Shown here piece by piece: positions 1 through 55,178 of a stretch of 55,178 bases of DNA; positions within the stretch are counted from its first letter, which is position 1, and each line of letters begins with the position of its first letter. A program made the translations under genes and the position numbers. Below the pieces are notes generated by a model. The model saw only the letters and a program-made list of their open reading frames with translations. It searched no databases and was not told where the DNA came from. The stretch comes from Pseudomonadota bacterium (lineage in GTDB: Bacteria; Pseudomonadota; Alphaproteobacteria; SP197), in NCBI GenBank assembly GCA_027592745.1, contig JAQCLG010000001.1, positions 1-55,178 on the forward strand, written 5' to 3'.

Positions 1-11
1 TTCATCGCCAT
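1..11 (-). CDS. extreme 5' end of a gene that runs off the left edge
   Basis: Minus strand reads AGGAGG (19-24), a 7-nt spacer, then ATG GCG ATG AA (11 down to 1). The product cannot be called. Confidence 0.3.
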
Positions 12-389
12 TTCTGGCCCTCCTTCCAAAACTTCAGGATGGACCAATTCAGTGGGGGAGGATCACTGGGCCAAGCACCCGGCCCACACATCCCCCCGCG
101 GCATTGATGGCTCTCGGCCGATGGCCTTTTCAGAACATTGACGTTGCCACCATGCCTTGCAGCGAGGAAACGCGCGTGTCCTGTTTTGAGCTGGGAGCGC
201 TGCAAGGCTATCGCACCTTCAGCCCATGCGAATCGACGTGATCCTCGGCCGCTGGGCCTGCCTCACCGATCAGGCTGCACCGCTCGTCTCGCGCGTAGGC
301 CGCGGCCGGCTGCCAGCTCATCTTTTCCGCAGATGTTCCGTACAACAAAAGCGCACCGCGACCGATTGGTCCCAACTCATTGAAAAAGC

Positions 390-464
390 TGGCGACCCCT
401 ACGGGAATCGAACCCGTGTCTCAACCGTGAAAGGGTCGTGTCCTGACCGCTAGACGAAGGGGTC
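390..464 (-). tRNA. tRNA-Glu (anticodon UUC)
   Basis: Minus-strand 75 nt: GACCCCTTCGTCTAGCGGTCAGGACACGACCCTTTCACGGTTGAGACACGGGTTCGATTCCCGTAGGGGTCGCCA. Acceptor GACCCCT/AGGGGTC, anticodon loop CTTTCAC, T-loop GGTTCGATTCC, encoded CCA. Confidence 0.93.
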
Positions 465-503
465 GCGGTGCGTGCCGTCATCTAGACGGTCACAAGCGCG
501 AAA

Positions 504-1328
504 TCAAGTTCGCAACGCAGGTTTCCCGTCGCGTGGCTGCGCGGCCAGCAGCGCCCGCGCCTTGCGCAGGCGCGGCGCCAGGGCGCCGTCGACGATGCCG
601 GGGGCAAGATGCTGCACGAGGCGCAGGACATGCTCGGCGGGGCCGGGATAACAGCGGTCGCGGTCGCGCGCGACGGCGTTCCAGATGCGCGCGGCGACGG
701 CCTCCGGGGTATCGACCTTCATGGCAAAGGGCGCCTCGAGTTCGCCGTGGGCGGCAAAGGCCGGGGTGCGCGCGGCACGGGGTGCGGCATGGGTGATGCC
801 GATGCCATCCACCGCCAGTTCGCGCCGTAGCGAATCGGAGAGGCCGCGCAGGCCGAACTTGCTCGCCGAATAGCCGGCAAAGAAGGGAAAGGCGATGTCG
901 CCGAACATCGAGCCGATGTTGACCACGCGCGACGGCGCGGCATCGCGCAACAGGGGCAGCAGGTCACGGGTCAGCGCCAGCGGTGCGGCAAGGTTGGTCG
1001 CCAGCATCGCGGCGATCGCGGCATCGTCGTGTTCGGCAAGGCCGCCGATGGTCTGCACCCCGGCGTTGTTGACCAGGATCTCGACCCCGCCCAGGCCCCG
1101 CCCGGCTAGGTCGACAATGGCTGCACGACCCTCGGGCCGGGTGACGTCGGCGACGCAGATGCTCGCGCGTTGCGGCCGGAGCAGCGAATCGCGCGCGGCG
1201 TTGAGCGCATCGAGGCCACGCCCGACGAGGAGCAGCCGCGCACCGCGCTCGGAGGCCTCGCGGGCAAGCGACAGACCCAGCCCCGACCCCGCACCGGTCA
1301 GCACGATACGGGCGGTCTCAAGCTGCAT
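504..1328 (-). CDS. short-chain dehydrogenase/reductase (SDR)
   Basis: ATG at 1328 (MQLETARIVLTGAGSGLG). TGxxxGxG, NNAG and YSASK motifs present. The longer ORF to 1643 is shadow sequence. Start overlaps the upstream stop (1318-1320). Confidence 0.9.
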   Translation of the reverse strand: MQLETARIVLTGAGSGLGLSLAREASERGARLLLVGRGLDALNAARDSLLRPQRASICVADVTRPEGRAAIVDLAGRGLGGVEILVNNAGVQTIGGLAEHDDAAIAAMLATNLAAPLALTRDLLPLLRDAAPSRVVNIGSMFGDIAFPFFAGYSASKFGLRGLSDSLRRELAVDGIGITHAAPRAARTPAFAAHGELEAPFAMKVDTPEAVAARIWNAVARDRDRCYPGPAEHVLRLVQHLAPGIVDGALAPRLRKARALLAAQPRDGKPALRT

Positions 1329-1998
1329 CGGGTTCGTCCCGATGGCGCGCGGCGACCTCGCGGAAGAGATCGCCGTACAGGCGATAGACGACCCCGGCCG
1401 TGTCGACGATGGCGCGGCGGGCGGCTGCGTCGTCGATGCCGTCGACCAGGGTCTCGAAGAAGGCGACATGCTCGACATCGAGGCCGCCGTGGCTGGCGAG
1501 ATAGCGGAATCCTCCGCCCCCTTCCCCGGTTCCGACACGGGCCGCGATCGCCCGGGCCGCCTGGCCGGCCAGCGCCACCGACATGCCTTCGAGAACATGG
1601 ACCATGCCGAGCATGGCGTGGGGGTCGACGTGTTCGATCGCATAGTAGGCGTAGGCGACCATCAGCCGGCAGGGCAGGCGCGCCTGGCCATCACGGACCG
1701 CAGCGGCATCGCCGCCCAGGTCGGCGATGTCCTGCAGGATCCAGGCCTCGTGCCCGCGCTCCTCGGCGATGTAGTCGAACAGCGCCTCCCGGTAGCCCGC
1801 CTGGCCGTCGTCGCAGCGCGAGGCGGCCAGCGCCAGGAGGGGACAGGTATGGCGCACGTGATGGTAGGCCTGCGAGAGGTAGTCGACATAGGCCGCGCGG
1901 GAGACGCCGCGGTCGCAGGCCTGGGCAATCACCGGGATCGCGAGGAAATCGGCGCGCTCGGCCGCCGTGGCATCGAGCAGGTGGCGATAGAAGCTCAC
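1318..1998 (-). CDS. heme-oxygenase-like diiron / iron-containing redox enzyme family protein
   Basis: GTG at 1998 with GGAGA 7 nt upstream (VSFYRHLLDATAAERADF). Carboxylate/His motifs EERGHE, HVLEG and LDVEH. GTGA overlap with the upstream stop (1995-1997). Confidence 0.75.
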   Translation of the reverse strand: MSFYRHLLDATAAERADFLAIPVIAQACDRGVSRAAYVDYLSQAYHHVRHTCPLLALAASRCDDGQAGYREALFDYIAEERGHEAWILQDIADLGGDAAAVRDGQARLPCRLMVAYAYYAIEHVDPHAMLGMVHVLEGMSVALAGQAARAIAARVGTGEGGGGFRYLASHGGLDVEHVAFFETLVDGIDDAAARRAIVDTAGVVYRLYGDLFREVAARHRDEPDAA

Positions 1999-3443
1999 GA
2001 GGGCATCTCCACGGAATGGCTGCGCCTGCCGGCGGCGGGGGAGGACGGCGCAAGGGCTGCGGCCACGGTGCGACGATCGACACTGCCGTCGGGGCGCAAC
2101 CAGCCCGAACGCATGAAACAGCCGGGCGGCACGACGGCGATGTCGCGCGGACAGGCATAGTCGGGAAGTTCCGCCCAGCATGCCGCGGCCAGGCGCTCGG
2201 CAGGCTCGCGTTCGGGAACGGCGGCCTCGATGACGGCCCGGGGGTAGTCGCCGCCATCGAGCACGGCGCAATGGGCGATCCGGGGGTCGGCGAGCAGCAG
2301 GCCCTCAGGCCAGCCCGGCGAGACGTTGCGGCCCAGCGCGGTCACGATGACGTCGTCGCGGCGCCCCGTGACGACGAGGCAACCCGTCTCGTCGAGATGA
2401 CCCAGGTCGCCGCTGTGCCAGCGCGCCGGCGCCGGCGCCGCACCCAGGTAGCCCGCCATCAGGGAGGAATCGTCGATCACGATCTCGCCGTCCTCGATCG
2501 CCACGGAGACACCGGGCAGCGGACGCCCGACGGTGCCGGCACGACGCTCGCCGGGACGATTCAGCGCGACCACCGAACAACACTCGGTCAGGCCGTAACC
2601 TTCGTGGACCGCCAGGCCGACCTTCCAGGCCCGCTCGGCCAGGCCCTGTGCGACCGGTGCGCCGCCGACCGCGACCAGACGCAGCGAGGCAGGGGCACGC
2701 CGTCTGGTCGCTTCGAGCACGCCGGTCCAGGCCGCCAGCAGCGCGGGCACCAGGACGGTCACCGTGGGTGCTGCCGCCTCGGCGGCAGCCGGCAGATCGC
2801 CGCTCCACCCCGAGGGCCCGCGGGGAGCGAACCGCACCCCTCCCCCCGCGATCAGGACGACATGGATCGCACAGAGCATTTCCAGCAGCAGGCTGACGGG
2901 CAGGACCGAGAGATGGAGATCGTCCGGTCCGGCCGAACAGGCCACACCCAGGGTGAACGCCTTGGCATCGACGGCCGCCGCCTCGATCACCACGCCCCTG
3001 GGCCGCCCGGTCGTACCGGAGGTATAGGCGATGACACGCCCGCCGCGATCGGCCAGCCCGCCAACCTCGCAGGGGCGGTCCTCGATCACGGCAACGGGAC
3101 GTTCCCAACGCGTCGCCCGCAGTACCTGCGAGGGGCTCGCGGCAATCACCGTCACGCCGGCATCGGCGATGACGTGGGCGCATTGTTCCTCGCTGAAGAA
3201 CAGCGGTAAAGGCACCAGGGTGGCGCCCAGTGCGCGCACCGCCAGGACAGCGACCATCCAGTCGGGACCGTCCTCGGCCAGCACGCCGACCACGGACGCC
3301 TGGCTGCCCAGCATCGCGGCCAGCGCCGTGATACGGCCGGCAAGGCCCGACGCGTCGTGCTGCGTGCCGTCACAGGCTACCGCGACCACATCGCCGGGAT
3401 CGCGCGTGGCGCGCGAAAGCAGCCTGTCGAGGGCGCTAGGCAT
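1995..3443 (-). CDS. AMP-dependent (adenylate-forming) synthetase/ligase
   Basis: ATG at 3443 (MPSALDRLL). Motifs YTSGTTGRPRG, GYGLTE and GDLGHLDETGCLVVTGRRDD. 8-nt overlap with the upstream gene stop (3436-3438). Confidence 0.9.
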   Translation of the reverse strand: MPSALDRLLSRATRDPGDVVAVACDGTQHDASGLAGRITALAAMLGSQASVVGVLAEDGPDWMVAVLAVRALGATLVPLPLFFSEEQCAHVIADAGVTVIAASPSQVLRATRWERPVAVIEDRPCEVGGLADRGGRVIAYTSGTTGRPRGVVIEAAAVDAKAFTLGVACSAGPDDLHLSVLPVSLLLEMLCAIHVVLIAGGGVRFAPRGPSGWSGDLPAAAEAAAPTVTVLVPALLAAWTGVLEATRRRAPASLRLVAVGGAPVAQGLAERAWKVGLAVHEGYGLTECCSVVALNRPGERRAGTVGRPLPGVSVAIEDGEIVIDDSSLMAGYLGAAPAPARWHSGDLGHLDETGCLVVTGRRDDVIVTALGRNVSPGWPEGLLLADPRIAHCAVLDGGDYPRAVIEAAVPEREPAERLAAACWAELPDYACPRDIAVVPPGCFMRSGWLRPDGSVDRRTVAAALAPSSPAAGRRSHSVEMPS

Positions 3444-4035
3444 GGATGGCCCCCGGCAGCAGCGTGCGCAGCGCGGGACCGACCGGCAGACGGCCGGCCC
3501 GGTGGCCGGCCGGCACGTCGTCGAGCAGACACACCGCAGGGTCGGCATCGTAATAGCTGCCCCAGGCCGCCGGGTCGCCGACCCGTTCCCGCATCGCCGG
3601 AGCCAGCTCGACGACCGTGTAACCCGCCCGGCGCAGCGCACGGCGCAACGGGGCGGTGGCGGTGCAGACGCCGCAATCCATGCCCAGGCCGCGCCCGATC
3701 TCGCACACCCGCTCGATCAGCTGCATGGCATGGCCATGGCCGATGCCGGCCAGGGTCGTCACCTCGAGAATGGCAGCGGGCGCGACGCTGCGGCCGGTAC
3801 GGCGCAGGATCACATCCTCGATGTCTTCGTCGAGATAACAGGCGCTGAAACTTGCCTGCCAGCCCAGGCGCAATCCGGCGGCACAGAGGGGCCGGCCCTG
3901 CGCATCGGCCAGGGCAACCAGATGACGGGGAAAGGCTGCCAGGTCGGCCCCGTAGGCGTCCCGGTAGATGGAGCGGATCAGGTCCTCGACGACCCGCCGC
4001 ATGGGATCGCCGGGCTCGACAGTCAGGAAGTGCAT
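3436..4035 (-). CDS. thermostable-hemolysin-family protein (GNAT-like acyltransferase fold)
   Basis: ATG at 4035 with GAGG 6 nt upstream (MHFLTVEPGDPMRRVVEDLIRSIY). About 199 aa. Family call rests on remembered resemblance to T_hemolysin-type proteins, not on a search. Confidence 0.6.
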   Translation of the reverse strand: MHFLTVEPGDPMRRVVEDLIRSIYRDAYGADLAAFPRHLVALADAQGRPLCAAGLRLGWQASFSACYLDEDIEDVILRRTGRSVAPAAILEVTTLAGIGHGHAMQLIERVCEIGRGLGMDCGVCTATAPLRRALRRAGYTVVELAPAMRERVGDPAAWGSYYDADPAVCLLDDVPAGHRAGRLPVGPALRTLLPGAIHA

Positions 4036-4101
4036 GCCAGACCTCGTGGTTGAGGCCCCATCTAGCATTGCCGGACTTACCCCTGGCTTACAGCAGGGCG
4101 A

Positions 4102-5487
4102 TCATGCGGGCCGCAGGGTGATGCTGAACATCGCGCCGCGCCGGCCCTGCGCGTCGGCCGGGGCCTCGCCGACCACCAGGACCGCACCATGGGCGCGCAC
4201 GATCTGGTCGACGATGGCAAGACCCAGTCCGGCGCCGTTGGTGGCTCGGTCGGCACGCCAGAAGCGCTTCATGACCTTGGCGCGGTCCTCCGGGGCGATG
4301 CCGGGCCCATGGTCGATGACATGGAGCGTGGCGGGCCGCTCGATCACGATCTCGACCGCACTGCCGGCCGGCGCATGACCGATGGCATTCTCCACGAGGT
4401 TGCGCAGCGCGTGGCCCAGCGCCTCGGCGTGACCCGATACCGGCATCGGCCCCGCCTCGCTGCCGATCAGCTCGACCGTGACGCCGGCCTCGACCGCAAT
4501 CGGGGCAAGGAAGATCGCCACGCCGCGGGCGACCTCGACCAGGTCGACCCGGGCATCGACCGGCAGAACGAAGGTTTCCGCCTGCGCGGCATAGAGAAGC
4601 TGGGCAACGATCCGGTTGAGCACCGCGACGTCGCTCTTCAGGCGCTGCTTGAGGGCCGTATCGGCCACCTGGTCGATCTGGACGTTGAGGATGGCAAGGG
4701 GCGTGCGCAACTGGTGGGCAGCATCGGCGGAAAAGGCGCGCTGGACCTCGATGCCCGTCTGAAGCCGGGCAAAGGCGCGGTTGACGGCCTCGATCAGCGG
4801 CAGCACCTCGACCGGCATGTCGGCTTCGGGCAGGCGCGAGGCCGCATCGCCTGGAACGATCCGCGTGGCAAGCTCGGAGGCTACGCGTACCGGCCGCAGG
4901 GTGCCGCGCACGGTGGCGAAGGTGGTCGCCAGCAGGATGACGATGAAGAGCAGGACGACCCAGCCATGTTCGTCGGCGAATTCGACAAGCATGGTGTCGA
5001 GCAGCACGTCGCCGTGATCCTCGCTCTGGGCAGCCTGGATCACCAGGACCTGGCCATCGATCTGATAGGCCTTGGCGACGCCCGAAAGCTTGCCGGCGTT
5101 GCCCTGCCGTGGCGCCATGAAAAAGGCCTCGGTGCCCGGTGGCAGGATGGCCAGATCGTGGGCCAGCGCCCGATAGATGCCCGGCGAGGCCGCGACCAGG
5201 CTGCCCGCCCCATCGAGCACGGCATAGATGGCGCGCTCGCCGGCCGCGAACTGCTCGTAGGACAGGCGCAAGTGCTCCGGCAGGACCACCTCGAACCCTT
5301 AGCCGCCGGCCACGACGTAACGGGCGATGTCATCGGCCTGACGGGTCAGGCTGGCATCGCGCAGGCCGCCGATGATGGTATCGAGGCGCCAGCCCAGCAC
5401 GGCCAGAAGGGCGACGACCAAGATGACGGTCGCTGCGGTCAGGCGCAGCGCCAGCTTGAGAAACAGGGACGGGGCGCGGCGCGCCAT
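4102..5487 (-). pseudogene. sensor histidine kinase (TM, HAMP-like, HisKA H-box AHQLRTPL, HATPase_c) interrupted by an in-frame TAA
   Basis: ATG at 5487 (MARRAPSLFLKLALRL, TM1) forms an ATGA overlap with the response-regulator stop. The same frame reads ...YVVAGG TAA GFEVVLPEH..., with TAA at 5299-5301. The rest is intact down to the stop at 4102. Confidence 0.7.
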
Positions 5488-6176
5488 CAGGCCCTGGCGT
5501 CCGCCCGCTCCTCGGTCAGCAGGTAGCCGATCCCGCGCAGGGTGTGGATGGCGACCTCTGCGCCTGCCTCCACCAGCTTCTTGCGCAGACGATGCACGGC
5601 GACCTCGACCGAATTGGCGGACCCGCTGTCGTCGTAGCCGTAAAGCGACCCCTCGAGCAAGGTCTTGGGCACGACGCGGCCGGCCCGGCGCATGAAGTGT
5701 TCGAGCACGCTGAGTTCGCGGCGCGAAAGCGGCAGCCCGGCCCCGTCGATCATCGCCTCGCGCGAGATGGTGTCGAGTTGCAGGTTGCCGCTCACCAGTT
5801 CGGCGCCCAACGCGCCGCCGGCGCAGCGCAGCAGGGCATGCAGGCGGGCGATCAGCTCGGGCATGTCGAAGGGTTTCAGGACATAGTCGTCCGCACCCAG
5901 GTTGAGGCCGTTGACCCGGTCCTCCAGGCCGTCGCGCGCCGTCAGGATCAGGACCGGGACGTCGTGCCCGGCGGCACGCAGGCCCTGGAGCACCTGCAGG
6001 CCATCGCCGTCGGGAAGTCACAGGTCAAGGACGATGACGTCGTACTGCAGCGCCCCGGCCGCGGCCTCGGCATCGCCTGCCGTGGCGACGGCATCGACGG
6101 CGAAACCGGCGCCTCGCAACGCCTCGGCGACGATGGTCGCCAGCCTGTGATTGTCCTCGACCAGCAGAACACGCAT
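5487..6176 (-). pseudogene. OmpR/PhoB-type response regulator interrupted by an in-frame TGA
   Basis: ATG at 6176 (MRVLLVEDNHRL). The frame reads ...YDVIVLDL TGA LPDGDGLQVLQGLRAAGHDVPVLILTARD..., with TGA at 6018-6020. Winged-helix C-terminus is intact (VEVAVHRLRKKL). Confidence 0.7.
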
Positions 6177-6208
6177 GGCGCCGCCCCGGCGATGGCCCTT
6201 CCGCGCCC

Positions 6209-6862
6209 TCAGCGCAGGACGTATTCGATGTTCGAACCGTCTTCGGCGCTGAAGCGCACCTTCACAAGAACACCCTGCGGGTCGTACCACAACTCGCGAA
6301 GGAGATCGCCCGAGAGTCTGTAGTGGCTTGCGGTCACCGGACCGGCCAGCCCCCTGACCTCCTCGTTGCCCAGCGTCTCGACGCTCACGGCCATCGCCGA
6401 ACCGTCGAGGGTGTTGAGCAGAACGGTCCGGGGTGCCGCGACAATGGCGTTGTTCCACAGGCTGGCCGGCAAGAGACCGGCGGGTCGTTCGGCGCCCACC
6501 CCGTTGTCGGAGACGCGGATGGCGTCGTCGTCTGCGGTCACGACCAGCTCGTGGTCCTCGCCATCGTCGTCGGTGCGGCTTTCAAGGGTTGCGAGGCGGC
6601 CGTTCTCCCAGTGTTCGTGGCCCTCATGTTCGAAGCGGTAGACGGTCACGAACATCATGGAGACCTCGATGTCGGTCTCGATGTCGACGTCGACGCCGCC
6701 GTTTGCGGACGCGGCGAAGCGCAGGACATGGGTGCCGATCTCCTCACCATCGCGCAGGACGGTGAAGTCCAGCGCGCCATCGGCGGGATAGGCGGCGGCA
6801 TGGGCGCCCGGGCCCGTGCCGAAGACACTTGCCGCAAGCAGGGCGGCAGGCAACCAGCGCAT
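6209..6862 (-). CDS. secreted hypothetical protein (possibly DUF6134-like)
   Basis: ATG at 6862 with GGAGG upstream. Signal peptide MRWLPAALLAASVFGTGPGAHAAA. Beta-rich, acidic mature part. Family name is from memory only. Confidence 0.6.
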   Translation of the reverse strand: MRWLPAALLAASVFGTGPGAHAAAYPADGALDFTVLRDGEEIGTHVLRFAASANGGVDVDIETDIEVSMMFVTVYRFEHEGHEHWENGRLATLESRTDDDGEDHELVVTADDDAIRVSDNGVGAERPAGLLPASLWNNAIVAAPRTVLLNTLDGSAMAVSVETLGNEEVRGLAGPVTASHYRLSGDLLRELWYDPQGVLVKVRFSAEDGSNIEYVLR

Positions 6863-6947
6863 GTTCACGGGGAGAACCTCCAGGAAATCCACAAGGTGGA
6901 TCGTCTTCTAGGCCGCGCGGCTTACCGCCGGCTTACCTGGATCACGC

Positions 6948-8711
6948 CTACTGCGCCGGCGCGGCGTCCTCGATGATGAGCTGGGCCCGCTCGGCGCCCT
7001 GCCAGCGGTCCATGCGCAGCTTACCGGCCAGGTGCAGCTCCCGCCCCGTGCCGGCGGTCAGGGCCTGGCCCAGCGGTTCGCCCGCGGCGCGGAAGGCGAT
7101 GGCCTTGAGGCGGGCGCCGTCGCCGCCGGCCAGGATGCAGCGGACATGATCGGCGCCCACGACATCGGCGCGCACGACCCGGGCGCCGGAAACGACGAAG
7201 CGCGGCTCTGCATTGCCGACGCCGAAGGGTCCCAGGCGCTCGATGGCGGACAGCAGTGCGACATTGGCCGCGCCGACGGCAAGGCTGCCGTCGATTCCCA
7301 GTTCGGGCAGGACCGGGCGTTCCGAGACCGCCCGCGCCAGGCGTTCGCAGAGGAAGGCCGCAACCTCGGCCAGACGGCCCTCCTCGACCGTGATGCCCGC
7401 AGCCATGGGATGACCGCCGCCGTTGACCAGAAGCCCGGCCTGGCGCGCCGCGGTGACCGCCGCACCCAGATCGACCCCGGCGAGCGAGCGACCCGAACCC
7501 TTGCCGATGCCGCCGGCCAGCGCGACGACAAAGGCCGGACGGTTGAAGCGTTCGACGACGCGGCTGGCGACGATGCCGATGACGCCGGGATGCCAGCCTG
7601 GGTCGGCAACGACGATGCAGGAGGCGTCCGCCTGGGCCTCGGCCTGGCGCAGGGCGGCCTCGAGCACACCCTTCTCGATCGTCTGGCGCTCGATGTTGAG
7701 CGCGTCCAGGCGCAGGGCGAGGCCGGTGGCGACATCGCCGTCCTCGGTAGTGAGCAGGCGCACCCCCAGGTCGGGTTCGGCGACACGGCCGCCGGCATTG
7801 ATGCGCGGGCCCAGGATGAAGCCGGCATGGTAGGCGCCGGGCGCCTCGGTGATGCGTGCGATATCGGCCAGCGCCGCCAGGCCGCGGTTGCCGCGGCTGG
7901 CCATCGCCTTGAAGCCCTGCAGGGCGAGGGCGCGGTTGAGGCCGGTGAGCGGCACCGAATCGCAGATCGTGCCGAGCGCGACCAGATCGAGCCAGGCCAT
8001 GAGCTGGGGCTCGGCGCGCGTCGCGTAATGGCCGCGGCGGCGCAGTTCACGGTTGAGCGCGACCACGGCCATGAAGGTGACGCCCACGGCGGCAAGCTGG
8101 CCCAGGCCGCTGCTATCGTCGAGCCGGTTGGGATTGACGACGGCGCGGGCCGCCGGAAGGGCCGCCTCGGCGGTGTGGTGGTCGAAGACGATGACCTCGA
8201 TGCCGGCCTCATGGGCCAGACGCAGGGGCTCGAAGGCCGAAATGCCGCAGTCGACGGTGACGACGAGGCGCGCGCCCCTCTCGCGCAACGCGAGCAGCGC
8301 CGGGGCATTGGGGCCATAACCTTCCTTCTGCCGGTCGGGGATGTGAACCACGGCCGGCACGCCCAGCGCGCCGAAGAAACGCACCAGCAGGGCCGATGAC
8401 GTGGCGCCGTCGACGTCGTAGTCGCCGAAGATGCCGATCGTCTCGCCGGCCACGACCGCATCGGCCAGCCTTGCGACCGCCTCGTCCATGCCGGCCATGA
8501 CCGACGGGTCGGGCAGCAGGGCGCGCAGGGTCGGATTGAGGAAATCGCCAGCGCGGTCGGCATCGATGCCGCGGGCGGCCAGGACCCGCGCGACGATCTC
8601 GGGCAGATCGAGACGCTGGGCCAGGGCAAGCGCCAGGCGATCGTCGTCCAGCCGGTTGCGCCAGCGGCGCCCGCCGATCGAACGTTCGACGCCCAGCGTC
8701 GTTGCCGCCAC
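6948..8711 (-). CDS. recJ: single-stranded-DNA-specific exonuclease RecJ
   Basis: 587 aa with GTG start at 8711. DHH-family motifs IGIFGDYDVDGATS, VTVDCG and VFDHHT. Confidence 0.93.
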   Translation of the reverse strand: MAATTLGVERSIGGRRWRNRLDDDRLALALAQRLDLPEIVARVLAARGIDADRAGDFLNPTLRALLPDPSVMAGMDEAVARLADAVVAGETIGIFGDYDVDGATSSALLVRFFGALGVPAVVHIPDRQKEGYGPNAPALLALRERGARLVVTVDCGISAFEPLRLAHEAGIEVIVFDHHTAEAALPAARAVVNPNRLDDSSGLGQLAAVGVTFMAVVALNRELRRRGHYATRAEPQLMAWLDLVALGTICDSVPLTGLNRALALQGFKAMASRGNRGLAALADIARITEAPGAYHAGFILGPRINAGGRVAEPDLGVRLLTTEDGDVATGLALRLDALNIERQTIEKGVLEAALRQAEAQADASCIVVADPGWHPGVIGIVASRVVERFNRPAFVVALAGGIGKGSGRSLAGVDLGAAVTAARQAGLLVNGGGHPMAAGITVEEGRLAEVAAFLCERLARAVSERPVLPELGIDGSLAVGAANVALLSAIERLGPFGVGNAEPRFVVSGARVVRADVVGADHVRCILAGGDGARLKAIAFRAAGEPLGQALTAGTGRELHLAGKLRMDRWQGAERAQLIIEDAAPAQ

Positions 8712-8714
8712 CGA

Positions 8715-9686
8715 TCAGCCGCCCAGATCGAAGGTCTTGCGGTCCAGGTTGCGCTCGGCACTGATCACACGCACCGTGCCGGTGCGCGAACGCATGACGA
8801 TGGATTCGGTCGTCACGCGGTTGCCGCGGCGATGGACGCCGCGCAGCATCCAGCCGTCGGTGACGCCGGTCGCCGAGAAGAAGATGTCGCCGTGGGCCAG
8901 TTCGCCGATGGCGTATTTCTTGCCCAGATCCTCGATGCCCATGCGGCGGGCGCGCGCCTTCTCGTCGTCGTTGCGGAAATTGAGCCGCCCCTGGAACTGG
9001 CCGCCGGTGCACTGCAGGGCAGCGGCCGCAAGCACGCCCTCGGGCGCGCCGCCGATGCCCATGTAGAGGTCGATGCCGGTCTCGGGCCGGGTCGTGGCGA
9101 TGACGCCGGCGACGTCGCCGTCCTGGATCAGGCGGATGCGCGCGCCGGCCTTGCGCACCGCCGAAATCAGATCCTCGTGGCGCGGCCGGTTGAGGATGAG
9201 GACCACGAGGTCGCCCACGGGAACGCCGCGTGCCTGCGCCAGGCGGTCGAGGTTCTCCTGGGGCGAGAGGTCGAGGTCGACGACCCCCTCGGGCAGTCCG
9301 CCGCCAACCGCGATCTTGTCCATGTAGGTATCGGGGGCATGGAGGAAACCGCCATCCTCGGCGAAGGCGAGCACGGCCAGGGAATTGGCCCCGCCCGTGG
9401 CGCAGATCGTGGTGCCCTCCAGGGGGTCGAGCGCGATGTCGACCTTCGGCCCCCCGCCGCGGCCGACCTTCTCGCCGATGTAGAGCATGGGCGCCTCGTC
9501 GCGCTCGCCCTCGCCGATCACGACGGTGCCGTCGATCTCCAGGCCGTTGAGGCCGCGGCGCATGGCGTCGACCGCCACCTGGTCGGCGGCCTTCTCGTCG
9601 CCGCGCCCCATCAGCAGGGCTGCCGCAATGGCAGCGGCTTCCGATACCCGCACCGCTTCCAGTGCAAGATCCCGATCAAGACTCAT
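8715..9686 (-). CDS. glpX: fructose-1,6-bisphosphatase class II (GlpX)
   Basis: ATG at 9686 with GGAGG upstream. MSLDRDLALEAVRVSEAAAIAAA...GEGERDEAPMLYIGEKVG is typical GlpX sequence. Confidence 0.9.
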   Translation of the reverse strand: MSLDRDLALEAVRVSEAAAIAAALLMGRGDEKAADQVAVDAMRRGLNGLEIDGTVVIGEGERDEAPMLYIGEKVGRGGGPKVDIALDPLEGTTICATGGANSLAVLAFAEDGGFLHAPDTYMDKIAVGGGLPEGVVDLDLSPQENLDRLAQARGVPVGDLVVLILNRPRHEDLISAVRKAGARIRLIQDGDVAGVIATTRPETGIDLYMGIGGAPEGVLAAAALQCTGGQFQGRLNFRNDDEKARARRMGIEDLGKKYAIGELAHGDIFFSATGVTDGWMLRGVHRRGNRVTTESIVMRSRTGTVRVISAERNLDRKTFDLGG

Positions 9687-9722
9687 GGTTCCCCTCCACA
9701 CGCGCTGCCCAGCGGCAGGCGT

Positions 9723-11012
9723 TCACAGATCCTCGATGCGTATCACCTGGGGCGGTTCTGCGACCGCCTCCAGCCTGCCCATGCGGGCCAGAGTCGCCTG
9801 CATGGACTTCTCCTCGGTCTCGTGCGTGGTCAGCACCACCGGCACCGTCTCGCCGGGATCACGGCCGCGCTGGAGCAGGCTTTCGACCGAGATCTTCTCG
9901 TCGCGCAGGATGGCCGCGACATCGGCGATGACGCCGGGGCGGTCGACCACCATCAGGCGAATGTAATAGGCGCCGTGGCGCCGCTCGATCGGCGCCGAAG
10001 GCAGATCGGCCAGGGCATCGGCCGGCAGGTTGAAGACCGGCAGGCGCGCACCGCGGGCGATGTCGATGACATCGGCGATCACGGCCGAGGCCGTCGGCCC
10101 GCCGCCGGCGCCGCGCCCGACATAGGTCGTGGGGCCGACCTGGTCGCCCTCGACCACCACGGCGTTGAAGACGCCGTCGACATGGGCGATGGGGCCCGAG
10201 AGCGGCACCATGCAGGGATGGACGCGCTGCTCGATGCCGTGCGGTCCGGCCTGGGCGATGCCCAGCAGCTTGATGTGATAGCCGAACTCGCGGGCAAAGC
10301 CGATGTCGTCGGGCGTGATGCCGGCGATACCCTCGACATGCACGCTGGCGAAATCGACCGGACGGCCGAAGGCGAGACTCGCCAGGATCGCCAGCTTGTG
10401 GGCGGCATCGCCGCCACCGACGTCGAGCGTGGGATCGGCCTCGGCATATCCCAGGGCCTGGGCGTCGGCCAGGACATCGCCGAAGGCCGAACCCTTTTCG
10501 CGCATCTCGGTCAGGATGTAGTTCGAGGTGCCGTTGAGGATGCCGTAGAGCCGGGTGACGCGGTTGCCCGCCAGGCCCTCGCGCAGCGCCTTGATGATGG
10601 GGATGCCGCCCGCGACCGAGGCTTCGTAGCCGACATGCACGCCGGTGCGATCGGCGGCGACGGCGATGGCGGTGCCGTGATGGGCAAGCAGCGCCTTGTT
10701 GGCGGTGACGACATGTTTGCCCGCGGCAATGGCGCGTTCGACCAGGTCCAGCGCGACGCCGGCCTCGCCGCCGATCAGCTCGAGCACGACGTCGACATCG
10801 TCGCGCACGGCAAGGTCGCGGGGATCGTCGCACCAGGCCACGCCCGAAAGGTCGATGCCGCGGTCGCGCCCGGGATCGCGGGCGCTGACGGCGGTCACGG
10901 CAACCTTGCGGCCGGAACGGGCAGCGACCAGATCGCCGTTGGCCTGCAACAGGGCAACGACGCCGGCGCCGACCGTACCCAGGCCTGCGATGCCAAGACG
11001 GAGGGTGCTCAT
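9723..11012 (-). CDS. hom: homoserine dehydrogenase
   Basis: 429 aa. N-terminal GIAGLGTVGAG Rossmann motif and C-terminal ACT-like domain. The hom-glpX-recJ order is common in alphaproteobacteria. Confidence 0.9.
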   Translation of the reverse strand: MSTLRLGIAGLGTVGAGVVALLQANGDLVAARSGRKVAVTAVSARDPGRDRGIDLSGVAWCDDPRDLAVRDDVDVVLELIGGEAGVALDLVERAIAAGKHVVTANKALLAHHGTAIAVAADRTGVHVGYEASVAGGIPIIKALREGLAGNRVTRLYGILNGTSNYILTEMREKGSAFGDVLADAQALGYAEADPTLDVGGGDAAHKLAILASLAFGRPVDFASVHVEGIAGITPDDIGFAREFGYHIKLLGIAQAGPHGIEQRVHPCMVPLSGPIAHVDGVFNAVVVEGDQVGPTTYVGRGAGGGPTASAVIADVIDIARGARLPVFNLPADALADLPSAPIERRHGAYYIRLMVVDRPGVIADVAAILRDEKISVESLLQRGRDPGETVPVVLTTHETEEKSMQATLARMGRLEAVAEPPQVIRIEDL

Positions 11013-12421
11013 CAGGCGCCGAACAGCACGTCGACGCGCCGGTCCTGAGCGGCATCGGCACTGGCCTGGCTGTCGCCTGCCGCCTCGACCACGACCACGC
11101 TGCTGGGCACGCCCTGACGAATCAGCTCGGCGGCCACGGCCGTCGCGCGATCGAGCGAGATGTTGAAGTTGACGAGTTCCTGGGAGCCCGTCTCCATGCC
11201 ACCGGCGGCACGGCTGGCGTGGCCGACCAGGCGGATGGTGCCACCGCGTTCGGCGTGGATCGCGGCGAGCTGGCGCACGATGTCGCGCTCGACGGCACCC
11301 AGGGCGCTGGAACCGTCGCCGAAGCGGATGATCGCGGCCAGGGTTTCGGGCGCCGGCAGGCCGACCGTGGTGAAGGCGGCCTGGGTGGCCACCTGGGTGT
11401 CGGCAGAGGCGACCACCAGCGGCTGTTCCGGAGTGCCCGCGCCAGGACCCGAAGCGGCGAACAGGTCGGTGAAATCAAGGGTTTCGACGGAGGTCGTCAC
11501 GCCCGTGGTCTGCGCGACCGTTGCCGACGGCACGTCCGCGGCGGCGGGAGCAATGGCCGGTTCGGCGACCGGCTCCAGGGTCTCTGCAACCTCGGTGAAG
11601 GTCATCGCCGGTTCCTCGACGACGACAACCTCTTCGGCCGGCGGCGCCGCAGGTGCCTGCTGGACCACCTTCACCACCTCGACGGTACGCGTCACGCTGC
11701 CGATCAGGTCGCCGGTGCCGTTGTCGACCACGGTCTGCTGTTCGATGCGGGTCTCGCCAAGCACGAGCTGCCCGGAGGCCAGCGCCATGCCCTCGGCCTC
11801 GGCCGCCGAATCCTCCATGGCCACCGCCATCGCCACGGCCTCGACGTCGGTCGCGGCAGCCTGCGTCGCAGCCGCCACGTCGGAGGCGGCGGGCGCCTCG
11901 GCGACGGGTTCGACCTCGGCCACCTCCTCGGCGACGACCTCCGCCTCGGGTTCGACGATGGCGACGGCCTCGGCCTCGGCAATCTCGATCTCGCCGCCGG
12001 GTTCGATGTAGGTGGTCTCGGTCTCCACCTCGACGACTTCGGGCTGGGCGATCGGCATGGGTTCGGGCGCGGTCTCGTCGTCGGCGCGCTGCAGGTCGGT
12101 CGTGTACTGCGCGTTGGCGAGATCGGCGGCCAGCGACTGCGCGACCTGGTCGATCTGCTCGGGCGAGGAAACGTTGGTCGGCGCCTCGGGGACTTCGGCC
12201 AGGTTGGGGTAGTCCTCGTCGGCTCCCGGGACCGGCTCGTCGGAGGTCGGGGCGGCTTCCTCGCCGACGGTGCTGGCATACCAGTCGGATGGGTCGAGGG
12301 CTTCGGGCCAGGAATCCGAGCAGGACGTGAGCAGCGTCAGCGAGCCCAGCAGGGCCAGCGCATAGAGGCCGCCGGAGACGGGCCGCCGGAGGGGTGTCTT
12401 TTTTGCGTTGCACAATGGCAT
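11012..12421 (-). CDS. OmpA/MotB-domain lipoprotein with a long acidic A/E/V/P-rich linker
   Basis: ATG at 12421. Lipobox LLTSC. C-terminal OmpA-like domain (IRFGDGSS...NISLDRATAVAAEL...DRRVDV). ATGA overlap with the hom start. Confidence 0.8.
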   Translation of the reverse strand: MPLCNAKKTPLRRPVSGGLYALALLGSLTLLTSCSDSWPEALDPSDWYASTVGEEAAPTSDEPVPGADEDYPNLAEVPEAPTNVSSPEQIDQVAQSLAADLANAQYTTDLQRADDETAPEPMPIAQPEVVEVETETTYIEPGGEIEIAEAEAVAIVEPEAEVVAEEVAEVEPVAEAPAASDVAAATQAAATDVEAVAMAVAMEDSAAEAEGMALASGQLVLGETRIEQQTVVDNGTGDLIGSVTRTVEVVKVVQQAPAAPPAEEVVVVEEPAMTFTEVAETLEPVAEPAIAPAAADVPSATVAQTTGVTTSVETLDFTDLFAASGPGAGTPEQPLVVASADTQVATQAAFTTVGLPAPETLAAIIRFGDGSSALGAVERDIVRQLAAIHAERGGTIRLVGHASRAAGGMETGSQELVNFNISLDRATAVAAELIRQGVPSSVVVVEAAGDSQASADAAQDRRVDVLFGA

Positions 12422-12540
12422 TATATCCGTACGCACGAGGCGCCTTTCGCAGGTCGCCCCAATGTAAACGAATTGGCCGTTCCCACAACAGAGCAGCGTG
12501 CTGCTGACGGCCGGACGCAAGACCACCCCGGAGCCCTGCC

Positions 12541-14349
12541 ATGACCAGCGAGCCCACCGTACCGACCGATCCCGCCGACATCCCCGTGATCTCGCCCGAG
12601 GAATGGCAGGAGGTCGCCGAGCGCAGCCACAAGGTGATGCAGGAGTTCCTGGCGAACCAGGGCAACGGCCCCTCCCCGATGGATGACATGGCGCGCATGG
12701 CCGGCATCTTCATGAAGGGCATGGGCCAGCTCATGGCCGACCCGGCCCGGCTGATCGAGGCCCAGACCAGCCTGTGGCACAACTATTTCGACCTCTGGCA
12801 GGCCACGGCCCGGCGCATGGCCGGCCAGGAAAGCGCCCCGGTGGTGGAACCGGCCGCCGACGACAAGCGCTTCCGCGACGAAGCCTGGTCGGAGAACGCC
12901 GTGTTCGACTACATGAAGCAGTCCTACCTGCTTTCGGCCAACTGGATTCAGGGCCTGATGGGCGGCGTCGAGGGCCTCGACAAGAAGACCAAGCACCAGC
13001 TCGACTTCTACACCAAGCTTTATGTCGATGCCCTGTCGCCGACCAATTTCGCGGCAACCAACCCCGAGGTCCTGCGCGCCACGGCCGAGACCAAGGGCGA
13101 GAACCTGGTCAAGGGCCTGAAGAACCTCCTGGAGGATTTTGAGCGCGGCAAGGGCAAGCTGGCGATCAAGATGGTCGACCGCGACGCCTTCGAGGTCGGC
13201 GGCAACCTTGCCGTCACGCCCGGCAAGGTGGTGTTCCAGAACGACCTGATGCAGCTCATCCAGTACACGCCGACGACCCAGAAGGTGCACAAGCGGCCGT
13301 TGCTGATCGTGCCGCCCTGGATCAACAAGTACTACATCCTCGATCTCAAGCCGGCGAACTCGTTCATCCGCTGGGTCGTCGAGCAGGGCTACACCGTGTT
13401 CGTGGTCTCCTGGGTCAATCCCGATGGCGAGATGGCCAAGAAGACCTTCGAGGACTACATGCTCGAAGGCCCGGTCGCCGTACTCGGCGCGATCGAGCAG
13501 GCCACGGGCGAGAAGAAGATCAACGCCGTGGGCTATTGCATCGGCGGCACGCTGCTTGCGGCGACCCTGGCCTATCTGGCGGCGCGCAAGGATGACCGCG
13601 TCGCGGCCGCGACCTTCCTGACCACGCTGGTCGACTTCGAGCAGGTCGGCGATGTCGGCGTCTTCATCGACGAGGCCCAGGTCCAGGCGATCGAGGAGAT
13701 GATGAACAAGCGCGGCTTTCTCGACGGCTCGGAGATGTCGGCGACCTTCAACACCCTGCGCGCCAACGACCTGGTGTGGTCCTTCGTGATCAACAACTAC
13801 CTGCTGGGCAAGGAGCCCTTCCCCTTCGACATCCTCTACTGGAACGGCGATTCCACGCGCATGCCCGCGGTGATGCACAGCCAGTACCTGCGCCACATGT
13901 ACCTGGAGAACGCCCTGTCGAAGCCAGGCGGCATCACGCTGGGCGGTGCGGCACTCGACCTGCGCAAGATCAAGCAGCCGACCTACATTCTCTCGACCCG
14001 CGAGGACCACATCGCGCCCTGGGAATCGACCTACCGGGCGACCCAGTTCTACGCCGGCGACGTCACCTTCACGCTGGCGATGTCGGGCCATGTCGCGGGC
14101 GTGGTCAATCCGCCCGCCAAGGGCAAGTACGGCTACTGGACCAACGACAGCCTGCCGCCTTCGAGCGCCGACTGGCTTGCCGGGGCGGAAAAACACGACG
14201 GTTCGTGGTGGCCCCACTGGGAAGCCTGGCTGAAGCAGCATGCCGGCGCCATGGTGGCGGCCCGGATGCCCGGCAAGGGCGGCAAGCTCAAGGCGATCGA
14301 GGATGCCCCCGGCAGCTACGTCAAGGCCCAATTGCGCGAGCCTGCCTGA
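12541..14349 (+). CDS. phaC: class I poly(3-hydroxyalkanoate) synthase
   Basis: 602 aa. Lipase box GYCIGGT and a typical PhaC N-terminal region. Confidence 0.92.
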   Translation: MTSEPTVPTDPADIPVISPEEWQEVAERSHKVMQEFLANQGNGPSPMDDMARMAGIFMKGMGQLMADPARLIEAQTSLWHNYFDLWQATARRMAGQESAPVVEPAADDKRFRDEAWSENAVFDYMKQSYLLSANWIQGLMGGVEGLDKKTKHQLDFYTKLYVDALSPTNFAATNPEVLRATAETKGENLVKGLKNLLEDFERGKGKLAIKMVDRDAFEVGGNLAVTPGKVVFQNDLMQLIQYTPTTQKVHKRPLLIVPPWINKYYILDLKPANSFIRWVVEQGYTVFVVSWVNPDGEMAKKTFEDYMLEGPVAVLGAIEQATGEKKINAVGYCIGGTLLAATLAYLAARKDDRVAAATFLTTLVDFEQVGDVGVFIDEAQVQAIEEMMNKRGFLDGSEMSATFNTLRANDLVWSFVINNYLLGKEPFPFDILYWNGDSTRMPAVMHSQYLRHMYLENALSKPGGITLGGAALDLRKIKQPTYILSTREDHIAPWESTYRATQFYAGDVTFTLAMSGHVAGVVNPPAKGKYGYWTNDSLPPSSADWLAGAEKHDGSWWPHWEAWLKQHAGAMVAARMPGKGGKLKAIEDAPGSYVKAQLREPA

Positions 14350-14417
14350 CCCCTGGCGCATGACACGGGCATCGGGTTCCGCTTGATCGGGAGGCCGTGC
14401 GCGAGGACGCTGGCGCC

Positions 14418-15059
14418 ATGGTCAACGAACTCCTGCTCACCAGCCTGGTCGGCTTTGCCATCGTCGGCTCGATCACGCCCGGACCCAACAACCTGATGGT
14501 GATGGCCTCGGGCGCCGCCTACGGCTGGCGCGCCACGGTGCCCCACATCATGGGCATCATGATCGGCTTTGCCGTGATGACGGCGGCGATGAACTTGGGC
14601 CTGGGTTCCCTGCTGGCCGGGGTGCCGGCGCTGGTCTGGGTGGTCAAGACCGGCGGCGCCCTCTGGCTGCTCTGGCTCGCCTTCCAGCTTGCCCGCGCCG
14701 CCCTGCGCCCGGCCGCGAACAGGGGCGAGGCACGCGCCGGCGGACGCCCCATGCGCTTCCACGAGGCGGTGCTGTTCCAGTGGATCAACCCCAAGGCCTG
14801 GGCGATGGCGCTTGCCGCAGCCGGCGCCTATGCCCAGCTCACGCCGTCGCTGTGGAGCCGCACGGCGCTGATCGTGACGATCTTTGCCCTGTGCTCGCCC
14901 GTGGCTAACGGCGTCTGGGTGACCATGGGCGAGGCCCTCCACCGCCTGCTCAGCGGCCCCAGGGCGGGACGCGCGTTCGGCCTGATGATGGCAGCCCTGC
15001 TGGCGGCCACGGCCGTCTCCATCTTCCTTGCCTCGCCCGAGATCGCGCCGCCGGCGTGA
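14418..15059 (+). CDS. LysE/RhtB family amino-acid exporter
   Basis: MVNELLLTSLVGFAIVGSITPGPNN motif. About 6 TM segments. Confidence 0.85.
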   Translation: MVNELLLTSLVGFAIVGSITPGPNNLMVMASGAAYGWRATVPHIMGIMIGFAVMTAAMNLGLGSLLAGVPALVWVVKTGGALWLLWLAFQLARAALRPAANRGEARAGGRPMRFHEAVLFQWINPKAWAMALAAAGAYAQLTPSLWSRTALIVTIFALCSPVANGVWVTMGEALHRLLSGPRAGRAFGLMMAALLAATAVSIFLASPEIAPPA

Positions 15060-15069
15060 GGCCTGCAAC

Positions 15070-15726
15070 TCAGCGCGAGACGACGATCACAGGATGCCGC
15101 AGGTCGTTGTTGTCGATCACGATGTCGGCCGCGGCGCGGGGATCGACCTCGTCGCGGTAGAGACGGTGTCCGGGGAGGTAACGGGCTTCCTGGAGACGGC
15201 GCAGCTCGAGGGAATCGCCGCCGCGCGCCAGGGCACGACGCGTCGACTCCTCTTCGGCAATCTCCAGATGGATCGCCAGGTCCCAGCAGCCGGCAAGTTC
15301 GGGCCGCAGCAGGAAGACACCGTCGACCAGCACGATGCCGCCTGCGGGCACGACGACGGGAGGGGCCGCGACCGGGCGGTCGCTGGCAAGGTCAAAGGCT
15401 CGGGTGCGTACCAGCACGGGCGAGAGGCCGCTTGCCAGAGGATCCAGCAGCAGCGCCCGCAGCGCCGCGTAGCCGAAGCTGTCCCGGTAGTAGCCCTTGG
15501 CGGAATAGCGGCCGCGCGCGTGACGCTGCGCCCTGGGCAACTCGAAGTCGTCGACACTGGCGCGCACCACGGCGACGCCGCGGGTCTGCAGCGGCGCAAC
15601 CAGGGCATCGGCAAAGGTCGTCTTGCCCGCGGCATCAGGGCCGTCGATCGCGACGGCGGCAGGCCTGGCGCACCCCAGGCCCAGGATGCGCCCGCAGACC
15701 TCCGCGATGACCGCCTCCCGGCTCAC
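15070..15726 (-). CDS. P-loop nucleoside/uridine-kinase-like protein
   Basis: GTG at 15726 in a GTGA overlap with the upstream stop. Walker A motif GPDAAGKT. Confidence 0.7.
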   Translation of the reverse strand: MSREAVIAEVCGRILGLGCARPAAVAIDGPDAAGKTTFADALVAPLQTRGVAVVRASVDDFELPRAQRHARGRYSAKGYYRDSFGYAALRALLLDPLASGLSPVLVRTRAFDLASDRPVAAPPVVVPAGGIVLVDGVFLLRPELAGCWDLAIHLEIAEEESTRRALARGGDSLELRRLQEARYLPGHRLYRDEVDPRAAADIVIDNNDLRHPVIVVSR

Positions 15727-16262
15727 AGCGCGGCGATCGCCTCGCGGTAGGCCTGGCCGTGGGCGACGTAGCCTGCGACCGTGCGCAGGAAGTCGTCCTG
15801 GTCGGCCTGCGACAGGTCGCGCATGTGGCGCGCGGGGCTTCCGGCCCACAGCGCGCCCGAGGGCACGGTCTTGCCCGGCGTCACCAGGGCGCCGGCAGCG
15901 ACCATGGCGCCGGTCTCGACCACGGCCCTGTCCATCACCGTGGCACGCATGCCGACGAAGCTGCGGTCCTGGAGGGTGCAGGCATGGATCAGGCAGTGGT
16001 GGCCGATGGTCACCTCGTCGCCGATCCAGGTCGGACCGTCGTTGCTGGAGACGTGGATCACCGTGAGGTCCTGGACATTGGTGCGCGCGCCGATGCGGAT
16101 CGGCGCGACATCGCCGCGGATGACGCAGCCCGGCAGGATGACGCTCTGCGACCCGATCTCGACATCGCCCGAGACGAAGACGCCCGGCGCAACGAAGGCA
16201 TCCTGCGCGATGCGCGGCCAGACCCCCTTGTAGGGAACGATGATCGGACCGGGCACGCTCAC
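15723..16262 (-). CDS. gamma-carbonic-anhydrase-like hexapeptide-repeat protein
   Basis: 179 aa of left-handed beta-helix repeats. GTG start overlaps the argC stop (GTGA). Confidence 0.85.
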   Translation of the reverse strand: MSVPGPIIVPYKGVWPRIAQDAFVAPGVFVSGDVEIGSQSVILPGCVIRGDVAPIRIGARTNVQDLTVIHVSSNDGPTWIGDEVTIGHHCLIHACTLQDRSFVGMRATVMDRAVVETGAMVAAGALVTPGKTVPSGALWAGSPARHMRDLSQADQDDFLRTVAGYVAHGQAYREAIAAL

Positions 16263-17308
16263 GGGAAGACCGCCACCTGTGGCAGGCCCATGGTCTCCTC
16301 GAAGCCGGCCATGACGTTGAGGTTCTGCAGGGCCTGGCCCGAGGCGCCCTTGACCAGGTTGTCGAGCGCGGAGACCAGGATCGCCCGGCCCGGGATGCGG
16401 TCGGCAAAGACGCCCATCAGGCAGAGGTTGGAACCCCGCACATGGCGCGTCGCCGGCGCCTCGCCCCGGGGCACCAGGCGGGCGAAGGGTTCGCCGTCAT
16501 AGGCCTCGGCGATCGCGCCGCGCAGGTCCTCGGCGGAAACGCCAGGCTTCATGCGCACGTAGGTGGTCGCCAGGATGCCGCGGTTCATCGGCATCAGGTG
16601 GGGCGTGAAGTTCACCGTGATCGCCGTGCCGGCGGCCTCGGAGAGCTCCTGCTCGATCTCGGGCGTGTGGCGATGGCTGGCGATGCCGTAGGCGTGGATG
16701 CCCTCGGAGACCTCGGTGTGGAGGATACCCTCCTTGGCCGCGCGGCCGGCACCGCTGACGCCCGACTTGGCGTCGATGATGATGTCACCGGTCTCGATCA
16801 GGCCGCCGGCCAGGCAGGGAATGAGCGGCAGTTCGGCTGCGGTCGTGTAGCAGCCGGGGTTGGCGACCAGCCGCGCCGCCTTCACCTGGGCCCGCTTGAC
16901 CTCGGTCAGGCCATAGACGGCGCTGGCCTGGAGCTCCATGGCGCGATGCTCGTGGCCGTACCACTGGGCATAGGTAGCACCGTCGTAGAGCCGGAAATCG
17001 GCCGAGAGGTCGACGACCTTGAGATGTCCGGGCAGGCCAGCGATGACCTCCTGCGTGGTGCCGTGGGGCAGGCAGCAGAACACCGCGTCGATGCCTCTCC
17101 AGTCGAGCCCATCGATGGCGACAAGATCGGGCAGGTCGAGGTGGGCCAGATGCGGGAAGACCGCGCCCATCGGCTCGCCGGCGCGGCGGTCGGCGGTCAG
17201 CGCGGCGATGCGGATGCCGTCATGGGTGACCAGCAGCCGGATCAGCTCGGCGCCGGTGTAACCGCTGGCGCCAAGCACCGCGACGTTGAGTTTTCCGTTG
17301 GCGTTCAT
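16259..17308 (-). CDS. argC: N-acetyl-gamma-glutamyl-phosphate reductase
   Basis: 349 aa. GASGYTGAEL and catalytic-Cys NPGCYTT motifs. GGAGG RBS. Confidence 0.92.
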   Translation of the reverse strand: MNANGKLNVAVLGASGYTGAELIRLLVTHDGIRIAALTADRRAGEPMGAVFPHLAHLDLPDLVAIDGLDWRGIDAVFCCLPHGTTQEVIAGLPGHLKVVDLSADFRLYDGATYAQWYGHEHRAMELQASAVYGLTEVKRAQVKAARLVANPGCYTTAAELPLIPCLAGGLIETGDIIIDAKSGVSGAGRAAKEGILHTEVSEGIHAYGIASHRHTPEIEQELSEAAGTAITVNFTPHLMPMNRGILATTYVRMKPGVSAEDLRGAIAEAYDGEPFARLVPRGEAPATRHVRGSNLCLMGVFADRIPGRAILVSALDNLVKGASGQALQNLNVMAGFEETMGLPQVAVFP

Positions 17309-17380
17309 GGTCTTCCTCCCGTCGGCGCCGCGCGACCGGCGCGCTGGATCGCCCCGTCATCCTGGCCCGGAGCGGGGCAC

Positions 17381-17415
17381 AAACAAAAGGGGCCGGACAA
17401 TGCTGCCCGGCCCCT
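17381..17415 (-). terminator. rho-independent terminator after rpsI
   Basis: Minus strand reads AGGGGCCGG-gcagcattgt-CCGGCCCCT followed by TTTTGTTT. Confidence 0.75.
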
Positions 17416-17441
17416 GGTGCCGCAAGACTGTTGCGACCGGA

Positions 17442-17930
17442 TCAGCGCTTGGAGAACTGGAAGCTGCGGCGGGCCTTGCGGCGGCCGTACTTCTTGCGCT
17501 CGACGACGCGCGGGTCGCGGGTCAGGAAGCCTTCCTTCTTGAGCGGCGCGCGAAGGGCCGGCTCGTAGTAGGTCAGGGCCTTGGAGATGCCGTGGCGCAC
17601 GGCGCCGGCCTGGCCCGAAAGGCCACCGCCCTTGACCGTGCAGAAGACGTCGTACTGGTCGACGCGGCCGGCAACCTGGAAGGGCTGGTTGAGGATCAGG
17701 CGCCAGGTCGGACGGGTGAAATACTGGTCGAGCTCGCGGCCGTTCACGATGACGCGGCCGGCGCCGGGCTTGATCCAGACGCGGGCGACCGCGTCCTTGC
17801 GCTTGCCCGTGGCATAGGAACGGCCCTGCTTGTCGATCTGCGGCTCGGGCAGGACGACCGGCTGCGCAACGGCAACGGGCGCGCCTTCGGCGGCGGCGGT
17901 GGCTTCGGCGAAAGACTCGGTCATGGCCAT
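17442..17930 (-). CDS. rpsI: 30S ribosomal protein S9
   Basis: Ends ...[17 protein letters not shown]. Has an N-terminal Ala-rich extension. Confidence 0.95.
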
Positions 17931-17932
17931 GA

Positions 17933-18397
17933 TCAGGCGGCCCTCTTGTTCTTGACGTTGCGCGTGGCGAGGTCGAGGACCTCGGGCTGCTGGGCCTCGT
18001 GGGGATGCTCGGGTCCGGCGTAGATCTTCAGCTTCTTCATGACCTGGCGGCCCAGGGGGCTGCGCGTGATCATGCGCTCGACCGCCTTCTCGATGACACG
18101 CTCGGGGTAGTTGCCCTCGAGCCGCTGGGCCAGCGTGCGGCCCTTGATGCCGCCGGGCCAGCCGGTGTGCCAGTAGAAGGACTCGCCGTCCTTCTTGTTG
18201 CCGGTCAGGTGGACCTTCTCGGCGTTGACGACGATGACGAAGTCACCGGTGTCGACGTTGGGCGTGAAGGTGGTCTTGTGCTTGCCACGCAGGATGTTGG
18301 CAATCTGGGAGGCAATGCGCCCGAGAACCAGGTCCTCGGCGTCCACGACATACCACTTGCGCTCGACCTCGGCGGGTTTGGCGACGTAAGTCTTCAT
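17933..18397 (-). CDS. rplM: 50S ribosomal protein L13
   Basis: ATG at 18397 ([20 protein letters not shown]). Confidence 0.95.
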
Positions 18398-18460
18398 GAA
18401 GGTGTTCTCATTACTATAAGGGCCGCAATGCCATCGGCAGCCGCAGCCCAAGGGGCGCGG

Positions 18461-18489
18461 AACTTACCACAGGTTCGGGGCGTGTCAAC
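18461..18489 (-). promoter_or_regulatory. sigma70-type promoter for rplM-rpsI
   Basis: Minus strand has TTGACA (18489-18484), a 17-nt spacer, then TAAGTT (18466-18461). Confidence 0.45.
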
Positions 18490-18653
18490 GCCGACAAACA
18501 GGGTGCCAAGACATTGTCTCCCGAGGGCTGCCGGGCCCGATCGCCCCGGAGAATCAGCTTTTCCCGGCACGCGCCGGAAGGGCAGACTGGGCCATGCACA
18601 AACACCAAGGCAACGACGGCACCGTTCGGGCACTCCGATCCGTACTTTGCGCC

Positions 18654-19484
18654 ATGATCGACCCCATCAACCAGCTTTTCCTGCATTCCCGCATGTTGCG
18701 TGCCTGGGGCCACAGCCTGGGCATGGCACGCGACAGGGAGTGGATCGAGAAGATGCGCCGGACGGGCCAGCTTGCGGCGGCGCTCCACCGTCACGGGGCC
18801 AGCCCGGCCAGCCGGGAGACCCGCGATCTGGCCATCGGGCACGCTCCTGCAGCGATTCTAGCCGCAGATGCCGCACAGACACGGTGGTTCGTTTCGGTGG
18901 TCGAGGACGCCATGGCCGACTGCCAAGGGGAGGACCGCGCGCTCCTGGAGCGGATTGCCGCCGCCGAACGTGACGATCTGGCGCGGCTGGAGCGCTGGTC
19001 GTCAGGCCCGGAGGCCCGCGAGGCGCCGCGCAACGCCAAGTTCCTGCTGCCCAAGCCCGGCGGCGCCGAAACCGCCATCGCGACGATCAACGCCGTGCTG
19101 CCCACCCTGGCGTCCTCGGTCAGCCAAGTCTTTCATCACAGCCTGATCTTCCGGCACCAGGGGGAAAACCCCCTTGCCGAGCGCGAGCTCGAACAGGCGC
19201 TGGTCATGATGTACCGCAGCGAGGCCCTGCTGGAGCGGCTGCTCGACCTGGGCGGCATACCCGAGGGCCGCGGCCACGGCATGCTGAGCATCGGCGAGGG
19301 TCCGCGTGGCTCCGACGAAGCCGCCGTCGCCACCATGGATGCGATCCTTTCGGCCCTGCAGTCGGCCCGGCAGCCGGTCAGCGGCAGCGTCGATCCGACC
19401 AGCCACACGCTGCTGGATGGCATCGCACGCGCCCTGCGGGACGAGCGCGCCGAAATTGCCGCACGCCTTGCCGTCCGAGGGTAG
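18654..19484 (+). CDS. tandem (fused) bacterioferritin-like four-helix-bundle protein with degenerate ligands
   Basis: Two halves each resemble Bfr helix A/B (INQLFLHSRMLRAWG and VSQVFHHSLIFRHQG). See findings. Confidence 0.55.
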   Translation: MIDPINQLFLHSRMLRAWGHSLGMARDREWIEKMRRTGQLAAALHRHGASPASRETRDLAIGHAPAAILAADAAQTRWFVSVVEDAMADCQGEDRALLERIAAAERDDLARLERWSSGPEAREAPRNAKFLLPKPGGAETAIATINAVLPTLASSVSQVFHHSLIFRHQGENPLAERELEQALVMMYRSEALLERLLDLGGIPEGRGHGMLSIGEGPRGSDEAAVATMDAILSALQSARQPVSGSVDPTSHTLLDGIARALRDERAEIAARLAVRG

Positions 19485-19502
19485 AGGGGCCACCTTGCCG
19501 AC

Positions 19503-20282
19503 ATGAACGAAGCCATCCTTCTGCGTGCAGACCGCGACAAGGTCGCGCACCTCACCCTCAACCGGCCGGCCCAGCGCAATGCGCTGTCGGTTGGCCTGAT
19601 GACGGTCCTGCAGGAGGCGCTCGGCGCCATCGCGCGAGATCCGGGCGTCCATGTCGTGGTGATCCGCGGCGCGGGGCCGGGCTTCTGCGCCGGCCACGAC
19701 CTCAAGGAAATCCGCGCCCATCCCGGCCGCGAGCACTACGACGCCCTGTTTGCCCAGTGCAGCGCCCTGATGACGTCGATCGTCACCCTGCCCAAGCCGG
19801 TGATCGCCCGCGTCCACGGCATCGCCACGGCCGCGGGCTGCCAGCTCGTCGCCACCTGCGACCTGGCGATCGCGGCCGATACCGCCCGTTTCTCCACGCC
19901 CGGGGTCAACATCGGCCTGTTCTGCTCGACGCCCATGGTGGCGCTGTCGCGCAACGTGGCGCCCAAACACGCCATGGAGATGCTGCTGACGGGCGACATG
20001 ATCGACGCCCCGGCGGCCGAACGCATCGGCCTGGTCAACGCGGTGGTGCCCGAGGCGGGTCTCGACGATGCCGTGGCGGCGCTCGCGGCCAGGATCGCCT
20101 CCAAGTCGCCCCTGACCCTGCGGACCGGCAAGGAGGCCTTCTACCGCCAGCACGAGATGGGGCTGGAGGAGGCCTATGCCTACGCCAGCCGCGTGATGGC
20201 CGAAAACATGCTGTCGCGCGACGCCGAGGAGGGCATCGACGCCTTCATCGAGAAACGCACGCCGGTCTGGCGCGGGGAGTGA
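19503..20282 (+). CDS. enoyl-CoA hydratase/isomerase family protein
   Basis: 259 aa with the GAGPGFCAGHDLKE motif. Confidence 0.88.
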   Translation: MNEAILLRADRDKVAHLTLNRPAQRNALSVGLMTVLQEALGAIARDPGVHVVVIRGAGPGFCAGHDLKEIRAHPGREHYDALFAQCSALMTSIVTLPKPVIARVHGIATAAGCQLVATCDLAIAADTARFSTPGVNIGLFCSTPMVALSRNVAPKHAMEMLLTGDMIDAPAAERIGLVNAVVPEAGLDDAVAALAARIASKSPLTLRTGKEAFYRQHEMGLEEAYAYASRVMAENMLSRDAEEGIDAFIEKRTPVWRGE

Positions 20283-20284
20283 CC

Positions 20285-20776
20285 ATGGACCACGCCCGCT
20301 ACGAGGACGCCTATATCCGCGACATCCTGCGGACCAGCCGCACCATCGCCATGGTCGGGGCCAGCCCCAACTGGGTGCGGCCCAGCTACTTCGCCATGAA
20401 GTACCTGATCGGCAAGGGCTACCGGGTGATCCCGGTCAATCCGGTCGCGGCCGGACAGGAGATCCTGGGCGAGACGGTCTACGCCAGCCTGGCCGAGGTG
20501 CCCGGCCCCTTCCAGATGGTCGACATCTTCCGCAATTCCGAGGCGGCCGGCGCCATCGTCGACGCGGCGATCGCCTGCAAGGACGAGAAGGGTATCGCGA
20601 CGATCTGGATGCAGCTCGGCGTCGTCAATCCGGAAGCGGCCGCCCGCGCCGAGGCCGCGGGATTGCGGGTGGTGATGGACCGCTGCCCCAAGATCGAATA
20701 CGGCCGGCTCTCGGGCGAACTCTCCTGGGGCGGCATCAATTCGGGCATCATCTCGTCCAAGGCGCTGAAGGTATGA
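20285..20776 (+). CDS. CoA-binding domain protein (YccU-like)
   Basis: IAMVGASPNWVRPSY ... VDIFR motifs. About 163 aa. Confidence 0.8.
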   Translation: MDHARYEDAYIRDILRTSRTIAMVGASPNWVRPSYFAMKYLIGKGYRVIPVNPVAAGQEILGETVYASLAEVPGPFQMVDIFRNSEAAGAIVDAAIACKDEKGIATIWMQLGVVNPEAAARAEAAGLRVVMDRCPKIEYGRLSGELSWGGINSGIISSKALKV

Positions 20777-20946
20777 ACCGTTCCGGCATCCTGCGGGCCG
20801 GCATCCTGCTGGCCGCCGCCCTGCTGCTGTCGGCCTGCGTCGAGATTGACTGGCACCGCACGGGCCAGCTCTGGCTGGGTTCGCTGTGCGACGGCGTCAG
20901 CCACTGCAGCTACGACGCCGACGGCGACCCCCATACGCGCTGGTGA
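20773..20946 (+). CDS. 57-aa putative lipoprotein (below the ORF-track cutoff)
   Basis: ATGA overlap with the upstream stop. MNRSGILRAGILLAAALLLSAC lipobox. Mature peptide has 2 further Cys beyond the lipobox Cys and ends 5 nt before the metY ATG. Confidence 0.5.
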   Translation: MNRSGILRAGILLAAALLLSACVEIDWHRTGQLWLGSLCDGVSHCSYDADGDPHTRW

Positions 20947-20951
20947 ACGAC

Positions 20952-22241
20952 ATGAGCGAACGCAACGACGACTACGGCCTGGAGACGCGCGCCGTGCATG
21001 CCGGCGCCCGGCCCGACGCCACGACGGGGGCACGTGCGACGCCGATCTACCAGACCACGAGCTACGTCTTCGACGACGTCGACCATGCCGCCTCGCTCTT
21101 CAACCTGCAGACCTTCGGCTACATCTATTCGCGCCTGACCAACCCGACGGTGGCGGTGCTGGAGGAGCGCATCGCCAACCTGGAGGACGGCCGCGCCGCG
21201 GTCGCCTGCGCCAGCGGCCATGCCGCGCAGTTCCTCGCCTTCTTCACCCTGCTGGAGCCGGGCGACCACATCGTCGCCTCGCGTTACCTCTACGGCGGTT
21301 CGGTGACGCAGTTCACCAAGTCCTTCGCCAAGCTGGGCTGGCACGCGACACTGGTCGAGCCGGGCGATGCCGCGGCGGTCGAGGCCGCCATCGGGCCGAC
21401 GACCAAGGCGATCTTCGTCGAGGCGCTGGCCAATCCGGGCGGCATCGTGGTCGACCTGGAGATGCTGGCCGCCATCGCGCGCGCCCACCGGATTCCACTG
21501 GTCGTCGACAACACCATGGCGACGCCCTGGCTCATCCAGCCGATCCACTGGGGCGCCGACATCGTCATCCACTCGGCGACCAAGTTCATCGGCGGCCACG
21601 GCAACAGCATGGGCGGCGTAGTGGTCGAGAGCGGCAAGTTCGACTGGTTCGCCAGCGGCAAGTTCCCCGGCATGACGGAACCGGAGCCGGCCTACCACGG
21701 CCTGTGCTTTGCCGAGTCGTTCGGCGATTTCGGCTTCACCATGAAGACCCGCGCCGTGGCGCTGCGCGACTTCGGACCGGCCCTGTCGCCGACCAATGCC
21801 TTCAACCTGATCACCGGCTGCGAGACCCTGCCCCTGCGCATGCAGCGCCATTGCGACAACGCCATGGAGGTGGCGCGTTTCCTGGAGGGCCATCCCAAGG
21901 TCGCCTGGGTGAGCTATGCCGGGCTGGAATCGAGCCCCTACCACGAGCTTGCGAAGAAATACCTGAGGAACGGCTTCGGCAGCGTCTTCACCTTCGGCGT
22001 CAAGGGCGGCTTCGATGCAGGCACGCGGGTCGTCGAGGCCTGCAACCTGTTCAGCCACCTCGCCAACATCGGCGACACGCGCAGCCTGATCATCCACCCC
22101 GCGAGCACCACGCACCGCCAGCTCAGCCCTGAGCAGCGGACCGCCTCGGGCGCCGGCGACGACACCATCCGCCTCTCCATCGGTATCGAGACGGCAGGCG
22201 ACATCATCCGCGACCTCGACCGGTCGCTGGCCAAGGCCTGA
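20952..22241 (+). CDS. metY: O-acetylhomoserine sulfhydrylase (PLP-dependent)
   Basis: MSERNDDYGLETRAVHAG... PLP-binding Lys motif HSATKFIGGHG. Confidence 0.9.
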   Translation: MSERNDDYGLETRAVHAGARPDATTGARATPIYQTTSYVFDDVDHAASLFNLQTFGYIYSRLTNPTVAVLEERIANLEDGRAAVACASGHAAQFLAFFTLLEPGDHIVASRYLYGGSVTQFTKSFAKLGWHATLVEPGDAAAVEAAIGPTTKAIFVEALANPGGIVVDLEMLAAIARAHRIPLVVDNTMATPWLIQPIHWGADIVIHSATKFIGGHGNSMGGVVVESGKFDWFASGKFPGMTEPEPAYHGLCFAESFGDFGFTMKTRAVALRDFGPALSPTNAFNLITGCETLPLRMQRHCDNAMEVARFLEGHPKVAWVSYAGLESSPYHELAKKYLRNGFGSVFTFGVKGGFDAGTRVVEACNLFSHLANIGDTRSLIIHPASTTHRQLSPEQRTASGAGDDTIRLSIGIETAGDIIRDLDRSLAKA

Positions 22242-22319
22242 CGCCGGCGGGCCTGACGCCGGCGGACCTGCGCACGGCGATGGACGCGCCCGGCGCAAGG
22301 TTCTATTCGAAGCCGACCC

Positions 22320-23228
22320 ATGGCACCCGATCCGCAACCTGCGCCCATCGTCACGCCCCGCCAGATCCTGATCGGCTTTGCGCTGGCCGGGCTGGTGGCG
22401 ACGCTGTGGAGCGGCTGGATGGTCGTCTCGCGCATCGGGGCGACCTCGCACCTGCTGGTCTCGGACGTCGCGCTGCTGCGTTTTGCCGGGGCCGGGCTGC
22501 TGACCCTGCCCGTCTTCATCGCCCGGCGCGCCGAGATCGCACGGGCGGGCTGGCGCGCCGTGCTGGTGCTCTCGATCATGGGCGGGGCGCCCTACAGCGT
22601 GATCTCGGTGGGCGGCATGGTCTTTGCGCCCACGGCCCAGGGCGCCGTCGTCATTCCGGGCGCGCTGGCGCTGTTTGCCACCCTGATCGGCTGGGCCTGG
22701 CTCAAGGACCGGCCGGCGCGCGACCGCTGGATCGGGCTGGCCCTGGTCGCCCTGGCGCTTGCCCTGATCGGCATCGAGGGCGCCCATACCGGCACCTGGC
22801 AGGGCTACGCGCTGTTCCTGCTGGCCGGCGTCATGTGGGCGGCGTTCACGGTGGGGACGCGCTTCTGGGGGCTGCGGCCGCTGACCAACGTCGCGGTCAT
22901 CTCGGTGACCTCGCTAGCCTGGTACGTGCCGCTGGTGCTGGCCTTCGATCCCACGGCGATCTTCACCGCGCCCTGGCAGGAGCCGGCCCTGCAGCTGTGG
23001 TACCAGGGCCTGATGGCGGGCGTGCTGGCGCCGATCATGTACACCCGCGCGATCCAGACCATCGGGCCGCAGCGGGCCGCCCTGGTCATGGTCATGGTGC
23101 CCGTGCTGGCAACCCTGATGGCCTGGCTCCTGCTCGACGAGGCGCCGGGGCCGCTGACGATCGCCGGCATGATCCTAGTGCTGCCGGGACTGGCCTTTGC
23201 CGCCGGCGCCTTCGCACGGCGGCGCTGA
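22320..23228 (+). CDS. EamA/DMT family transporter
   Basis: 302 aa with about 10 TM segments and two EamA-like halves. Confidence 0.8.
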   Translation: MAPDPQPAPIVTPRQILIGFALAGLVATLWSGWMVVSRIGATSHLLVSDVALLRFAGAGLLTLPVFIARRAEIARAGWRAVLVLSIMGGAPYSVISVGGMVFAPTAQGAVVIPGALALFATLIGWAWLKDRPARDRWIGLALVALALALIGIEGAHTGTWQGYALFLLAGVMWAAFTVGTRFWGLRPLTNVAVISVTSLAWYVPLVLAFDPTAIFTAPWQEPALQLWYQGLMAGVLAPIMYTRAIQTIGPQRAALVMVMVPVLATLMAWLLLDEAPGPLTIAGMILVLPGLAFAAGAFARRR

Positions 23229-23235
23229 ACAACCT

Positions 23236-23739
23236 TCAGCGGCAGGCGCCGACCGAACCCTGGGCGCAGGTCTTGACGCCGTCGGTCCAGATCGCCCCGG
23301 AAAGGTCGGCCCCGGTGAAATCGGCCCTGCTGAGGTTGGCGCCGGAGAAGTCGACGTCGATCAGGGTGGCAAAGAGGAAGCTGACGTTGCGCGCCTGCAC
23401 GCCACGCATCGAGGCGCCGGTGAGATCGGCGCGGTCGAGCCGGGCGTCGGTCAGCGAGGCGCCGTCGAAGCTCGCCCCGACCAGCGTCGCCTCGACGAAA
23501 CGCACCCTGTAGCCGTCGACTGCAGAGAGATCGGCATCGCTGAAGTCGCTGTTGCTGAGCGAGGCGTTGCGCAGGTTGGCGCCGGGCAGTTCGGCACCGG
23601 GAAAGTTCGACCCCGAGAGGTTGCAGCTGCGCCAGTTGACGCCGGCGCGCGGCAGGTCGTTGCAGTCAGCCAGGGCAGGCTTGCCTGCAAGGACGACGAC
23701 GGCCAGGACAAGGACGCTGGCGACGGTTCGAATCTTCAT
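23236..23739 (-). CDS. secreted pentapeptide-repeat protein
   Basis: ATG at 23739. Signal peptide MKIRTVASVLVLAVVVLAGKPALA. Repeats of A(D/N)LSx type. Confidence 0.8.
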   Translation of the reverse strand: MKIRTVASVLVLAVVVLAGKPALADCNDLPRAGVNWRSCNLSGSNFPGAELPGANLRNASLSNSDFSDADLSAVDGYRVRFVEATLVGASFDGASLTDARLDRADLTGASMRGVQARNVSFLFATLIDVDFSGANLSRADFTGADLSGAIWTDGVKTCAQGSVGACR

Positions 23740-23780
23740 GGCGCCATTACCGCACCGCATCAAGGCAGAGGCAAGGCGCA

Positions 23781-24359
23781 TCAGGGCGGCAGGACGCAGC
23801 CGCGGCAGGGTCCCTGCCCCAGGCGCACGCCGTTGCGCCAGGCTCCGGGCTGCACCCAGTCGCCGCGCCACAGGCCGCGGCCGGCGAGACGGGCCTCGAC
23901 CTGGGCGGAATGCATGGCATTGCTGAAGAAGGCGCTGGTCGTGGCAAAGCCGCTGCGCGCGACTTCAGCGTTGATGTCGGTCTCGCCGTCGCGGCAGAGC
24001 GCTTCCAGCTCGCCCCGGCCATCGGAACCGCAGGGCGTGCAGGACAAGCCGCGGCCGTCCAGCAGGGCCTTCAGGGCGCTGCGTGCCTGACGGCCGCAGG
24101 ACCAGGACCCCGAGGCATCGCGGCAATCCTGGAAGAGCTCGGGCGCCGACAGACTGAGCAGGTGGATCACGGTGCGGCTGCCGTCCGGGCCCACCAGTTC
24201 GAGGCTGTCGCCGTCGATCGCCGTGCCGGCGCCTTCCAGCGCGGCGCCCTCGCAGGCAGCCGCGACCGGATCCCAGAACGCGACGGCCGCGCCCGGCCCG
24301 GCGCCGGTCAGCGCCAGGACGAGGAGGACTGCGGTGCGTGCCTGGAGGCGGAAATCCAT
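23781..24359 (-). CDS. secreted thermonuclease (SNase)-like protein
   Basis: ATG at 24359. Signal peptide present. The DGDSLEL...GRGLWRG pattern is typical of SNase homologs. Confidence 0.7.
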   Translation of the reverse strand: MDFRLQARTAVLLVLALTGAGPGAAVAFWDPVAAACEGAALEGAGTAIDGDSLELVGPDGSRTVIHLLSLSAPELFQDCRDASGSWSCGRQARSALKALLDGRGLSCTPCGSDGRGELEALCRDGETDINAEVARSGFATTSAFFSNAMHSAQVEARLAGRGLWRGDWVQPGAWRNGVRLGQGPCRGCVLPP

Positions 24360-24384
24360 GGTTCGGGCCCATGGTGCTTGCAAG

Positions 24385-24462
24385 TGGGGTGGCTAGTCGG
24401 GTTCGAACCGACGACCTCCTGGACCACAACCAGGCGCTCTAACCAGCTGAGCTATAGCCACC
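24385..24462 (-). tRNA. tRNA-His (anticodon GUG)
   Basis: Minus strand: GGTGGCTATAGCTCAGCTGGTTAGAGCGCCTGGTTGTGGTCCAGGAGGTCGTCGGTTCGAACCCGACTAGCCACCCCA. Extra G-1 present, anticodon loop TTGTGGT, encoded CCA. Confidence 0.95.
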
Positions 24463-24566
24463 ATCGGACTTGCGTCGAGGGCGCGTCTGTACGATGAAGC
24501 CGCCCTCCGGGTCAACAATCACGAACGCCCGGCCCACCGCCAACCTGTCTTTACGGAGCGCACCTC

Positions 24567-25730
24567 ATGCAGCTTGCCGCCAACATGGCCAACCTGGGTT
24601 CGGAAACCGCCTTTGCCATCCTCGCCCGGGCGACGCAGCTGATGCGCGAAGGCAAGGACATCATCAACCTCGGCATCGGCCAGCCCGACTTCAAGACGCC
24701 GCCCCATATCGTCGAGGCCGCGGTCAAGGCGCTGCACGACGGCCACCACGGCTACACCCCTGCCCCCGGCATCATGCCGCTGCGCGAGGCGGTCGCGGCC
24801 GATGTCCTGAAGTACCGCGGCGTCGAGGTTTCCCCCGAGCAGGTCATGGTCGTGCCCGGCGGCAAGATGACGATGTTCTTTGCCATCATGATGTTCGGCG
24901 AACCCGGCGCGGAGATCCTCTACCCCAACCCCGGCTTCCCGATCTACGAGTCGATGATCAAGTACACCGGCGCCAAGGCGGTGCCGATCGAGCTGCACGA
25001 GGACAAGGGTTTCTCCTTCAGCGCCGACGAGGTGATCGCCAACTTCAACGAGAACACCCGGCTGATCATCATCAACAGCCCGGCCAATCCCACGGGCGGC
25101 ACGATCGACGACGACGAACTCGACAAGCTGGTCGCGGGCCTGGAGAAGTTCCCCAACATCGCGATCCTTTCGGACGAGATCTACTGCCGCCTGCTGTTCG
25201 ACAACCGCCGCCACAAGAGCCTGCTGACCTACGAGTCGATCCGCGACCGGGTGATCCTGCTCGACGGCTGGTCCAAGACCTATGCCATGACCGGCTGGCG
25301 CGCCGGCTACGGCGTGTGGCCCAAGGAACTGGTGCCCCACATCGACAAGCTCATCGTCAACGCCAACTCGTGCACCAACGCGGCAACGCAGTTTGCCTGC
25401 ATCGCCGCGCTGGAAGGCCCCCAGGACAGCGTCGAGATGATGCGCCAGGCCTTCGACGAGCGCCGCCACGTCATCCACAAGCTGCTCAACGAACTGCCGG
25501 GTTTCCGCTGCACGATGCCGGGCGGCGCCTTCTATGCCTTCCCCAACATCGAGGGCACCGGGCGCAGCGCCCGCGAACTGGGCACCGCGCTGCTCGAGGA
25601 TTGCGGCGTCGCCGTCGTCCACGGCACCAGCTTCGGCGCCATGGGCGAGGGTTTCCTGCGCTTCTCCTACGCCGCCTCGACCGAGAACATCCGCGAGGCC
25701 TGCAAGCGCATCGGCAACTACCTCTCCTGA
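24567..25730 (+). CDS. class I/II PLP aminotransferase (aspartate-aminotransferase-like)
   Basis: 387 aa with NSPANPTG and SKTYAMTGWRAGY motifs. Confidence 0.88.
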   Translation: MQLAANMANLGSETAFAILARATQLMREGKDIINLGIGQPDFKTPPHIVEAAVKALHDGHHGYTPAPGIMPLREAVAADVLKYRGVEVSPEQVMVVPGGKMTMFFAIMMFGEPGAEILYPNPGFPIYESMIKYTGAKAVPIELHEDKGFSFSADEVIANFNENTRLIIINSPANPTGGTIDDDELDKLVAGLEKFPNIAILSDEIYCRLLFDNRRHKSLLTYESIRDRVILLDGWSKTYAMTGWRAGYGVWPKELVPHIDKLIVNANSCTNAATQFACIAALEGPQDSVEMMRQAFDERRHVIHKLLNELPGFRCTMPGGAFYAFPNIEGTGRSARELGTALLEDCGVAVVHGTSFGAMGEGFLRFSYAASTENIREACKRIGNYLS

Positions 25731-25735
25731 GCCTC

Positions 25736-26374
25736 ATGGACCTGCTGCCCGATCCCGCCGCGCTCGCCGTCTTCATCGGCGCGAGCGCGGTGATTTCGGT
25801 GACGCCGGGTCCCGACACGACCTATGTCTTTGCCCGCGGCCTGGCCCAGGGCCGCGCCGCGGGCCTGGTCTCGGTCGCCGGCATCGCCACGGGGCTGGTG
25901 GTCCACACCACCCTGGTCGCCCTGGGCCTGGCCGTGGTGGTCGCGGGTTCGCCCTTCCTGTTCGACGTCCTGCGTTATGCCGGAGCGGCCTATCTGCTCT
26001 GGATGGGCCTGCGCATGATCGCGGCCGGCAACCGGCGCGAGGCGCGCAAGGCGCCGCGGCCGCTCACCTGGCGCGCGATCTACGTCCAGGGCCTGCTGGT
26101 CAACCTGCTCAACCCGAAGATTCTGCTGTTCTTCCTCGCCTTCCTGCCGCAGTTCGCCGATCCCGCGCACGGTCCCCTGGCGCTCCAGATCGTGGCCCTG
26201 GCCGCGATCCTGATCGGCTGCGGCCTGGTGGTGCTCTGCAGCATCGCCCTGGCCAGCGGCACCATGCGCACGGTGCTGGCGCGCCATCCCCTGTGGCAGC
26301 GCATCCAGGGCACCGCGACCGGGCTGATCATGATCGGCCTGGCCGCCCACCTGGCGCTGGCGACACGCCGCTGA
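25736..26374 (+). CDS. LysE/RhtB family exporter
   Basis: MDLLPDPAALAVFIGASAVISVTPGPD motif. Confidence 0.85.
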   Translation: MDLLPDPAALAVFIGASAVISVTPGPDTTYVFARGLAQGRAAGLVSVAGIATGLVVHTTLVALGLAVVVAGSPFLFDVLRYAGAAYLLWMGLRMIAAGNRREARKAPRPLTWRAIYVQGLLVNLLNPKILLFFLAFLPQFADPAHGPLALQIVALAAILIGCGLVVLCSIALASGTMRTVLARHPLWQRIQGTATGLIMIGLAAHLALATRR

Positions 26375-26544
26375 GACTGTCGCAGAAACACCACATATCG
26401 TTGCAAGGATGTCACTGAACCGCCATAGTATCGGCAAGGACGTGACGACGGACACCGGCATGGCCCGGTTGCCTTGATTCAAGGGGGAACCTGCCCCCAC
26501 CTGTTGCGTTGTCCATTCGCGTTTCCAAGGGGTACGCGTCTGTC

Positions 26545-28275
26545 ATGTTGCAGAAATTCATCACTTCCGCCTGCACCGCCGCCCTCATCGGCTGCTTCGT
26601 GCTGCCCGCGCGGGCCGACGACGGCGCGGTCGTCACCAGCATGCTGGCGACGCTCTATGGCCCGGCCGGCGAGCAGCGCCACGATGAGGCCCTGCGCGAT
26701 TTCTATGTCCGGGAAGACTACCTGCCGGTCTGGTGGCGCGATGGCGCCTGGACGCAGCAGGCGCGCGAAGCGCTGGGCGTGCTCGACCGGGCCCAGGACG
26801 CGGGGCTGAACCCGACACGCTACGGCGCGGTGATGCTCAAGAGTGCGATGGAACAGGACTTTGCCGCGGCCAGCGGCATCGACGCCATCGCCGATACCGA
26901 AATCGCCCTGACCGCCGCGCTGCTGGCCTACATCCGCGACAGCAAGAACGGCCTGGCCGATCCACTGGCCCTGGGCTGGCACTCGCGGCGACCGGAGGCG
27001 GTCGATGCCGCCGCGCTGCTTGCCGAGGGACTGCGCAGCGGCGCCCTGGCCGACTGGCTCGCCCACCTGGCGCCCGAGCGCGACGGCTACGCCGCGCTGC
27101 GTGAGCAGCTCGACCATTTCCGCGCCATGGCCCTGCTGCCCTGGCCCACGATCGACGGCGGCGAGAGCATCCATCCCGGCGACAGCGACACGCGCCTGCC
27201 TGAACTGCGCGCGCGCCTGGTCATGCTGGGCGACCTTGCCAGCGTGCCCGGCTGGTCGCTGCATGATGTCGCGCGTTTCACCCATGACGAACCCACGGTC
27301 GCCGCGGTCGAGCGCTTCCAGCGCCGCCACGGGCTCGAGACGGACGGCATCGTCGGCAGCCGCACGCTGGCCCAGATCAACGTCTCGCCGGGCGAGCGTG
27401 CCGGCACGATCGTCGCCAACCTGGAAAAGCTGCGCTGGATGCCCGCCAGCGAACGCCAGCCGGGCCGCCATGTCGAAGTCAACGTCGCGGGTTTTGAACT
27501 CGTGGCCTACGAGGACGGGCAGCCGGTGCTCAACATGCCGGTCATCGTGGGCGAGGCCCAGCACCCCACCCCGATCATCAGCGACCGCATCGTCAACCTG
27601 AAGTTCGCGCCCAACTGGACCGTGCCGTTCAAGATCACCAAGAACGAACTGCTGCCCAAGATCCAGGCCGATCCGACCTGGCTGGCGGCCAACGACTACA
27701 TCCTGATCAGCGACTGGGGCCGCGGCTTCGAGATCGACCCGATGGCGATCGACTGGTCGCGCGAGACACCGCAGACCTGGAGCTACATGCTCCAGCAGAA
27801 ACCCGGCCCCTACAGTGCCCTGGGCCTGATCCGCTTCTCCCTGACCAATCCCCAGGACATCTACCTGCACGACACCGGCTCGCGGAACCTGTTCGCCCGG
27901 GCCAATCGCGGCCTCTCTCACGGCTGCGTGCGCGTGGGCGATCCCCTGGCGCTGGCCGGTTTCGTGCTGGAAGGCGAAAGCCAGCCCTGGGACAGGGAGC
28001 GGATCGAGGCGGCCATGCACGCCGAGGACACCGACTATCACCGCCTGGAAGCGGCGGTGCCCGTCGATTTCTTCTATGTCACGGCCTGGGTCGACGGTGA
28101 CGGCCACATGCAGTTCCGTCGCGACCTCTACGGCCTGGATGCCATGGTCCTTGCCGCCCTGGAGGCGGCGTCCGAACCGGTCATCGACCTGCCGCTGCTG
28201 CTGGGCGCCGAAGACCATCCGGCTCCCGAGGACGTCGCCCTCTCCGGCAGCGTTGATGCCGACTTGCCACTCTGA
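26545..28275 (+). CDS. L,D-transpeptidase (YcbB-like) with a peptidoglycan-binding domain
   Basis: Signal peptide present. PG_binding-like segment VERFQRRHGLETDGIVG. Catalytic motif LSHGCVRV. Confidence 0.88.
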   Translation: MLQKFITSACTAALIGCFVLPARADDGAVVTSMLATLYGPAGEQRHDEALRDFYVREDYLPVWWRDGAWTQQAREALGVLDRAQDAGLNPTRYGAVMLKSAMEQDFAAASGIDAIADTEIALTAALLAYIRDSKNGLADPLALGWHSRRPEAVDAAALLAEGLRSGALADWLAHLAPERDGYAALREQLDHFRAMALLPWPTIDGGESIHPGDSDTRLPELRARLVMLGDLASVPGWSLHDVARFTHDEPTVAAVERFQRRHGLETDGIVGSRTLAQINVSPGERAGTIVANLEKLRWMPASERQPGRHVEVNVAGFELVAYEDGQPVLNMPVIVGEAQHPTPIISDRIVNLKFAPNWTVPFKITKNELLPKIQADPTWLAANDYILISDWGRGFEIDPMAIDWSRETPQTWSYMLQQKPGPYSALGLIRFSLTNPQDIYLHDTGSRNLFARANRGLSHGCVRVGDPLALAGFVLEGESQPWDRERIEAAMHAEDTDYHRLEAAVPVDFFYVTAWVDGDGHMQFRRDLYGLDAMVLAALEAASEPVIDLPLLLGAEDHPAPEDVALSGSVDADLPL

Positions 28276-28412
28276 GGCCGTTTCCGGGGCCGTTTCGTAG
28301 CGTTCGAGCCACACAATTCGTGTTTTGTTCTGTTGCATGATGGCTGCTTTACGCATCCGTCCCCGGTTGGTATCCACCCTGTCCAACGATACGAAACGAC
28401 GGGGATTCGGGG

Positions 28413-29033
28413 ATGCTGGATGCGACGGGGAAGCGTGCGGTCGCGCGCGATCGACGGGGTTTTCTGAAGCTTGTGACGGGTGCGGGGCTTGTTGCCGCCT
28501 CGGGCCTTGCGATGAACTCGACACGCGCCTTCGCCGACCTGCCGCCGCTGCCCGGCCTGCGCCCCGAACCGCCCGCCGAACTCTCCATGGACGTGCGCGA
28601 ACTGGCCTTCGAGGCCGCCCACACCGGCGAGAAGCTGACCGTTCCCTATTTCGACAATGGCCGGTACGTCCGTGACGCCCTGCAGGCGGTCAAGCACATC
28701 ATGCGCGACCACCGCAACGACCAGGAACACGACATCGATCCGGCGCTGCTCGACGTTCTGACGGTGCTGCGAGAGCGCCTCGGCACGACCTCGCCGGTAA
28801 CCATCGTCTCGGCCTATCGCTCGCCCGAGACCAACGCGATGCTGGCCGCCCAGAACGGCGGCGTCGCCAAGAACAGCTACCACCTGCGCGGTCAGGCGAT
28901 CGACATCCGCATGGACGACCGCACCACCCGCGAGATCTTCCAGGTCGCGCTGAACATGCAGGCCGGCGGCACCAGCCGTTACGGCCGGTCGGACTTCGTG
29001 CACATCGATACCGGGCCGGTACGCACCTGGTAG
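28413..29033 (+). CDS. DUF882/peptidase M15A-like protein with a Tat signal
   Basis: RRGFLKLVTGAGLVAASGLAMNSTRAFA Tat signal. SAYRSPETN, YHLRGQAIDI and DFVHIDTG motifs. A usual partner of YcbB-type transpeptidases. Confidence 0.85.
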   Translation: MLDATGKRAVARDRRGFLKLVTGAGLVAASGLAMNSTRAFADLPPLPGLRPEPPAELSMDVRELAFEAAHTGEKLTVPYFDNGRYVRDALQAVKHIMRDHRNDQEHDIDPALLDVLTVLRERLGTTSPVTIVSAYRSPETNAMLAAQNGGVAKNSYHLRGQAIDIRMDDRTTREIFQVALNMQAGGTSRYGRSDFVHIDTGPVRTW

Positions 29034-29051
29034 GCGCCCGCTGGCTGGTGC

Positions 29052-30221
29052 TCAGGCCGTCCCGGCGAAGCGCCGGGCCAGGCGCGCCGCGGCTTCGTCG
29101 AGGATCGCGTCCTGCTTGCAGAAGCAGAACCGGGCGAGATGGGTCGGGCCGCCGGGCTCGCGGTAGAAGGCGCTGACCGGCACCGCCGTGACCCCGGCCT
29201 CGACCGTGATCAGGCGGCAGAAGTCCTCGTCGCTGCCCGCGAAGCCCAGGGGCCGGAAATCGGCGCTGACGAAATAGGTGCCTTCCGAGGGCAGCACGAC
29301 CATTCCGGCCCTGGCCAGGCCCGCCGACAGCCGATCGCGCTTGGCCTGCATGGCGCCCGCCAGCCCGGTGAAGTAGCCGTCCTCCTTGGCAAGGCCGAAG
29401 GCAACCGCCTTCTGCAGGCCGGGCGGCGTCGTGAAGGTCATGAACTGGTGGGTCTTGACCACCGGGGCGAGCAACGCGGCATCGCCCACGACCCAGCCGA
29501 CCTTCCAGCCCGTGAGCGAGAAGATCTTGCCGGCCGAGCCGATGCGCAGGGTGCGCTCGCGCATGCCCGGCAGGGTCGCCATGGGAACGTGGGGCTGCCC
29601 GTCGAAGGCAAGGTGCTCGTAGACCTCGTCGCACAGGCAGACGACATCGTGGGCGATGCACAGCCGGGCGATGGTCTCGAGCTCCTCGCGGCGGATGATG
29701 CGCGAAGCCGGGTTCATCGGCGAGTTGATCAGGATGAGGCGTGTGCGTGCGTTGAACGCCGCCTCCAGGCGCTCGACCGGCAGGCGCCATTCGGGCGGAT
29801 CGAGGCGGACGTAGCGCGGCACCGCGCCGGCGCGGGCCACCATGGGCGCGTAACTGTCGTAGAGCGGTTCGAGCAGGATGACCTCGTCGCCCGGGTTGAG
29901 CAGGCCCATCAGGCAGTCGGCCAGCGCCTCGGTGGCCCCGGAGGTGACGACGATCTCGCTCTGCCAGTCGTAGTCGAGGCCGTAGAAGCGGCGGCCGTGG
30001 GCGGCGATGGCCTGGCGCAGTTCGGGCAGGCCGGCCATGGGCGGGTACTGGTTGGGACCCTTCATCAGGGCATCGGCGGCGGCCTGGCGGACATCGGCGG
30101 GGCCGTCCTCGTCGGGGAAGCCCTGGCCGAGGTTGATCGAGCCGTGTTCGATGGCAAGGCGCGACATGACCTCGAACACCGTCGTGCCGAGCGCCGCCAT
30201 GGTCTGGTTGGCCGGTTTCAT
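29052..30221 (-). CDS. class I/II aminotransferase (YbdL/kynurenine-aminotransferase-like)
   Basis: ATG at 30221 with GGGGAGAA upstream. LGQGFPD, NSPMNP and SAGKIFSLTGWKVGW motifs. Confidence 0.88.
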   Translation of the reverse strand: MKPANQTMAALGTTVFEVMSRLAIEHGSINLGQGFPDEDGPADVRQAAADALMKGPNQYPPMAGLPELRQAIAAHGRRFYGLDYDWQSEIVVTSGATEALADCLMGLLNPGDEVILLEPLYDSYAPMVARAGAVPRYVRLDPPEWRLPVERLEAAFNARTRLILINSPMNPASRIIRREELETIARLCIAHDVVCLCDEVYEHLAFDGQPHVPMATLPGMRERTLRIGSAGKIFSLTGWKVGWVVGDAALLAPVVKTHQFMTFTTPPGLQKAVAFGLAKEDGYFTGLAGAMQAKRDRLSAGLARAGMVVLPSEGTYFVSADFRPLGFAGSDEDFCRLITVEAGVTAVPVSAFYREPGGPTHLARFCFCKQDAILDEAAARLARRFAGTA

Positions 30222-30304
30222 GCTTTTCTCCCCTGCGCCGGCGCGACATTGCCGGAGGCGCGGGGACGGGGCAACGGCTGTCACGGCCGAGACGGGGATA
30301 AGCC

Positions 30305-31021
30305 ATGGCGGCCATCAGCGAAACCGACCTCTACGGCCCGGTGAAGGCCTTCCTGGAAGGCCAGGGCTATGCCGTGAAGGGCGAGATCGGCCGCTGCGAC
30401 GTCGTCGCCGTGTCGGAGGGCGCCGATCCCGTGATCGTCGAGCTCAAGACCACCTTCAGCCTGCCGCTGGTCTTCCAGGGCCTGCAGCGCCAGTCGGTCA
30501 GCGACCTGGTCTACCTCGCCGTGCCGGCGACCGGCGGCGGGCTGTGGAAACGCCAGCGCCGCGACATCGTCAAGCTCTGCCGCCTGCTCGGCCTGGGCCT
30601 GATGGCCGTCGACCCGGGCACCGGCCATGTCGAGGTCCATCTCGACCCCGCCCCCTACCAGCCGCGCAAGCAGCCCAGGGCAAGGCAACGCCTGCTCGGC
30701 GAGTTCCAGCGCCGGGTCGGCGATCCGACCATGGGCGGAGGACGCGGCAGACCGGTGATGACCGCCTACCGCCAGGACGCCCTGCGCTGCGCCCGCCATC
30801 TTGCCGCCGCCGGCCCCATGGGGCCTGCCGCCCTGCGCGACGCCACGGGCGTGGCGCGCACCGGAACGATCCTGCGCGACGACGTCTATGGCTGGTTCGA
30901 ACGGGTGGAACGCGGCGTCTACCGCATCACGCCGGCGGGTCGGGCAGCGCTGGAGACCTTTGCCGACGCCCTGGCCGCGCTCGACGGCGAGCACCCCGGC
31001 TGCCCCGAGCACAATCGTTGA
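30305..31021 (+). CDS. DUF2161-like protein (predicted PD-(D/E)XK nuclease fold plus winged helix)
   Basis: GRCDVVAV...VIVELK resembles a D...ExK motif. The C-terminal region looks wHTH-like. Family name is from memory. Confidence 0.6.
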   Translation: MAAISETDLYGPVKAFLEGQGYAVKGEIGRCDVVAVSEGADPVIVELKTTFSLPLVFQGLQRQSVSDLVYLAVPATGGGLWKRQRRDIVKLCRLLGLGLMAVDPGTGHVEVHLDPAPYQPRKQPRARQRLLGEFQRRVGDPTMGGGRGRPVMTAYRQDALRCARHLAAAGPMGPAALRDATGVARTGTILRDDVYGWFERVERGVYRITPAGRAALETFADALAALDGEHPGCPEHNR

Positions 31022-31093
31022 GCAACTGCCTGTTTCTTGAGCACAAATTGCTTAGAAGATGCATCATGATTTTGCCGTAACATCATGATTTAG

Positions 31094-31501
<408 letters not shown>

Positions 31502-31564
31502 AGCCCGTCCGGCCCCCGCGCCGAGGGGCCACGAGCGTTTCCGTTCCAATCAAGGAGAACCCCT

Positions 31565-32974
31565 GTGTCCGACGCCGAAGCCGTTCTGAAGAAAATCCGG
31601 GATGAAGAGATTCCCTACGTCGACCTGCGTTTCACCGACGCCAAGGGCAAGTGGCAGCACCTGACCATGGCCGCCCGCATGATCGAAGAGGACACCTTCG
31701 CCGACGGCATCATGTTCGACGGCTCCTCGATCGCCGGCTGGAAGGCGATCAACGAGTCCGACATGATCCTGATGCCCGACGCCAGCTCCGCCGTGATGGA
31801 CCCCTTCGAGCCCCAGCCGACGCTGATCGTCAACTGCGATATCCTGGAGCCCTCGACCGGCCAGCCCTACACCCGCGACCCGCGCTCGACCGCCAAGCGC
31901 GCCCAGGCCTACCTGGCCTACAGCGGCATCGGCGACACCGCCTATTTCGGCCCCGAGCTGGAGTTTTTCGTCTTCGACAGCGTGCGGTTCTCCAACGATC
32001 CGCGCCACACCTTCTACCATCTCGATTCCTCGGAAGGCCCCTACAACGACGCGACCCACTACGAGGAGGGCAACCTTGCCCACCGGCCGCGCACCAAGGG
32101 CGGCTACTTCCCGGTCGCCCCGATGGATACCGCCAGCGAGATGCGCGGCGAGATGCTGACCGTGATGGCCGACATGGGCATCCCGATCGACAAGCACCAC
32201 CATGAGGTCGCACCCGCCCAGCACGAACTGGGCATGACCTTCGGCACCCTGCTCGACTGCGCCGATTTCGTGCAGACCTACAAGTATGTCGTGCACCGGG
32301 TCGCCCACAGCTACGGGAAGACCGCGACCTTCATGCCCAAGCCCGTGATGGGCGACAACGGCTCGGGCATGCATGTCCACCAGTCGATCTGGCGCGACGG
32401 CAAGCCCCTGTTCGCGGGCAACGGTTACGCCGACCTCTCCGACACCGCGCTCTACTACATCGGCGGCATCATCAAGCACGCCAAGGCGCTGAACGCCTTC
32501 ACCAACCCCTCGACCAACAGCTACAAGCGCCTGGTCCCGGGTTACGAGGCGCCGGTGCTGCTGGCCTACAGCTCGCGCAACCGTTCGGCCTCCTGCCGCA
32601 TCCCGTTCGCGACCTCGCCCAAGGCCAAGCGTGTCGAGGTGCGTTTCCCCGATCCCACGGCCAACCCCTACTTCGCCTTCTCGGCGATGCTGATGGCCGG
32701 TCTCGACGGCATCGAGAACAAGATCCATCCCGGCGACGCGATGGACAAGAACCTCTACGACCTGCCGCCCGAGGAGCTGAAGGAAGTCCCGACCGTGTGC
32801 GGCAGCCTGCGCGAAGCGCTGCAGAGCCTGGACGCCGACCGCGAGTTCCTGAAGAAGGGCGAGGTCTTCACCGACGACCTGATCGACGCCTACATGGAAC
32901 TGAAGTGGGAGGAGGTCATGCGCTTCGAGACCGCCACCCACCCGATCGAATACGACATGTACTACAGCGTCTGA
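31565..32974 (+). CDS. glnA: glutamine synthetase type I
   Basis: 469 aa. GTG start with AAGGAGAA RBS. Adenylylation-site region NLYDLPPEE. Confidence 0.96.
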
Positions 32975-32996
32975 TCCTCCCATCAGAATGCTGACG

Positions 32997-33035
32997 AAAG
33001 GCGCGGATCCGCAAGGGTCCGCGCCTTTTTCGTTT
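32997..33035 (+). terminator. rho-independent terminator after glnA
   Basis: AAAGGCGCGGA-tccgcaaggg-TCCGCGCCTTT followed by TTCGTTT. Confidence 0.85.
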
Positions 33036-33133
33036 GCGGGAGGCAGCCTCGATGCTGGACAACCGCGAGCGCCGCCTCCAAACATGGCGCCCTCCCGCAG
33101 GCGACGCGCCTGCCCTTCCACGACTGTGGTGCC

Positions 33134-34345
33134 ATGACGACAGCCTCCGGCGACGCCCATGCCCTGACGCCCGCCCAGCGCCGGCGCGGCCTCACAGCCG
33201 TGCTGATGGGCATGACGGTGATCGGCATCAACGTCGGGCTGTTCAACCCGCTGATCGCGCTGAACCTGGAGAACCAGGGGGTCTCGACGACGTTCAACGG
33301 CATCAACGCGGCGATGCCCTATATCGCGGCGATCCTCTTTGCCCCGCTGGTGCCGCGCCTGGCCGCGCGGATGGGGCTGCTCGGCGTGCTGCTGCTGGCG
33401 GGTGTGATCGATGTCGCAGTGATCCTGGCATTCACGCTTTCGGCCGACATCTGGGTGTGGATGGGCCTGCGGTTCCTGATGGGCCTGGGCATGCTGTTCC
33501 ACTGGGTCGGTAGCGAGATCTGGGTCAACGCGGCGGTGACCGACCGGAACCGGGGCAAGATCATCGGCCTCAACGGCGCGCTCTTCTCGGTCGGCATGGT
33601 CTGCGGCCCGCTGGTGCTGGGTTACATCGGTTCGTCGGGCAACCTGCCCTTTTATGTCAGCGCCGGGCTGATCTGCGCGGCCATGGCCCCGCTGCTGCTG
33701 GCCTTCGGCACCGCGCCGGACGCCGGCGGCAAACACCGCACCAACCTGCTGGCCGCGATCCGCCATGCGCCCACGCCGATGCTCTCGGCCTTCATCCAGG
33801 GCATCCTGTTCGTGGCGCTGTTCGTGCAGCTGCCGATCTACGGCCTGAGGAGCGGCCTGCCCGAGATCGAGGCGGTGACCCTGCTTTCGGCCCTGGTGGT
33901 CGGGGGCATCATCGCGCCGGTGCCGATCGGCTGGCTGGCCGACCACATGGACCGGCGCCTGCTGCTGATCGTCTGCGGCGCCGTCATGCTGGTCGCCGTG
34001 CTGCTGCTGCCGCTGGTCTTCCACAACACGTTGCTGGCCTGGTTCCTGCTGATGATCTGGGGCGGGGCGGGCGGCGGGCTCTATACCCTGGGGCTGGTAC
34101 GCTTGGGCGAACTGTTCGGCCCGGCCCAGCTCGGCGCGGCGACCGCGGCCTTCGTCATGACCACCCACATCGGCTCGATCGCCGGCCCGGTCATGGCCGG
34201 TGTCGGCATGGACCTGTGGAATCCCGACGGATTCATCGTCGCCATGGCCGTGTCGGCCGCCGCCTTTGTCGGCTTTGGCACCTGGCGTTATCTCACCGTG
34301 CCCGACAGCGCCCGCCGCCGGAACCCGCCCGAACTGTCCCGGTAG
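33134..34345 (+). CDS. MFS transporter
   Basis: 403 aa with about 12 TM segments. Confidence 0.8.
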   Translation: MTTASGDAHALTPAQRRRGLTAVLMGMTVIGINVGLFNPLIALNLENQGVSTTFNGINAAMPYIAAILFAPLVPRLAARMGLLGVLLLAGVIDVAVILAFTLSADIWVWMGLRFLMGLGMLFHWVGSEIWVNAAVTDRNRGKIIGLNGALFSVGMVCGPLVLGYIGSSGNLPFYVSAGLICAAMAPLLLAFGTAPDAGGKHRTNLLAAIRHAPTPMLSAFIQGILFVALFVQLPIYGLRSGLPEIEAVTLLSALVVGGIIAPVPIGWLADHMDRRLLLIVCGAVMLVAVLLLPLVFHNTLLAWFLLMIWGGAGGGLYTLGLVRLGELFGPAQLGAATAAFVMTTHIGSIAGPVMAGVGMDLWNPDGFIVAMAVSAAAFVGFGTWRYLTVPDSARRRNPPELSR

Positions 34346-34432
34346 GCCGCACCATCCTGGAGATGCGCCGCCGCCATCTCGCCAGGCTCGGGGCACCCCT
34401 TCGCCGGCGACCGCCCGGTCTGACCGGCGCCC

Positions 34433-35269
34433 TCAGACGGCAAAGTAGCGGTTGGCGGGCCGGGACAGGGCGCTGCCCAGGTCCGGGTCGATCAGCAGCA
34501 CGTATAGCACACCGGTCACCGCCACCGCAGGGGCGGCCAGCACGAAGGAGACCAGGGCCTTCACGAAGCGCAGGACCAGTTCGACGACAAGGCCGGGTTC
34601 GGTGCCGATGACGGCGGCCGAGACCTCCAGCATCAGCAGTTCGCCCGCCAGGATCGGCAGGGTCACCAGGACCAGGGCGATGGCGATGCGCAGGGTGTTG
34701 CCTTCGGCCGCACGCCAGGCCCGCGCGATGTCGGCGCCCCGGTCGAGGGCGATTGCCGGCAGCACCATCACGGATCGGGCGACCACGATGGTCGCCACCA
34801 CCGGGCCGATCAGCAACACGATGCCGCCGACCGCCTGGCCGGCGGCAAAGGCCTGGGCCGCGCCCGGCGCGGTCGCCAGCCCCATGAAGACGAGCCCGAG
34901 CAGGAAAAACGAGACCAGCATGTAGAGCAGTTCGCGCCGGCCCAGGCGCAGGTACCAGCGGCGGGGCGGCTCGGCGGCCGGCATCAGCTGCATGCGCTGC
35001 CAGGTGGTGGCGACCATGGTGCTGAGCGCGGTTGCCAGCAGCGCCAGCAGGATGAAGACGAACATCGCCTGAGGCGTCGTGACGATCTCGCCCTGGGCGT
35101 CGATGTAGGGCGCCTGGGGTTCCAGCAGCGCACCGGCCGCGGTCATCAGCAGGGCCGGCAGCCAGCCGATGCGCAGCAGCGCGTCGAAGCCGGCGGCGGT
35201 CGTCACGAAACCCTGGCGCACCACGGGCAGCGGCGCGATTCGGGGGCGGTTGGAGGATGGCTCGGTCAT
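34433..35269 (-). CDS. multi-pass membrane protein, paralog 1 of 3
   Basis: ATG at 35269. Shares W-x-R...RW...G..E and AWR..(E/R)GNTLRI motifs with the two upstream genes. Confidence 0.65.
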   Translation of the reverse strand: MTEPSSNRPRIAPLPVVRQGFVTTAAGFDALLRIGWLPALLMTAAGALLEPQAPYIDAQGEIVTTPQAMFVFILLALLATALSTMVATTWQRMQLMPAAEPPRRWYLRLGRRELLYMLVSFFLLGLVFMGLATAPGAAQAFAAGQAVGGIVLLIGPVVATIVVARSVMVLPAIALDRGADIARAWRAAEGNTLRIAIALVLVTLPILAGELLMLEVSAAVIGTEPGLVVELVLRFVKALVSFVLAAPAVAVTGVLYVLLIDPDLGSALSRPANRYFAV

Positions 35270-35401
35270 GGTAGGATGCCGCAGGGAACGACGGGCATCG
35301 CTTCCGAGCACGAGCGTGAATTCATACGTTGCATCATTTAACGCATCTATCCATAGGAAATAACTTCAACTTTCATGCTTTGCCGATGTCGACCGACGGG
35401 A

Positions 35402-36370
35402 TCATGCGGCCCCGCCGGTTGCGGTTGCGCCGGTGCCGGGGCTGTCCCGCCGCAGGCCTGCATAACACAGGCCCAGCGCGGCACACTGCAGCGCCATGCC
35501 CAGGCCCATGACACCCGCCCAGAGGACCACCACCAGCAGCGAACAGAGGAAGAAGCCGGCCCCCGCCTCCCAAGGCGCGACCATCTCACGCATCAGCGCC
35601 ATCATCTGCTCATGCATCCGGTCGGGAGCGGCGAAAAAGCCGGTATAGGCAAGGATCGCGGCCAGCGTCACCGCCTGCAGCACCATCGTCACGAACAGCC
35701 ACGGCAGGCCGATCAGGCCGTAGATGGAGAAGATCCGCAGCGTGTTGCCGCGGCCCAGGCGCCATGCCGCCAGGGGATCGAGGCCGCCGCCGCTGGCGAC
35801 TTGGGGCAGGTAGAGGGCGAACCGGCAGACCGCCAGGAACAGGGCCGTGAACAGGACGACCATGACGGCCTGGCCGCCATTGCCGATGGCCACCACGGCA
35901 GCCAGGGAAAGCGCAAAGGCCACGACACCGGCGATCGATGCCCCAATTCCGAAGATGATCATGGCGGCGATCATCTCGATTTCCGTCGCGCCGAAACGCG
36001 GCACCAGCCAGCGCCCGTTGCCGAGGTCGCCGAGGACGGCAAGACGCAGCCATGCCGTCAGGACAAGCACGGTCAGCAGCAGGAAGACGATCTGGCTCAG
36101 GACCTGGACCAGCACCATCAGGGCCCCGGGCTCCTGCATGCCCAGGGCCAGGGCCTCGACCTCGGCTTCGGAGAGCATGTCCCCGGTTGCCATCCGCTCC
36201 ATCTCCGCAAGAAGTGTGTCCCAGACATCGGCGAGTTGCCACATGGCCAGCGCCTGGAACACCACCAGGATGACCAGGGCCGGAAAGGCCAGGCGCAGGA
36301 AGGTCAGCGGCTGGCCCAGCACCAGCCGGTAGCTCTCCAAGGTGGTCGTCCAGATCGGCAGGCGGGTCAT
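35402..36370 (-). CDS. multi-pass membrane protein, paralog 2 of 3
   Basis: ATG at 36370 in an ATGA overlap with the paralog 3 stop. AAWRLGRGNTLRIFSIYGL motif. Confidence 0.65.
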   Translation of the reverse strand: MTRLPIWTTTLESYRLVLGQPLTFLRLAFPALVILVVFQALAMWQLADVWDTLLAEMERMATGDMLSEAEVEALALGMQEPGALMVLVQVLSQIVFLLLTVLVLTAWLRLAVLGDLGNGRWLVPRFGATEIEMIAAMIIFGIGASIAGVVAFALSLAAVVAIGNGGQAVMVVLFTALFLAVCRFALYLPQVASGGGLDPLAAWRLGRGNTLRIFSIYGLIGLPWLFVTMVLQAVTLAAILAYTGFFAAPDRMHEQMMALMREMVAPWEAGAGFFLCSLLVVVLWAGVMGLGMALQCAALGLCYAGLRRDSPGTGATATGGAA

Positions 36371-37197
36371 GGCGAACTCGCCCCAGGAGCCGGCGGCAGC
36401 CGGCGTTCGAGCACGGCGACGCCGGAGGCGACGAGCATGATGGCCAGGACGCGCCAGAATACGCTGATCTCGTAGAGGACGTCCTGCAGCCAGGGCGTCC
36501 CGATGGCGACGTACAGCGGCCCGTTCACGGCCCAGGCGAGCAGCTTCGCGAGTGCCAACAGGGCGACAAGCGTCCCGGCCGTGCGCCACCAGCGCCCACG
36601 CAGGCGCGCCACGATCCGGCGCAGGCCAAGGGACTCGCCGAGGGCGATCGGCACGAACCCCAGGGCGAGCGGCAGCACCGGTGCCCAGGCGACAAGCGAC
36701 AGCAGCACGAAGACGAGCCCCTGAACGCCAGGAAGATTGGCCGCCACGGTGATCAGGCCCGCGTTGCCGGCCTGAACGAACTCGAGCAGGAACAGCGCCT
36801 GCTCGACGAAGACGTGGCCGGCGCCCATGACCAGCGCGAGTGCCCATGCGCGCATGACCCGCCGGTTCAAGACGAGGCCGGAGAGCCAGCCAGCCGGCTC
36901 CAGGCCTGCCAGAACACGCAGCCAGCCGATCAACAGCATGGCTGCGAGGAGCGCGTGAACCGCGGCCGGGATCACCCAGATGACGGCGATCACGGCCTGC
37001 TGGAAGCCGGAGGGCGAGACGACGTCCAGCAGGTCGCGGTAGACCCACCCCATGCCGGCCCCAAGGCCCTCGTCGACGGCCCAGAACAGGAGGAGCGGCA
37101 GCGCCACGACCTTTGCAGCGTCCGGCAGCCGTACGAGCGCCGGGCGGAGCCTTGCAAGAATCCGCTCACTCGGGCTGACAAATGCGCGCTCTGTCAT
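36367..37197 (-). CDS. multi-pass membrane protein, paralog 3 of 3
   Basis: ATG at 37197. Same TM architecture as the other two, but more diverged. Confidence 0.6.
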   Translation of the reverse strand: MTERAFVSPSERILARLRPALVRLPDAAKVVALPLLLFWAVDEGLGAGMGWVYRDLLDVVSPSGFQQAVIAVIWVIPAAVHALLAAMLLIGWLRVLAGLEPAGWLSGLVLNRRVMRAWALALVMGAGHVFVEQALFLLEFVQAGNAGLITVAANLPGVQGLVFVLLSLVAWAPVLPLALGFVPIALGESLGLRRIVARLRGRWWRTAGTLVALLALAKLLAWAVNGPLYVAIGTPWLQDVLYEISVFWRVLAIMLVASGVAVLERRLPPAPGASSP

Positions 37198-37462
37198 GTC
37201 CCCTCTCCCGTCATGGCACCGCGCTTCTGGCCATCTCGCGGCACCAACGGGCGACGGGTTGCCTCGTTGCGGGAAGCATCGCGCCCACGGCAGGCTCGGC
37301 CGCAGGCCAGGTGGTCACCGCCACGTCCATGGCACATGCATGTTGTCGGGATCAATCGCGCTTCCCCCTCAACCACCGATGGTGCCACGGGGTGTCGCCC
37401 ACGTCGCCTCCCATGCATTACAATATCTGGCATGAGTCGGTCCGAGTCACCCCACCATCTGC

Positions 37463-37492
37463 TTGCCGTCACCGTTTTGTTCCCACTATAGT
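37463..37492 (+). promoter_or_regulatory. possible sigma70 promoter immediately upstream of parE
   Basis: TTGCCG (37463-37468), an 18-nt spacer, then TATAGT (37487-37492). The ATG follows 9 nt later with no Shine-Dalgarno sequence. Confidence 0.3.
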
Positions 37493-37501
37493 CCGCCCGC
37501 C

Positions 37502-39469
37502 ATGAACGACCTTTTCGACACCCCCTCCAACGGCAAATCGAGCTACACCGCCAAGGACATCGAGGTCCTGGAGGGCCTGGAGCCTGTCCGCCGACGGCCT
37601 GCCATGTACATCGGCGGCACCGACGAGGGCGGCCTGCACCACCTCTTCGCCGAGGTCCTGGACAACGCCATGGACGAGGCCGTGGCGGGCCATGCCAGCC
37701 GCATCGAGGTCGAGATCGCCGCCGACGGCACCGTTACCGTGGCCGACAACGGGCGCGGCATCCCGACCGACCCGCACCCGAAATACAAGAAACTCTCGGC
37801 GCTGGAGGTCATCCTCACGACGCTGCATTCGGGCGGCAAGTTCTCCGGCAAGGTCTATGCGACCTCCGGCGGCCTGCACGGCGTCGGCGTCAGCGTCGTC
37901 AACGCGCTTTCGGACAAGCTGACGGTGGAGGTCGCGCGCGACAAGCGGCTGTGGCGCCAGAGCTACAGCCGGGGCAAGCCCACGACCAAGCTGCAGGACG
38001 CCGGCCAGGTCGCCAACCGGCGCGGCACCACGATCAGCTTCCATCCCGACCCCGAGATCTTCGGCCAGAGCGCGCGCATGCGCCCTGCCCGCCTGTTCCG
38101 CATGACGCGTTCCAAGGCCTATCTCTACCGGGGCGTGGAGATCCGCTGGCGCTGCGCCGAGGAATTGCTGAAGGACGCGGGCGAGACACCAACCGAGGCG
38201 GTCTTCCACTTCCCCGGCGGTCTGGGCGACTTCCTGGCCGCGACCCTGGAGAAACGGCCCACGGCAACGCCCAAGCCCTTCTTGGGTACCGCAGGCCTGG
38301 GCGACGAGGTCGGCAAGGTGGAATGGGCGATCGCCTGGCCGCTCGACGGCGAGGGCTTTTCCTCGACCTACTGCAACACGGTGCCCACGCCCGAGGGCGG
38401 CACCCACGAGGCAGGCATGCGCGCGGCCCTGACCAAGGGGCTGCGCGCCTACGGCGAGCGCGTCGGCAACAAGAAGGCCGACAAGATCACCGGCGAGGAC
38501 GTCGCGGGTGGCGCCGGTATCCTGCTTTCGGTCTTCATCCGTGACCCGCAGTTCCAGGGGCAAACCAAGGAAAAACTTGTCAATACCGACGTTCAGCGTC
38601 AGGTCGAACAGGCCCTGCGCGACCATGTCGACCACTTCCTGACCGGCGACCCCGAGGGCGCCAACATGCTGCTCGAGCTGACCCTGGAGAAGGTCGAGGA
38701 GCGGCAGCGGCGCAAGGCCGAGAAGGACATCAAGCGCAAGGCGCCCGCCCGCCGGCTACGCCTGCCGGGCAAACTCGCCGACTGCACCCGTTCGGGCAGC
38801 AACGACACCGAGATCTTCCTGGTCGAGGGCGACAGCGCCGGCGGCTCGGCCAAGCAGGCGCGCGACCGCGAGACCCAGGCCGTGCTGCCCCTGCGCGGCA
38901 AGATCCTCAACGTCGCCAGCGCCTCGGACGACAAGAAACACGGCAACCAGGAGATCAAGGACCTGCTGCAGGCGCTGGGCTGCGGCACCGGCAAGAACTA
39001 CCGCGAGGAGGATCTGCGCTACGACCGCGTCGTCATCATGACCGACGCCGACGTCGACGGCGCCCATATCGCAGCATTGCTGATGACCTTCTTCTACCGC
39101 GAACTGCCCGGCCTGATCGCCGACGGCCACCTCTACCTGGCGGTGCCGCCGCTCTACCGCCTGAGCCGGGGTGGCGACGTCGCCTATGCCCAGGACGACG
39201 CCCACAAGGACCGCCTGATGAAAGAACGCTTCAACGGCAGCAGCAAGGTGGAAATCAGCCGTTTCAAGGGCTTGGGCGAAATGCCTGTGGCGCAACTCAA
39301 GGCCACGACCATGTCGCCCAGGAGCCGCCAGATGCTGCGCATCGAGATCCCCGAGGGCCAGGAACGCCACACCCACGTCCAGATCGAGAACCTGATGGGG
39401 CGCAAGCCCGAACTGCGCCTGAAGTTCATCCAGGACCACGCCACCGAGGTCGAGGAACTGGACGTCTAG
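37502..39469 (+). CDS. parE: DNA topoisomerase IV subunit B
   Basis: 655 aa, which is ParE length rather than GyrB. GHKL ATPase motifs, Toprim EGDSAGGSAKQARDR, and PLRGKILNV. Confidence 0.9.
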   Translation: MNDLFDTPSNGKSSYTAKDIEVLEGLEPVRRRPAMYIGGTDEGGLHHLFAEVLDNAMDEAVAGHASRIEVEIAADGTVTVADNGRGIPTDPHPKYKKLSALEVILTTLHSGGKFSGKVYATSGGLHGVGVSVVNALSDKLTVEVARDKRLWRQSYSRGKPTTKLQDAGQVANRRGTTISFHPDPEIFGQSARMRPARLFRMTRSKAYLYRGVEIRWRCAEELLKDAGETPTEAVFHFPGGLGDFLAATLEKRPTATPKPFLGTAGLGDEVGKVEWAIAWPLDGEGFSSTYCNTVPTPEGGTHEAGMRAALTKGLRAYGERVGNKKADKITGEDVAGGAGILLSVFIRDPQFQGQTKEKLVNTDVQRQVEQALRDHVDHFLTGDPEGANMLLELTLEKVEERQRRKAEKDIKRKAPARRLRLPGKLADCTRSGSNDTEIFLVEGDSAGGSAKQARDRETQAVLPLRGKILNVASASDDKKHGNQEIKDLLQALGCGTGKNYREEDLRYDRVVIMTDADVDGAHIAALLMTFFYRELPGLIADGHLYLAVPPLYRLSRGGDVAYAQDDAHKDRLMKERFNGSSKVEISRFKGLGEMPVAQLKATTMSPRSRQMLRIEIPEGQERHTHVQIENLMGRKPELRLKFIQDHATEVEELDV

Positions 39470-39525
39470 AGTGGATCGTCCTCACGTGGAACCGCGCGCG
39501 GTTCCACGTGAGGACGAGAATCCGA
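39467..39525. repeat. REP-like nested palindrome, family member 1
   Basis: TAGAGTGGAT, then a perfect 20/20 palindrome CGTCCTCACGTGGAACCGCG|CGCGGTTCCACGTGAGGACG (39477-39516), then GAATCCG. Its first 3 nt are the parE TAG stop. Confidence 0.85.
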
Positions 39526-39561
39526 ACTATCTCAATAAGTTTGAGCAGGGACGGCCGCGGA

Positions 39562-40092
39562 TCACGGCTCCTGGGTGCACTGGGGATTGAACGACCTGAA
39601 GGCGCACCAGGTGGGATCCGGTTCGGGCGAGGGCTGGGTCTGGGCCGACGCCCCACCGCCGTCCTTCGTCGCCGGCGCGATGTAGGGCTGGAACTCGGGC
39701 GATCCCACCACGCCGTCTATGCCTGCCACCAGTTCGCGCAGGTCCTGCGTGATCTCCAGGCCGCAGACCCGGGAACAGATGCTCATCTCGTTGTCCCAGC
39801 CGCTGTTGAGCGCGACGCGCATATGGCCGCTCATCGCTTCGGCCAGGTCCCGGTCATAGGCGTTCTCGATGATGGCGAAATAGACACTCATCAGCCAGTC
39901 GGGGTCCCCCGGCACGCAGTCGCACAGGATCGTGTAGCCCAGGGGTCTGCCCATGTCGCCGGCTTCGGGGCGCTCCTGCGCGCGCGGCGTGGCCGTGGTT
40001 GCAAGCAGCAGGAACCCCGCAGCAAACAGGAACCTGCCGACCGCCTTGGCGGGTGGCAATCCTGCCGCAAGACATCCTGGAGGTGCACCCAT
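39562..40092 (-). CDS. secreted 6-Cys protein, paralog a (C-terminal WCAFRSFNPQC)
   Basis: ATG at 40092; the ORF could also start at TTG 40119. Signal-like segment FLFAAGFLLLATTATPRAQ. Confidence 0.65.
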   Translation of the reverse strand: MGAPPGCLAAGLPPAKAVGRFLFAAGFLLLATTATPRAQERPEAGDMGRPLGYTILCDCVPGDPDWLMSVYFAIIENAYDRDLAEAMSGHMRVALNSGWDNEMSICSRVCGLEITQDLRELVAGIDGVVGSPEFQPYIAPATKDGGGASAQTQPSPEPDPTWCAFRSFNPQCTQEP

Positions 40093-40193
40093 CGGCTTTC
40101 CGCTTCTAAGAAGATTCAATAAAAAAACAATTACCCAATAATAACACGGTATTATCTAGATTTTATCACCTTTTACAGAAGGCCAATGCACCT

Positions 40194-40996
40194 TCATTCC
40201 GCGCCGGGCTTGCGGCAATCCGGCCGCGAGGGGCTGGCCCGGCAGATGGAGGTCGACCAGTTGTCGCCCGACCCCGCTGTCACATAGAGCGATTCGATGC
40301 CGCCGCCGGAGGAGGTATCGGCCTCTGCAGCGGGGGGCTGGTAGGCGGCCTCGACGGACTGGGCGGCAACGGTCTCGGCCTCCACCACCTCCTCCGGCTC
40401 CGCGGGCGCCGGCGCAACCGTTTCGGCCTGGGCTGGATCGGCGCCGTCCGCGGTTCCGGCGGCTTCCAGGGCCTCGGCATCGGCGGCGGGCTCAATTGCG
40501 ACGGCGACCGGCACCTCGTCTTCGGCCGCCTCGGGCGCGGCGACGCCGGCGGCAGCCTCGACGGGCACGGTGGCTATCTCCCCGCCGGCGGCAACGACAT
40601 CGTCCGCCACCGGTTCATCGGCCGGCGCCGGTCCCAGGAGCGCGCGCAGGGCCGCACCGTCGACCACACCGCCATCGGCCCGAGCCAGGGTTATCTGCAG
40701 CTCACGGGTGACCGGCTGATCGCAGATCCGCTTGCACAGGCTCATGTTGCGGTCCCAGCCGTCCATGAGCGCACCCTCGAGCGGGGCTGCAGCGCATCGG
40801 CATAACCCTGGCCGTAGGCATCGGCGAAGGCTGCACGGTAGGTTTCGATGATCCAGGCCTTTTCCCCCACCACGCAGCCGCAGTTGACCGTATAGGCCAG
40901 CAGCTTGCCCATGTTTTCGGCATCGGGCCGTTCGGCGGCAAGGACCGGGCGGCTGCAGGCAAGCAGCAGCAGGAGAGCGACAGCAAGGCGCATCAT
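40194..40996 (-). pseudogene. secreted Cys-motif protein, paralog b, with a 1-nt frameshift and an acidic linker
   Basis: ATG at 40996 in an ATGA overlap with the paralog c stop. The frame changes at the G4 run 40783-40786 (C4 on the coding strand). Restoring one C gives ...ADALQPPLEGALMDGWDRNMSLCKRIC, which is collinear with paralog a. Confidence 0.6.
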
Positions 40997-41469
40997 GGCG
41001 AGGTCCGGCATTGCGGATGGAAGGGCCTGAAGGCGCACCAGGAAGGAAGCGGGCTGGAAGCCGGAGCCTTGTCCTCCCGGGGCAGGCTGTAACCCGCCCC
41101 GTACCGGGTCAGAAAGTCGTCGTCGGGTTCTGCTTCGATCATCGCCAGGACCTCGCCCAGATAGAGCGTGTAGTCGTTGACGCAGACGTAACCCGAACAG
41201 ACGCTTGCGGTGTTGCGGTAGAAACCGTCCATGGTCGGGCGCATGTAGCCGGCGGCGGTGTCGGCATAATCCGGGCCGGATTCCTCCACCATCATCGCGT
41301 AAAAGGCGACCTGCTGGTGGTCCGATTCATAGGGCAGGCATTCGCACATCAGGACGAAGCCGAGGAACTCCCCAAGGCGCTGTGGACTGACCGATTCCTG
41401 GGCATGCGCGCCGGTCTCGGTCAGCACCAGAAGCAGCCCCAGGACGTTGCATCTGGCGGTCGTGCGCAT
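40993..41469 (-). CDS. secreted 6-Cys protein, paralog c (C-terminal WCAFRPFHPQC)
   Basis: First ATG at 41469 (MRTTARCNVLGLLLVLTETGAHA). The start is uncertain. Confidence 0.65.
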   Translation of the reverse strand: MRTTARCNVLGLLLVLTETGAHAQESVSPQRLGEFLGFVLMCECLPYESDHQQVAFYAMMVEESGPDYADTAAGYMRPTMDGFYRNTASVCSGYVCVNDYTLYLGEVLAMIEAEPDDDFLTRYGAGYSLPREDKAPASSPLPSWCAFRPFHPQCRTSP

Positions 41470-41568
41470 GCGGGGATTTTCACCGGGGTGGCGGGACAAG
41501 GCAAGAAGTCATGACGTCGCCCCTTCCTGCCCGTCCGGACGCCCCGATGGCGGTCCTGAACCGGCGTT

Positions 41569-42111
41569 TCAGCGGATCAGGGGCGAAAGGTCCCGGAAGG
41601 CGTCGGTGCCGGCCCGCTCCAGCCATTCGAACAGGACCATCTCGGCGTTGACGATCAGCGCCCCGTTCGCCCGCAGGCGGGCCAGGGCGAGTTCGCGGCT
41701 CTGGCCGGTCCGGCTGGACACCGCGTCGGCCACGATGGCGACGCCGTAACCCTCCCCCAGCAGGTCCAGTGCGGTCTGCAGCACGCAGACATGGGCCTCG
41801 ACCCCGGCGAGCACGAAGCAGTCGCGCCCCAGGTCCCGCAGCGCGGCGCGGGCGGGATCCTCGGCAAAGGCCGAAAACGCCAGCTTGTCGTGGCATTCCC
41901 GCGGCCTCAGGGCCTCGTCGAAGGGCGCCACCAGGGCGCCCAGCCCCCTGGGATACTGGCGTGTCGCCAGGACCGGCACGTCGAGACGGCGGGCGGCCTG
42001 GAGCAGGATGGCGCAACGTTCCACGACACCTGGCCCGCCCTCGATCGCGGGCATCAGCCGTTCCTGCAGGTCGATCAGGACGAGGGCGCTGCGGCGGGCT
42101 TCCATGCGCAT
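41569..42111 (-). CDS. isochorismatase-family hydrolase
   Basis: 180 aa with ALVLIDLQ and catalytic-Cys GVEAHVCVLQTALD motifs. Confidence 0.88.
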   Translation of the reverse strand: MRMEARRSALVLIDLQERLMPAIEGGPGVVERCAILLQAARRLDVPVLATRQYPRGLGALVAPFDEALRPRECHDKLAFSAFAEDPARAALRDLGRDCFVLAGVEAHVCVLQTALDLLGEGYGVAIVADAVSSRTGQSRELALARLRANGALIVNAEMVLFEWLERAGTDAFRDLSPLIR

Positions 42112-42225
42112 GGTTCGCGTTCCGGGCGGTTGGCGGGCGGACGGCCCCAGTCAACGCCCTTCGGACACTGCCTGTCGAGGCCCCTCCGGCGGGCTGCACA
42201 CAACGCCCCGTCATGCGCTCTTGCG

Positions 42226-42254
42226 TTGACTATGGCGTCTGCGGCGGGTATCAC
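42226..42254 (+). promoter_or_regulatory. possible sigma70 promoter for the DEAD-box helicase
   Basis: TTGACT (42226-42231), a 17-nt spacer, then TATCAC (42249-42254). This would leave a roughly 60-nt leader. Confidence 0.3.
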
Positions 42255-42315
42255 GCGCGCACATGAAAGAACACAAGGCACACCGGCGCCTGCCGCGCTG
42301 GAGCACACCCACCGA

Positions 42316-43929
<1,614 letters not shown>

Positions 43930-43956
43930 TCCCTCTCTGCGACAGGAGTGACGACC

Positions 43957-44730
43957 ATGGCCCGTGGCGCTGCGATCCGTGATGCCCTGAAGTCCGGCCG
44001 CAAGCTGCTTGGCGGCTGGGTCAACATGAACAGCCCGATCGCCACGGAAATCGTCGCGGGCGCCGGCTTCGACGTGATCATGATCGATCAGGAGCACGGT
44101 CCCGGAAACAACATGGACGCGATCCTGCAGCAGCAGGCGATCCGGGCTGGCGGCGACAGCGCCAGCCTCCTGCGCGTGCGCGACAACGATACCCAGCTCA
44201 TCAAGCAGGCGCTGGACACCGGCATCGACGGGCTGATGGTGCCCCTGGTGGAAACTGCCGAGGGCGCGGCCCGTGTCGCCGCCGCCTGCCGCTTCCCCCC
44301 GGTCGGCATCCGCGGCGTGGCGCCAGGCAATGTGCGCGCGGCGCGCTACGGCTACGACAAGGACGCCTTCGTCGCGGCCAAGGGCGGCGACGTCTTCGTC
44401 ATGAGCCAGGTCGAGAGCGAACTCACCGTCAGGAACCTGCGCGAGATCGGCACGGTCGACGGCATCGACATGCTGTTCATCGGCCGCAACGATCTGGCGA
44501 GCTCGATCGGCTGCCTGGCCGACCTCAACGCGCTGGCCTCCAGGGAACTGCGCGAGGAAGCCGAGCGCCTGATCAAGGAGAGCGGCCGATTCATGGGCGG
44601 CATTCCCGGCCCGGGCGACAGCGCCATGGACATGTTCGCGCGCGGCTACGACCTGGTCATCGCCGCGGCCGACCATGCCCTGTTGCGCGATGCCGCCGTG
44701 GCCCTGGTCAAGGCCCACGCCGACCGCTGA
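43957..44730 (+). CDS. HpcH/HpaI-family aldolase
   Basis: ATG at 43957 with AGGAG 8 nt upstream. IMIDQEHGPG motif. Confidence 0.8.
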   Translation: MARGAAIRDALKSGRKLLGGWVNMNSPIATEIVAGAGFDVIMIDQEHGPGNNMDAILQQQAIRAGGDSASLLRVRDNDTQLIKQALDTGIDGLMVPLVETAEGAARVAAACRFPPVGIRGVAPGNVRAARYGYDKDAFVAAKGGDVFVMSQVESELTVRNLREIGTVDGIDMLFIGRNDLASSIGCLADLNALASRELREEAERLIKESGRFMGGIPGPGDSAMDMFARGYDLVIAAADHALLRDAAVALVKAHADR

Positions 44731-44737
44731 GGCCACC

Positions 44738-45406
44738 ATGGCAGCCTTCGCACCGATCCTGAAGCGGGCGCAGAAGCGCACCGGCGGACAGGAGCGGCTG
44801 GAGGCCCAGCTTCCCTCGCCGCGCAGCGCCGCCGAACTGGCCGCCGTGCCCGACGACCGCTACCTCTCCCAGATGTCGCTGCGCATCTTCCGCGCCGGAT
44901 TGCGCCACGCCCTGGTCGATGCCCGCTGGCCAGCCTTCGAGGAGGCCTTCCACGGGTTCGCCCCCGGGCGCATCACCCTGATGAGCGACGAGGAGATGGA
45001 GGGCTGCATGGGCAACGCGGCGCTGATCCGCCACTGGGCCAAACTCGGGGCGATCCGCGACAATGCCGCGGCGATGCAGACGATCGCACGCGAACACGGC
45101 AGCTTCGGGCGCTGGCTGGCCGACTGGCCCGCAGAAGACACGGTCGGCTTGTGGACCGTGCTGGCCAGGAACTTCAGCCAGCTCGGCGGCAATTCCGGAC
45201 CCTATTTCCTGCGCATGGTCGGCAAGGACACCTTCGTTCTGACCGACGACGTCACCCGCGCCCTGATCGAGGCCGGCGTCATCGAGAAGAAGGCAACGGG
45301 CAAGGCCGACCTCACCAGGGTCCAGGTGGCCTTCAACGGCTGGGCGCGCGAAACCGGCCTGCCGCTCTGCCAGCTTTCGCGCATCCTTGCCTTCTCGGTG
45401 GACTGA
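44738..45406 (+). CDS. tag: DNA-3-methyladenine glycosylase I-like protein
   Basis: 222 aa. The YLSQMSLRIFRAGL ... GPYFLRMVG pattern resembles the Tag family. The symbol is tentative. Confidence 0.6.
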   Translation: MAAFAPILKRAQKRTGGQERLEAQLPSPRSAAELAAVPDDRYLSQMSLRIFRAGLRHALVDARWPAFEEAFHGFAPGRITLMSDEEMEGCMGNAALIRHWAKLGAIRDNAAAMQTIAREHGSFGRWLADWPAEDTVGLWTVLARNFSQLGGNSGPYFLRMVGKDTFVLTDDVTRALIEAGVIEKKATGKADLTRVQVAFNGWARETGLPLCQLSRILAFSVD

Positions 45407-45456
45407 GGAACGCACGCGGCGCAGCATCGCCACCCTCCCCGTCCCAGGAGGCCGCC

Positions 45457-45924
45457 ATGGCCCGCATCACCCACTTCGACCACACCAGCTTCACGGTCGC
45501 CGACATCGACCGCACCGTCGCCTTCTGGCGCGACGTCATGGGCCTGACGCTGGACGATCTTTCGCCCCGCACCCAGCCCTGGCTGGGCAAGGTCGTGGGT
45601 CGCCCGGGCGCGACCTGCCGGATCGCCCACATGACCGGTCTTGGCTGCCACATGGAGTTCATCGCCTACGACGCGGGCTTTGCCGGCGACAACGTCTTCG
45701 GTGCGGCGACACGTCCCGGTGCGGCCCATGTCGCCTTCTACACCGACGACCTGCGCGCCATGGCGGCAAGGATCGTCGAAGCCGGCGGCACGATGCTCGG
45801 CGAGATCACCTTCTGCGCGGCCCAGGGCCACAACACCGACTGCCTTGCGGCCTATGTCTGCGACCCCGAGGGCATCATCATCGACCTGATCGAGGACCTG
45901 CCCGCCGGCGGACCGGCGGGCTGA
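45457..45924 (+). CDS. VOC/glyoxalase-family protein
   Basis: MARITHFDHTSFTVADIDRTVAFWRDVMGL. CAGGAGG RBS. Confidence 0.8.
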   Translation: MARITHFDHTSFTVADIDRTVAFWRDVMGLTLDDLSPRTQPWLGKVVGRPGATCRIAHMTGLGCHMEFIAYDAGFAGDNVFGAATRPGAAHVAFYTDDLRAMAARIVEAGGTMLGEITFCAAQGHNTDCLAAYVCDPEGIIIDLIEDLPAGGPAG

Positions 45925-45937
45925 GCCTCACCGACGT

Positions 45938-46207
45938 TCAGGACAGGCGGCGCAGGATCCTGGCCTTGACCAGATAGGACCCGGCCGAGACGCCGACCGC
46001 CGAGAAGCGGTTGCCGACGGCCTGAAAGCTGGGCTCGACGATGAGTCCGGCCAGGATCGCGCGGTCCATGGCTTCCTGGAAGGCGAGCATGGTCGCGGTC
46101 ACGTCCTGGGCGAGTTCGCGGTCGCTGTACTCGGACGGCCGGCGTGCCACCTCGAAGGCGGCGATGTTGGTGTCGTCGTGATCGATGAAGGACTGGGCCT
46201 GCGGCAT
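45938..46207 (-). CDS. hypothetical 89-aa protein
   Basis: ATG at 46207 with GGGAGA upstream. No family recognised. The longer ORF to 46471 runs into the repeat and is spurious. Confidence 0.45.
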   Translation of the reverse strand: MPQAQSFIDHDDTNIAAFEVARRPSEYSDRELAQDVTATMLAFQEAMDRAILAGLIVEPSFQAVGNRFSAVGVSAGSYLVKARILRRLS

Positions 46208-46441
46208 CGTCTGTCTCCCTTCGGTAACCCCGCTACCCGCACGCGACGGGCCGGAGGTTTTGCGTCCCGCCGTTGCCGACGGTTTGCCGTTGTTGAGGAG
46301 CCTGCCACCCGGCCCCGCCGGGCGATGCTCCAACCCAGTCAGCATCCACGCACGCGCCCGGCCAGGCCAGCACGAAACGCGGCCTGCGTGACGGAGGTCA
46401 CGCGCTCCACGGCCCAACGTGGCGGCTGGCAGCGTCGCCCG

Positions 46442-46580
46442 CTCTACGTCAACAAGATAGAGCAAATTCACATCCTTCTGCGCAATCGCGAAGCGATTCC
46501 GCAGAAGGATGATTTGCTCTAAACGGATGGGCCGCCTGAAACAAAGCGATCTTGTCGATGTAGAGCGGATTCACACGATC
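46442..46580. repeat. REP/BIME-like element, rearranged copy
   Basis: Module b (46442-46521) matches 48645-48724 at 79 of 80 positions. A 27-nt spacer follows. Then comes an inverted partial copy of the module a/b junction (ATCTTGTCGATGTAGAGCGGATTCACACGATC, 46549-46580). Confidence 0.85.
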
Positions 46581-46597
46581 CGGGGGAGCCCGCCGCC

Positions 46598-47620
46598 ATG
46601 ACCTTCCGCGTCCTGATATCCGATCCCAAGATCGGCGACCTCAAGCTCTTCGAGGCTGCGGGCCGCAGCAACCTCGCCTTCGACCTGCGCGAGATCGGCA
46701 TGCCCGCGGACTTCCCCGATGACGTACTCGCGGCCTGCGATGCCTTCTGCATGTTCAACGTCAAGCCGATGGGCGCCGACGTCATCGACCGCATGACGCG
46801 CTGCCGGCTGCTGGTGCGCGCCGGCGTCGGCTTCGACAATGTCGACCTGGCCGCCGCCGCGCGCAACGGCATCCCTGTGGCCAATGTCCCCGACTACGGC
46901 ATCAACGAGGTCGCCGACCACGCGCTCGCCCTGATAATGACCTTCACCCGCGGCATCCGCTTCTACAGCACGCGCATGCAGGCGGGCCTGCCACAGGGCT
47001 GGGCCTGGGACAATGCCTTCAACCGGCGGACCTACCGGCGGCGGGTCGGCATCGTCGGCCTGGGACGCATCGGCAGCGCCTTCGCGCGCCGCTGCCAGGG
47101 CCTGGGCATGGAGGTGATCGCTTACGATCCCTACCTGCCGAGCGGCGCCGAACTGTCGCTCAACGTCACGCGTGTTGCTTCGCTCAAGGACCTGCTGGGC
47201 GCCTGCGACATCGTCAGCATGCACGTGCCGTTGACGCCCGAGACCGAACGCATGATCGACCGCGAGGCGATTGCGGCGATGCGCCCGGGCACCTTCCTGA
47301 TCAACACCTCGCGCGGCCCGGTGATCGACCTCGATGCCGCCTACGAAGGCATGAAAAACGGGCCGATCCAGTGCTTGGGCCTCGATGTCTTCCCCGTCGA
47401 ACCGGCCGATCCCGAACATCCCCTGATCAAGGCCTGGCTGGCGCGCGAGGCCTGGATCGACGATCGCCTGGTGCTGACACCCCATGCCGCGTTCTTCTCG
47501 CCCGACGCCGTGGTCGACATGCGCACCAACGCCATCCACCTGATCGCCGACTACCTGGAAGGCAAACCCCTGCGCAACTGGGTCAACGCCGACCTGCTCA
47601 GCCCCGACAGGCGGCGCTGA
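46598..47620 (+). CDS. D-isomer-specific 2-hydroxyacid dehydrogenase family protein
   Basis: 340 aa with NAD-binding motif GIVGLGRIGSAFARR. Confidence 0.88.
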   Translation: MTFRVLISDPKIGDLKLFEAAGRSNLAFDLREIGMPADFPDDVLAACDAFCMFNVKPMGADVIDRMTRCRLLVRAGVGFDNVDLAAAARNGIPVANVPDYGINEVADHALALIMTFTRGIRFYSTRMQAGLPQGWAWDNAFNRRTYRRRVGIVGLGRIGSAFARRCQGLGMEVIAYDPYLPSGAELSLNVTRVASLKDLLGACDIVSMHVPLTPETERMIDREAIAAMRPGTFLINTSRGPVIDLDAAYEGMKNGPIQCLGLDVFPVEPADPEHPLIKAWLAREAWIDDRLVLTPHAAFFSPDAVVDMRTNAIHLIADYLEGKPLRNWVNADLLSPDRRR

Positions 47621-47648
47621 ACCCATCCGACCACAGAAAGGAAAGCCC

Positions 47649-47996
47649 ATGACCGTGACGATCTACCACAACCAGCGCTGCTCGAAGTCGCGCGAGACGC
47701 TGGCGCTGATCCGGGACAGGGGCATCGAGCCCGAGGTCGTGCTCTATCTCGAAACGCCGCCCGACGCCGCTACGCTCGACCACCTGCTGACGCTGATGGG
47801 CAAGGAACCGCGCGAGGTCATGCGGACCAAGGAAGCGCCCTACAAGGAACTGGGCCTGTCGGACCCCGGAACGACCCGCGAGGCCCTGATCGAGGCCATG
47901 GTCAACCATCCGGTGCTGATCGAGCGGCCGATCGTGGTGAACGGCAAGAAAGCCGCCATGGGGCGCCCGCCCGAGGCGATCCTGGCGATCCTGTAA
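47649..47996 (+). CDS. arsC: arsenate reductase (glutaredoxin-coupled ArsC/Spx family)
   Basis: 115 aa. IYHNQRCSKSR motif with the catalytic Cys. Confidence 0.85.
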   Translation: MTVTIYHNQRCSKSRETLALIRDRGIEPEVVLYLETPPDAATLDHLLTLMGKEPREVMRTKEAPYKELGLSDPGTTREALIEAMVNHPVLIERPIVVNGKKAAMGRPPEAILAIL

Positions 47997-48195
47997 TCCT
48001 GCCGCCGCCGTCGCAATTGCCGCTTTGCGCAGCGCAGCGAATCGCATAGCGTTCGCCCGCGTCCGCGGCGTGCCTGTTCCCGCGAACTCCTGACCTTTCC
48101 ACCAACGCCCGTCATGCCGGCTGCTGCCAGACGGCGGGCGTTCGTCGTCCACCATCCTGGTACGGCCGCGGGCCGTGCCCCGAGGAATCGCGCCC

Positions 48196-48588
48196 ATGAT
48201 GCTGATCCGCAATGTTGCCGGTCCCTCCGCCATCCACGGCACCGGCATCTTCGCCGCCGAGCCGGTCGCGGCCGGCACCGAGGTCTGGCGTTACCACCCG
48301 CAGTTCGACATCGTCGTCATGCGCCACTATGCCGACATGCTGCCGGCGGCCATGCAGGACTTCCTGAAGATGTACGCCTATCCGTCCGAACTGGTGGCCG
48401 GCAACCTGCTGCTGGACGGCGACAACGGCCGCTTCATGAATCACAGCGACACGCCCAACACGAGCAACACGGTCTGGATCTCCTATGCCTCGCGCGACAT
48501 CGCCGAGGGCGAGGAGATCACCTGCGACTACGGCGAATTCTACGCCGAGGGTGACTTCCACCTGATCGAGACGGAGACGCCTGCCTAG
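48196..48588 (+). CDS. SET-domain protein (putative lysine methyltransferase)
   Basis: ATG at 48196 with GAGGAA 8 nt upstream. GRFMNHS, PN and EEITCDYG motifs. The TAG stop lies inside the repeat. Confidence 0.8.
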   Translation: MMLIRNVAGPSAIHGTGIFAAEPVAAGTEVWRYHPQFDIVVMRHYADMLPAAMQDFLKMYAYPSELVAGNLLLDGDNGRFMNHSDTPNTSNTVWISYASRDIAEGEEITCDYGEFYAEGDFHLIETETPA

Positions 48589-48724
48589 AGCGGATCACGA
48601 TCACCCGGAACCGCTCAGCGGTTCCGGGTGATCGTGTGAATCCGCTCTACATCAACAAGATAGAGCAAATTCACATCCTTCTGCGCAATCGCGAAGCGAT
48701 TCCGCAGAAGGATGATTTGCTCTA
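48586..48724. repeat. composite REP/BIME-like element (module a plus module b)
   Basis: Module a (48586-48649): TAGAGCGGATCACGATCACCCGGAACCGC-tca-GCGGTTCCGGGTGATCGT-gtga-ATCCGCTCTA. Module b (48645-48724) contains a 27-bp interrupted hairpin, AGAGCAAAT...ATTTGCTCT. The element exactly fills the gap between two convergent stop codons. Confidence 0.9.
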
Positions 48725-49519
48725 GATATCCAGCTCGTAGAGCCGTCCGTAGCGGGGCAGCGCCTCCTTGATCCCGGCAAGGCGCAGCGCGTGCCATGCC
48801 ATGGCGTGGTTCGAGGAGGTGACAGGTTTGCCCAGTTCGGCCTCGACCTCGGCGGCGACCTGGGCCAGCCGCAGGCTGGTGCAGGAGACGAAGACGGCAT
48901 CGACATTGTCGCGCCGGCCGATCTCCAGCAGCGCCGTGCGGATGCTCGCCGGTGCGATGCAGGAAACCCGGTTGTCGTTCTCCTCGTTGAAGGAACCGAA
49001 GACGGGGACCTCGAAACCGCGCGCCTGGATGTAGTCGCGCATGAAGCGGTTGATGTCGTCGCGGTAGGGTGTGAGCACGCCGATACGCCTGGCACCCAAG
49101 GCGCGGAAGGCCGCGAAGGCGCCGGTGATCGGCGTCGTCACCCGGGCTTCCGGGCGGGCCTGACGAACCAGTTCGAAGACGCGCTCCTCGCCGATCACCA
49201 TGGAGGCCGAGGTGCAGCCGTAACAGACGACGTCGAGCGGCACGCCCGGCAGGATGAGATCGGCGGTGCCGGCGATCCGGCCTTCCATCGCCTTGAGCGT
49301 TTCGGGCGTGATCGAGGGGTCGTTGGCGATGCGCGCCTCGTAGAAGGCGACACCGGGCAGGTCGAGGATGGCGCGGAACTCGTGCTCGACCGTGTGGTCG
49401 CTGGCCAGGACGATGACGCCGATGCGCGCGCGGGCGGCAATGCCGCCGTCGAGCTCGAAGGGAAGGTGCGTGAGGTTGGTGAACGCCTCGCTTGCACCGT
49501 CCTGCTGCTGCTCTGCCAT
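48722..49519 (-). CDS. Asp/Glu/hydantoin-racemase superfamily protein (maleate-isomerase/arylmalonate-decarboxylase-like)
   Basis: 265 aa. Two Cys motifs, YGCTSAS and FVSCTSL. GGAGG RBS. Confidence 0.8.
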   Translation of the reverse strand: MAEQQQDGASEAFTNLTHLPFELDGGIAARARIGVIVLASDHTVEHEFRAILDLPGVAFYEARIANDPSITPETLKAMEGRIAGTADLILPGVPLDVVCYGCTSASMVIGEERVFELVRQARPEARVTTPITGAFAAFRALGARRIGVLTPYRDDINRFMRDYIQARGFEVPVFGSFNEENDNRVSCIAPASIRTALLEIGRRDNVDAVFVSCTSLRLAQVAAEVEAELGKPVTSSNHAMAWHALRLAGIKEALPRYGRLYELDI

Positions 49520-49585
49520 GCCCCCCTCCTCGCCCTGTCTGCGCAGTCTTGCCCCAAGTGGGTCCGGGGTCCAGCGGCCTGACGC

Positions 49586-50461
49586 TCAGGCGCCGCGGCG
49601 GCTGCGCTCGCGCAGGGAGATGTAGATGCCGCTCGTCACGATGATGCCGATGCCCAGCCAGCTCCAGCCATCGGGGAAGTTGTCGAACCAGAACAGGCCG
49701 ATGATCGTGGCCGCGACGATCTCGAAGTAGCCGAAGGGCGCCAGCAGCGAGGCCGAGACGTGGCCGTAGGCGCGGATCGTCATGTAATGGCCCGCGCCGG
49801 TCACCGCACCGATCGCGGCCAGCATCGCCCAGGTCGCCGGATCGGGCGTACGCCAGTCCAGGGCGACGAAACAGGAAAGCACCATGGCCGCGACGATGCC
49901 CTGGACGAAGATCGAGATCAGCGGGTCGGCCCGCGTCGCGATGCGCCGGGTGAGCACGATGTAGAAGGCAAAGGCGACGCTGCCGGCCAGAGAGAGCAGC
50001 GCACCGGTGTCGAGCGCGCCCAGCGACGGCTTGATGATGAAGAGCGTGCCGCAGAAGCCGACGATCACCGCCGACCAGCGCCGCCAGCCGGTGCGTTCGC
50101 CCAGCAGCCAGGGCGCCAGCGCAGTCACCAGGAAGGGATAGGCAAAGAAGATGGCGATGGCATCGGCCAGGGGAATGCGCGCGATCGCCATGAAGAACAG
50201 GAAGGTCGAGGTCATGTGCAGCAGGCTGCGCGCGACCTGGGCCCAGGGTTCGGGCGGGCGCAGCAGGCCAAGCCCATGGCGCCGCACGGCGAGCGGGGCC
50301 ACCAGCAGGGTCTGGAAGACGTAACGCGCCCAGACGATCTGGAGCACCGAGAAGCCGATGTCGGCCAGGTGCTTGGCAAAGCCGTCGCCCACCGAAAGGA
50401 TGGTGACCGCGGGCAGCAGAAGCATGAGGGCCGCGGCAAGCGGCGTGCGTGGAACGGCCAA
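49586..50461 (-). CDS. EamA/DMT family transporter
   Basis: 10-TM pattern. The start is uncertain. TTG at 50461 with GGAG 7 nt upstream is preferred; ATG at 50425 is the alternative. Confidence 0.7.
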   Translation of the reverse strand: MAVPRTPLAAALMLLLPAVTILSVGDGFAKHLADIGFSVLQIVWARYVFQTLLVAPLAVRRHGLGLLRPPEPWAQVARSLLHMTSTFLFFMAIARIPLADAIAIFFAYPFLVTALAPWLLGERTGWRRWSAVIVGFCGTLFIIKPSLGALDTGALLSLAGSVAFAFYIVLTRRIATRADPLISIFVQGIVAAMVLSCFVALDWRTPDPATWAMLAAIGAVTGAGHYMTIRAYGHVSASLLAPFGYFEIVAATIIGLFWFDNFPDGWSWLGIGIIVTSGIYISLRERSRRGA

Positions 50462-50606
50462 GATCTGGCTCCGGGTGGGCCTGTCGCTCCCATACACAGC
50501 CCCGCCCCGCACCGCCAGCGGCAAACGCCTCCCTTGTCCTGGATCAAGAGCATGGCAACGCCGGCCATGGCAGACTGAAGCTCTGCATGCGAATCGGGAG
50601 CACGCC

Positions 50607-52084
50607 ATGTTCGAATCCGCCGAACTGGGCCACCAGGTCGACAAGAAGACCTACGAGGCCGAGGAGCCGGAACTGCGCACCGCCCTGCTGGAGGCGCAGT
50701 TCGACCTCGCCCAGGCCAGGAAGTTTCCGGTCATCATCCTGGTCGGCGGCGTCGACGGTGCCGGCAAGGGTCCGGTCGTCAACGTGCTCAACGCCTGGAT
50801 GGACCCGCGCCTGATCGAGACCAACGGCATGGGCGCCCCCTCCGACGAGGAAGCCGACCGGCCCCCCATGTGGCGCTTCTAGCGCGCCCTGCCGCCGGCC
50901 AGCAAGATCGGCATCTTCTTCGGGTCCTGGTACACGCAGCCAATCGTCCGCCGTGTCTACGGCGAGACCCGCGACACCGACCTCGAGCGCAGCATCGAGG
51001 AGATCGAGCGCTTCGAGACGATGCTGGCCGCCGAAGGCGCGCTGATCCTGAAGTTCTGGTTCCACCTCTCCAAGAAGGCCCAGAAGAAGCGTCTGAAGGC
51101 CCTGGAAAACGACCCGGTCAACCGTTGGCGGGTGCAGGAAACCGACTGGGAGCGCTTCGAGATGTACGACCGCTTCCGCAAGGTCTCCGAACTGGCCCTG
51201 CGCCGGACCAGCAAGGGTCACGCGCCCTGGCACGTCATCGAGGGGGTCGACGAGCGCTTCCGCAACCTCACCGTCGGGCGCACCCTGCTTGCCGCGCTGC
51301 GCGAACGCCTGGACGGGACGCCCGAATCGCCGGCCGCGGCCGCCGCACCCCCGCCCCTGCCCAGTGTCGACGGACGCAATGTCGTGGGTGCCCTGGACCT
51401 GTCGCAGTCGCTTTCGAAGAAGGCCTACGAACGCCAGTTGCTCGAACTGCAGGAACGCCTCAACGGCCTCAGCCGGCACAAGCGGTTCCGCAAGCATGCC
51501 GTGGTCGCCGTCTTCGAAGGCAACGACGCGGCGGGCAAGGGCGGCGCCATCCGGCGCGTCACCGGCGCGCTCGACGCGCGTTTCTACCGCGTCGTGCCGG
51601 TCGCCCCCCGAGCGAGGAGGAGCGCCTGCACCCCTATCTCTGGCGTTTCTGGCGCCATATCCCAAGGCACGGCCACAACGTCATCTTCGACCGTTCCTGG
51701 TACGGCCGCGTCCTGGTGGAACGGGTCGAGGGGCTGAGCCCCGAGGACGACTGGATGCGGGCCTACGGCGAGATCAACGATTTCGAGGAGGAACTGGCCG
51801 GCCACGGCTGCATTCTCGCCAAGTTCTGGCTGGCGATCGACCGGGACGAACAGGAGGCCCGCTTCAAGGCGCGCGAGGACACCGGCTACAAGCGCTTCAA
51901 GCTGACCCAGGAGGACTGGCGCAACCGCGACAAGTGGGACCTCTACGTCCACGCCGTCAGCGACATGGTCGACCGCACCAGCACGACGATCGCGCCTTGG
52001 ACCCTGGTCGAGGCCAACGACAAGCATCACGCCCGCATCAAGGTGCTCGAGACGCTCTGTGATCGGATCGAGGCGCAGTTCTAG
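50607..52084 (+). pseudogene. two-domain polyphosphate kinase 2 (PAP-like), with an in-frame TAG and a 1-nt frameshift
   Basis: Domain 1 reads VGGVDGAGKG ... PPMWRF-TAG-RALPPASKIGIFFGSWY, with TAG at 50880-50882. Domain 2 reads EGNDAAGKGG ... VVPVAP, then shifts frame at the C6 run 51604-51609 to SEEERLHPYLWRFWRHIP...IFDRSWY. Confidence 0.75.
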
Positions 52085-52137
52085 AAGGACTCGCCCCACG
52101 CTCGCGTGCGTCGACCGGGCTGCCCATGCGCAAGTGT

Positions 52138-52175
52138 TAATGAGAATGATTTGCATTTGCAAATTACTCTCATTA
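52138..52175. promoter_or_regulatory. 38-bp AT-rich palindromic operator
   Basis: TAATGAGAATGATTTGCA-tt-TGCAAATTACTCTCATTA, with 16 of 18 arm positions symmetric. Lies 35 nt upstream of the ATG at 52210. Confidence 0.6.
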
Positions 52176-52209
52176 GGCTCCACTCCTCCGACGCAAGGAG
52201 CCAGTGCCC

Positions 52210-52722
52210 ATGTCCCCGCCACCGTTTCGTCCGGGTTATCCCGAGGAACTCGCCGTGCTCGATCTCGACACGGCAGAGACCTTCGTTCTTGCCACCACGC
52301 GCCTGTGGGCCGCGCCCCATCGCGACCCCTGGCATCCCCATCCCGACTGGCGCGGCGGCTTTCGCGCCGCCGGGGTCAATAGCGACGGCGCCCACGCCTT
52401 CGACACCCTGTTCTGGATCGTGGTTGCCGGCGGCCACCACGTGCTCGATGTGCGCTGCCCGCGCTGTACCCGCCTGGGCGCCGACGAGGCCTGGATGCTC
52501 CAGCTCACCGGTTACGCCCAGATGGGCCGCAGCGACCTGACGGAACTCGCCCTGGGCCACTGGCTGCCCGCCACGGCCGCGCGAGCCGCCGTGGTTCACG
52601 CCACGATCTTCGGCAGCGCCCTGGTTGCCGCCGGCCTCATGGTACCGCTGCACCGCCGCATGAGCCGGCCGGCAACGCGCCTGGCCAGCCCGACCCACGC
52701 CGCCCCCGCGGCGCTGCACTGA
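52210..52722 (+). CDS. hypothetical protein P1 (LDLDT and CPRC motifs)
   Basis: ATG at 52210 with AGGAG 9 nt upstream. No family recognised. Confidence 0.55.
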   Translation: MSPPPFRPGYPEELAVLDLDTAETFVLATTRLWAAPHRDPWHPHPDWRGGFRAAGVNSDGAHAFDTLFWIVVAGGHHVLDVRCPRCTRLGADEAWMLQLTGYAQMGRSDLTELALGHWLPATAARAAVVHATIFGSALVAAGLMVPLHRRMSRPATRLASPTHAAPAALH

Positions 52723-52743
52723 ACGGGCGGACAAGAACGGACC

Positions 52744-53305
52744 ATGACCTTTGTCTCCGTGCTGACTCAGCGCCGCGCCCTGCCGCCGCCACGCCGCTAG
52801 GGGCGGCTCAACCGCATCGACGTACTCCAGGCGATCCGCCACGTCGCGCTCGACCTCGATACCGAAGCCGTGGCGCAACGGCGTTTCGTCGCCATGCTGG
52901 GCGACGAGCGGGGAGCGGCCTGCTTCCACTCGCTGCTGGCGCTCGTGATGACCCTGTGCTGCCACGGCCGGCGGCCCTTCGTCGTCGGCCATCCGCGCAG
53001 CCCACTGCCCTCGGTCACCGAACGCCATGTCCTGGCCCTGCTGGCTGCCGCGCAGTCCGGTCATGGCGAGGAGGTCGACATCCGCCTCGTGACCCTGCTT
53101 GCCCGCACCCTGGCGCCAGGCTGCCGCCAGGGATCTCGCGGCCATCGCGCAGTACCTCTCCGGCGCGGGCGTGCCGCTGGCGGTGCCGCTCGATGCAGCG
53201 CCGCCGCGCTGCCGCAGCTGGGGCCGCCCCGGTCGGCCCCGGCCATCGGAGACCGACACGCTCGCACGCAATTCCAATCCCAACCAAAAGGAGATCTCGA
53301 CATGA
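52744..53305 (+). pseudogene. degraded paralog (P2) of the preceding gene
   Basis: Frame from ATG 52744 has TAG at 52798-52800, then ALDLDTEAV...CFHSLLALV...ERHVLALLAAAQSG, resembling P1. Similarity continues in the +1 frame from about 53099 (PWRQAAARDLAAIAQYLSGAGVPLAVPL). That frame ends at TGA 53303-53305, overlapping the peroxiredoxin ATG. Confidence 0.3.
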
Positions 53306-53835
53306 GCCAGCAGGAACGCAAAGCCGGCGACCGGGTGCCCGACGTGACCTTCCGCGTGCGCCGCAACGATGCCTTCCACGACGTCACCACGGCCGACCTG
53401 TTCGCGGGCAGGCGCGTGGCGCTGTTTGCCCTTCCCGGCGCCTTCATGCCGACCTGCTCGTCGACCCACCTGCCCGGCTTCATCGGCCATGCCGACAAGC
53501 TGCGCGCGGCGGGCATCGATGCGATCTACTGCCTGTCGGTCAACGATTCCTTCGTGATGAACGCCTGGGCCGCCGACCAGGGCGCGACCGAGGACAGTGT
53601 CGTCATGATCCCCGATGGCAGCGGCCATTTCAGCCGCGCCATGGGCATGCTGGTGAACAAGGACGACCTGGGTTTCGGCGACCGTTCGTGGCGCTACGCC
53701 ATGGTGGTGAACGACGGCGTGATCGAGCAGATCTGGAGCGAGGACCGCGACACGCCGGACGACCCCTTCGCCGTGTCGGATGCCGCGACCATGCTGGGCT
53801 GGCTCGAGGGGAGGAACCAGAAGCCGGCGGATTGA
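53302..53835 (+). CDS. peroxiredoxin (Prx5/PrxD-like, AhpC/TSA family)
   Basis: AAGGAGA RBS. Peroxidatic-Cys motif PGAFMPTCS. Confidence 0.88.
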   Translation: MSQQERKAGDRVPDVTFRVRRNDAFHDVTTADLFAGRRVALFALPGAFMPTCSSTHLPGFIGHADKLRAAGIDAIYCLSVNDSFVMNAWAADQGATEDSVVMIPDGSGHFSRAMGMLVNKDDLGFGDRSWRYAMVVNDGVIEQIWSEDRDTPDDPFAVSDAATMLGWLEGRNQKPAD

Positions 53836-53988
53836 CGGCGCCGGGAGAAACATCAGACTTTCGCCCATGGCACGTCCCAGGGAACACGGCATCCGCCTAA
53901 GCCGCGCCGGTCATCGCCCCGGTGAAGGACTTCTTCCGCCGGGTGCTCTCGGCAGGGCAGACTGCACCGGCCAACGGGAGACGCCTCC

Positions 53989-55104
53989 ATGAGTCAGGCT
54001 GACCTTGCCTTCCCCCTGATCGACGCTACGGGTTCGCCCTTCGAGCGCGGTCGCGACTACGGTCGCGGCGCGGCCGAGCGCATCGCGGTCTCGGTCGCGA
54101 TCTACGAGGAGCCCCTGGCCCGCCAGGGCCTGCCGTGGTCGACCGTGCGCGCCATCGCGGGGCGTTACCTGCCGCGCCTGGAAGCCTTTTCGGGCGATCT
54201 GACCGAGGAGATTCGCGGCATCGCGGCCGGCTGCGAACGGCCGGTCGAGGACATCGTGGCGCTGAACGCACGCACCGAACTGCTCTACGACAAGTCGCTG
54301 CGCGAGGGCCTCGACACCCTGCCGCCCGATGGCTGCACGGGCGCCATCGCCCTGCCCGGCACCACCGCCGACGGCCACATGCTGCACGGCCAGAACTGGG
54401 ACTGGCTCGATGCCTGCAAGGATTCCGCGGTGGTCGTGCGCATGACCTATCCCGACGGCATGCGCCTGCTGACCTTCGTCGAGGCCGGCATCCTGGCGCG
54501 CGCGGGCATGAACAGCCACGGCATCGCGGTCACCGGCAACTTTCTCAACACGCCCTCGCGCCCCGCCGAGGGTGCGGTGCCGATCCCGCTGGTGCGCCGG
54601 CGCGTGCTGGAATCGGCAACGCTGTTCGGGGCGGTGGGCGAGGTCCTGAACTCGCCCCGTTCGTTCTGCAACAACATGATGATCAGCGATGCCGCCGGCG
54701 AGGCGGTGGACCTGGAGACCACGCCCGAGGAGGCGTTCTGGGAACTGCCCGAACAGGGCATGCTGGTCCATTCCAACCATTTCCGCACCCAAGCGGCGCG
54801 GGCCCGCGTCAAGGACACGGGCCTGATGGCCTCGCCCGACTCGATCTACCGTGACCGCCGCGTCGAGGCCCACCTGCGCCAGCGCGCGGGGCAGGTCACC
54901 CAGGGCGACCTGCAGGCCGCCTTTGCCGACACCTATGGCGCACCGCGCGGCGTCTGCCGCTCACCCACGCCCGAGACCAACGAGCGGGCACCGACCTCCA
55001 CCGTCGCCTCGCTGATCATGGACACCACGGCCGGCCACATGTGGCTGGCACGTGCACCCTACGACCAGCCGGCCCGCTACAGCCGCTACGATCTCCACGG
55101 CTGA
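53989..55104 (+). CDS. peptidase C45 / acyl-CoA:6-APA acyltransferase-like protein
   Basis: 371 aa. Self-processing-type DGCTGA motif and GQNWDW. Confidence 0.75.
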   Translation: MSQADLAFPLIDATGSPFERGRDYGRGAAERIAVSVAIYEEPLARQGLPWSTVRAIAGRYLPRLEAFSGDLTEEIRGIAAGCERPVEDIVALNARTELLYDKSLREGLDTLPPDGCTGAIALPGTTADGHMLHGQNWDWLDACKDSAVVVRMTYPDGMRLLTFVEAGILARAGMNSHGIAVTGNFLNTPSRPAEGAVPIPLVRRRVLESATLFGAVGEVLNSPRSFCNNMMISDAAGEAVDLETTPEEAFWELPEQGMLVHSNHFRTQAARARVKDTGLMASPDSIYRDRRVEAHLRQRAGQVTQGDLQAAFADTYGAPRGVCRSPTPETNERAPTSTVASLIMDTTAGHMWLARAPYDQPARYSRYDLHG

Positions 55105-55120
55105 GGCAGACAGGGCCCGA

Positions 55121-55178
55121 TCTAGAGCGGATCACGATTAGCCGGAACCGCCGAGCGGTTCCGGCTAATCGTGTGAAT
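55121..55178. repeat. REP-like nested palindrome (module a), truncated by the window end
   Basis: TCTAGAGCGGATCACGATTAGCCGGAACCGC-cga-GCGGTTCCGGCTAATCGTGTGAAT. Same architecture as 48586-48649, with compensatory stem changes. Confidence 0.85.

Follow-up and report, generated by a model that had tools for sequence, protein, structure and literature searches.

What is done by four overlapping genes of which the first bears the name of a toxin? The stretch of alphaproteobacterial DNA analysed here (the window, 55,178 nucleotides) encodes on its minus strand a "thermostable hemolysin" family protein, an adenylating ligase, a heme-oxygenase-like diiron enzyme and a short-chain dehydrogenase. We favour, with a probability of about 0.5, a regulated small-molecule biosynthetic cassette that would yield an acyl product under the control of a repeated box, rather than a toxin gene with neighbours.

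A cassette of four overlapping genes

The block encodes four soluble enzymes; its genes, in order of transcription, are:

3436..4035, minus strand: T_hemolysin-family protein, 199 aa, putative acyltransferase with a GNAT-like fold
1995..3443, minus strand: ANL-superfamily adenylating ligase, 482 aa
1318..1998, minus strand: heme-oxygenase-like diiron oxidase/oxygenase (HDO), 226 aa, GTG start
504..1328, minus strand: classical short-chain dehydrogenase/reductase (SDR), 274 aa

Read from the minus-strand sequence, the overlaps are 8, 4 and 11 nt in gene order, and the start/stop overlaps claimed by an earlier note on this DNA are exact at all three junctions. The T_hemolysin gene ends in CAT GCC TAG with the ligase ATG embedded (overlap ATGCCTAG at 3443-3436), the ligase stop (TCG TGA) and the HDO GTG start share the GTGA at 1998-1995, and the HDO end (GCA GCT TGA) overlaps the SDR start (ATG CAG CTT GAG) at 1328-1318. 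We place the T_hemolysin start at 4035 because its homologues begin MHFLTVEPGD and a promoter-like element occupies 4060-4091. The overlaps are beyond chance, since the same geometry recurs across 80 genome loci: the T_hemolysin/ligase junction is -8 nt in 40 of 71 cases (any overlap in 62/71), the HDO/SDR junction -11 nt in 49 of 74 (any overlap in 60/74), and the ligase/HDO junction -4 nt in 21 of 76, with a ligase-HDO fusion in 8 further loci. Pseudoalteromonas has an annotated ligase-HDO fusion of 719 aa.

The arrangement is a cassette that recurs in other genomes. Among 76 informative loci from species-representative genomes of Alpha-, Beta- and Gammaproteobacteria, 74 have the four genes together and colinear, a raw locus count, like the mutual-exclusion statistic below, that ignores phylogenetic kinship. 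A distant family member (P0390) lies within the same block, and the same four annotated genes are present on the Vibrio parahaemolyticus plasmid pLH214-1 and on one Citrobacter plasmid; relatives of the delta-VPH "thermostable hemolysin" are therefore among its members. The delta-VPH genes of V. parahaemolyticus and V. cholerae belong to the same Pfam family (PF12261) as the window protein, and the Vibrio plasmid homologue, 28% identical to it (E 8e-19), lies in a T_hemolysin / AMP-binding / iron-containing redox enzyme / SDR block as in the window. Delta-VPH has been regarded as a toxin in its own right, whereas the window protein is the first of four enzymes encoded by a cassette. The chromosomal genes VP1729 and VP1731 are reported as neighbours (PMC10469919).

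The T_hemolysin-ligase pair also occurs with another O2-dependent non-heme-iron oxygenase, in Serratia sp. 39006 (or1352-5), Pantoea, Streptomyces plasmids and Paracoccus pAK1. In the Paracoccus locus a TauD dioxygenase stands in place of the HDO, and the SDR, a DUF6134 gene and a two-component system (TCS) are kept; in Pantoea, Streptomyces and Serratia the pair and TauD may be joined by MFS or methyltransferase genes. These TauD/TfdA clusters differ from the window in that their oxygenase belongs to a different superfamily and their accessories are MFS exporters or methyltransferases; they are likewise uncharacterised. The HDO-type cassette itself contains no carrier protein, thioesterase or exporter gene. 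A search of the full-text literature, NCBIfam and PADLOC found no characterised pathway with this four-gene block. The description of the operon as an orphan stands only as regards its product, the cassette being widespread and shared with the Vibrio relatives of delta-VPH.

Predicted activities of the four proteins

All four Pfam assignments, the hemolysin-like and heme-oxygenase-like diiron ones included, pass profile-HMM searches. The ligase matches AMP-binding (168 bits, E 4.5e-49) and has MatB, MenE, feruloyl-CoA synthetase and FadD13 as its nearest solved relatives. Its chemistry may be atypical because the canonical A10 lysine is absent (Ser in the window, Arg in most orthologues) and the A3 motif reads GRPRG in the window. 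The SDR matches adh_short (137 bits, E 8.7e-40) and resembles 3-hydroxyacyl and 3-hydroxybutyrate dehydrogenases, with an NCBIfam NF006565 score of 218.6 bits that lies under the cut-off of 238. The motifs previously read in these two proteins are all present (TSGTTGRPRG, GYGLTE, TGAGSGLG and YSASK).

The HDO matches Haem_oxygenas_2 (PF14518) with 76 bits against a cut-off of 28.9 (E 3.2e-21), in the class that includes CADD (p-aminobenzoate synthase), UndA, BesC, SznF, MboA and Sden_3740 (PDB 3dde). Its AF2 model (pLDDT 90.9) has the seven-helix heme-oxygenase-like fold of this class, with TM-scores of 0.86 to 3dde, 0.81 to CADD and 0.78 to UndA, and E80, H83, E137, H170, D174 and H177, an E/ExxH/E/HxxxDxxH-type set, are invariant and align with the six CADD metal ligands; the diiron assignment thus withstands the six-ligand check proposed for it. 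The enzyme is nevertheless less than 20% identical to any characterised HDO, the closest structure, 3dde, is that of an uncharacterised protein, and its subfamily has a ligase as dedicated partner, in some loci fused to it. To our knowledge, no characterised HDO has been reported with a dedicated or fused ligase partner.

Annotation has long made the first protein a "thermostable hemolysin" toxin; its modelled fold suggests instead an enzyme that transfers acyl groups. The protein matches PF12261 with 137 bits against a cut-off of 27 (E 6.6e-40), its family members give no match to a second Pfam family at a threshold as loose as E <= 10, it has no match among PDB sequences, and its sequence lacks a signal peptide. 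The best Foldseek PDB matches of its AF2 model (pLDDT 86.9) are the AHL synthases TofI, MesI, LasI and BjaI and the N-acyl amino acid synthase FeeM (TM 0.51-0.56), with the CoA-dependent AHL synthases MesI, BjaI and RpaI among the top structural neighbours; profile and model thus agree with the family and GNAT-like fold that the earlier note had proposed. LuxI-type synthases and FeeM derive from GNAT enzymes and attach an activated acyl chain to an amine; the CoA-dependent ones (BjaI, RpaI, MesI) depend on a CoA ligase to supply their substrate. The likeness is confined to the fold (TM about 0.5, identity 10-18%, sequence similarity undetectable), and the partner regulator is a two-component system, where that of LuxI is LuxR. 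The invariant residues of the homologues include E91.

A shared box and a neighbouring two-component system

The operon lies, as had been noted, downstream and on the same strand of genes for a two-component system and a secreted protein:

6921..6936, minus strand: direct repeat GTAAGCCGGCGGTAAG, putative OmpR/PhoB-family response regulator (RR) box upstream of DUF6134-RR-HK
6906-6911, minus strand: CTAGAA, -10-like hexamer, 9 nt after that box
6209..6868, minus strand: DUF6134 protein (PF19630) with Sec-type signal peptide MRWLPAALLAASVFGTGPGAHA, predicted periplasmic accessory
5487..6176, minus strand: OmpR-family RR, PmrA/QseB-like, with an in-frame TGA at 6018-6020
4102..5487, minus strand: sensor histidine kinase (HK) with two TM segments, HAMP, HisKA and HATPase_c, and an in-frame TAA at 5299-5301
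4076..4091, minus strand: direct repeat GTAAGCCAGGGGTAAG, putative RR box ending 40 nt upstream of the T_hemolysin ATG
4060..4065, minus strand: CTAGAT, -10-like hexamer, 10 nt after the box, conserved as GCTAGATG

GTAAG-N6-GTAAG has only 2 matches within the 55-kb window, against 0.00 expected (100 shuffles), one before the operon and one before DUF6134-RR-HK. The geometry at 4060..4091 resembles that of a PhoB-type class II activated promoter, which suggests a corresponding function, and the element GCTAGATG is kept in the window and in two related loci, L001 and L007; the box ahead of DUF6134 is also found in these two and in 8 genome loci. In 26 of 75 loci an exact box is found no more than 160 nt upstream of T_hemolysin (33/75 with at most one mismatch), and clade variants read GTCAG-N6-GTCAG and TTAAG-N6-TTAAG. 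Paracoccus pAK1 also keeps a one-mismatch box. The box stands ahead of T_hemolysin, DUF6134 and TPR units, and where an operon is split it stands ahead of every fragment; 42 of the 55 exact sites in 2.2 Mb were automatically assigned to these units. Vibrio cassettes have the TTAAG form and a TPR accessory, the window GTAAG and DUF6134.

The RR matches PmrA of PmrA/PmrB (BasRS) best, then QseB of QseB/QseC; for the intact L001 orthologue (91% identical) the PmrA score is 214 bits, and both scores are under the NCBIfam equivalog cut-offs. The box is likewise a direct repeat with 11-nt periodicity, and its gammaproteobacterial form, TTAAG-N6-TTAAG, resembles the PmrA box, YTTAAK-N5-YTTAAK, whereas the alphaproteobacterial half-site is GTAAG and the PmrA regulon as known adds pEtN and Ara4N to lipid A and does not act through this cassette. 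The recurrence of the box at the operon and at DUF6134-RR-HK across taxa implies control by a PmrA/QseB-like regulator, a pairing drawn from position and family in which binding is putative, and the operon appears to be switched on by the neighbouring sensor. In this MAG it is probably not inducible, because RR and HK both carry nonsense codons, which the earlier note does not mention: the TGA falls within DL*LPDGDG of the RR, where the orthologue has Gly, and the HK, which matches heavy-metal sensor, QseC and PmrB models, is colinear with the L001 kinase across 461 codons (74% identity) without a frameshift.

The DUF6134 protein (PF19630, 172 bits; 77% identity to the L001 orthologue) starts at GTG 6868, 8 nt after GGAGG, and has the conserved motifs YRFxHxGxExW, TxDDG and PASLW. 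It is present in 24 of 80 loci and never with the TPR accessory (mutual exclusion p = 7e-16 over 80 loci, kinship ignored). A methyltransferase is another accessory seen with cassettes.

A proposed acyl pathway and its alternatives

These results suggest a pathway of which we infer every chemical step. The ligase would use ATP to convert a carboxylic acid to an acyl-AMP and probably to a CoA or ACP thioester. The diiron HDO, which would work physically beside the ligase because the two are fused in several lineages, could oxidise the acyl unit or its precursor with O2, most simply by hydroxylation or desaturation, a role that a TauD/TfdA Fe/2-oxoglutarate dioxygenase could take over. The SDR, translationally coupled to the HDO, would interconvert the resulting hydroxyl and keto group, and the T_hemolysin protein would pass the acyl group on to an acceptor amine (or hydroxyl). 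Our best inference for the product is an oxidised, membrane-active acyl or N-acyl metabolite, amphiphilic and heat-stable. The PmrA/QseB-like RR would bind GTAAG-N6-GTAAG and activate both the operon and its own DUF6134-RR-HK unit, and periplasmic DUF6134, or the TPR protein in other lineages, may bind or handle the product or the stimulus.

The product could instead be a diffusible signal, made by a LuxI-like enzyme from ligase-derived acyl-CoA and sensed by the adjacent HK, perhaps via DUF6134 or TPR, with positive feedback through the shared box. Such a loop, which we regard as possible though doubtful, is suggested by the CoA-dependent AHL synthases among the structural neighbours, by the autoregulation implied by one box common to the TCS unit and the operon, by the resemblance to QseB/QseC, by the MFS exporters of the TauD-type relatives, by the strong RsmA control of the Serratia operon, as for secondary metabolites, and by the presence of cassettes on conjugative plasmids. 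However, T_hemolysin members show no LuxI signature in the Pfam searches of their sequences, HDO-type cassettes lack an exporter, an adjacent TCS is absent from many cassette loci in the gene neighbourhoods compared, and the usual stimuli of PmrA-like regulators are metals, pH or envelope stress. The Paracoccus TCS is moreover flanked by GT39/GT2/epimerase genes (annotated products only), which may be akin to Arn-type envelope modification genes. The shared box strengthens the link between the operon and the TCS. A PmrA/QseB-like regulator fits envelope remodelling at least as well as autoinduction, and we slightly prefer a lipid acting at the envelope or periplasm to a diffusible signal.

An unlikely alternative is a catabolic or detoxification module, in which an exogenous acid becomes a CoA thioester, HDO and SDR oxidise it, and the GNAT-like protein transfers or removes the acyl group. 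CoA-dependent aerobic aromatic pathways offer an analogy, and both the catabolic or metabolic CoA ligases nearest to the ligase and the dehydrogenase likeness of the SDR would suit it, but no hydratase, thiolase, ring-cleavage, transporter or substrate-responsive regulator gene is conserved with the block, it is accompanied by periplasmic DUF6134 or TPR proteins and by a methyltransferase, and its relatives lie in small clusters with methyltransferases or exporters, typical of biosynthesis. More improbable still is a service to PQQ, thiamin or folate metabolism, with the HDO as a CADD-like p-aminobenzoate synthase: HDO homologues bear public names such as "PQQ biosynthesis protein C" and "TenA family transcriptional regulator", and among characterised proteins CADD is nearest in sequence (profile E 8.9e-7), yet the Pfam match is to PF14518 and not TENA_THI-4, the invariant full 3-His/3-carboxylate set marks a diiron oxidase and not a thiaminase, linked pqq, thi or fol genes were not found, and a TauD enzyme can replace the HDO. 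That the first gene encodes a thermostable pore-forming protein beside three unrelated genes, as its family name and the haemolysis reported from cloned delta-VPH (summarised in PMC4046660) would have it, is very improbable given the confident GNAT-type enzyme fold without a signal peptide, the frequent overlap with the ligase gene, the invariant four-gene block and a family drawn mostly from free-living soil and aquatic Alphaproteobacteria and also from Streptomyces clusters.

The biosynthetic cassette that we favour accords with the interpretation in the earlier note, which is supported overall: on the three points where it could have failed, the profiles agree with the assignments, the genes co-occur, and the block maps to no pathway characterised in the sources searched. 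Older literature credits haemolysis to the delta-VPH protein itself; as summarised in PMC4046660, the activity was found in lysates and supernatants, a signal peptide being absent. There is precedent in other "hemolysin" genes, which encode N-acyl amino acid synthases that make a haemolytic lipid (PMC5643525, PMC4897644). An amphiphilic, heat-stable product would account for the "thermostable hemolysin" phenotype once described for delta-VPH clones, and the conserved T_hemolysin cassette would represent a widespread small-molecule pathway of which the sources searched gave no published description.

Gene content and conservation of the operon

The operon encodes, on the minus strand of the window, a T_hemolysin-family protein (T_hem), an ANL adenylating enzyme (ligase), a heme-oxygenase-like diiron enzyme (HDO) and a short-chain dehydrogenase/reductase (SDR), and all four genes are full length and uninterrupted.

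Features of the operon and its 3' end.
3436-4035, minus strand: T_hemolysin-like protein (Pfam PF12261)
1995-3443, minus strand: ligase (Pfam AMP-binding)
about 2990-3020, minus strand: A3 motif of the ligase (motif reading)
about 2085-2110, minus strand: C-terminus of the ligase, A10 (motif reading)
1318-1998, minus strand: HO-like enzyme (HDO), GTG start (Pfam)
504-1328, minus strand: SDR (Pfam adh_short)
390-464, minus strand: tRNA-Glu(TTC), 40 nt 3' of the SDR stop, marking the end of the operon

The profile-HMM check proposed in the earlier note bore out each of its four family assignments by wide margins, and the start/stop overlaps it had described were recovered exactly, the junctions reading ATGCCTAG (8 nt), GTGA (4 nt) and ATGCAGCTTGA (11 nt) in the minus-strand sequence. 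Upstream, on the same strand, lie genes for a histidine kinase (HK), an OmpR-type response regulator (RR) and a signal-peptide protein of the Pfam family DUF6134, with recJ and glpX farther upstream in an order shared with L001, a relative at 61% identity. This shared order and a cassette GC content similar to that of the flanking DNA (the window has 70% GC) indicate that, in this clade, the locus sits in the core chromosome. A scan of this 70% GC region for consensus promoters and terminators yielded nothing informative. NCBIfam gave generic names alone for the ligase (long-chain-fatty-acid-CoA ligase, MenE-like) and NF006565, slightly below its cut-off, for the SDR; it holds no models for T_hem, HDO or DUF6134, and the PADLOC anti-phage defence models matched 0 families among the five proteins. 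Elsewhere in the window, we noted a tRNA-His(GTG) gene (24385-24461, minus strand) and a c-di-GMP-I-GGC riboswitch aptamer (46219-46297, minus strand; 61.5 bits against a gathering score of 59) upstream of a small ORF of ~88 aa (MPQAQSFIDHDD..., about 45938-46205).

The same four genes were found around three T_hem homologues, from an uncultured relative, Limibacillus halophilus and Xanthobacter sp. 91. A census queried with an HDO alignment, taking one genome per species, confirmed at least 589 relatives, counts that are conditioned on this HDO subfamily. From it we took 80 loci (L007-L086), whose six-frame ORFs were searched with HMMs and with phmmer queries from the window proteins. The ligase-HDO-SDR genes, or a rearranged equivalent, are present in 80/80 loci, and colinear T_hem-ligase-HDO-SDR in 74 of the 76 having enough upstream DNA, the two exceptions (L011 and L080) having the two-component system (TCS) inserted inside the block; the four genes thus travel together, as the earlier note had anticipated. 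These loci come chiefly from the Rhodospirillales and Hyphomicrobiales (Xanthobacter, Nitrospirillum, Tistlia, Magnetospirillum, Insolitispirillum, Tepidicaulis), and the census also took in Idiomarina, Aromatoleum and Ca. Tenderia. Two MAGs contain two cassette copies each (L022/L035 in MFD05442.bin.2.198 and L040/L047 in MFD05512.bin.1.8). Plasmids carry the cassette as well: a conjugative one in V. parahaemolyticus, one in Citrobacter freundii and megaplasmids in Pseudoalteromonas. VP1729, a thermostable hemolysin gene, and VP1731, which encodes an iron-containing redox enzyme, are chromosomal and have been listed as linked (PMC10469919). Together, the plasmid cassettes and this linkage indicate that the Vibrio delta-VPH-type genes belong to the same cassette. 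A T_hem profile search of 1.84 billion representatives returned 2,070 clusters, all of single-domain proteins of about 190-260 aa, and a distant member (P0390) again lies within the same gene block.

The junctions of the 80 loci repeat the geometry seen in the window. The T_hem/ligase overlap is 8 nt, as in the window, in 40/71 loci (any overlap, 62/71) and the HDO/SDR overlap 11 nt in 49/74 (any overlap, 60/74). The ligase/HDO overlap is 4 nt in 21 of 76 loci, and in eight further loci (L032, L046, L049, L052, L076, L081, L082 and L084) the two genes are fused, with no intervening stop codon. The coupling of these genes is under selection, and the overlaps from which the earlier note deduced co-translation are conserved in the orthologous loci. 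The embedded start codons explain why T_hem has a conserved C-terminal "HA" and HDO a conserved C-terminal "AA". Among the fused-frame loci are those of the isolates Insolitispirillum peregrinum and Azospirillum sp. B4. Pseudoalteromonas shioyasakiensis (L089 5522-7681) has a fused gene whose annotated product, 719 aa long, combines AMP-binding, AMP-binding_C_3 and Haem_oxygenas_2 domains. This Rosetta-stone link argues that ligase and HDO would act on the same intermediate.

Folds and predicted active sites of the enzymes

T_hem matches PF12261 with 137.2 bits (cut-off 27), residues 7-171 covering model positions 2-168 of 174. Its AlphaFold2 model, made with 21 homologues (pLDDT 86.9), has a beta-alpha-beta GNAT topology, and among PDB structures it most resembles the AHL synthases TofI (E 2.9e-7), MesI, LasI and BjaI, then FeeM (E 1e-5 to 2e-4 for these last four) and ordinary GNATs, with TM-scores to the AHL synthases and FeeM of just 0.51-0.56 and identities of 10-18%. 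The GNAT-like fold suggested earlier for the first gene is thus in keeping with a model closest to LuxI/FeeM-type structures. Searched against Pfam at E <= 10, 21 family members matched PF12261 alone, with no match to Autoind_synth or related families, and neither the protein nor its profile matched any PDB sequence. On the strength of the model, we treat T_hem as a putative acyltransferase of the LuxI/FeeM structural neighbourhood and not as a member of those families. Glu91, in strand beta4, is invariant in the alignment and is also kept in the Vibrio protein, at 28% identity. A catalytic Cys in the CAAGLR motif was ruled out, as the Vibrio homologue has Lys there. We also rejected the idea that T_hem is a secreted pore-forming toxin, since its sequence lacks a signal peptide and the model is a globular alpha/beta protein of GNAT type.

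The HDO model (pLDDT 90.9) is a heme-oxygenase-like helical bundle, with TM-scores of 0.86 to an uncharacterised Shewanella protein (3dde), 0.81 to CADD and 0.78 to UndA; BesC was matched too. The HDO family profile likewise recovered 3dde (3.9e-16), CADD (8.9e-7) and MboA (5e-3) from the PDB. Residues E80, H83, E137, H170, D174 and H177 align with the ligand positions of CADD in EEN..H, YSYE and HEEADVRH, placed with what we take to be the CADD ligand residue numbers, and all six (three His and three carboxylates) are invariant among 27 sequences. Sequence and fold therefore both favour the six-ligand diiron site that had been predicted for this enzyme. A paper on the A. baumannii DtpC HDO concerns the unrelated dtpC-katE operon.

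The ligase scores 167.7 bits against PF00501 and contains motifs A3, A5, A7 and A8 (YTSGTTGRPRG, GYGLTE, SGDLG and GRRDDVI); its nearest solved relatives are MatB, MenE, feruloyl-CoA synthetase and FadD13. The invariant A10 lysine (PxxxxGK) is missing in the window clade and in most orthologues, the position being occupied by Ser in the window clade (PDGSVDRR) and by Arg in most orthologues, including that of Vibrio (NGRxxR), and in the window only the A3 motif reads GRPRG in place of GRPKG. The SDR is of the classical type (adh_short, 136.7 bits), with a TGAGSGLG cofactor motif and a YSASK catalytic motif, and its nearest structures are hydroxyacyl and hydroxybutyrate dehydrogenases and ketoreductases. 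All the ligase and SDR motifs read in the earlier note are thus present.

In the wider family, T_hem and the ligase form a constant pair and the oxygenase varies. On plasmid pAK1 of Paracoccus sp. AK26 (L094 5947-10185), the order is T_hem-ligase-SDR-TauD/TfdA-DUF6134 with a divergent RR-HK pair, TauD replacing HDO; the TauD gene is annotated there as two pieces (95 aa and 206 aa) and may contain a frameshift. In Pantoea agglomerans and Serratia sp. 39006, T_hem-ligase-TauD is accompanied by an MFS/Bcr exporter, and a Streptomyces plasmid has O-methyltransferase-T_hem-ligase-TauD-methyltransferase-NTF2-amidohydrolase (L093 and L096 are the Pantoea and Streptomyces TauD variants, with added MFS or methyltransferase genes). 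In Serratia sp. 39006, the T_hem-ligase-TauD operon is the locus most strongly repressed by RsmA. The use of HDO or of an Fe/2-oxoglutarate dioxygenase in different lineages of one system suggests that these have an O2-dependent oxidation step in common, and the exporters and methyltransferases of the relatives point to biosynthesis, not catabolism.

Accessory genes and a shared putative regulatory box

We sought accessory genes by unbiased clustering of the ORFs of the 80 loci, and two more conserved genes emerged. The first encodes a TPR protein of ~220 aa with a signal peptide and weak, sub-threshold matches to the TRAP-T component TatT; it lies directly after the SDR gene in 51 loci and is the fifth gene of the Vibrio and Citrobacter cassettes. 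The second, encoding a SAM methyltransferase, follows the TPR gene in 44-45 loci. Alternatively, the two are inverted beside the SDR gene, with their own copy of the direct repeat GTAAG-N6-GTAAG (the box). Beyond the 80 loci, accessory genes of this kind are seen in L087 (8456-9076) and L005 (10604-11937). DUF6134 occurs in 24 of the 80 loci and together with the TPR protein in none of them (Fisher p = 7e-16, a value that ignores phylogeny), and we read the two as alternative periplasmic partners. The window cassette is of the DUF6134 and TCS type, and no homologue of the TPR protein or methyltransferase was found anywhere in the window. DUF6134 (6209-6868) has the conserved motifs FxVLRxGxxIGxH, YRFxHxGxExW, TxDDG, PASLW, LNTLxG and RELW, and its His/Glu-rich stretch, FEHEGHEHW in the window, could be a metal binder; a search of PDB sequences gave no solved homologue.

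The window, L001 and L007 (one of the 80 loci) were compared between HK and T_hem and between recJ and DUF6134. All six intergenic regions contain the box, with CTAGAT or CTAGAA 9-10 nt beyond it. On its minus strand the window has boxes at 4076-4091 and 6921-6936, and these are the only two in its 55 kb (0.00 expected from 100 shuffles). An exact box lies at most 160 nt upstream of T_hem in 26/75 loci (33/75 when up to one mismatch is allowed), its end usually 40-65 nt ahead of the T_hem start, and variants with the same architecture occur as GTCAG-N6-GTCAG in L040, L047, L063-068 and L075 and as TTAAG-N6-TTAAG in Idiomarina and Aromatoleum. The 2.2 Mb of the 80 loci contain 55 exact sites on both strands, with 28 before T_hem, eight before DUF6134 and six before TPR units; by their coordinates, most of the remaining 13 are also just upstream of units of the system. 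The two split operons have a box ahead of each fragment, and the same repeat or a one-mismatch form is found in Pseudoalteromonas, Vibrio, Citrobacter, Limibacillus and Paracoccus. Upstream of T_hem in L057 (5860-5897), four GTAAG half-sites stand in series with 11-nt spacing, where the usual number is two.

Direct repeats one helical turn apart and abutting the -10 element are the classic arrangement for activators of the OmpR/PhoB family, and the gammaproteobacterial half-site, TTAAG, resembles what we take to be the published PmrA box (YTTAAK-N5-YTTAAK). The best NCBIfam match of the intact orthologous RR is PmrA (213.7, cut-off 330), then QseB (199, cut-off 345) and TctD. For the kinases, the matches are to heavy-metal sensor, QseC (125 against 475) and PmrB models, and all these RR and HK scores fall below the equivalog cut-offs. 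By these scores, the TCS would only be a related subfamily of the PmrA/QseB type, below equivalog level. We infer that this dedicated PmrA/QseB-like system, putatively paired with the box, switches on the cassette together with its own DUF6134-RR-HK unit and, in loci that have one, the TPR-methyltransferase unit.

In the window itself, both TCS genes are interrupted. The RR, 91% identical to its L001 orthologue, has a TGA (6018-6020, minus strand) in place of a conserved Gly (DL*LPDGDG), and the HK, 74% identical to that of L001 and colinear over 461 codons, has an in-frame TAA (5299-5301, minus strand). A kinase frameshift was ruled out by tblastn, which showed this single in-frame TAA and no frameshift in either gene, and alternative decoding of TGA was ruled out because TGA also terminates genes of the operon itself, and the kinase is interrupted by TAA. 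The stop codons reflect either recent inactivation in this population or consensus/assembly errors.

A model for the product of the cassette

At the family level, the locus belongs to PF12261, ANL, PF14518/HDO and SDR, whereas membership of the LuxI/NAS families or the PmrAB/QseBC equivalogs is not demonstrable. We consider the best description of the locus to be a two-component-controlled small-molecule biosynthetic operon, within a system of four to seven genes. What is shown comprises the genes present, their coupling and conservation, the ligase-HDO fusions, the exchange of oxygenases, the folds with their conserved ligands and where the box occurs; to the following overall model, we give a probability of about one half. 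The ligase would activate an acid, and HDO, docked to the ligase, would oxidise the activated unit or make the acid itself. The SDR would set the oxidation state and T_hem would move the acyl group onto an amine or hydroxyl acceptor, giving an amphiphilic product that would work at or beyond the membrane, where it would meet DUF6134 or the TPR protein. Full-text literature searches turned up no account of the four-gene block, DUF6134 or 3dde/Sden_3740, nor any characterised pathway of this composition, in agreement with the earlier note.

The activity of delta-VPH, the Vibrio "thermostable hemolysin", is present in both lysate and supernatant (PMC4046660), and "hemolysin" clones have been found to make haemolytic N-acyl amino acids (PMC5643525, PMC4897644). 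These precedents, together with the enzyme fold and the lack of a secretion signal, suggest that delta-VPH haemolysis may be caused by a lipid product. Within the model, we lean slightly towards a lipid acting in the envelope or periplasm over a diffusible autoinducer, because of the PmrA-like regulator, the absence of an exporter and the GT39/GT2/epimerase genes beside the Paracoccus TCS, which we read as putatively Arn-like.

A bolder joint reading, which we consider rather unlikely to hold as a whole, is that T_hem proteins are not toxins but LuxI/FeeM-like acyltransferases heading a widespread cassette under PmrA/QseB-type control, in which a ligase-docked HDO or TauD does new chemistry on an activated acyl unit, and whose product belongs to a hitherto unrecognised class of membrane-active lipids or signals of bacteria, with a periplasmic readout via DUF6134 or the TPR protein. 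If true, this would also account for the delta-VPH phenotype, now 35 years old, of pathogenic vibrios.

The cassette is a widespread one that has already been annotated piecemeal and whose founding member was probably misread as a toxin. If the model holds, about 2,000 T_hem sequence clusters would pass from "pore-forming toxin" to biosynthetic acyltransferase, and the HDO proteins would form a large, clearly delimited subfamily in which the ligase partner is obligate and natural fusions exist that are well suited to mechanistic work. Roles would also be suggested for DUF6134 and a TPR family, and a new PmrA/QseB-like TCS regulon would extend over Alpha-, Beta- and Gammaproteobacteria, including Vibrio and the plasmid copies of Enterobacterales, a regulon that may touch envelope stress, antimicrobial-peptide resistance or signalling.

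Follow-up and report, generated by a model that had tools for sequence, protein, structure and literature searches.

Four loci in the window (the whole 55,178-nt stretch of DNA analysed here) carry nested palindromes whose stems differ in sequence between copies, which raises the question of what kind of repeat they are and what moves them. The original prediction was that they form a dispersed family of REP/BIME elements mobilised by a RAYT (TnpA-REP) transposase. All four loci were present, at approximately the coordinates given, and the existence of a dispersed nested-palindrome family was borne out, as further copies were identified throughout the genome (~110 unit loci, with ~35-45 composites). 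The mechanism was another matter. Our analyses indicated that the repeats are very probably (about 0.85) a non-autonomous DNA transposon (MITE) that is moved in trans by a DDE transposase of the IS630/Tc1-mariner family.

Architecture of the Repeats and Their Loci in the Window

The repeats contain two types of hairpin unit, A and B, each of 64 nt, with GGAACCGC as the core of A and AATCGC as the core of B, and with outer arms that contain GAACC (A) or GAATCG (B) from nt 23. In the composite these are arranged as A-CATCAACAAGA-B, in which CATCAACAAGA is an 11-nt linker, and the total of 139 nt represents a mobile unit of 135 bp (GAGCGGAT...ATTTGCTC) plus the duplicated TA. Unit B, which lacks the GGAACCGC core, reads TAGAGCAAAT-TCA-CATCCTTCTGCG-C-AATCGC-GAA-GCGATT-C-CGCAGAAGGATG-ATTTGCTCTA. 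A single architecture had been described for all four loci, but 46458-46521 and 48661-48724 are of this second type; likewise, the supposedly invariant core, GGAACCGC-(2-3 nt)-GCGGTTCC, was found at 39467-39529, 48586-48649 and 55123-55178 and not in the B units. The pairing of the arm TAGAG(C/T)GGAT with ATCCGCTCTA was confirmed in the sequence. At its outer ends the element has C-TAGAG, and GTAGAGCGG, with which the elements had been thought to begin on the other strand, is confined to the inner junction of unit A and the linker. Folding z-scores were -13.6 (RNA) and -15.2 (DNA), and the predicted RNA hairpins were very stable (-96.2 kcal/mol). Together with the ~110 unit loci and the covariation described below, these scores lie well outside what chance would give. 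The features identified in the window were as follows.

48586..48724, + strand: complete composite, putative MITE (TA + 135-bp element + TA); folds as two hairpins; metagenome contigs exist without 48585-48721
48586-48649, 48650-48660 and 48661-48724, + strand: unit A, linker CATCAACAAGA and unit B of that composite, from sequence
48586..48588, + strand: TAG formed by the duplicated TA and the first G of the element; stop codon of ORF 48175..48588 in the ORF list
48722..48724, - strand: CTA (TAG on the - strand) formed by the last C of the element and the duplicated TA; stop codon of the convergent ORF 48722..49519 in the ORF list
39467..39529, + strand: single diverged A-type unit, 63 nt, with TA on both sides; empty site in the sister species G002
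39530..39574, + strand: ~45 nt missing from the G002 empty site in the alignment; linker-like TCTCAATAAGT, then TTGAGCAGGG
46439..46521, + strand: truncated composite, from sequence; 8-nt A stub CCGCTCTA (46439-46446), linker CGTCAACAAGA (46447-46457), full unit B (46458-46521)
46550..46580, - strand: inverted fragment of a second copy, from sequence and a BLAST match; linker TCTTGTCGATG (46550-46560) and the first 20 nt of the bulge-bearing arm of unit A (46561-46580)
55123..55178, + strand: unit A of another composite, from sequence; ends with the contig at nt 56 of 64

Composites identical in architecture to 48586..48724 number 14-18 genome-wide. The two convergent ORFs that this copy terminates were examined in a coding-likeness test (48175..48588, putatively encoding a SET-domain protein: 164 codons, GC3 0.93; 48722..49519: 287 codons, GC3 0.88). 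The unit at 39467..39529 is laid out as TAGAGTGGAT, a 19-bp stem, a GC loop, the returning stem, an AGA bulge and ATCCGAACTA, and the first TAG within it terminates a 668-aa ORF, 37463..39469 (677 codons, GC3 0.90 in the same test). The matching empty site in G002 reads gacgtcTAgaccc. Judging from a weak resemblance, the adjacent 39530..39574 probably represents what is left of the composite (linker and part of unit B) after decay or truncation.

What remains at the 46.4 kb locus has been rearranged, with an inverted linker and A stub lying 28 nt beyond a full unit B. The truncated composite there matched 48642-48724 at 99% identity across 83 nt (family D1), and the inverted fragment, which is 97% complementary to 48630-48661 (inverted repeat I11), lies directly 5' of an ATG at 46598. 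The last unit begins 18 nt past the TGA stop of ORF 53989..55104 and shared 89% identity with 48585-48641, the changes in its stem being mirrored (family D14). Approximately 50 contig ends of the assembly stop inside the element, the end of the window included.

Target Site and Present-Day Polymorphism

Six comparisons of filled and empty sites, in same-genus genomes or sister species, were informative (L012/C133, L016/C59, L033/C67, L024/C134, L028/C34, and 39467 in the window versus G002 C316). In each, the empty site had a single TA and the filled site TA-element-TA. The bases flanking the TA varied among sites (T-TA-A, C-TA-A, C-TA-T), which indicates that the duplication is of 2 bp and not of 4. 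In metagenomes containing the same organism, a 4,381-nt X1 contig (3 mismatches) and an X2 contig joined 48584 directly to 48722. The 137 nt skipped in these contigs (48585-48721) equal the 135-bp element plus one TA, and an X5 contig spanned the filled junction of the same locus. These empty alleles show the insertion to be polymorphic today, and the family still moves in nature.

The base before the TA at the outer termini was C in 71 of 92 cases (77%) and T in 18 of 92, against backgrounds of 0.34 and 0.07, respectively. The target preference is thus for TA inside CTAG. IS630 is described as inserting at the TA within 5'-CTAG-3' with duplication of the TA (PMC2170065, and the title of Tenzen & Ohtsubo 1991 cited there). 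We propose that the 135-bp element moves by excision and reinsertion at a TA dinucleotide, with a preference for CTAG, and that the TA is duplicated when it inserts.

Gene Context

The copies are mostly at the 3' ends of genes, often between convergent genes, as the original prediction had it, and about one third of termini supply the TAG stop of a gene. The stop was supplied by the A end at 14 of 45 termini and by the B end at 16 of 47, such that orientation relative to genes is random. Because the element starts with G after the TA, each insertion would create a TAG at one boundary and a CTA at the opposite one, and a gene whose TAG or TAA stop codon receives the element at its TA would remain intact. 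We therefore consider that copies pile up at gene 3' ends, and often provide the stop codon, because insertions of this kind spare the gene.

Symmetry of the Stem Arms

The compensatory stem changes noted previously were genuine, including the CAC to TAG change mirrored by GTG to CTA between the 48.6 and 55.1 kb copies. Stem positions were 96% paired and the covariation score was 0.396, compared to 0.151 +/- 0.008 for shuffled sequences (0 of 500 shuffles reached it). The strict Watson-Crick symmetry extended even to a hypervariable mid-stem tetrad, the variants of which differ by transversions mirrored in both arms. Mismatches of the G.T type were no commoner than A.C, at 31 versus 28 in A units and 68 versus 109 in all units. 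The lack of G·U tolerance, together with the lack of strand bias, points to symmetry of the arms at the DNA level and not to RNA structure. Of the earlier suggestion that the hairpin is maintained at the DNA or RNA level, only the DNA half stood.

Hairpins are not known to be needed in classical IS630/Tc1-mariner transposition (PMC2170065), and as a result the known mechanism leaves the strict complementarity of the arms at non-conserved positions unexplained. The arms appear to be kept complementary by a process acting on DNA, which could be templated copying from arm to arm (gap repair or palindrome replication) or transposition that needs two equivalent binding sites. More tentatively, and we consider this rather unlikely, the element might not be just a passive pair of IS ends: one arm might be re-copied from the other in the life cycle of the element (through fold-back-primed synthesis or intra-palindrome template switching in transposition-linked gap repair), or the IS630 clade might recognise DNA extruded as a hairpin or cruciform. 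In both cases, the BIME-like double palindrome would have been reached convergently with a DDE transposase, and DNA secondary structure would be a working intermediate.

A Candidate Parental Clade of Insertion Sequences

The ends of the element, compared by sequence, matched the left end of a clade of ~1,050-bp IS630-family insertion sequences, at clade level only, through TAGAGC and GAAYCG at a fixed offset (~12 informative positions). The left ends of the clade read TA-GAGC…GAATCG, with GAATCG from nt 23, the same offset as that of the "invariant core" in the units. GAATC from nt 23 occurred in 37 of 42 left ends and in 0 of 42 right ends, and the flanks were C-TA in 36 of 42 and TA-G in 35 of 42. 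The transposase of the clade scored 226 bits on NF033545 (cut-off 100). Members were found in a genome of the same family (L152), in element-rich Pelagibius and in other genomes, with 42 complete copies in metagenomes.

The best full-arm match of a unit to an IS was 19 of 32 positions, and among the genomes and metagenome ISs compared none had ends closely matching the units, so that the exact parent was not found there. Nor was there an autonomous partner with near-identical ends: the only DDE_3 gene of the present genome, G000 (C159), has unrelated ends, G004 had a decayed copy only, and G001, G002, G008 and G011 had none, although absence from such fragmented metagenome bins is weak evidence. 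The gene for the transposase that moved the polymorphic copy may be on unbinned or unassembled DNA.

Based on these matches, we envisage the element as a pair of related fold-back modules of 60 bp (A and B) connected by the conserved 11-nt linker. One arm of each module would be the left terminal repeat of the clade (TA|GAGC at nt 1-6, GAAYCG from nt 23) and the other arm the complement of this left-end-like arm with a 3-nt TCA/TGA insertion. Under this proposal both outer ends of the composite would be left-end-like transposase binding sites in inverted orientation. We infer that the modules arose via fold-back copying of an IS left end, that the conserved positions are likely transposase contacts, and that the variable mid-stem tetrad would be an unconstrained spacer between two binding subsites.

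Alternative Explanations

The reading as REP/BIME-type elements or REPINs, spread by a RAYT Y1 HUH transposase acting on single-stranded hairpins, is suggested by the layout of two related palindromic units in opposite orientation on a short conserved linker, and by the GTAG present at the inner A-linker junction. We regard it as extremely improbable and have rejected it, since every informative site had a TA duplication (the six empty sites and the 137-nt population allele) and Y1/RAYT-type HUH transposition, as in the IS200/IS605 family, is not known to make a target-site duplication. The stems also vary between copies yet stay complementary, as drawn for E. coli REPs (PMC3333891 Fig. 1); however, a REP is defined as an imperfect palindrome of 20-40 nt that has GTAG conserved on the 5' side of its stem (PMC3333891), and the present units are 64 nt, compared to 30-40 nt for REPs in the same source, and belong to an element with C-TAGAG ends. 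A search for Y1_Tnp (PF01797) gave only a sub-threshold match of 20.5 bits beside ffh in G000 and nothing in the five closest element-bearing genomes. No RAYT gene scored above threshold in G000, G001, G002, G004, G008 or G011, and none flanked by the repeats was found among the genomes examined.

The hairpins might instead be kept as RNA structures, either 3'-end stabilisers of transcripts or terminators without T-tracts, with the covariation reflecting selection on the RNA fold. The predicted stability of the hairpins and their frequent position at gene 3' ends would fit, and transcripts of MITEs are known to affect mRNA processing (Correia elements with RNase III, ERIC elements with RNase E; PMC10969869). 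Against this are the mismatch counts and the presence of elements in both orientations with no bias in the gene-facing end, and the 3'-end location is accounted for by the TA/CTAG target and the tolerance of stop-codon insertions. Polymorphic copies show the same arm symmetry, and these are too young for host selection to have shaped it. The lack of T-tracts was confirmed, with no run of T/U after the hairpin of any copy, and Rfam 15 at the gathering threshold gave no match to the repeats, matching in the window only two tRNAs and a c-di-GMP riboswitch elsewhere. We consequently view selection on RNA as a very improbable cause, while secondary effects on mRNA are possible. Marginally less credible again is a MITE of another DDE family with a CTAG-like target, either IS5 (IS427 group, 2-4 bp duplication, GAG ends) or an IS1380-type element (4-bp CTAG duplication). 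The ends of the element do begin with GAG, like those of many IS5-family elements known from ISfinder, but the duplication is of 2 bp with variable neighbours, and all full-length elements found to combine TAGAGC ends and C-TA-G flanks with the GAATCG motif at nt 23 carry genes for IS630-family transposases (IS5-family transposases being outside the direct search).

Comparison with Known Elements

The IS630 reading places the repeats beside IS630 of Shigella sonnei, ISY100 and the rest of the IS630/Tc1-mariner family, along with the bacterial MITEs derived from it, for example the RUP element in Streptococcus pneumoniae. They share the TA duplication, the preference for TA in CTAG and the cut-and-paste behaviour, here inferred from the clean empty sites, and the candidate parental clade itself scores as an IS630-family transposase (NF033545). 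Like RUP, they are small non-coding derivatives with IS ends; unlike other IS630-derived MITEs they are not a simple left end plus right end but two fold-back modules, each a palindromic copy of a left-end-like sequence, on a conserved linker, each outer terminus resembles a left end, and their hosts are marine Rhodospirillales-type alphaproteobacteria. Correia elements (CREE/NEMIS) of Neisseria are likewise abundant intergenic MITEs that duplicate a TA, form stable hairpins from long inverted repeats, show insertion polymorphism among strains and may affect neighbouring transcripts. Those, however, form one long hairpin from two terminal repeats, where the present element has two separate internal ones, and Correia elements are described as carrying promoters and an IHF site (PMC10969869). 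With REP/BIME elements and REPINs the family shares paired opposite palindromes on a short linker, variable complementary stems, extragenic position and high copy number, but the mechanism differs, and the likeness is one of convergent form and not of membership.

Taken together, the constant length, the lack of coding capacity, the ~110 unit loci in both orientations, the mutual identity of 95-100% among copies and the insertion polymorphism, both between species and within populations, are those of a MITE. We conclude that the repeats form a new MITE family, derived from IS630-type elements, in marine alphaproteobacteria, and a well-documented fresh instance of an already known class of element; the literature searched contained no description of such elements in marine Rhodospirillales-type alphaproteobacteria.

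Implications

These findings correct a tempting misannotation, as not all REP look-alikes are RAYT-driven, and the TA duplication at empty sites offers a simple diagnostic to separate REP/RAYT systems from such MITEs. The range of these MITEs takes in more than one family of marine alphaproteobacteria, several in all (Kiloniellaceae, Pelagibius, Denitrobaculum, Thalassobaculaceae and relatives). It is chiefly this element that breaks the contigs of these metagenome bins, and as it provides the stop codon of about one third of neighbouring genes, it must not be trimmed by gene callers or repeat maskers. The filled and empty alleles can serve directly as strain markers in metagenomes. Lastly, the puzzle of arm symmetry could make the templated maintenance of palindromes in bacteria testable.

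Structure and distribution of the repeat units

Genome-wide cataloguing in the assembly (3.85 Mb in 263 contigs, 68% G+C, with the window as contig C25) located approximately 110 unit loci, so the expectation of more copies outside the window proved correct. The units are of two types, A and B, both beginning with TAGAG, ending with CTCTA and measuring exactly 64 nt. The original prediction had described four window loci of a single architecture. The loci exist, but they are built from both unit types:

39467-39529: diverged single A-type unit
46439-46580: rearranged remnant (A stub, linker, full B, then inverted linker and A stub)
48586-48724: complete composite
55123-55178: unit A truncated at the contig end, the window itself ending inside the unit

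The two types share a geometry of 10-bp outer stem, one-sided 3-nt bulge, 19-bp inner stem and 3-nt loop, but the side that bulges differs, which places B in inverted orientation with respect to A:

Unit A: TAGAGCGGAT / CACGATCACCCGGAACCGC / TCA loop / GCGGTTCCGGGTGATCGTG / TGA bulge / ATCCGCTCTA
Unit B: TAGAGCAAAT / TCA bulge / CATCCTTCTGCG-C-AATCGC / GAA loop / GCGATT-C-CGCAGAAGGATG / ATTTGCTCTA

The composite has the order A-CATCAACARGA-B and is 139 nt long. There are 14 internal composites in the genome by strict match (18 by a looser pattern) and about 29 more half-composites at contig ends, with bits of the linker visible at the edge. Three 64-nt A/B hybrids (C36:22205, C56:17824 and C183:20762) look like deletion derivatives between similar unit ends. 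At C116:19086-19285 one element has inserted at the end of another: a complete composite lies directly against a diverged A-type unit, and the two have their terminal TA in common.

A metagenome contig (run X2) from a related strain skips 70 nt at window 46444-46515, roughly the linker and most of B, so strains differ in the structure of the remnant locus. About 140 nt from this remnant is a c-di-GMP-I-GGC riboswitch aptamer (RF03167, 46219-46297, minus strand; 61.5 bits, gathering score 59). Elsewhere in the window, contigs of runs X1 and X2 run from position 53520 back to 50726 through 35 additional letters (TTCGCCCATGGATTACGGTCCATCCTCCGACTGGA), which reflects rearrangement of the allele or else a paralogous region. 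A 45-nt direct repeat (39577-39621 and 41008-41052, 80% identical, spacing 1,431 nt) lies within the 3' parts of tandem minus-strand paralogues of a six-cysteine family.

Both other species of the genus also carry the composite, as does, at 71-76% identity and at least 21 copies per genome, a sister genus; it was absent from 33 other relatives searched. By an exact pattern scan, more than 116 stretches contain the 64-nt unit; their sources are Kiloniellaceae, Pelagibius, Denitrobaculum, Thalassobaculaceae, Thalassospiraceae and Rhodospirillales-type marine bins, across which the arrangement with a 10-12-nt linker is conserved. On a Thalassobaculaceae chromosome (OZ001190.1, locus L078, 4389-4724) three consecutive 64-nt units have a regular 72-nt spacing, an array form not seen in the genome studied here. 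No Rfam family for the element was matched in the window, distant BLAST of a plasmid collection gave no match, and no description of the element in the host taxa was found in the literature searched.

Insertion and target site

The flanks of different copies are unrelated right up to TAGAG and CTCTA. When insertions of the two same-genus genomes (G001 and G002) were taken and their flanks located in this genome, five clean empty sites were obtained, each with a single TA where the relative carries TA-GAGC…GCTC-TA:

C133: gcgcTAggac
C59: ccTTAacg
C67: ggccTAacg
C134: gcacTAtcg
C34: acccTAacc

The window copy at 39.5 kb provides the converse case, as G002 is empty there and reads gacgtcTAgaccc, with a native TAG stop. 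The bases adjoining the TA vary, and the target duplication is therefore 2 bp; the same variation rules out a 4-bp duplication of the IS1380 type. Among 92 outer termini, C stands before the TA in 71 and T in 18, against 0.34 and 0.07 for these bases in the genome. Target choice is thus strongly biased, the target being Y-TA-R and mostly CTAG.

Public metagenome assemblies contain contigs of the same organism in which the 48.6 kb site is empty. An X1 contig (4,381 nt, 3 mismatches) and an X2 contig both join 48584 to 48722, skipping 137 nt that correspond to the 135-bp element plus one TA, while a contig from run X5 crosses the filled junction. The presence of both alleles indicates that the element moved recently enough for the insertion to be polymorphic. 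All runs with this locus are DNA metagenomes.

Origin of the element

Duplication of TA and exclusive insertion at TA are hallmarks of the IS630/Tc1-mariner group (PMC2170065), and a preference of IS630 for the TA in 5'-CTAG-3' is indicated in the same source, including by the title of a Tenzen and Ohtsubo study that it cites. The original prediction had instead attributed the repeats to REP sequences mobilised by a RAYT transposase. The layout of the composite is indeed like that of BIMEs, a likeness that we regard as convergence of form. We rejected the REP/RAYT reading because the units are 64 nt, the mobile ends are C-TAGAG, the elements make target duplications, and no RAYT gene scored above threshold: the only PF01797 match in this genome was a sub-threshold one of 20.5 bits beside ffh, and the five nearest genomes that carry the element (G001, G002, G004, G008 and G011) gave no match. 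We consider it highly probable (approximately 0.85) that the repeats are IS630-derived MITEs.

Several candidates for the parent transposase were discarded. The sole DDE_3 gene of this genome (C159, about 19.1-20.3 kb, locus L014) is within an IS630-family IS with two overlapping ORFs, HTH then DDE_3, an overlap that suggests a frameshift. The ends of this copy, TA|TACCAGCGGCC…, are unrelated to the MITE. Other element-bearing close relatives had no DDE_3 gene or a decayed one, and the remnant in G004 lacked matching ends. Pairs of units 1.4-1.5 kb apart at loci L041 and L088 proved to be separate insertions around ordinary genes (dapB, a sigma factor), not full-length ISs. Searching about 115 element-bearing loci for IS630 transposases by tblastn gave no match, and a search for orphan-end pairs returned noise only.

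Full-length ISs with related ends were found further afield. At locus L152 of a same-family genome, a C-TA-G site is occupied by a 1,053-bp IS whose ends are TAGAGCGGTTTCAC… and TAGAGCCGATTCAAC…, and ISs of 1,049-1,057 bp with TAGAGC…GCTCTA ends occur in several element-rich genomes. One Pelagibius chromosome has nine DDE_3 matches, and the 340-aa product of the IS at locus L180 scored 225.8 bits against the NCBIfam IS630 model (cut-off 100). A profile of the clade's transposases recovered 42 complete IS copies from metagenome contigs, flanked by C-TA in 36/42 and TA-G in 35/42. Their left-end consensus is TAGAGCg.g.Tg.g.tt.g.ctGAATCG...ggGg.ttcc; 37 of the 42 left ends, and none of the 42 right ends, have GAATC starting at nt 23. 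The outer arms of unit A (TAGAGCGGATCACGATCACCCGGAACCGC, GAACC from nt 23) and unit B (TAGAGCAAATCATCCTTCTGCGGAATCGC, GAATCG from nt 23) are in exact register with this left end, and thus what had been described as an invariant core is the subterminal left-end motif of the clade. By this comparison, each unit is a folded-back left-end-like sequence, and the composite is left-end-like at both termini. As the best IS match to a unit arm was 19/32 positions, the parent is identified at clade level only. The autonomous partner would be an IS of about 1.05 kb with ends TAGAGCGGATCACGATC… and …GATGATTTGCTCTA and an IS630-family gene between them.

Covariation of the stems

Compensatory stem changes, as originally proposed, are genuine. 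In a set of 44 distinct A units that spans this genome and other taxa, standard pairs made up 96.1% of cells and two-sided changes affected 16 pairs (178 cells). The covariation score was 0.396 versus 0.151 +/- 0.008 in shuffled sets, with none of 500 shuffles reaching it, and at most 0.108 with partners slid. Variation clusters in columns 15-24 and 31-32 and, within the genome, lies mainly in a mid-stem tetrad (CACC, CAGC, GACC, TGGC, TGGT, TAGC, TTGC and others), whose variants are usually mirrored in the opposite arm.

The hairpin had been thought to be maintained as either DNA or RNA. An RNA hairpin under selection is expected to be G.U-tolerant and strand-specific. G.T pairs were no commoner than A.C mismatches (31 versus 28 in A units, 68 versus 109 in all units), and the element end facing the stop-supplied gene was without bias (A 14/45, B 16/47). 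The constraint is therefore at the DNA level, and the RNA alternative is not upheld. Comparison of C112/L011, C156/L020 and the 39.5 kb locus found no orthologous copies common to species that could bear on maintenance of stems in place; at C156/L020 the two copies face opposite ways, and G002 lacks the 39.5 kb copy.

A bipartite DNA-binding domain is typical of IS630 family transposases. We infer that the conserved positions 1-14 and 23-30 are the contacts of such a domain and that the tetrad is a free spacer; the arms would stay complementary either through templated copying from one arm of the palindrome to the other or through a need for two equivalent sites. Known IS630/mariner chemistry has no need for a hairpin (PMC2170065) and does not by itself account for the strict arm symmetry.

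Location at gene ends

Copies do lie at gene 3' ends, as had been noted from the sequence: at 30 of 92 true outer termini the terminal TAG is the stop codon of a long, high-GC3 ORF. Each insertion yields a TAG on one strand per end, on opposite strands at the two ends, and because every insertion creates these terminal TAGs, a stop is kept when the targeted TA belongs to a TAG or TAA stop codon. At 48.6 kb convergent genes both terminate in the element's two terminal TAGs, and at 39.5 kb the target was the TAG of a 668-aa gene itself. C112:34384-34463 and L011:1501-1639 of G002 occupy the same TA after …gaaggccggyttc, with flanks 98% identical and elements of different subfamilies, which suggests either that a hot-spot stop codon was hit independently in each species or that replacement took place. 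Stop-preserving insertion therefore explains the 3'-end location without a host function. An IS630-derived MITE is an ordinary kind of element; the family itself is new and well characterised, and its double fold-back build is unusual.

Follow-up and report, generated by a model that had tools for sequence, protein, structure and literature searches.

Three consecutive genes on the minus strand of a 55,178-nucleotide stretch of DNA (the whole stretch analysed, here called the window) raise the question of which protein family they encode and what the products might do in the cell envelope. The initial annotation described a tandem trio of secreted, cysteine-rich paralogs, and the row of three minus-strand genes is borne out by the open reading frames and the sequence. 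Gene c (40993..41469, minus strand, 158 aa) and gene a (39562..40092, minus strand, 176 aa) are additionally supported by AF2 models and dN/dS values. Gene b lies between them (40194..40996, minus strand) and would encode 267 aa if repaired, as it is present as two ORFs in the window. A GC3 of 0.76-0.83 in the minus-strand frames, together with dN/dS values below 1, identifies these as real coding frames. The plus-strand ORFs at 39508-40122 and 41011-41514 were rejected as typical antisense shadow ORFs of high-GC DNA, given the GC3 of the opposite strand and the conservation of the minus-strand orthologs. The paralogy of the three proteins lies far above chance in all pairs, a and c (BLASTP E=3e-24), a and b (E=7e-24) and c and b (E=7e-5), with an overall identity of a and c of only ~30%.

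Genes a and c share the same layout. Each begins with a predicted signal peptide, cleaved after ...PRA|QE in a and ...AHA|QE in c, followed by a helical domain with C57-x-C59 (nt 39916-39924) and C106-x3-C110 (nt 39763-39777) in a and with C42-x-C44 and C91-x4-C96 in c. A linker, short and acidic in c, then leads to a C-terminal loop, which is W162-C163-AFRSFNPQ-C172 in a (nt 39577-39609) and W144-C145-AFRPFHPQ-C154 in c (nt 41008-41040). Orthologs of c are represented by P0006-P0014. The claim that each protein carries a signal peptide was confirmed insofar as each N-terminus is signal-peptide-like and ends in an A-x-A type site; the hydrophobic N-termini and these sites are conserved in the orthologs, and no twin-arginine consensus was found in the N-termini of the trio or its orthologs. 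The mature proteins are acidic, with a pI of ~4.1-4.3.

Gene b had been described as one continuous gene; this does not hold for the window, where it is divided into two ORFs (40742-41038 and 40194-40766) by a frameshift, which the earlier description had bridged without notice. The split is caused by the deletion of a single G at about 40786/40787, where the window reads CAG-CCCC and the 99%-identical locus L022 reads CAGGCCCC; adding one G restores ...ALQAPLEGALMDGW.... The N-terminal part (frame A, 40787-40996) encodes the signal peptide and C-G-C, and the C-terminal part (frame B, 40194-40786) encodes C-x3-C, an acidic A/E/P/V linker and the terminal loop W...C-RASPSRPD-C (nt 40215-40259). 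The linker had been put at roughly 100 aa and is indeed present, at a length of about 120 aa. Intact orthologs of b measure 241-309 aa, and the gene is whole in L022/P0025, which is near-identical to the window. Gene b of the window may thus either have been inactivated by the 1-nt deletion or be broken by an assembly error, and unless the latter applies, not all three copies are needed here. Programmed frameshifting was ruled out, as the site lacks a slippery heptamer and the 99%-identical genome has one G more. The ATGA overlap of the c stop and b start codons (40993-40996), noted previously, is present and is kept in L002, L007 and L022.

An alignment of 36 family members was used to define the shared framework. 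Its invariant positions are five, a G, the two cysteines of C-x-C and the two cysteines of the second element, and the spacing of 46 aa between C-x-C and C-x3/4-C is nearly invariant. The second element is C-x4-C rather than C-x3-C in the c subfamily. The four core cysteines align in all three paralogs, as had been proposed, and none of the 36 sequences lacks them. The number of cysteines in the mature proteins is even (4, 6, 8, 10 or 12) in all 36 members, and additional cysteines always occur as local pairs (C-x8-C, C-x11-C or C-x4-C). This is the pattern expected for disulfides, and three disulfides in the trio proteins are plausible on the basis of this pattern. With an SPase I site and the even cysteine count in 36/36 members, the proteins are predicted to belong to the general class of Sec-exported, disulfide-bonded periplasmic proteins. 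Fe-S and haem proteins were ruled out as candidates, since neither CxxCH nor a Tat signal is present.

The terminal cysteine pair, which had been listed as part of the common framework, is found in most members, but some b orthologs have an extra internal loop. The motif W-x(0-4)-C-x3-P-x2-P-x-C is present in 28 of the 36 members, and proline occupies loop positions 4 and 7 in 25-26 of 30 loops. The b orthologs in L002 and L007 possess two C-x8-C loops, an internal YCTFRNYAKGC and a terminal LCRTSPSRPEC; b of the window, P0032 and P0033 have the terminal C-x8-C loop only. The loop P-S-W-C-A-F-K/R-P-F-N-P-Q-C hardly differs between a and c despite the low overall identity of the two proteins. 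Both paralogs of the window lineage carry the same K-to-R change (AAG-to-AGG), and such a parallel change suggests either gene conversion or a constraint common to both.

Searches for relatives place the trio outside all known families. At E<=1, a, b and c had no match in Pfam (24,736 models) or NCBIfam (18,950 models), and no known family domain covers the shared region in any of the 36 members. The only member with recognizable additional domains is P0035, in which the family domain is fused to DUF2927 and Peptidase_M23. PADLOC returned no match, PHROGs gave noise only (E>0.08), and the best profile hit among PDB sequences was an irrelevant kinase (E 0.099). HMMER, run exhaustively against 1.84 billion representatives, recovered only 27 clusters at 50% identity. 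Word-indexed homology searches, in which low-complexity words of the b linker dominated the alignment query, found only 14 close orthologs. The family occurs in one of 185,579 GTDB species (a single MAG); a metagenome scan with alignment A7 recovered one locus, and the same scan with the subfamily alignment A6 gave no match. No homolog was found on plasmids or in phages. The source annotations read 'hypothetical protein' throughout, and the literature on DUF2927 and on periplasmic CXC/CXXXC proteins yielded nothing relevant.

The predicted structures agree with this picture. The AF2 model of a is all-α, with a pLDDT of 93-97 over residues 41-130. A match to a solved structure was defined as HMMER E<1e-3 or as Foldseek E<1e-3 or TM>0.5; the best Foldseek hits in the PDB had E-values of 3.0 (model c) and 1.0 (model a) with TM scores of at most 0.27, and the best hit in BFVD had an E-value of 0.64. 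The description of the trio as an unrecognised family is supported by this lack of any family, PDB-sequence or Foldseek (PDB, BFVD) match, and the trio represents an unannotated, new DUF-type family. The C-x-C and C-x3-C elements recall the cysteine-stabilised-helix motif of defensins, in which C-x-C is disulfide-linked to a helical C-x3-C (PMC5234102). CS-alpha-beta defensins and scorpion toxins combine the same two elements (PMC5234102). As in these, the cysteines are the only invariant side chains of the trio family, and two parallel disulfides would be the natural reading of its sequences as well. CS-alpha-beta proteins, however, are defined by the order C...C-x3-C...C...C-x-C within a helix-plus-antiparallel-sheet fold of ~40-50 aa, whereas in the trio family C-x-C comes first, 46 residues separate the elements, the domain of ~90 aa is predicted to be all-alpha without a beta-sheet, and the c subfamily has C-x4-C. 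Order, spacer and all-alpha prediction thus place the trio outside the CS-alpha-beta class, to which there is no sequence or fold match either, and the likeness is an analogy of local geometry and does not imply membership.

The genomic context of the array is constant. A DEAD helicase gene, an isochorismatase gene, the array and a convergent gene for ParE (topoisomerase IV subunit B) follow each other in every longer contig examined, i.e., the window, L001-L011, L018, L021, L022 and L023. The array comprises 2-4 copies, and the slot also holds a subfamily with only ~33% identity to a. On the short contigs L013 and that of P0020, divergent members adjoin ParE or the DEAD helicase; the contigs of the distant members are mostly too short to inform on their neighbourhoods, and one distant member, of lipoprotein type, comes after a gene for an S49 peptidase. 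Genes for toxins, secretion systems or mobile elements do not adjoin the array in the loci examined. The dN/dS values among orthologs are 0.15-0.5 (0.15-0.40 for c and 0.23 for a), comparable to those of the adjacent isochorismatase gene, and the orthologs are under purifying selection. The family sits in a housekeeping locus that is stable across the few uncultured, Rhodospirillaceae-like freshwater bacteria that carry it.

How might these proteins work? The reading we favour, if with slightly less than even confidence, is that the trio are tandem paralogs from a small family of exported envelope proteins, passed on vertically, which have a stapled helical head and a tethered docking loop. 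Each protein would be exported via its Sec-type signal peptide and fold oxidatively in the periplasm. In the mature all-alpha domain of ~90 residues, C-x-C would lie just past helix 1, and two disulfides would staple it to C-x3/4-C on helix 4. This domain would be joined by a flexible tether, acidic or rich in proline and spanning 25-35 aa in a and c and about 120 aa in b, to the 10-residue disulfide-closed loop W-x(0-4)-C-x3-P-x2-P-x-C at the C-terminus. The helical domain would be the working head, and the constrained loop may dock onto or plug a partner in the cell's own periplasm, perhaps an enzyme of the cell-wall or peptidase type, which the paralogs would share or partition. The P0035 fusion and the S49 neighbour are weak hints of a link to an envelope enzyme, a link based on one fusion and one neighbourhood. 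In a bolder version, which seems quite unlikely, the alpha-helical fold is genuinely new and has a reversed 'C-x-C / C-x3-C' double disulfide, and the tethered, disulfide-cyclised W-C-x3-P-x2-P-x-C peptide plugs or binds an envelope enzyme of the cell itself, for example an M23- or S49-type peptidase. The family would then define an undescribed class of periplasmic tethered-loop regulators limited to this freshwater Rhodospirillaceae-like lineage. Counted against the favoured proposal were the low confidence of the C-terminal loop in the AF2 model of a (pLDDT only ~70-76), the C-x4-C of the c subfamily and the broken b gene of the window.

Rather than forming disulfides, the four core cysteines could just as well bind a metal. 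C-x-C and C-x3-C recall the CFCF of Cox11, which binds Cu, and the CxxxC of Sco, and the trio proteins might be read as periplasmic binding proteins or chaperones for a metal such as Cu(I) or Zn, with both elements together forming a thiolate site. The acidity of the mature proteins and the lack of invariant side chains other than the four cysteines are in line with this; however, no His or Met is conserved among the 36 members, the spacing of the second element differs among subfamilies, the accessory cysteines always come in pairs, as with disulfides, and the signal peptides are of the Sec and not the Tat type. Furthermore, the conserved neighbourhood contains no cop, cox, nos or czc gene and nothing else related to copper. 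Pfam and NCBIfam gave no match to Sco, Cox11, Csp or another metal-handling family, and Foldseek against the PDB gave none to the thioredoxin-like fold of Sco, the Ig-like fold of Cox11 or the Cys-lined four-helix bundle of Csp. A metal-handling role for the family is considered unlikely.

The initial annotation had pointed in another direction, towards diversifying periplasmic inhibitor, immunity or effector-like proteins beside an AT-rich island. Proteins of this kind would counter incoming toxins or lytic enzymes such as T6SS or CDI effectors and lysozymes. Small, exported, disulfide-rich proteins encoded in tandem arrays of 2-4 copies would fit such a role, and a disulfide-closed, proline-containing loop resembles the reactive loops of inhibitors such as Ivy (CKPHDC) and Bowman-Birk proteins (C-T-x-S-x-P-P-x-C). 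Like the trio, these inhibitors are small, exported and disulfide-bonded and have a short Cys-closed loop with proline; the trio loop, however, is C-x8-C with Pro at 4 and 7 and sits C-terminally on a flexible tether rather than being embedded, and the all-alpha domain shows no Pfam or Foldseek relation to them. No Pfam or PDB Foldseek match was found to the lysozyme inhibitors Ivy, PliC/MliC, PliG and LprI/DUF1311, nor did the PDB contain an inhibitor or immunity structure that the fold matches. T6SS and CDI immunity genes lie next to a cognate effector or toxin gene, often in loci that are variable or mobile; here the array is flanked by isochorismatase, DEAD helicase and ParE where the contig reaches, and genes for effectors, toxins, Rhs, VgrG or mobile elements are absent from its vicinity in all loci. 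The fixed housekeeping slot, which the divergent members on short contigs also adjoin, the purifying selection and the lack of a PADLOC match or of plasmid and phage homologs speak against this reading, and the supposed island is just a 101-nt intergenic region. Nothing ties the family to toxin immunity. This role is judged very unlikely. An even more improbable alternative, to which we give hardly any weight, is that the proteins are precursors whose helical domain and linker form a pro-region from which the W-C-x8-C decapeptide is released as a disulfide-cyclised signal or antimicrobial. The loop is the best-conserved segment between a and c and lies at the extreme C-terminus past a disordered linker, but conserved genes for a protease, an exporter or a modification enzyme are lacking nearby, the helical domain is itself under purifying selection with invariant cysteines, and in some b orthologs the loop is also internal.

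If the favoured reading of a stapled head with a tethered loop is correct, one well-defined, confidently modelled and unclassified domain would be added to the catalogue of the bacterial envelope. The locus also illustrates tandem duplication and loss within a fixed housekeeping slot, in which a short C-terminal peptide apparently evolves in concert between paralogs. Like Pfam-type DUF families, the trio comprises lineage-restricted, exported hypothetical proteins that have a signal peptide and a framework of cysteines, but it lies outside all Pfam and NCBIfam models; it could seed a new Pfam/DUF entry and serve as a structural-genomics target. The practical significance is modest, because the family at present offers no functional hook, has a very narrow taxonomic range and is one of many orphan exported families.

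Expression of the trio may be governed by two separate regions. Upstream of c, a promoter-like element (41476..41504, minus strand; TTGCCT, 17 nt, GAAAAT) is followed by the c ATG 6 nt past the -10-like hexamer, and no Shine-Dalgarno sequence was found ahead of c, which suggests that the c-b transcript is leaderless or near-leaderless and independent of the isochorismatase gene. The pattern CTTGyC...GGyGAAnATC...ATG is conserved in the six aligned orthologous regions; the promoter function of the element is inferred. The AT-rich island previously placed upstream exists in that 40093..40193 (minus strand), between b and a, has 35% GC over 101 nt in a window of 68.5% GC; it is merely a short, promoter-type intergenic region, which is AT-rich but poorly conserved in sequence in orthologs as well. 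It is likely a separate promoter or regulatory region for a, and a sigma-70 consensus scan returned no promoter match. Finally, a perfect 42-nt palindrome (39476..39517; 21-nt arms, no spacer) sits between the convergent stops of parE (39469) and a (39562) and is likely a bidirectional terminator.

Three consecutive coding regions occupy positions 39562-41469 on the minus strand of the window, and the minus-strand frames have GC3 values of 0.76-0.83. Gene c (ATG at 41469 to TGA at 40993) encodes 158 amino acids and gene a (ATG at 40092 to TGA at 39562) encodes 176 amino acids. Paralog b, which is located between c and a, is split into two minus-strand ORFs: an N-terminal ORF in frame A (40742-41038, with the real start at ATG 40996) and a C-terminal ORF in frame B (40194-40766). 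The addition of one G after CAG at 40787 results in a 267-aa protein (...YADALQAPLEGALMDGWDRNMSLCKRIC...). L022, a contig of GCA_027622505.1 with around 99% nucleotide identity to the window, has CAGGCCCC at the site where the window reads CAGCCCC and encodes an intact b (P0025); thus, the b gene of the window carries a 1-nt deletion, which either is a genuine mutation that turned b into a pseudogene or stems from an error in the assembly. The initial annotation had described three consecutive tandem genes and is therefore only partly confirmed: the three coding regions are present, but the frameshift in b had been missed. The ATGA overlap of the c stop and the b start at 40993-40996, which had been taken as a sign of translational coupling, is present and conserved in the related loci L002, L007 and L022.

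Pairwise BLASTP connects a with c (E=3e-24, 32% identity), a with b (E=7e-24, 38% identity over the domain) and c with b (E=7e-5). In alignments of the trio, of 16 orthologs and of 36 family members, the same five columns are invariant, namely a glycine and both cysteines each of a C-x-C and a C-x3/4-C motif, which are separated by 46 residues in nearly all members. The claim that the paralogs share alignable cysteines is thus borne out for these four core residues. A C-x8-C loop, preceded by a tryptophan 1-5 residues upstream, is found close to the C-terminus in 28 of the 36 members, and, of 30 loops, 25-26 have proline at positions 4 and 7. In L002 and L007, the b orthologs possess an internal YCTFRNYAKGC loop and a terminal LCRTSPSRPEC loop; the b protein of the window and the family proteins P0032 and P0033 have the terminal loop alone. 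In one subfamily (P0023, P0024, P0026 and P0034), the conserved C-terminal module P-x-CSATEDLI-x-GV-x-CEGRQKGR-x-NGY (C-x11-C) is placed after the C-x8-C loop or in its stead.

The N-termini of a, b and c consist of a short basic region, a hydrophobic core of 8-15 residues and an A-x-A-type site (cleavage-type sites AHA|QE, VLA|AE and PRA|QE), and these signal-peptide-like features are kept in orthologs; no twin-arginine consensus was found in the three N-termini. Judged from these sequences, all three proteins are likely exported; their mature forms have acidic pI values of 4.1-4.3. The hydrophobic region of b contains a cysteine (LLAC), which is not kept among b orthologs, making it unlikely that b is a lipoprotein. 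The distant members P0036 and P0038, by their sequences, look like lipoproteins.

The initial annotation could not place the family, and the searches agree: a, b and c have no match in Pfam-A or NCBIfam at E<=1, and the shared domain remained unmatched by Pfam in all 36 members. PADLOC gave no match, PHROGs and a profile search of PDB sequences gave only noise, and the source annotations of members do not go beyond 'hypothetical protein'. The sole domain fusion seen in the family is P0035 (L017:92-1708, 538 aa), in which the family domain (E=3e-9) aligns at each of the four core cysteines and is followed by DUF2927 and Peptidase_M23. AlphaFold2 predicted an all-helical structure of moderate quality for c (17 sequences, pLDDT 70) and, from a 36-sequence alignment, a model of a with a pLDDT of 82 overall and 93-97 across residues 41-130, with helices at 44-56, 64-78, 81-96, 102-110, 113-129 and 135-143; confidence is lower in the linker and around 70-76 in the terminal loop. 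C57-x-C59 directly follows domain helix 1, and C106 and C110 are located on the short fourth helix, an arrangement in which the C-x-C and C-x3/4-C motifs may pair through disulfides. The local geometry resembles the cysteine-stabilised-helix motif, in which a helical C-x3-C is bonded to a C-x-C (PMC5234102); however, the order is reversed in the family and its predicted fold is all-alpha. Foldseek searches with the c and a models revealed no match in the PDB (best E-values 3.0 and 1.0, TM <= 0.27) or in BFVD (best E-value 0.64), and the small helical fold is possibly new. The family is a new DUF-type family, absent from the curated family and structure libraries searched.

Across 5.8 billion clusters, word-indexed searches identified 14 proteins. 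When 1.84 billion representatives at 50% identity were searched exhaustively with an HMMER profile, 27 clusters reached E<=1e-3, and 22 of these also reached E<=1e-10. The only locus that emerged from a pattern scan of 185,579 GTDB species representatives belongs to a MAG with the label 'uncultured Rhodospirillaceae bacterium', and tblastn against 72,556 plasmids and 50,697 phage genomes gave no match; several of the sample labels are aquatic or lake metagenomes. In the window, the gene for a ParE-type topoisomerase IV subunit B (37502-39469, plus strand) is followed by the convergent genes a, b and c, an isochorismatase-family gene (41569-42111, minus strand) and a divergent DEAD-box helicase gene on the plus strand. 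The same slot holds c-b-a in L001-L006, L011 and L018, c-b alone in L007-L010, and four copies (c-b1-b2-a) in the close relative L021 (6941-9544), which shows a recent duplication of b. It is also occupied in L022 and in L023, where a pair of P0026/P0022-type members has around 33% identity to a. On the short contig L013, the family gene (P0023) is convergent with ParE, and on the P0020 contig the family gene adjoins the helicase gene. L012 carries three tandem copies, one of which is a truncated mini-copy (128-553); in this mini paralog, which lies upstream of one c-like and one a/b-like copy, an N-terminal GEFIGFALICDC segment is almost directly joined to a C-terminal LCHLNPARPEC loop. The members found outside the slot are the most distant ones, among them P0036, which is preceded by a gene for an S49 peptidase and an 80-aa gene. 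The taxonomic range is very narrow and the genomic location fixed and housekeeping. Since the slot is fixed and the copy number varies, the locus is vertically inherited with local duplication and loss, and the island setting suggested previously does not apply. Several relatives (L002, 3220-3792, minus strand; L001, L003-L006, L018, L023 and L024) have an unrelated opposite-strand gene of 166-192 aa without a Pfam match between isochorismatase and c, which is missing from the window and L007; the L002 copy encodes a lipoprotein (MTRIPALTLIGLLLLAGC...).

For gene a, Nei-Gojobori comparisons of the window with L002 or L007 gave a dN/dS of 0.23; c has 0.15-0.40 and b has 0.31-0.49, the b value being raised by its low-complexity linker. 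The corresponding values are 0.19-0.35 for the adjacent isochorismatase gene and 0.04 for parE. The genes are under ordinary purifying selection without diversification. The C-terminal loops of a and c are almost the same (PDPSWCAFKPFNPQC in L002), whereas the whole proteins are around 30% identical. In the window lineage, a and c alike carry the loop codon AGG (Arg) in place of the AAG (Lys) of all other genomes, and certain synonymous sites still differ, which points to either a shared loop constraint or short-tract gene conversion. ParE itself (37502-39469, plus strand, versus L002:5711-7678) has 97% protein identity and a dS of only 0.30, and the directly adjoining genes a, b, c and isochorismatase have 48-76% identity and a dS of around 0.85-0.9 between the window and L002; this contrast reflects either a very strong constraint on the codons of parE or a recombination boundary where a and parE meet.

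Taken together, the proteins form a genuine and conserved family that looks exported and is cysteine-stapled and all-alpha. Counted from the conserved glycine, members contain 4, 6, 8, 10 or 12 cysteines, an even number in 36 of 36, and additional cysteines always occur as local pairs; disulfide formation is the natural reading of these counts, with a thiolate metal site formed by the core cysteines as the rival explanation. In the favoured reading, a helical head would be held by two disulfides, and the disulfide-closed, proline-stiffened terminal loop on its flexible acidic tether would act as the partner-binding element. A rival reading is that the proteins are precursors from which a cyclic peptide is released.

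If the loop does bind a partner, this partner would be endogenous and periplasmic. It could conceivably be a peptidoglycan or protein hydrolase, a weak suggestion derived from the one M23/DUF2927 fusion (P0035) and the one S49 neighbourhood (P0036). Immunity to or inhibition of exogenous toxins, in line with the diversifying immunity- or effector-like copies of the initial annotation, would be another explanation; however, contextual support is absent at the family loci and the dN/dS values speak against diversification. Pending a partner or a phenotype, the family is of modest interest.

The b-a intergenic region (40093-40193) has a GC content of 35% compared to 68.5% for the window. Relatives likewise have an AT-rich stretch here, with weak conservation, and the region probably serves as the promoter region for a. 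Upstream of c, a TTGyCT-N17-GAAnAT element (41476-41504, minus strand) is conserved in L002, L007, L018, L021 and L022; the ATG of c follows 6 nt past this element without a Shine-Dalgarno sequence, which suggests a separate, possibly leaderless c-b mRNA. A perfect 42-nt palindrome with 21-nt arms and no spacer (39476-39517) is located between the stop codons of the convergent genes parE and a and is probably a bidirectional terminator, though it lacks a T-run. Elsewhere in the window, a c-di-GMP-I-GGC riboswitch aptamer (46219-46297, minus strand; Rfam RF03167, 61.5 bits versus a gathering score of 59) is followed 11 nt downstream by an 89-aa ORF without a Pfam match (about 45938-46207, minus strand; MPQAQSFIDHDD...). 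L001 and L007 likewise have an 89-aa gene without a Pfam match at the corresponding position.
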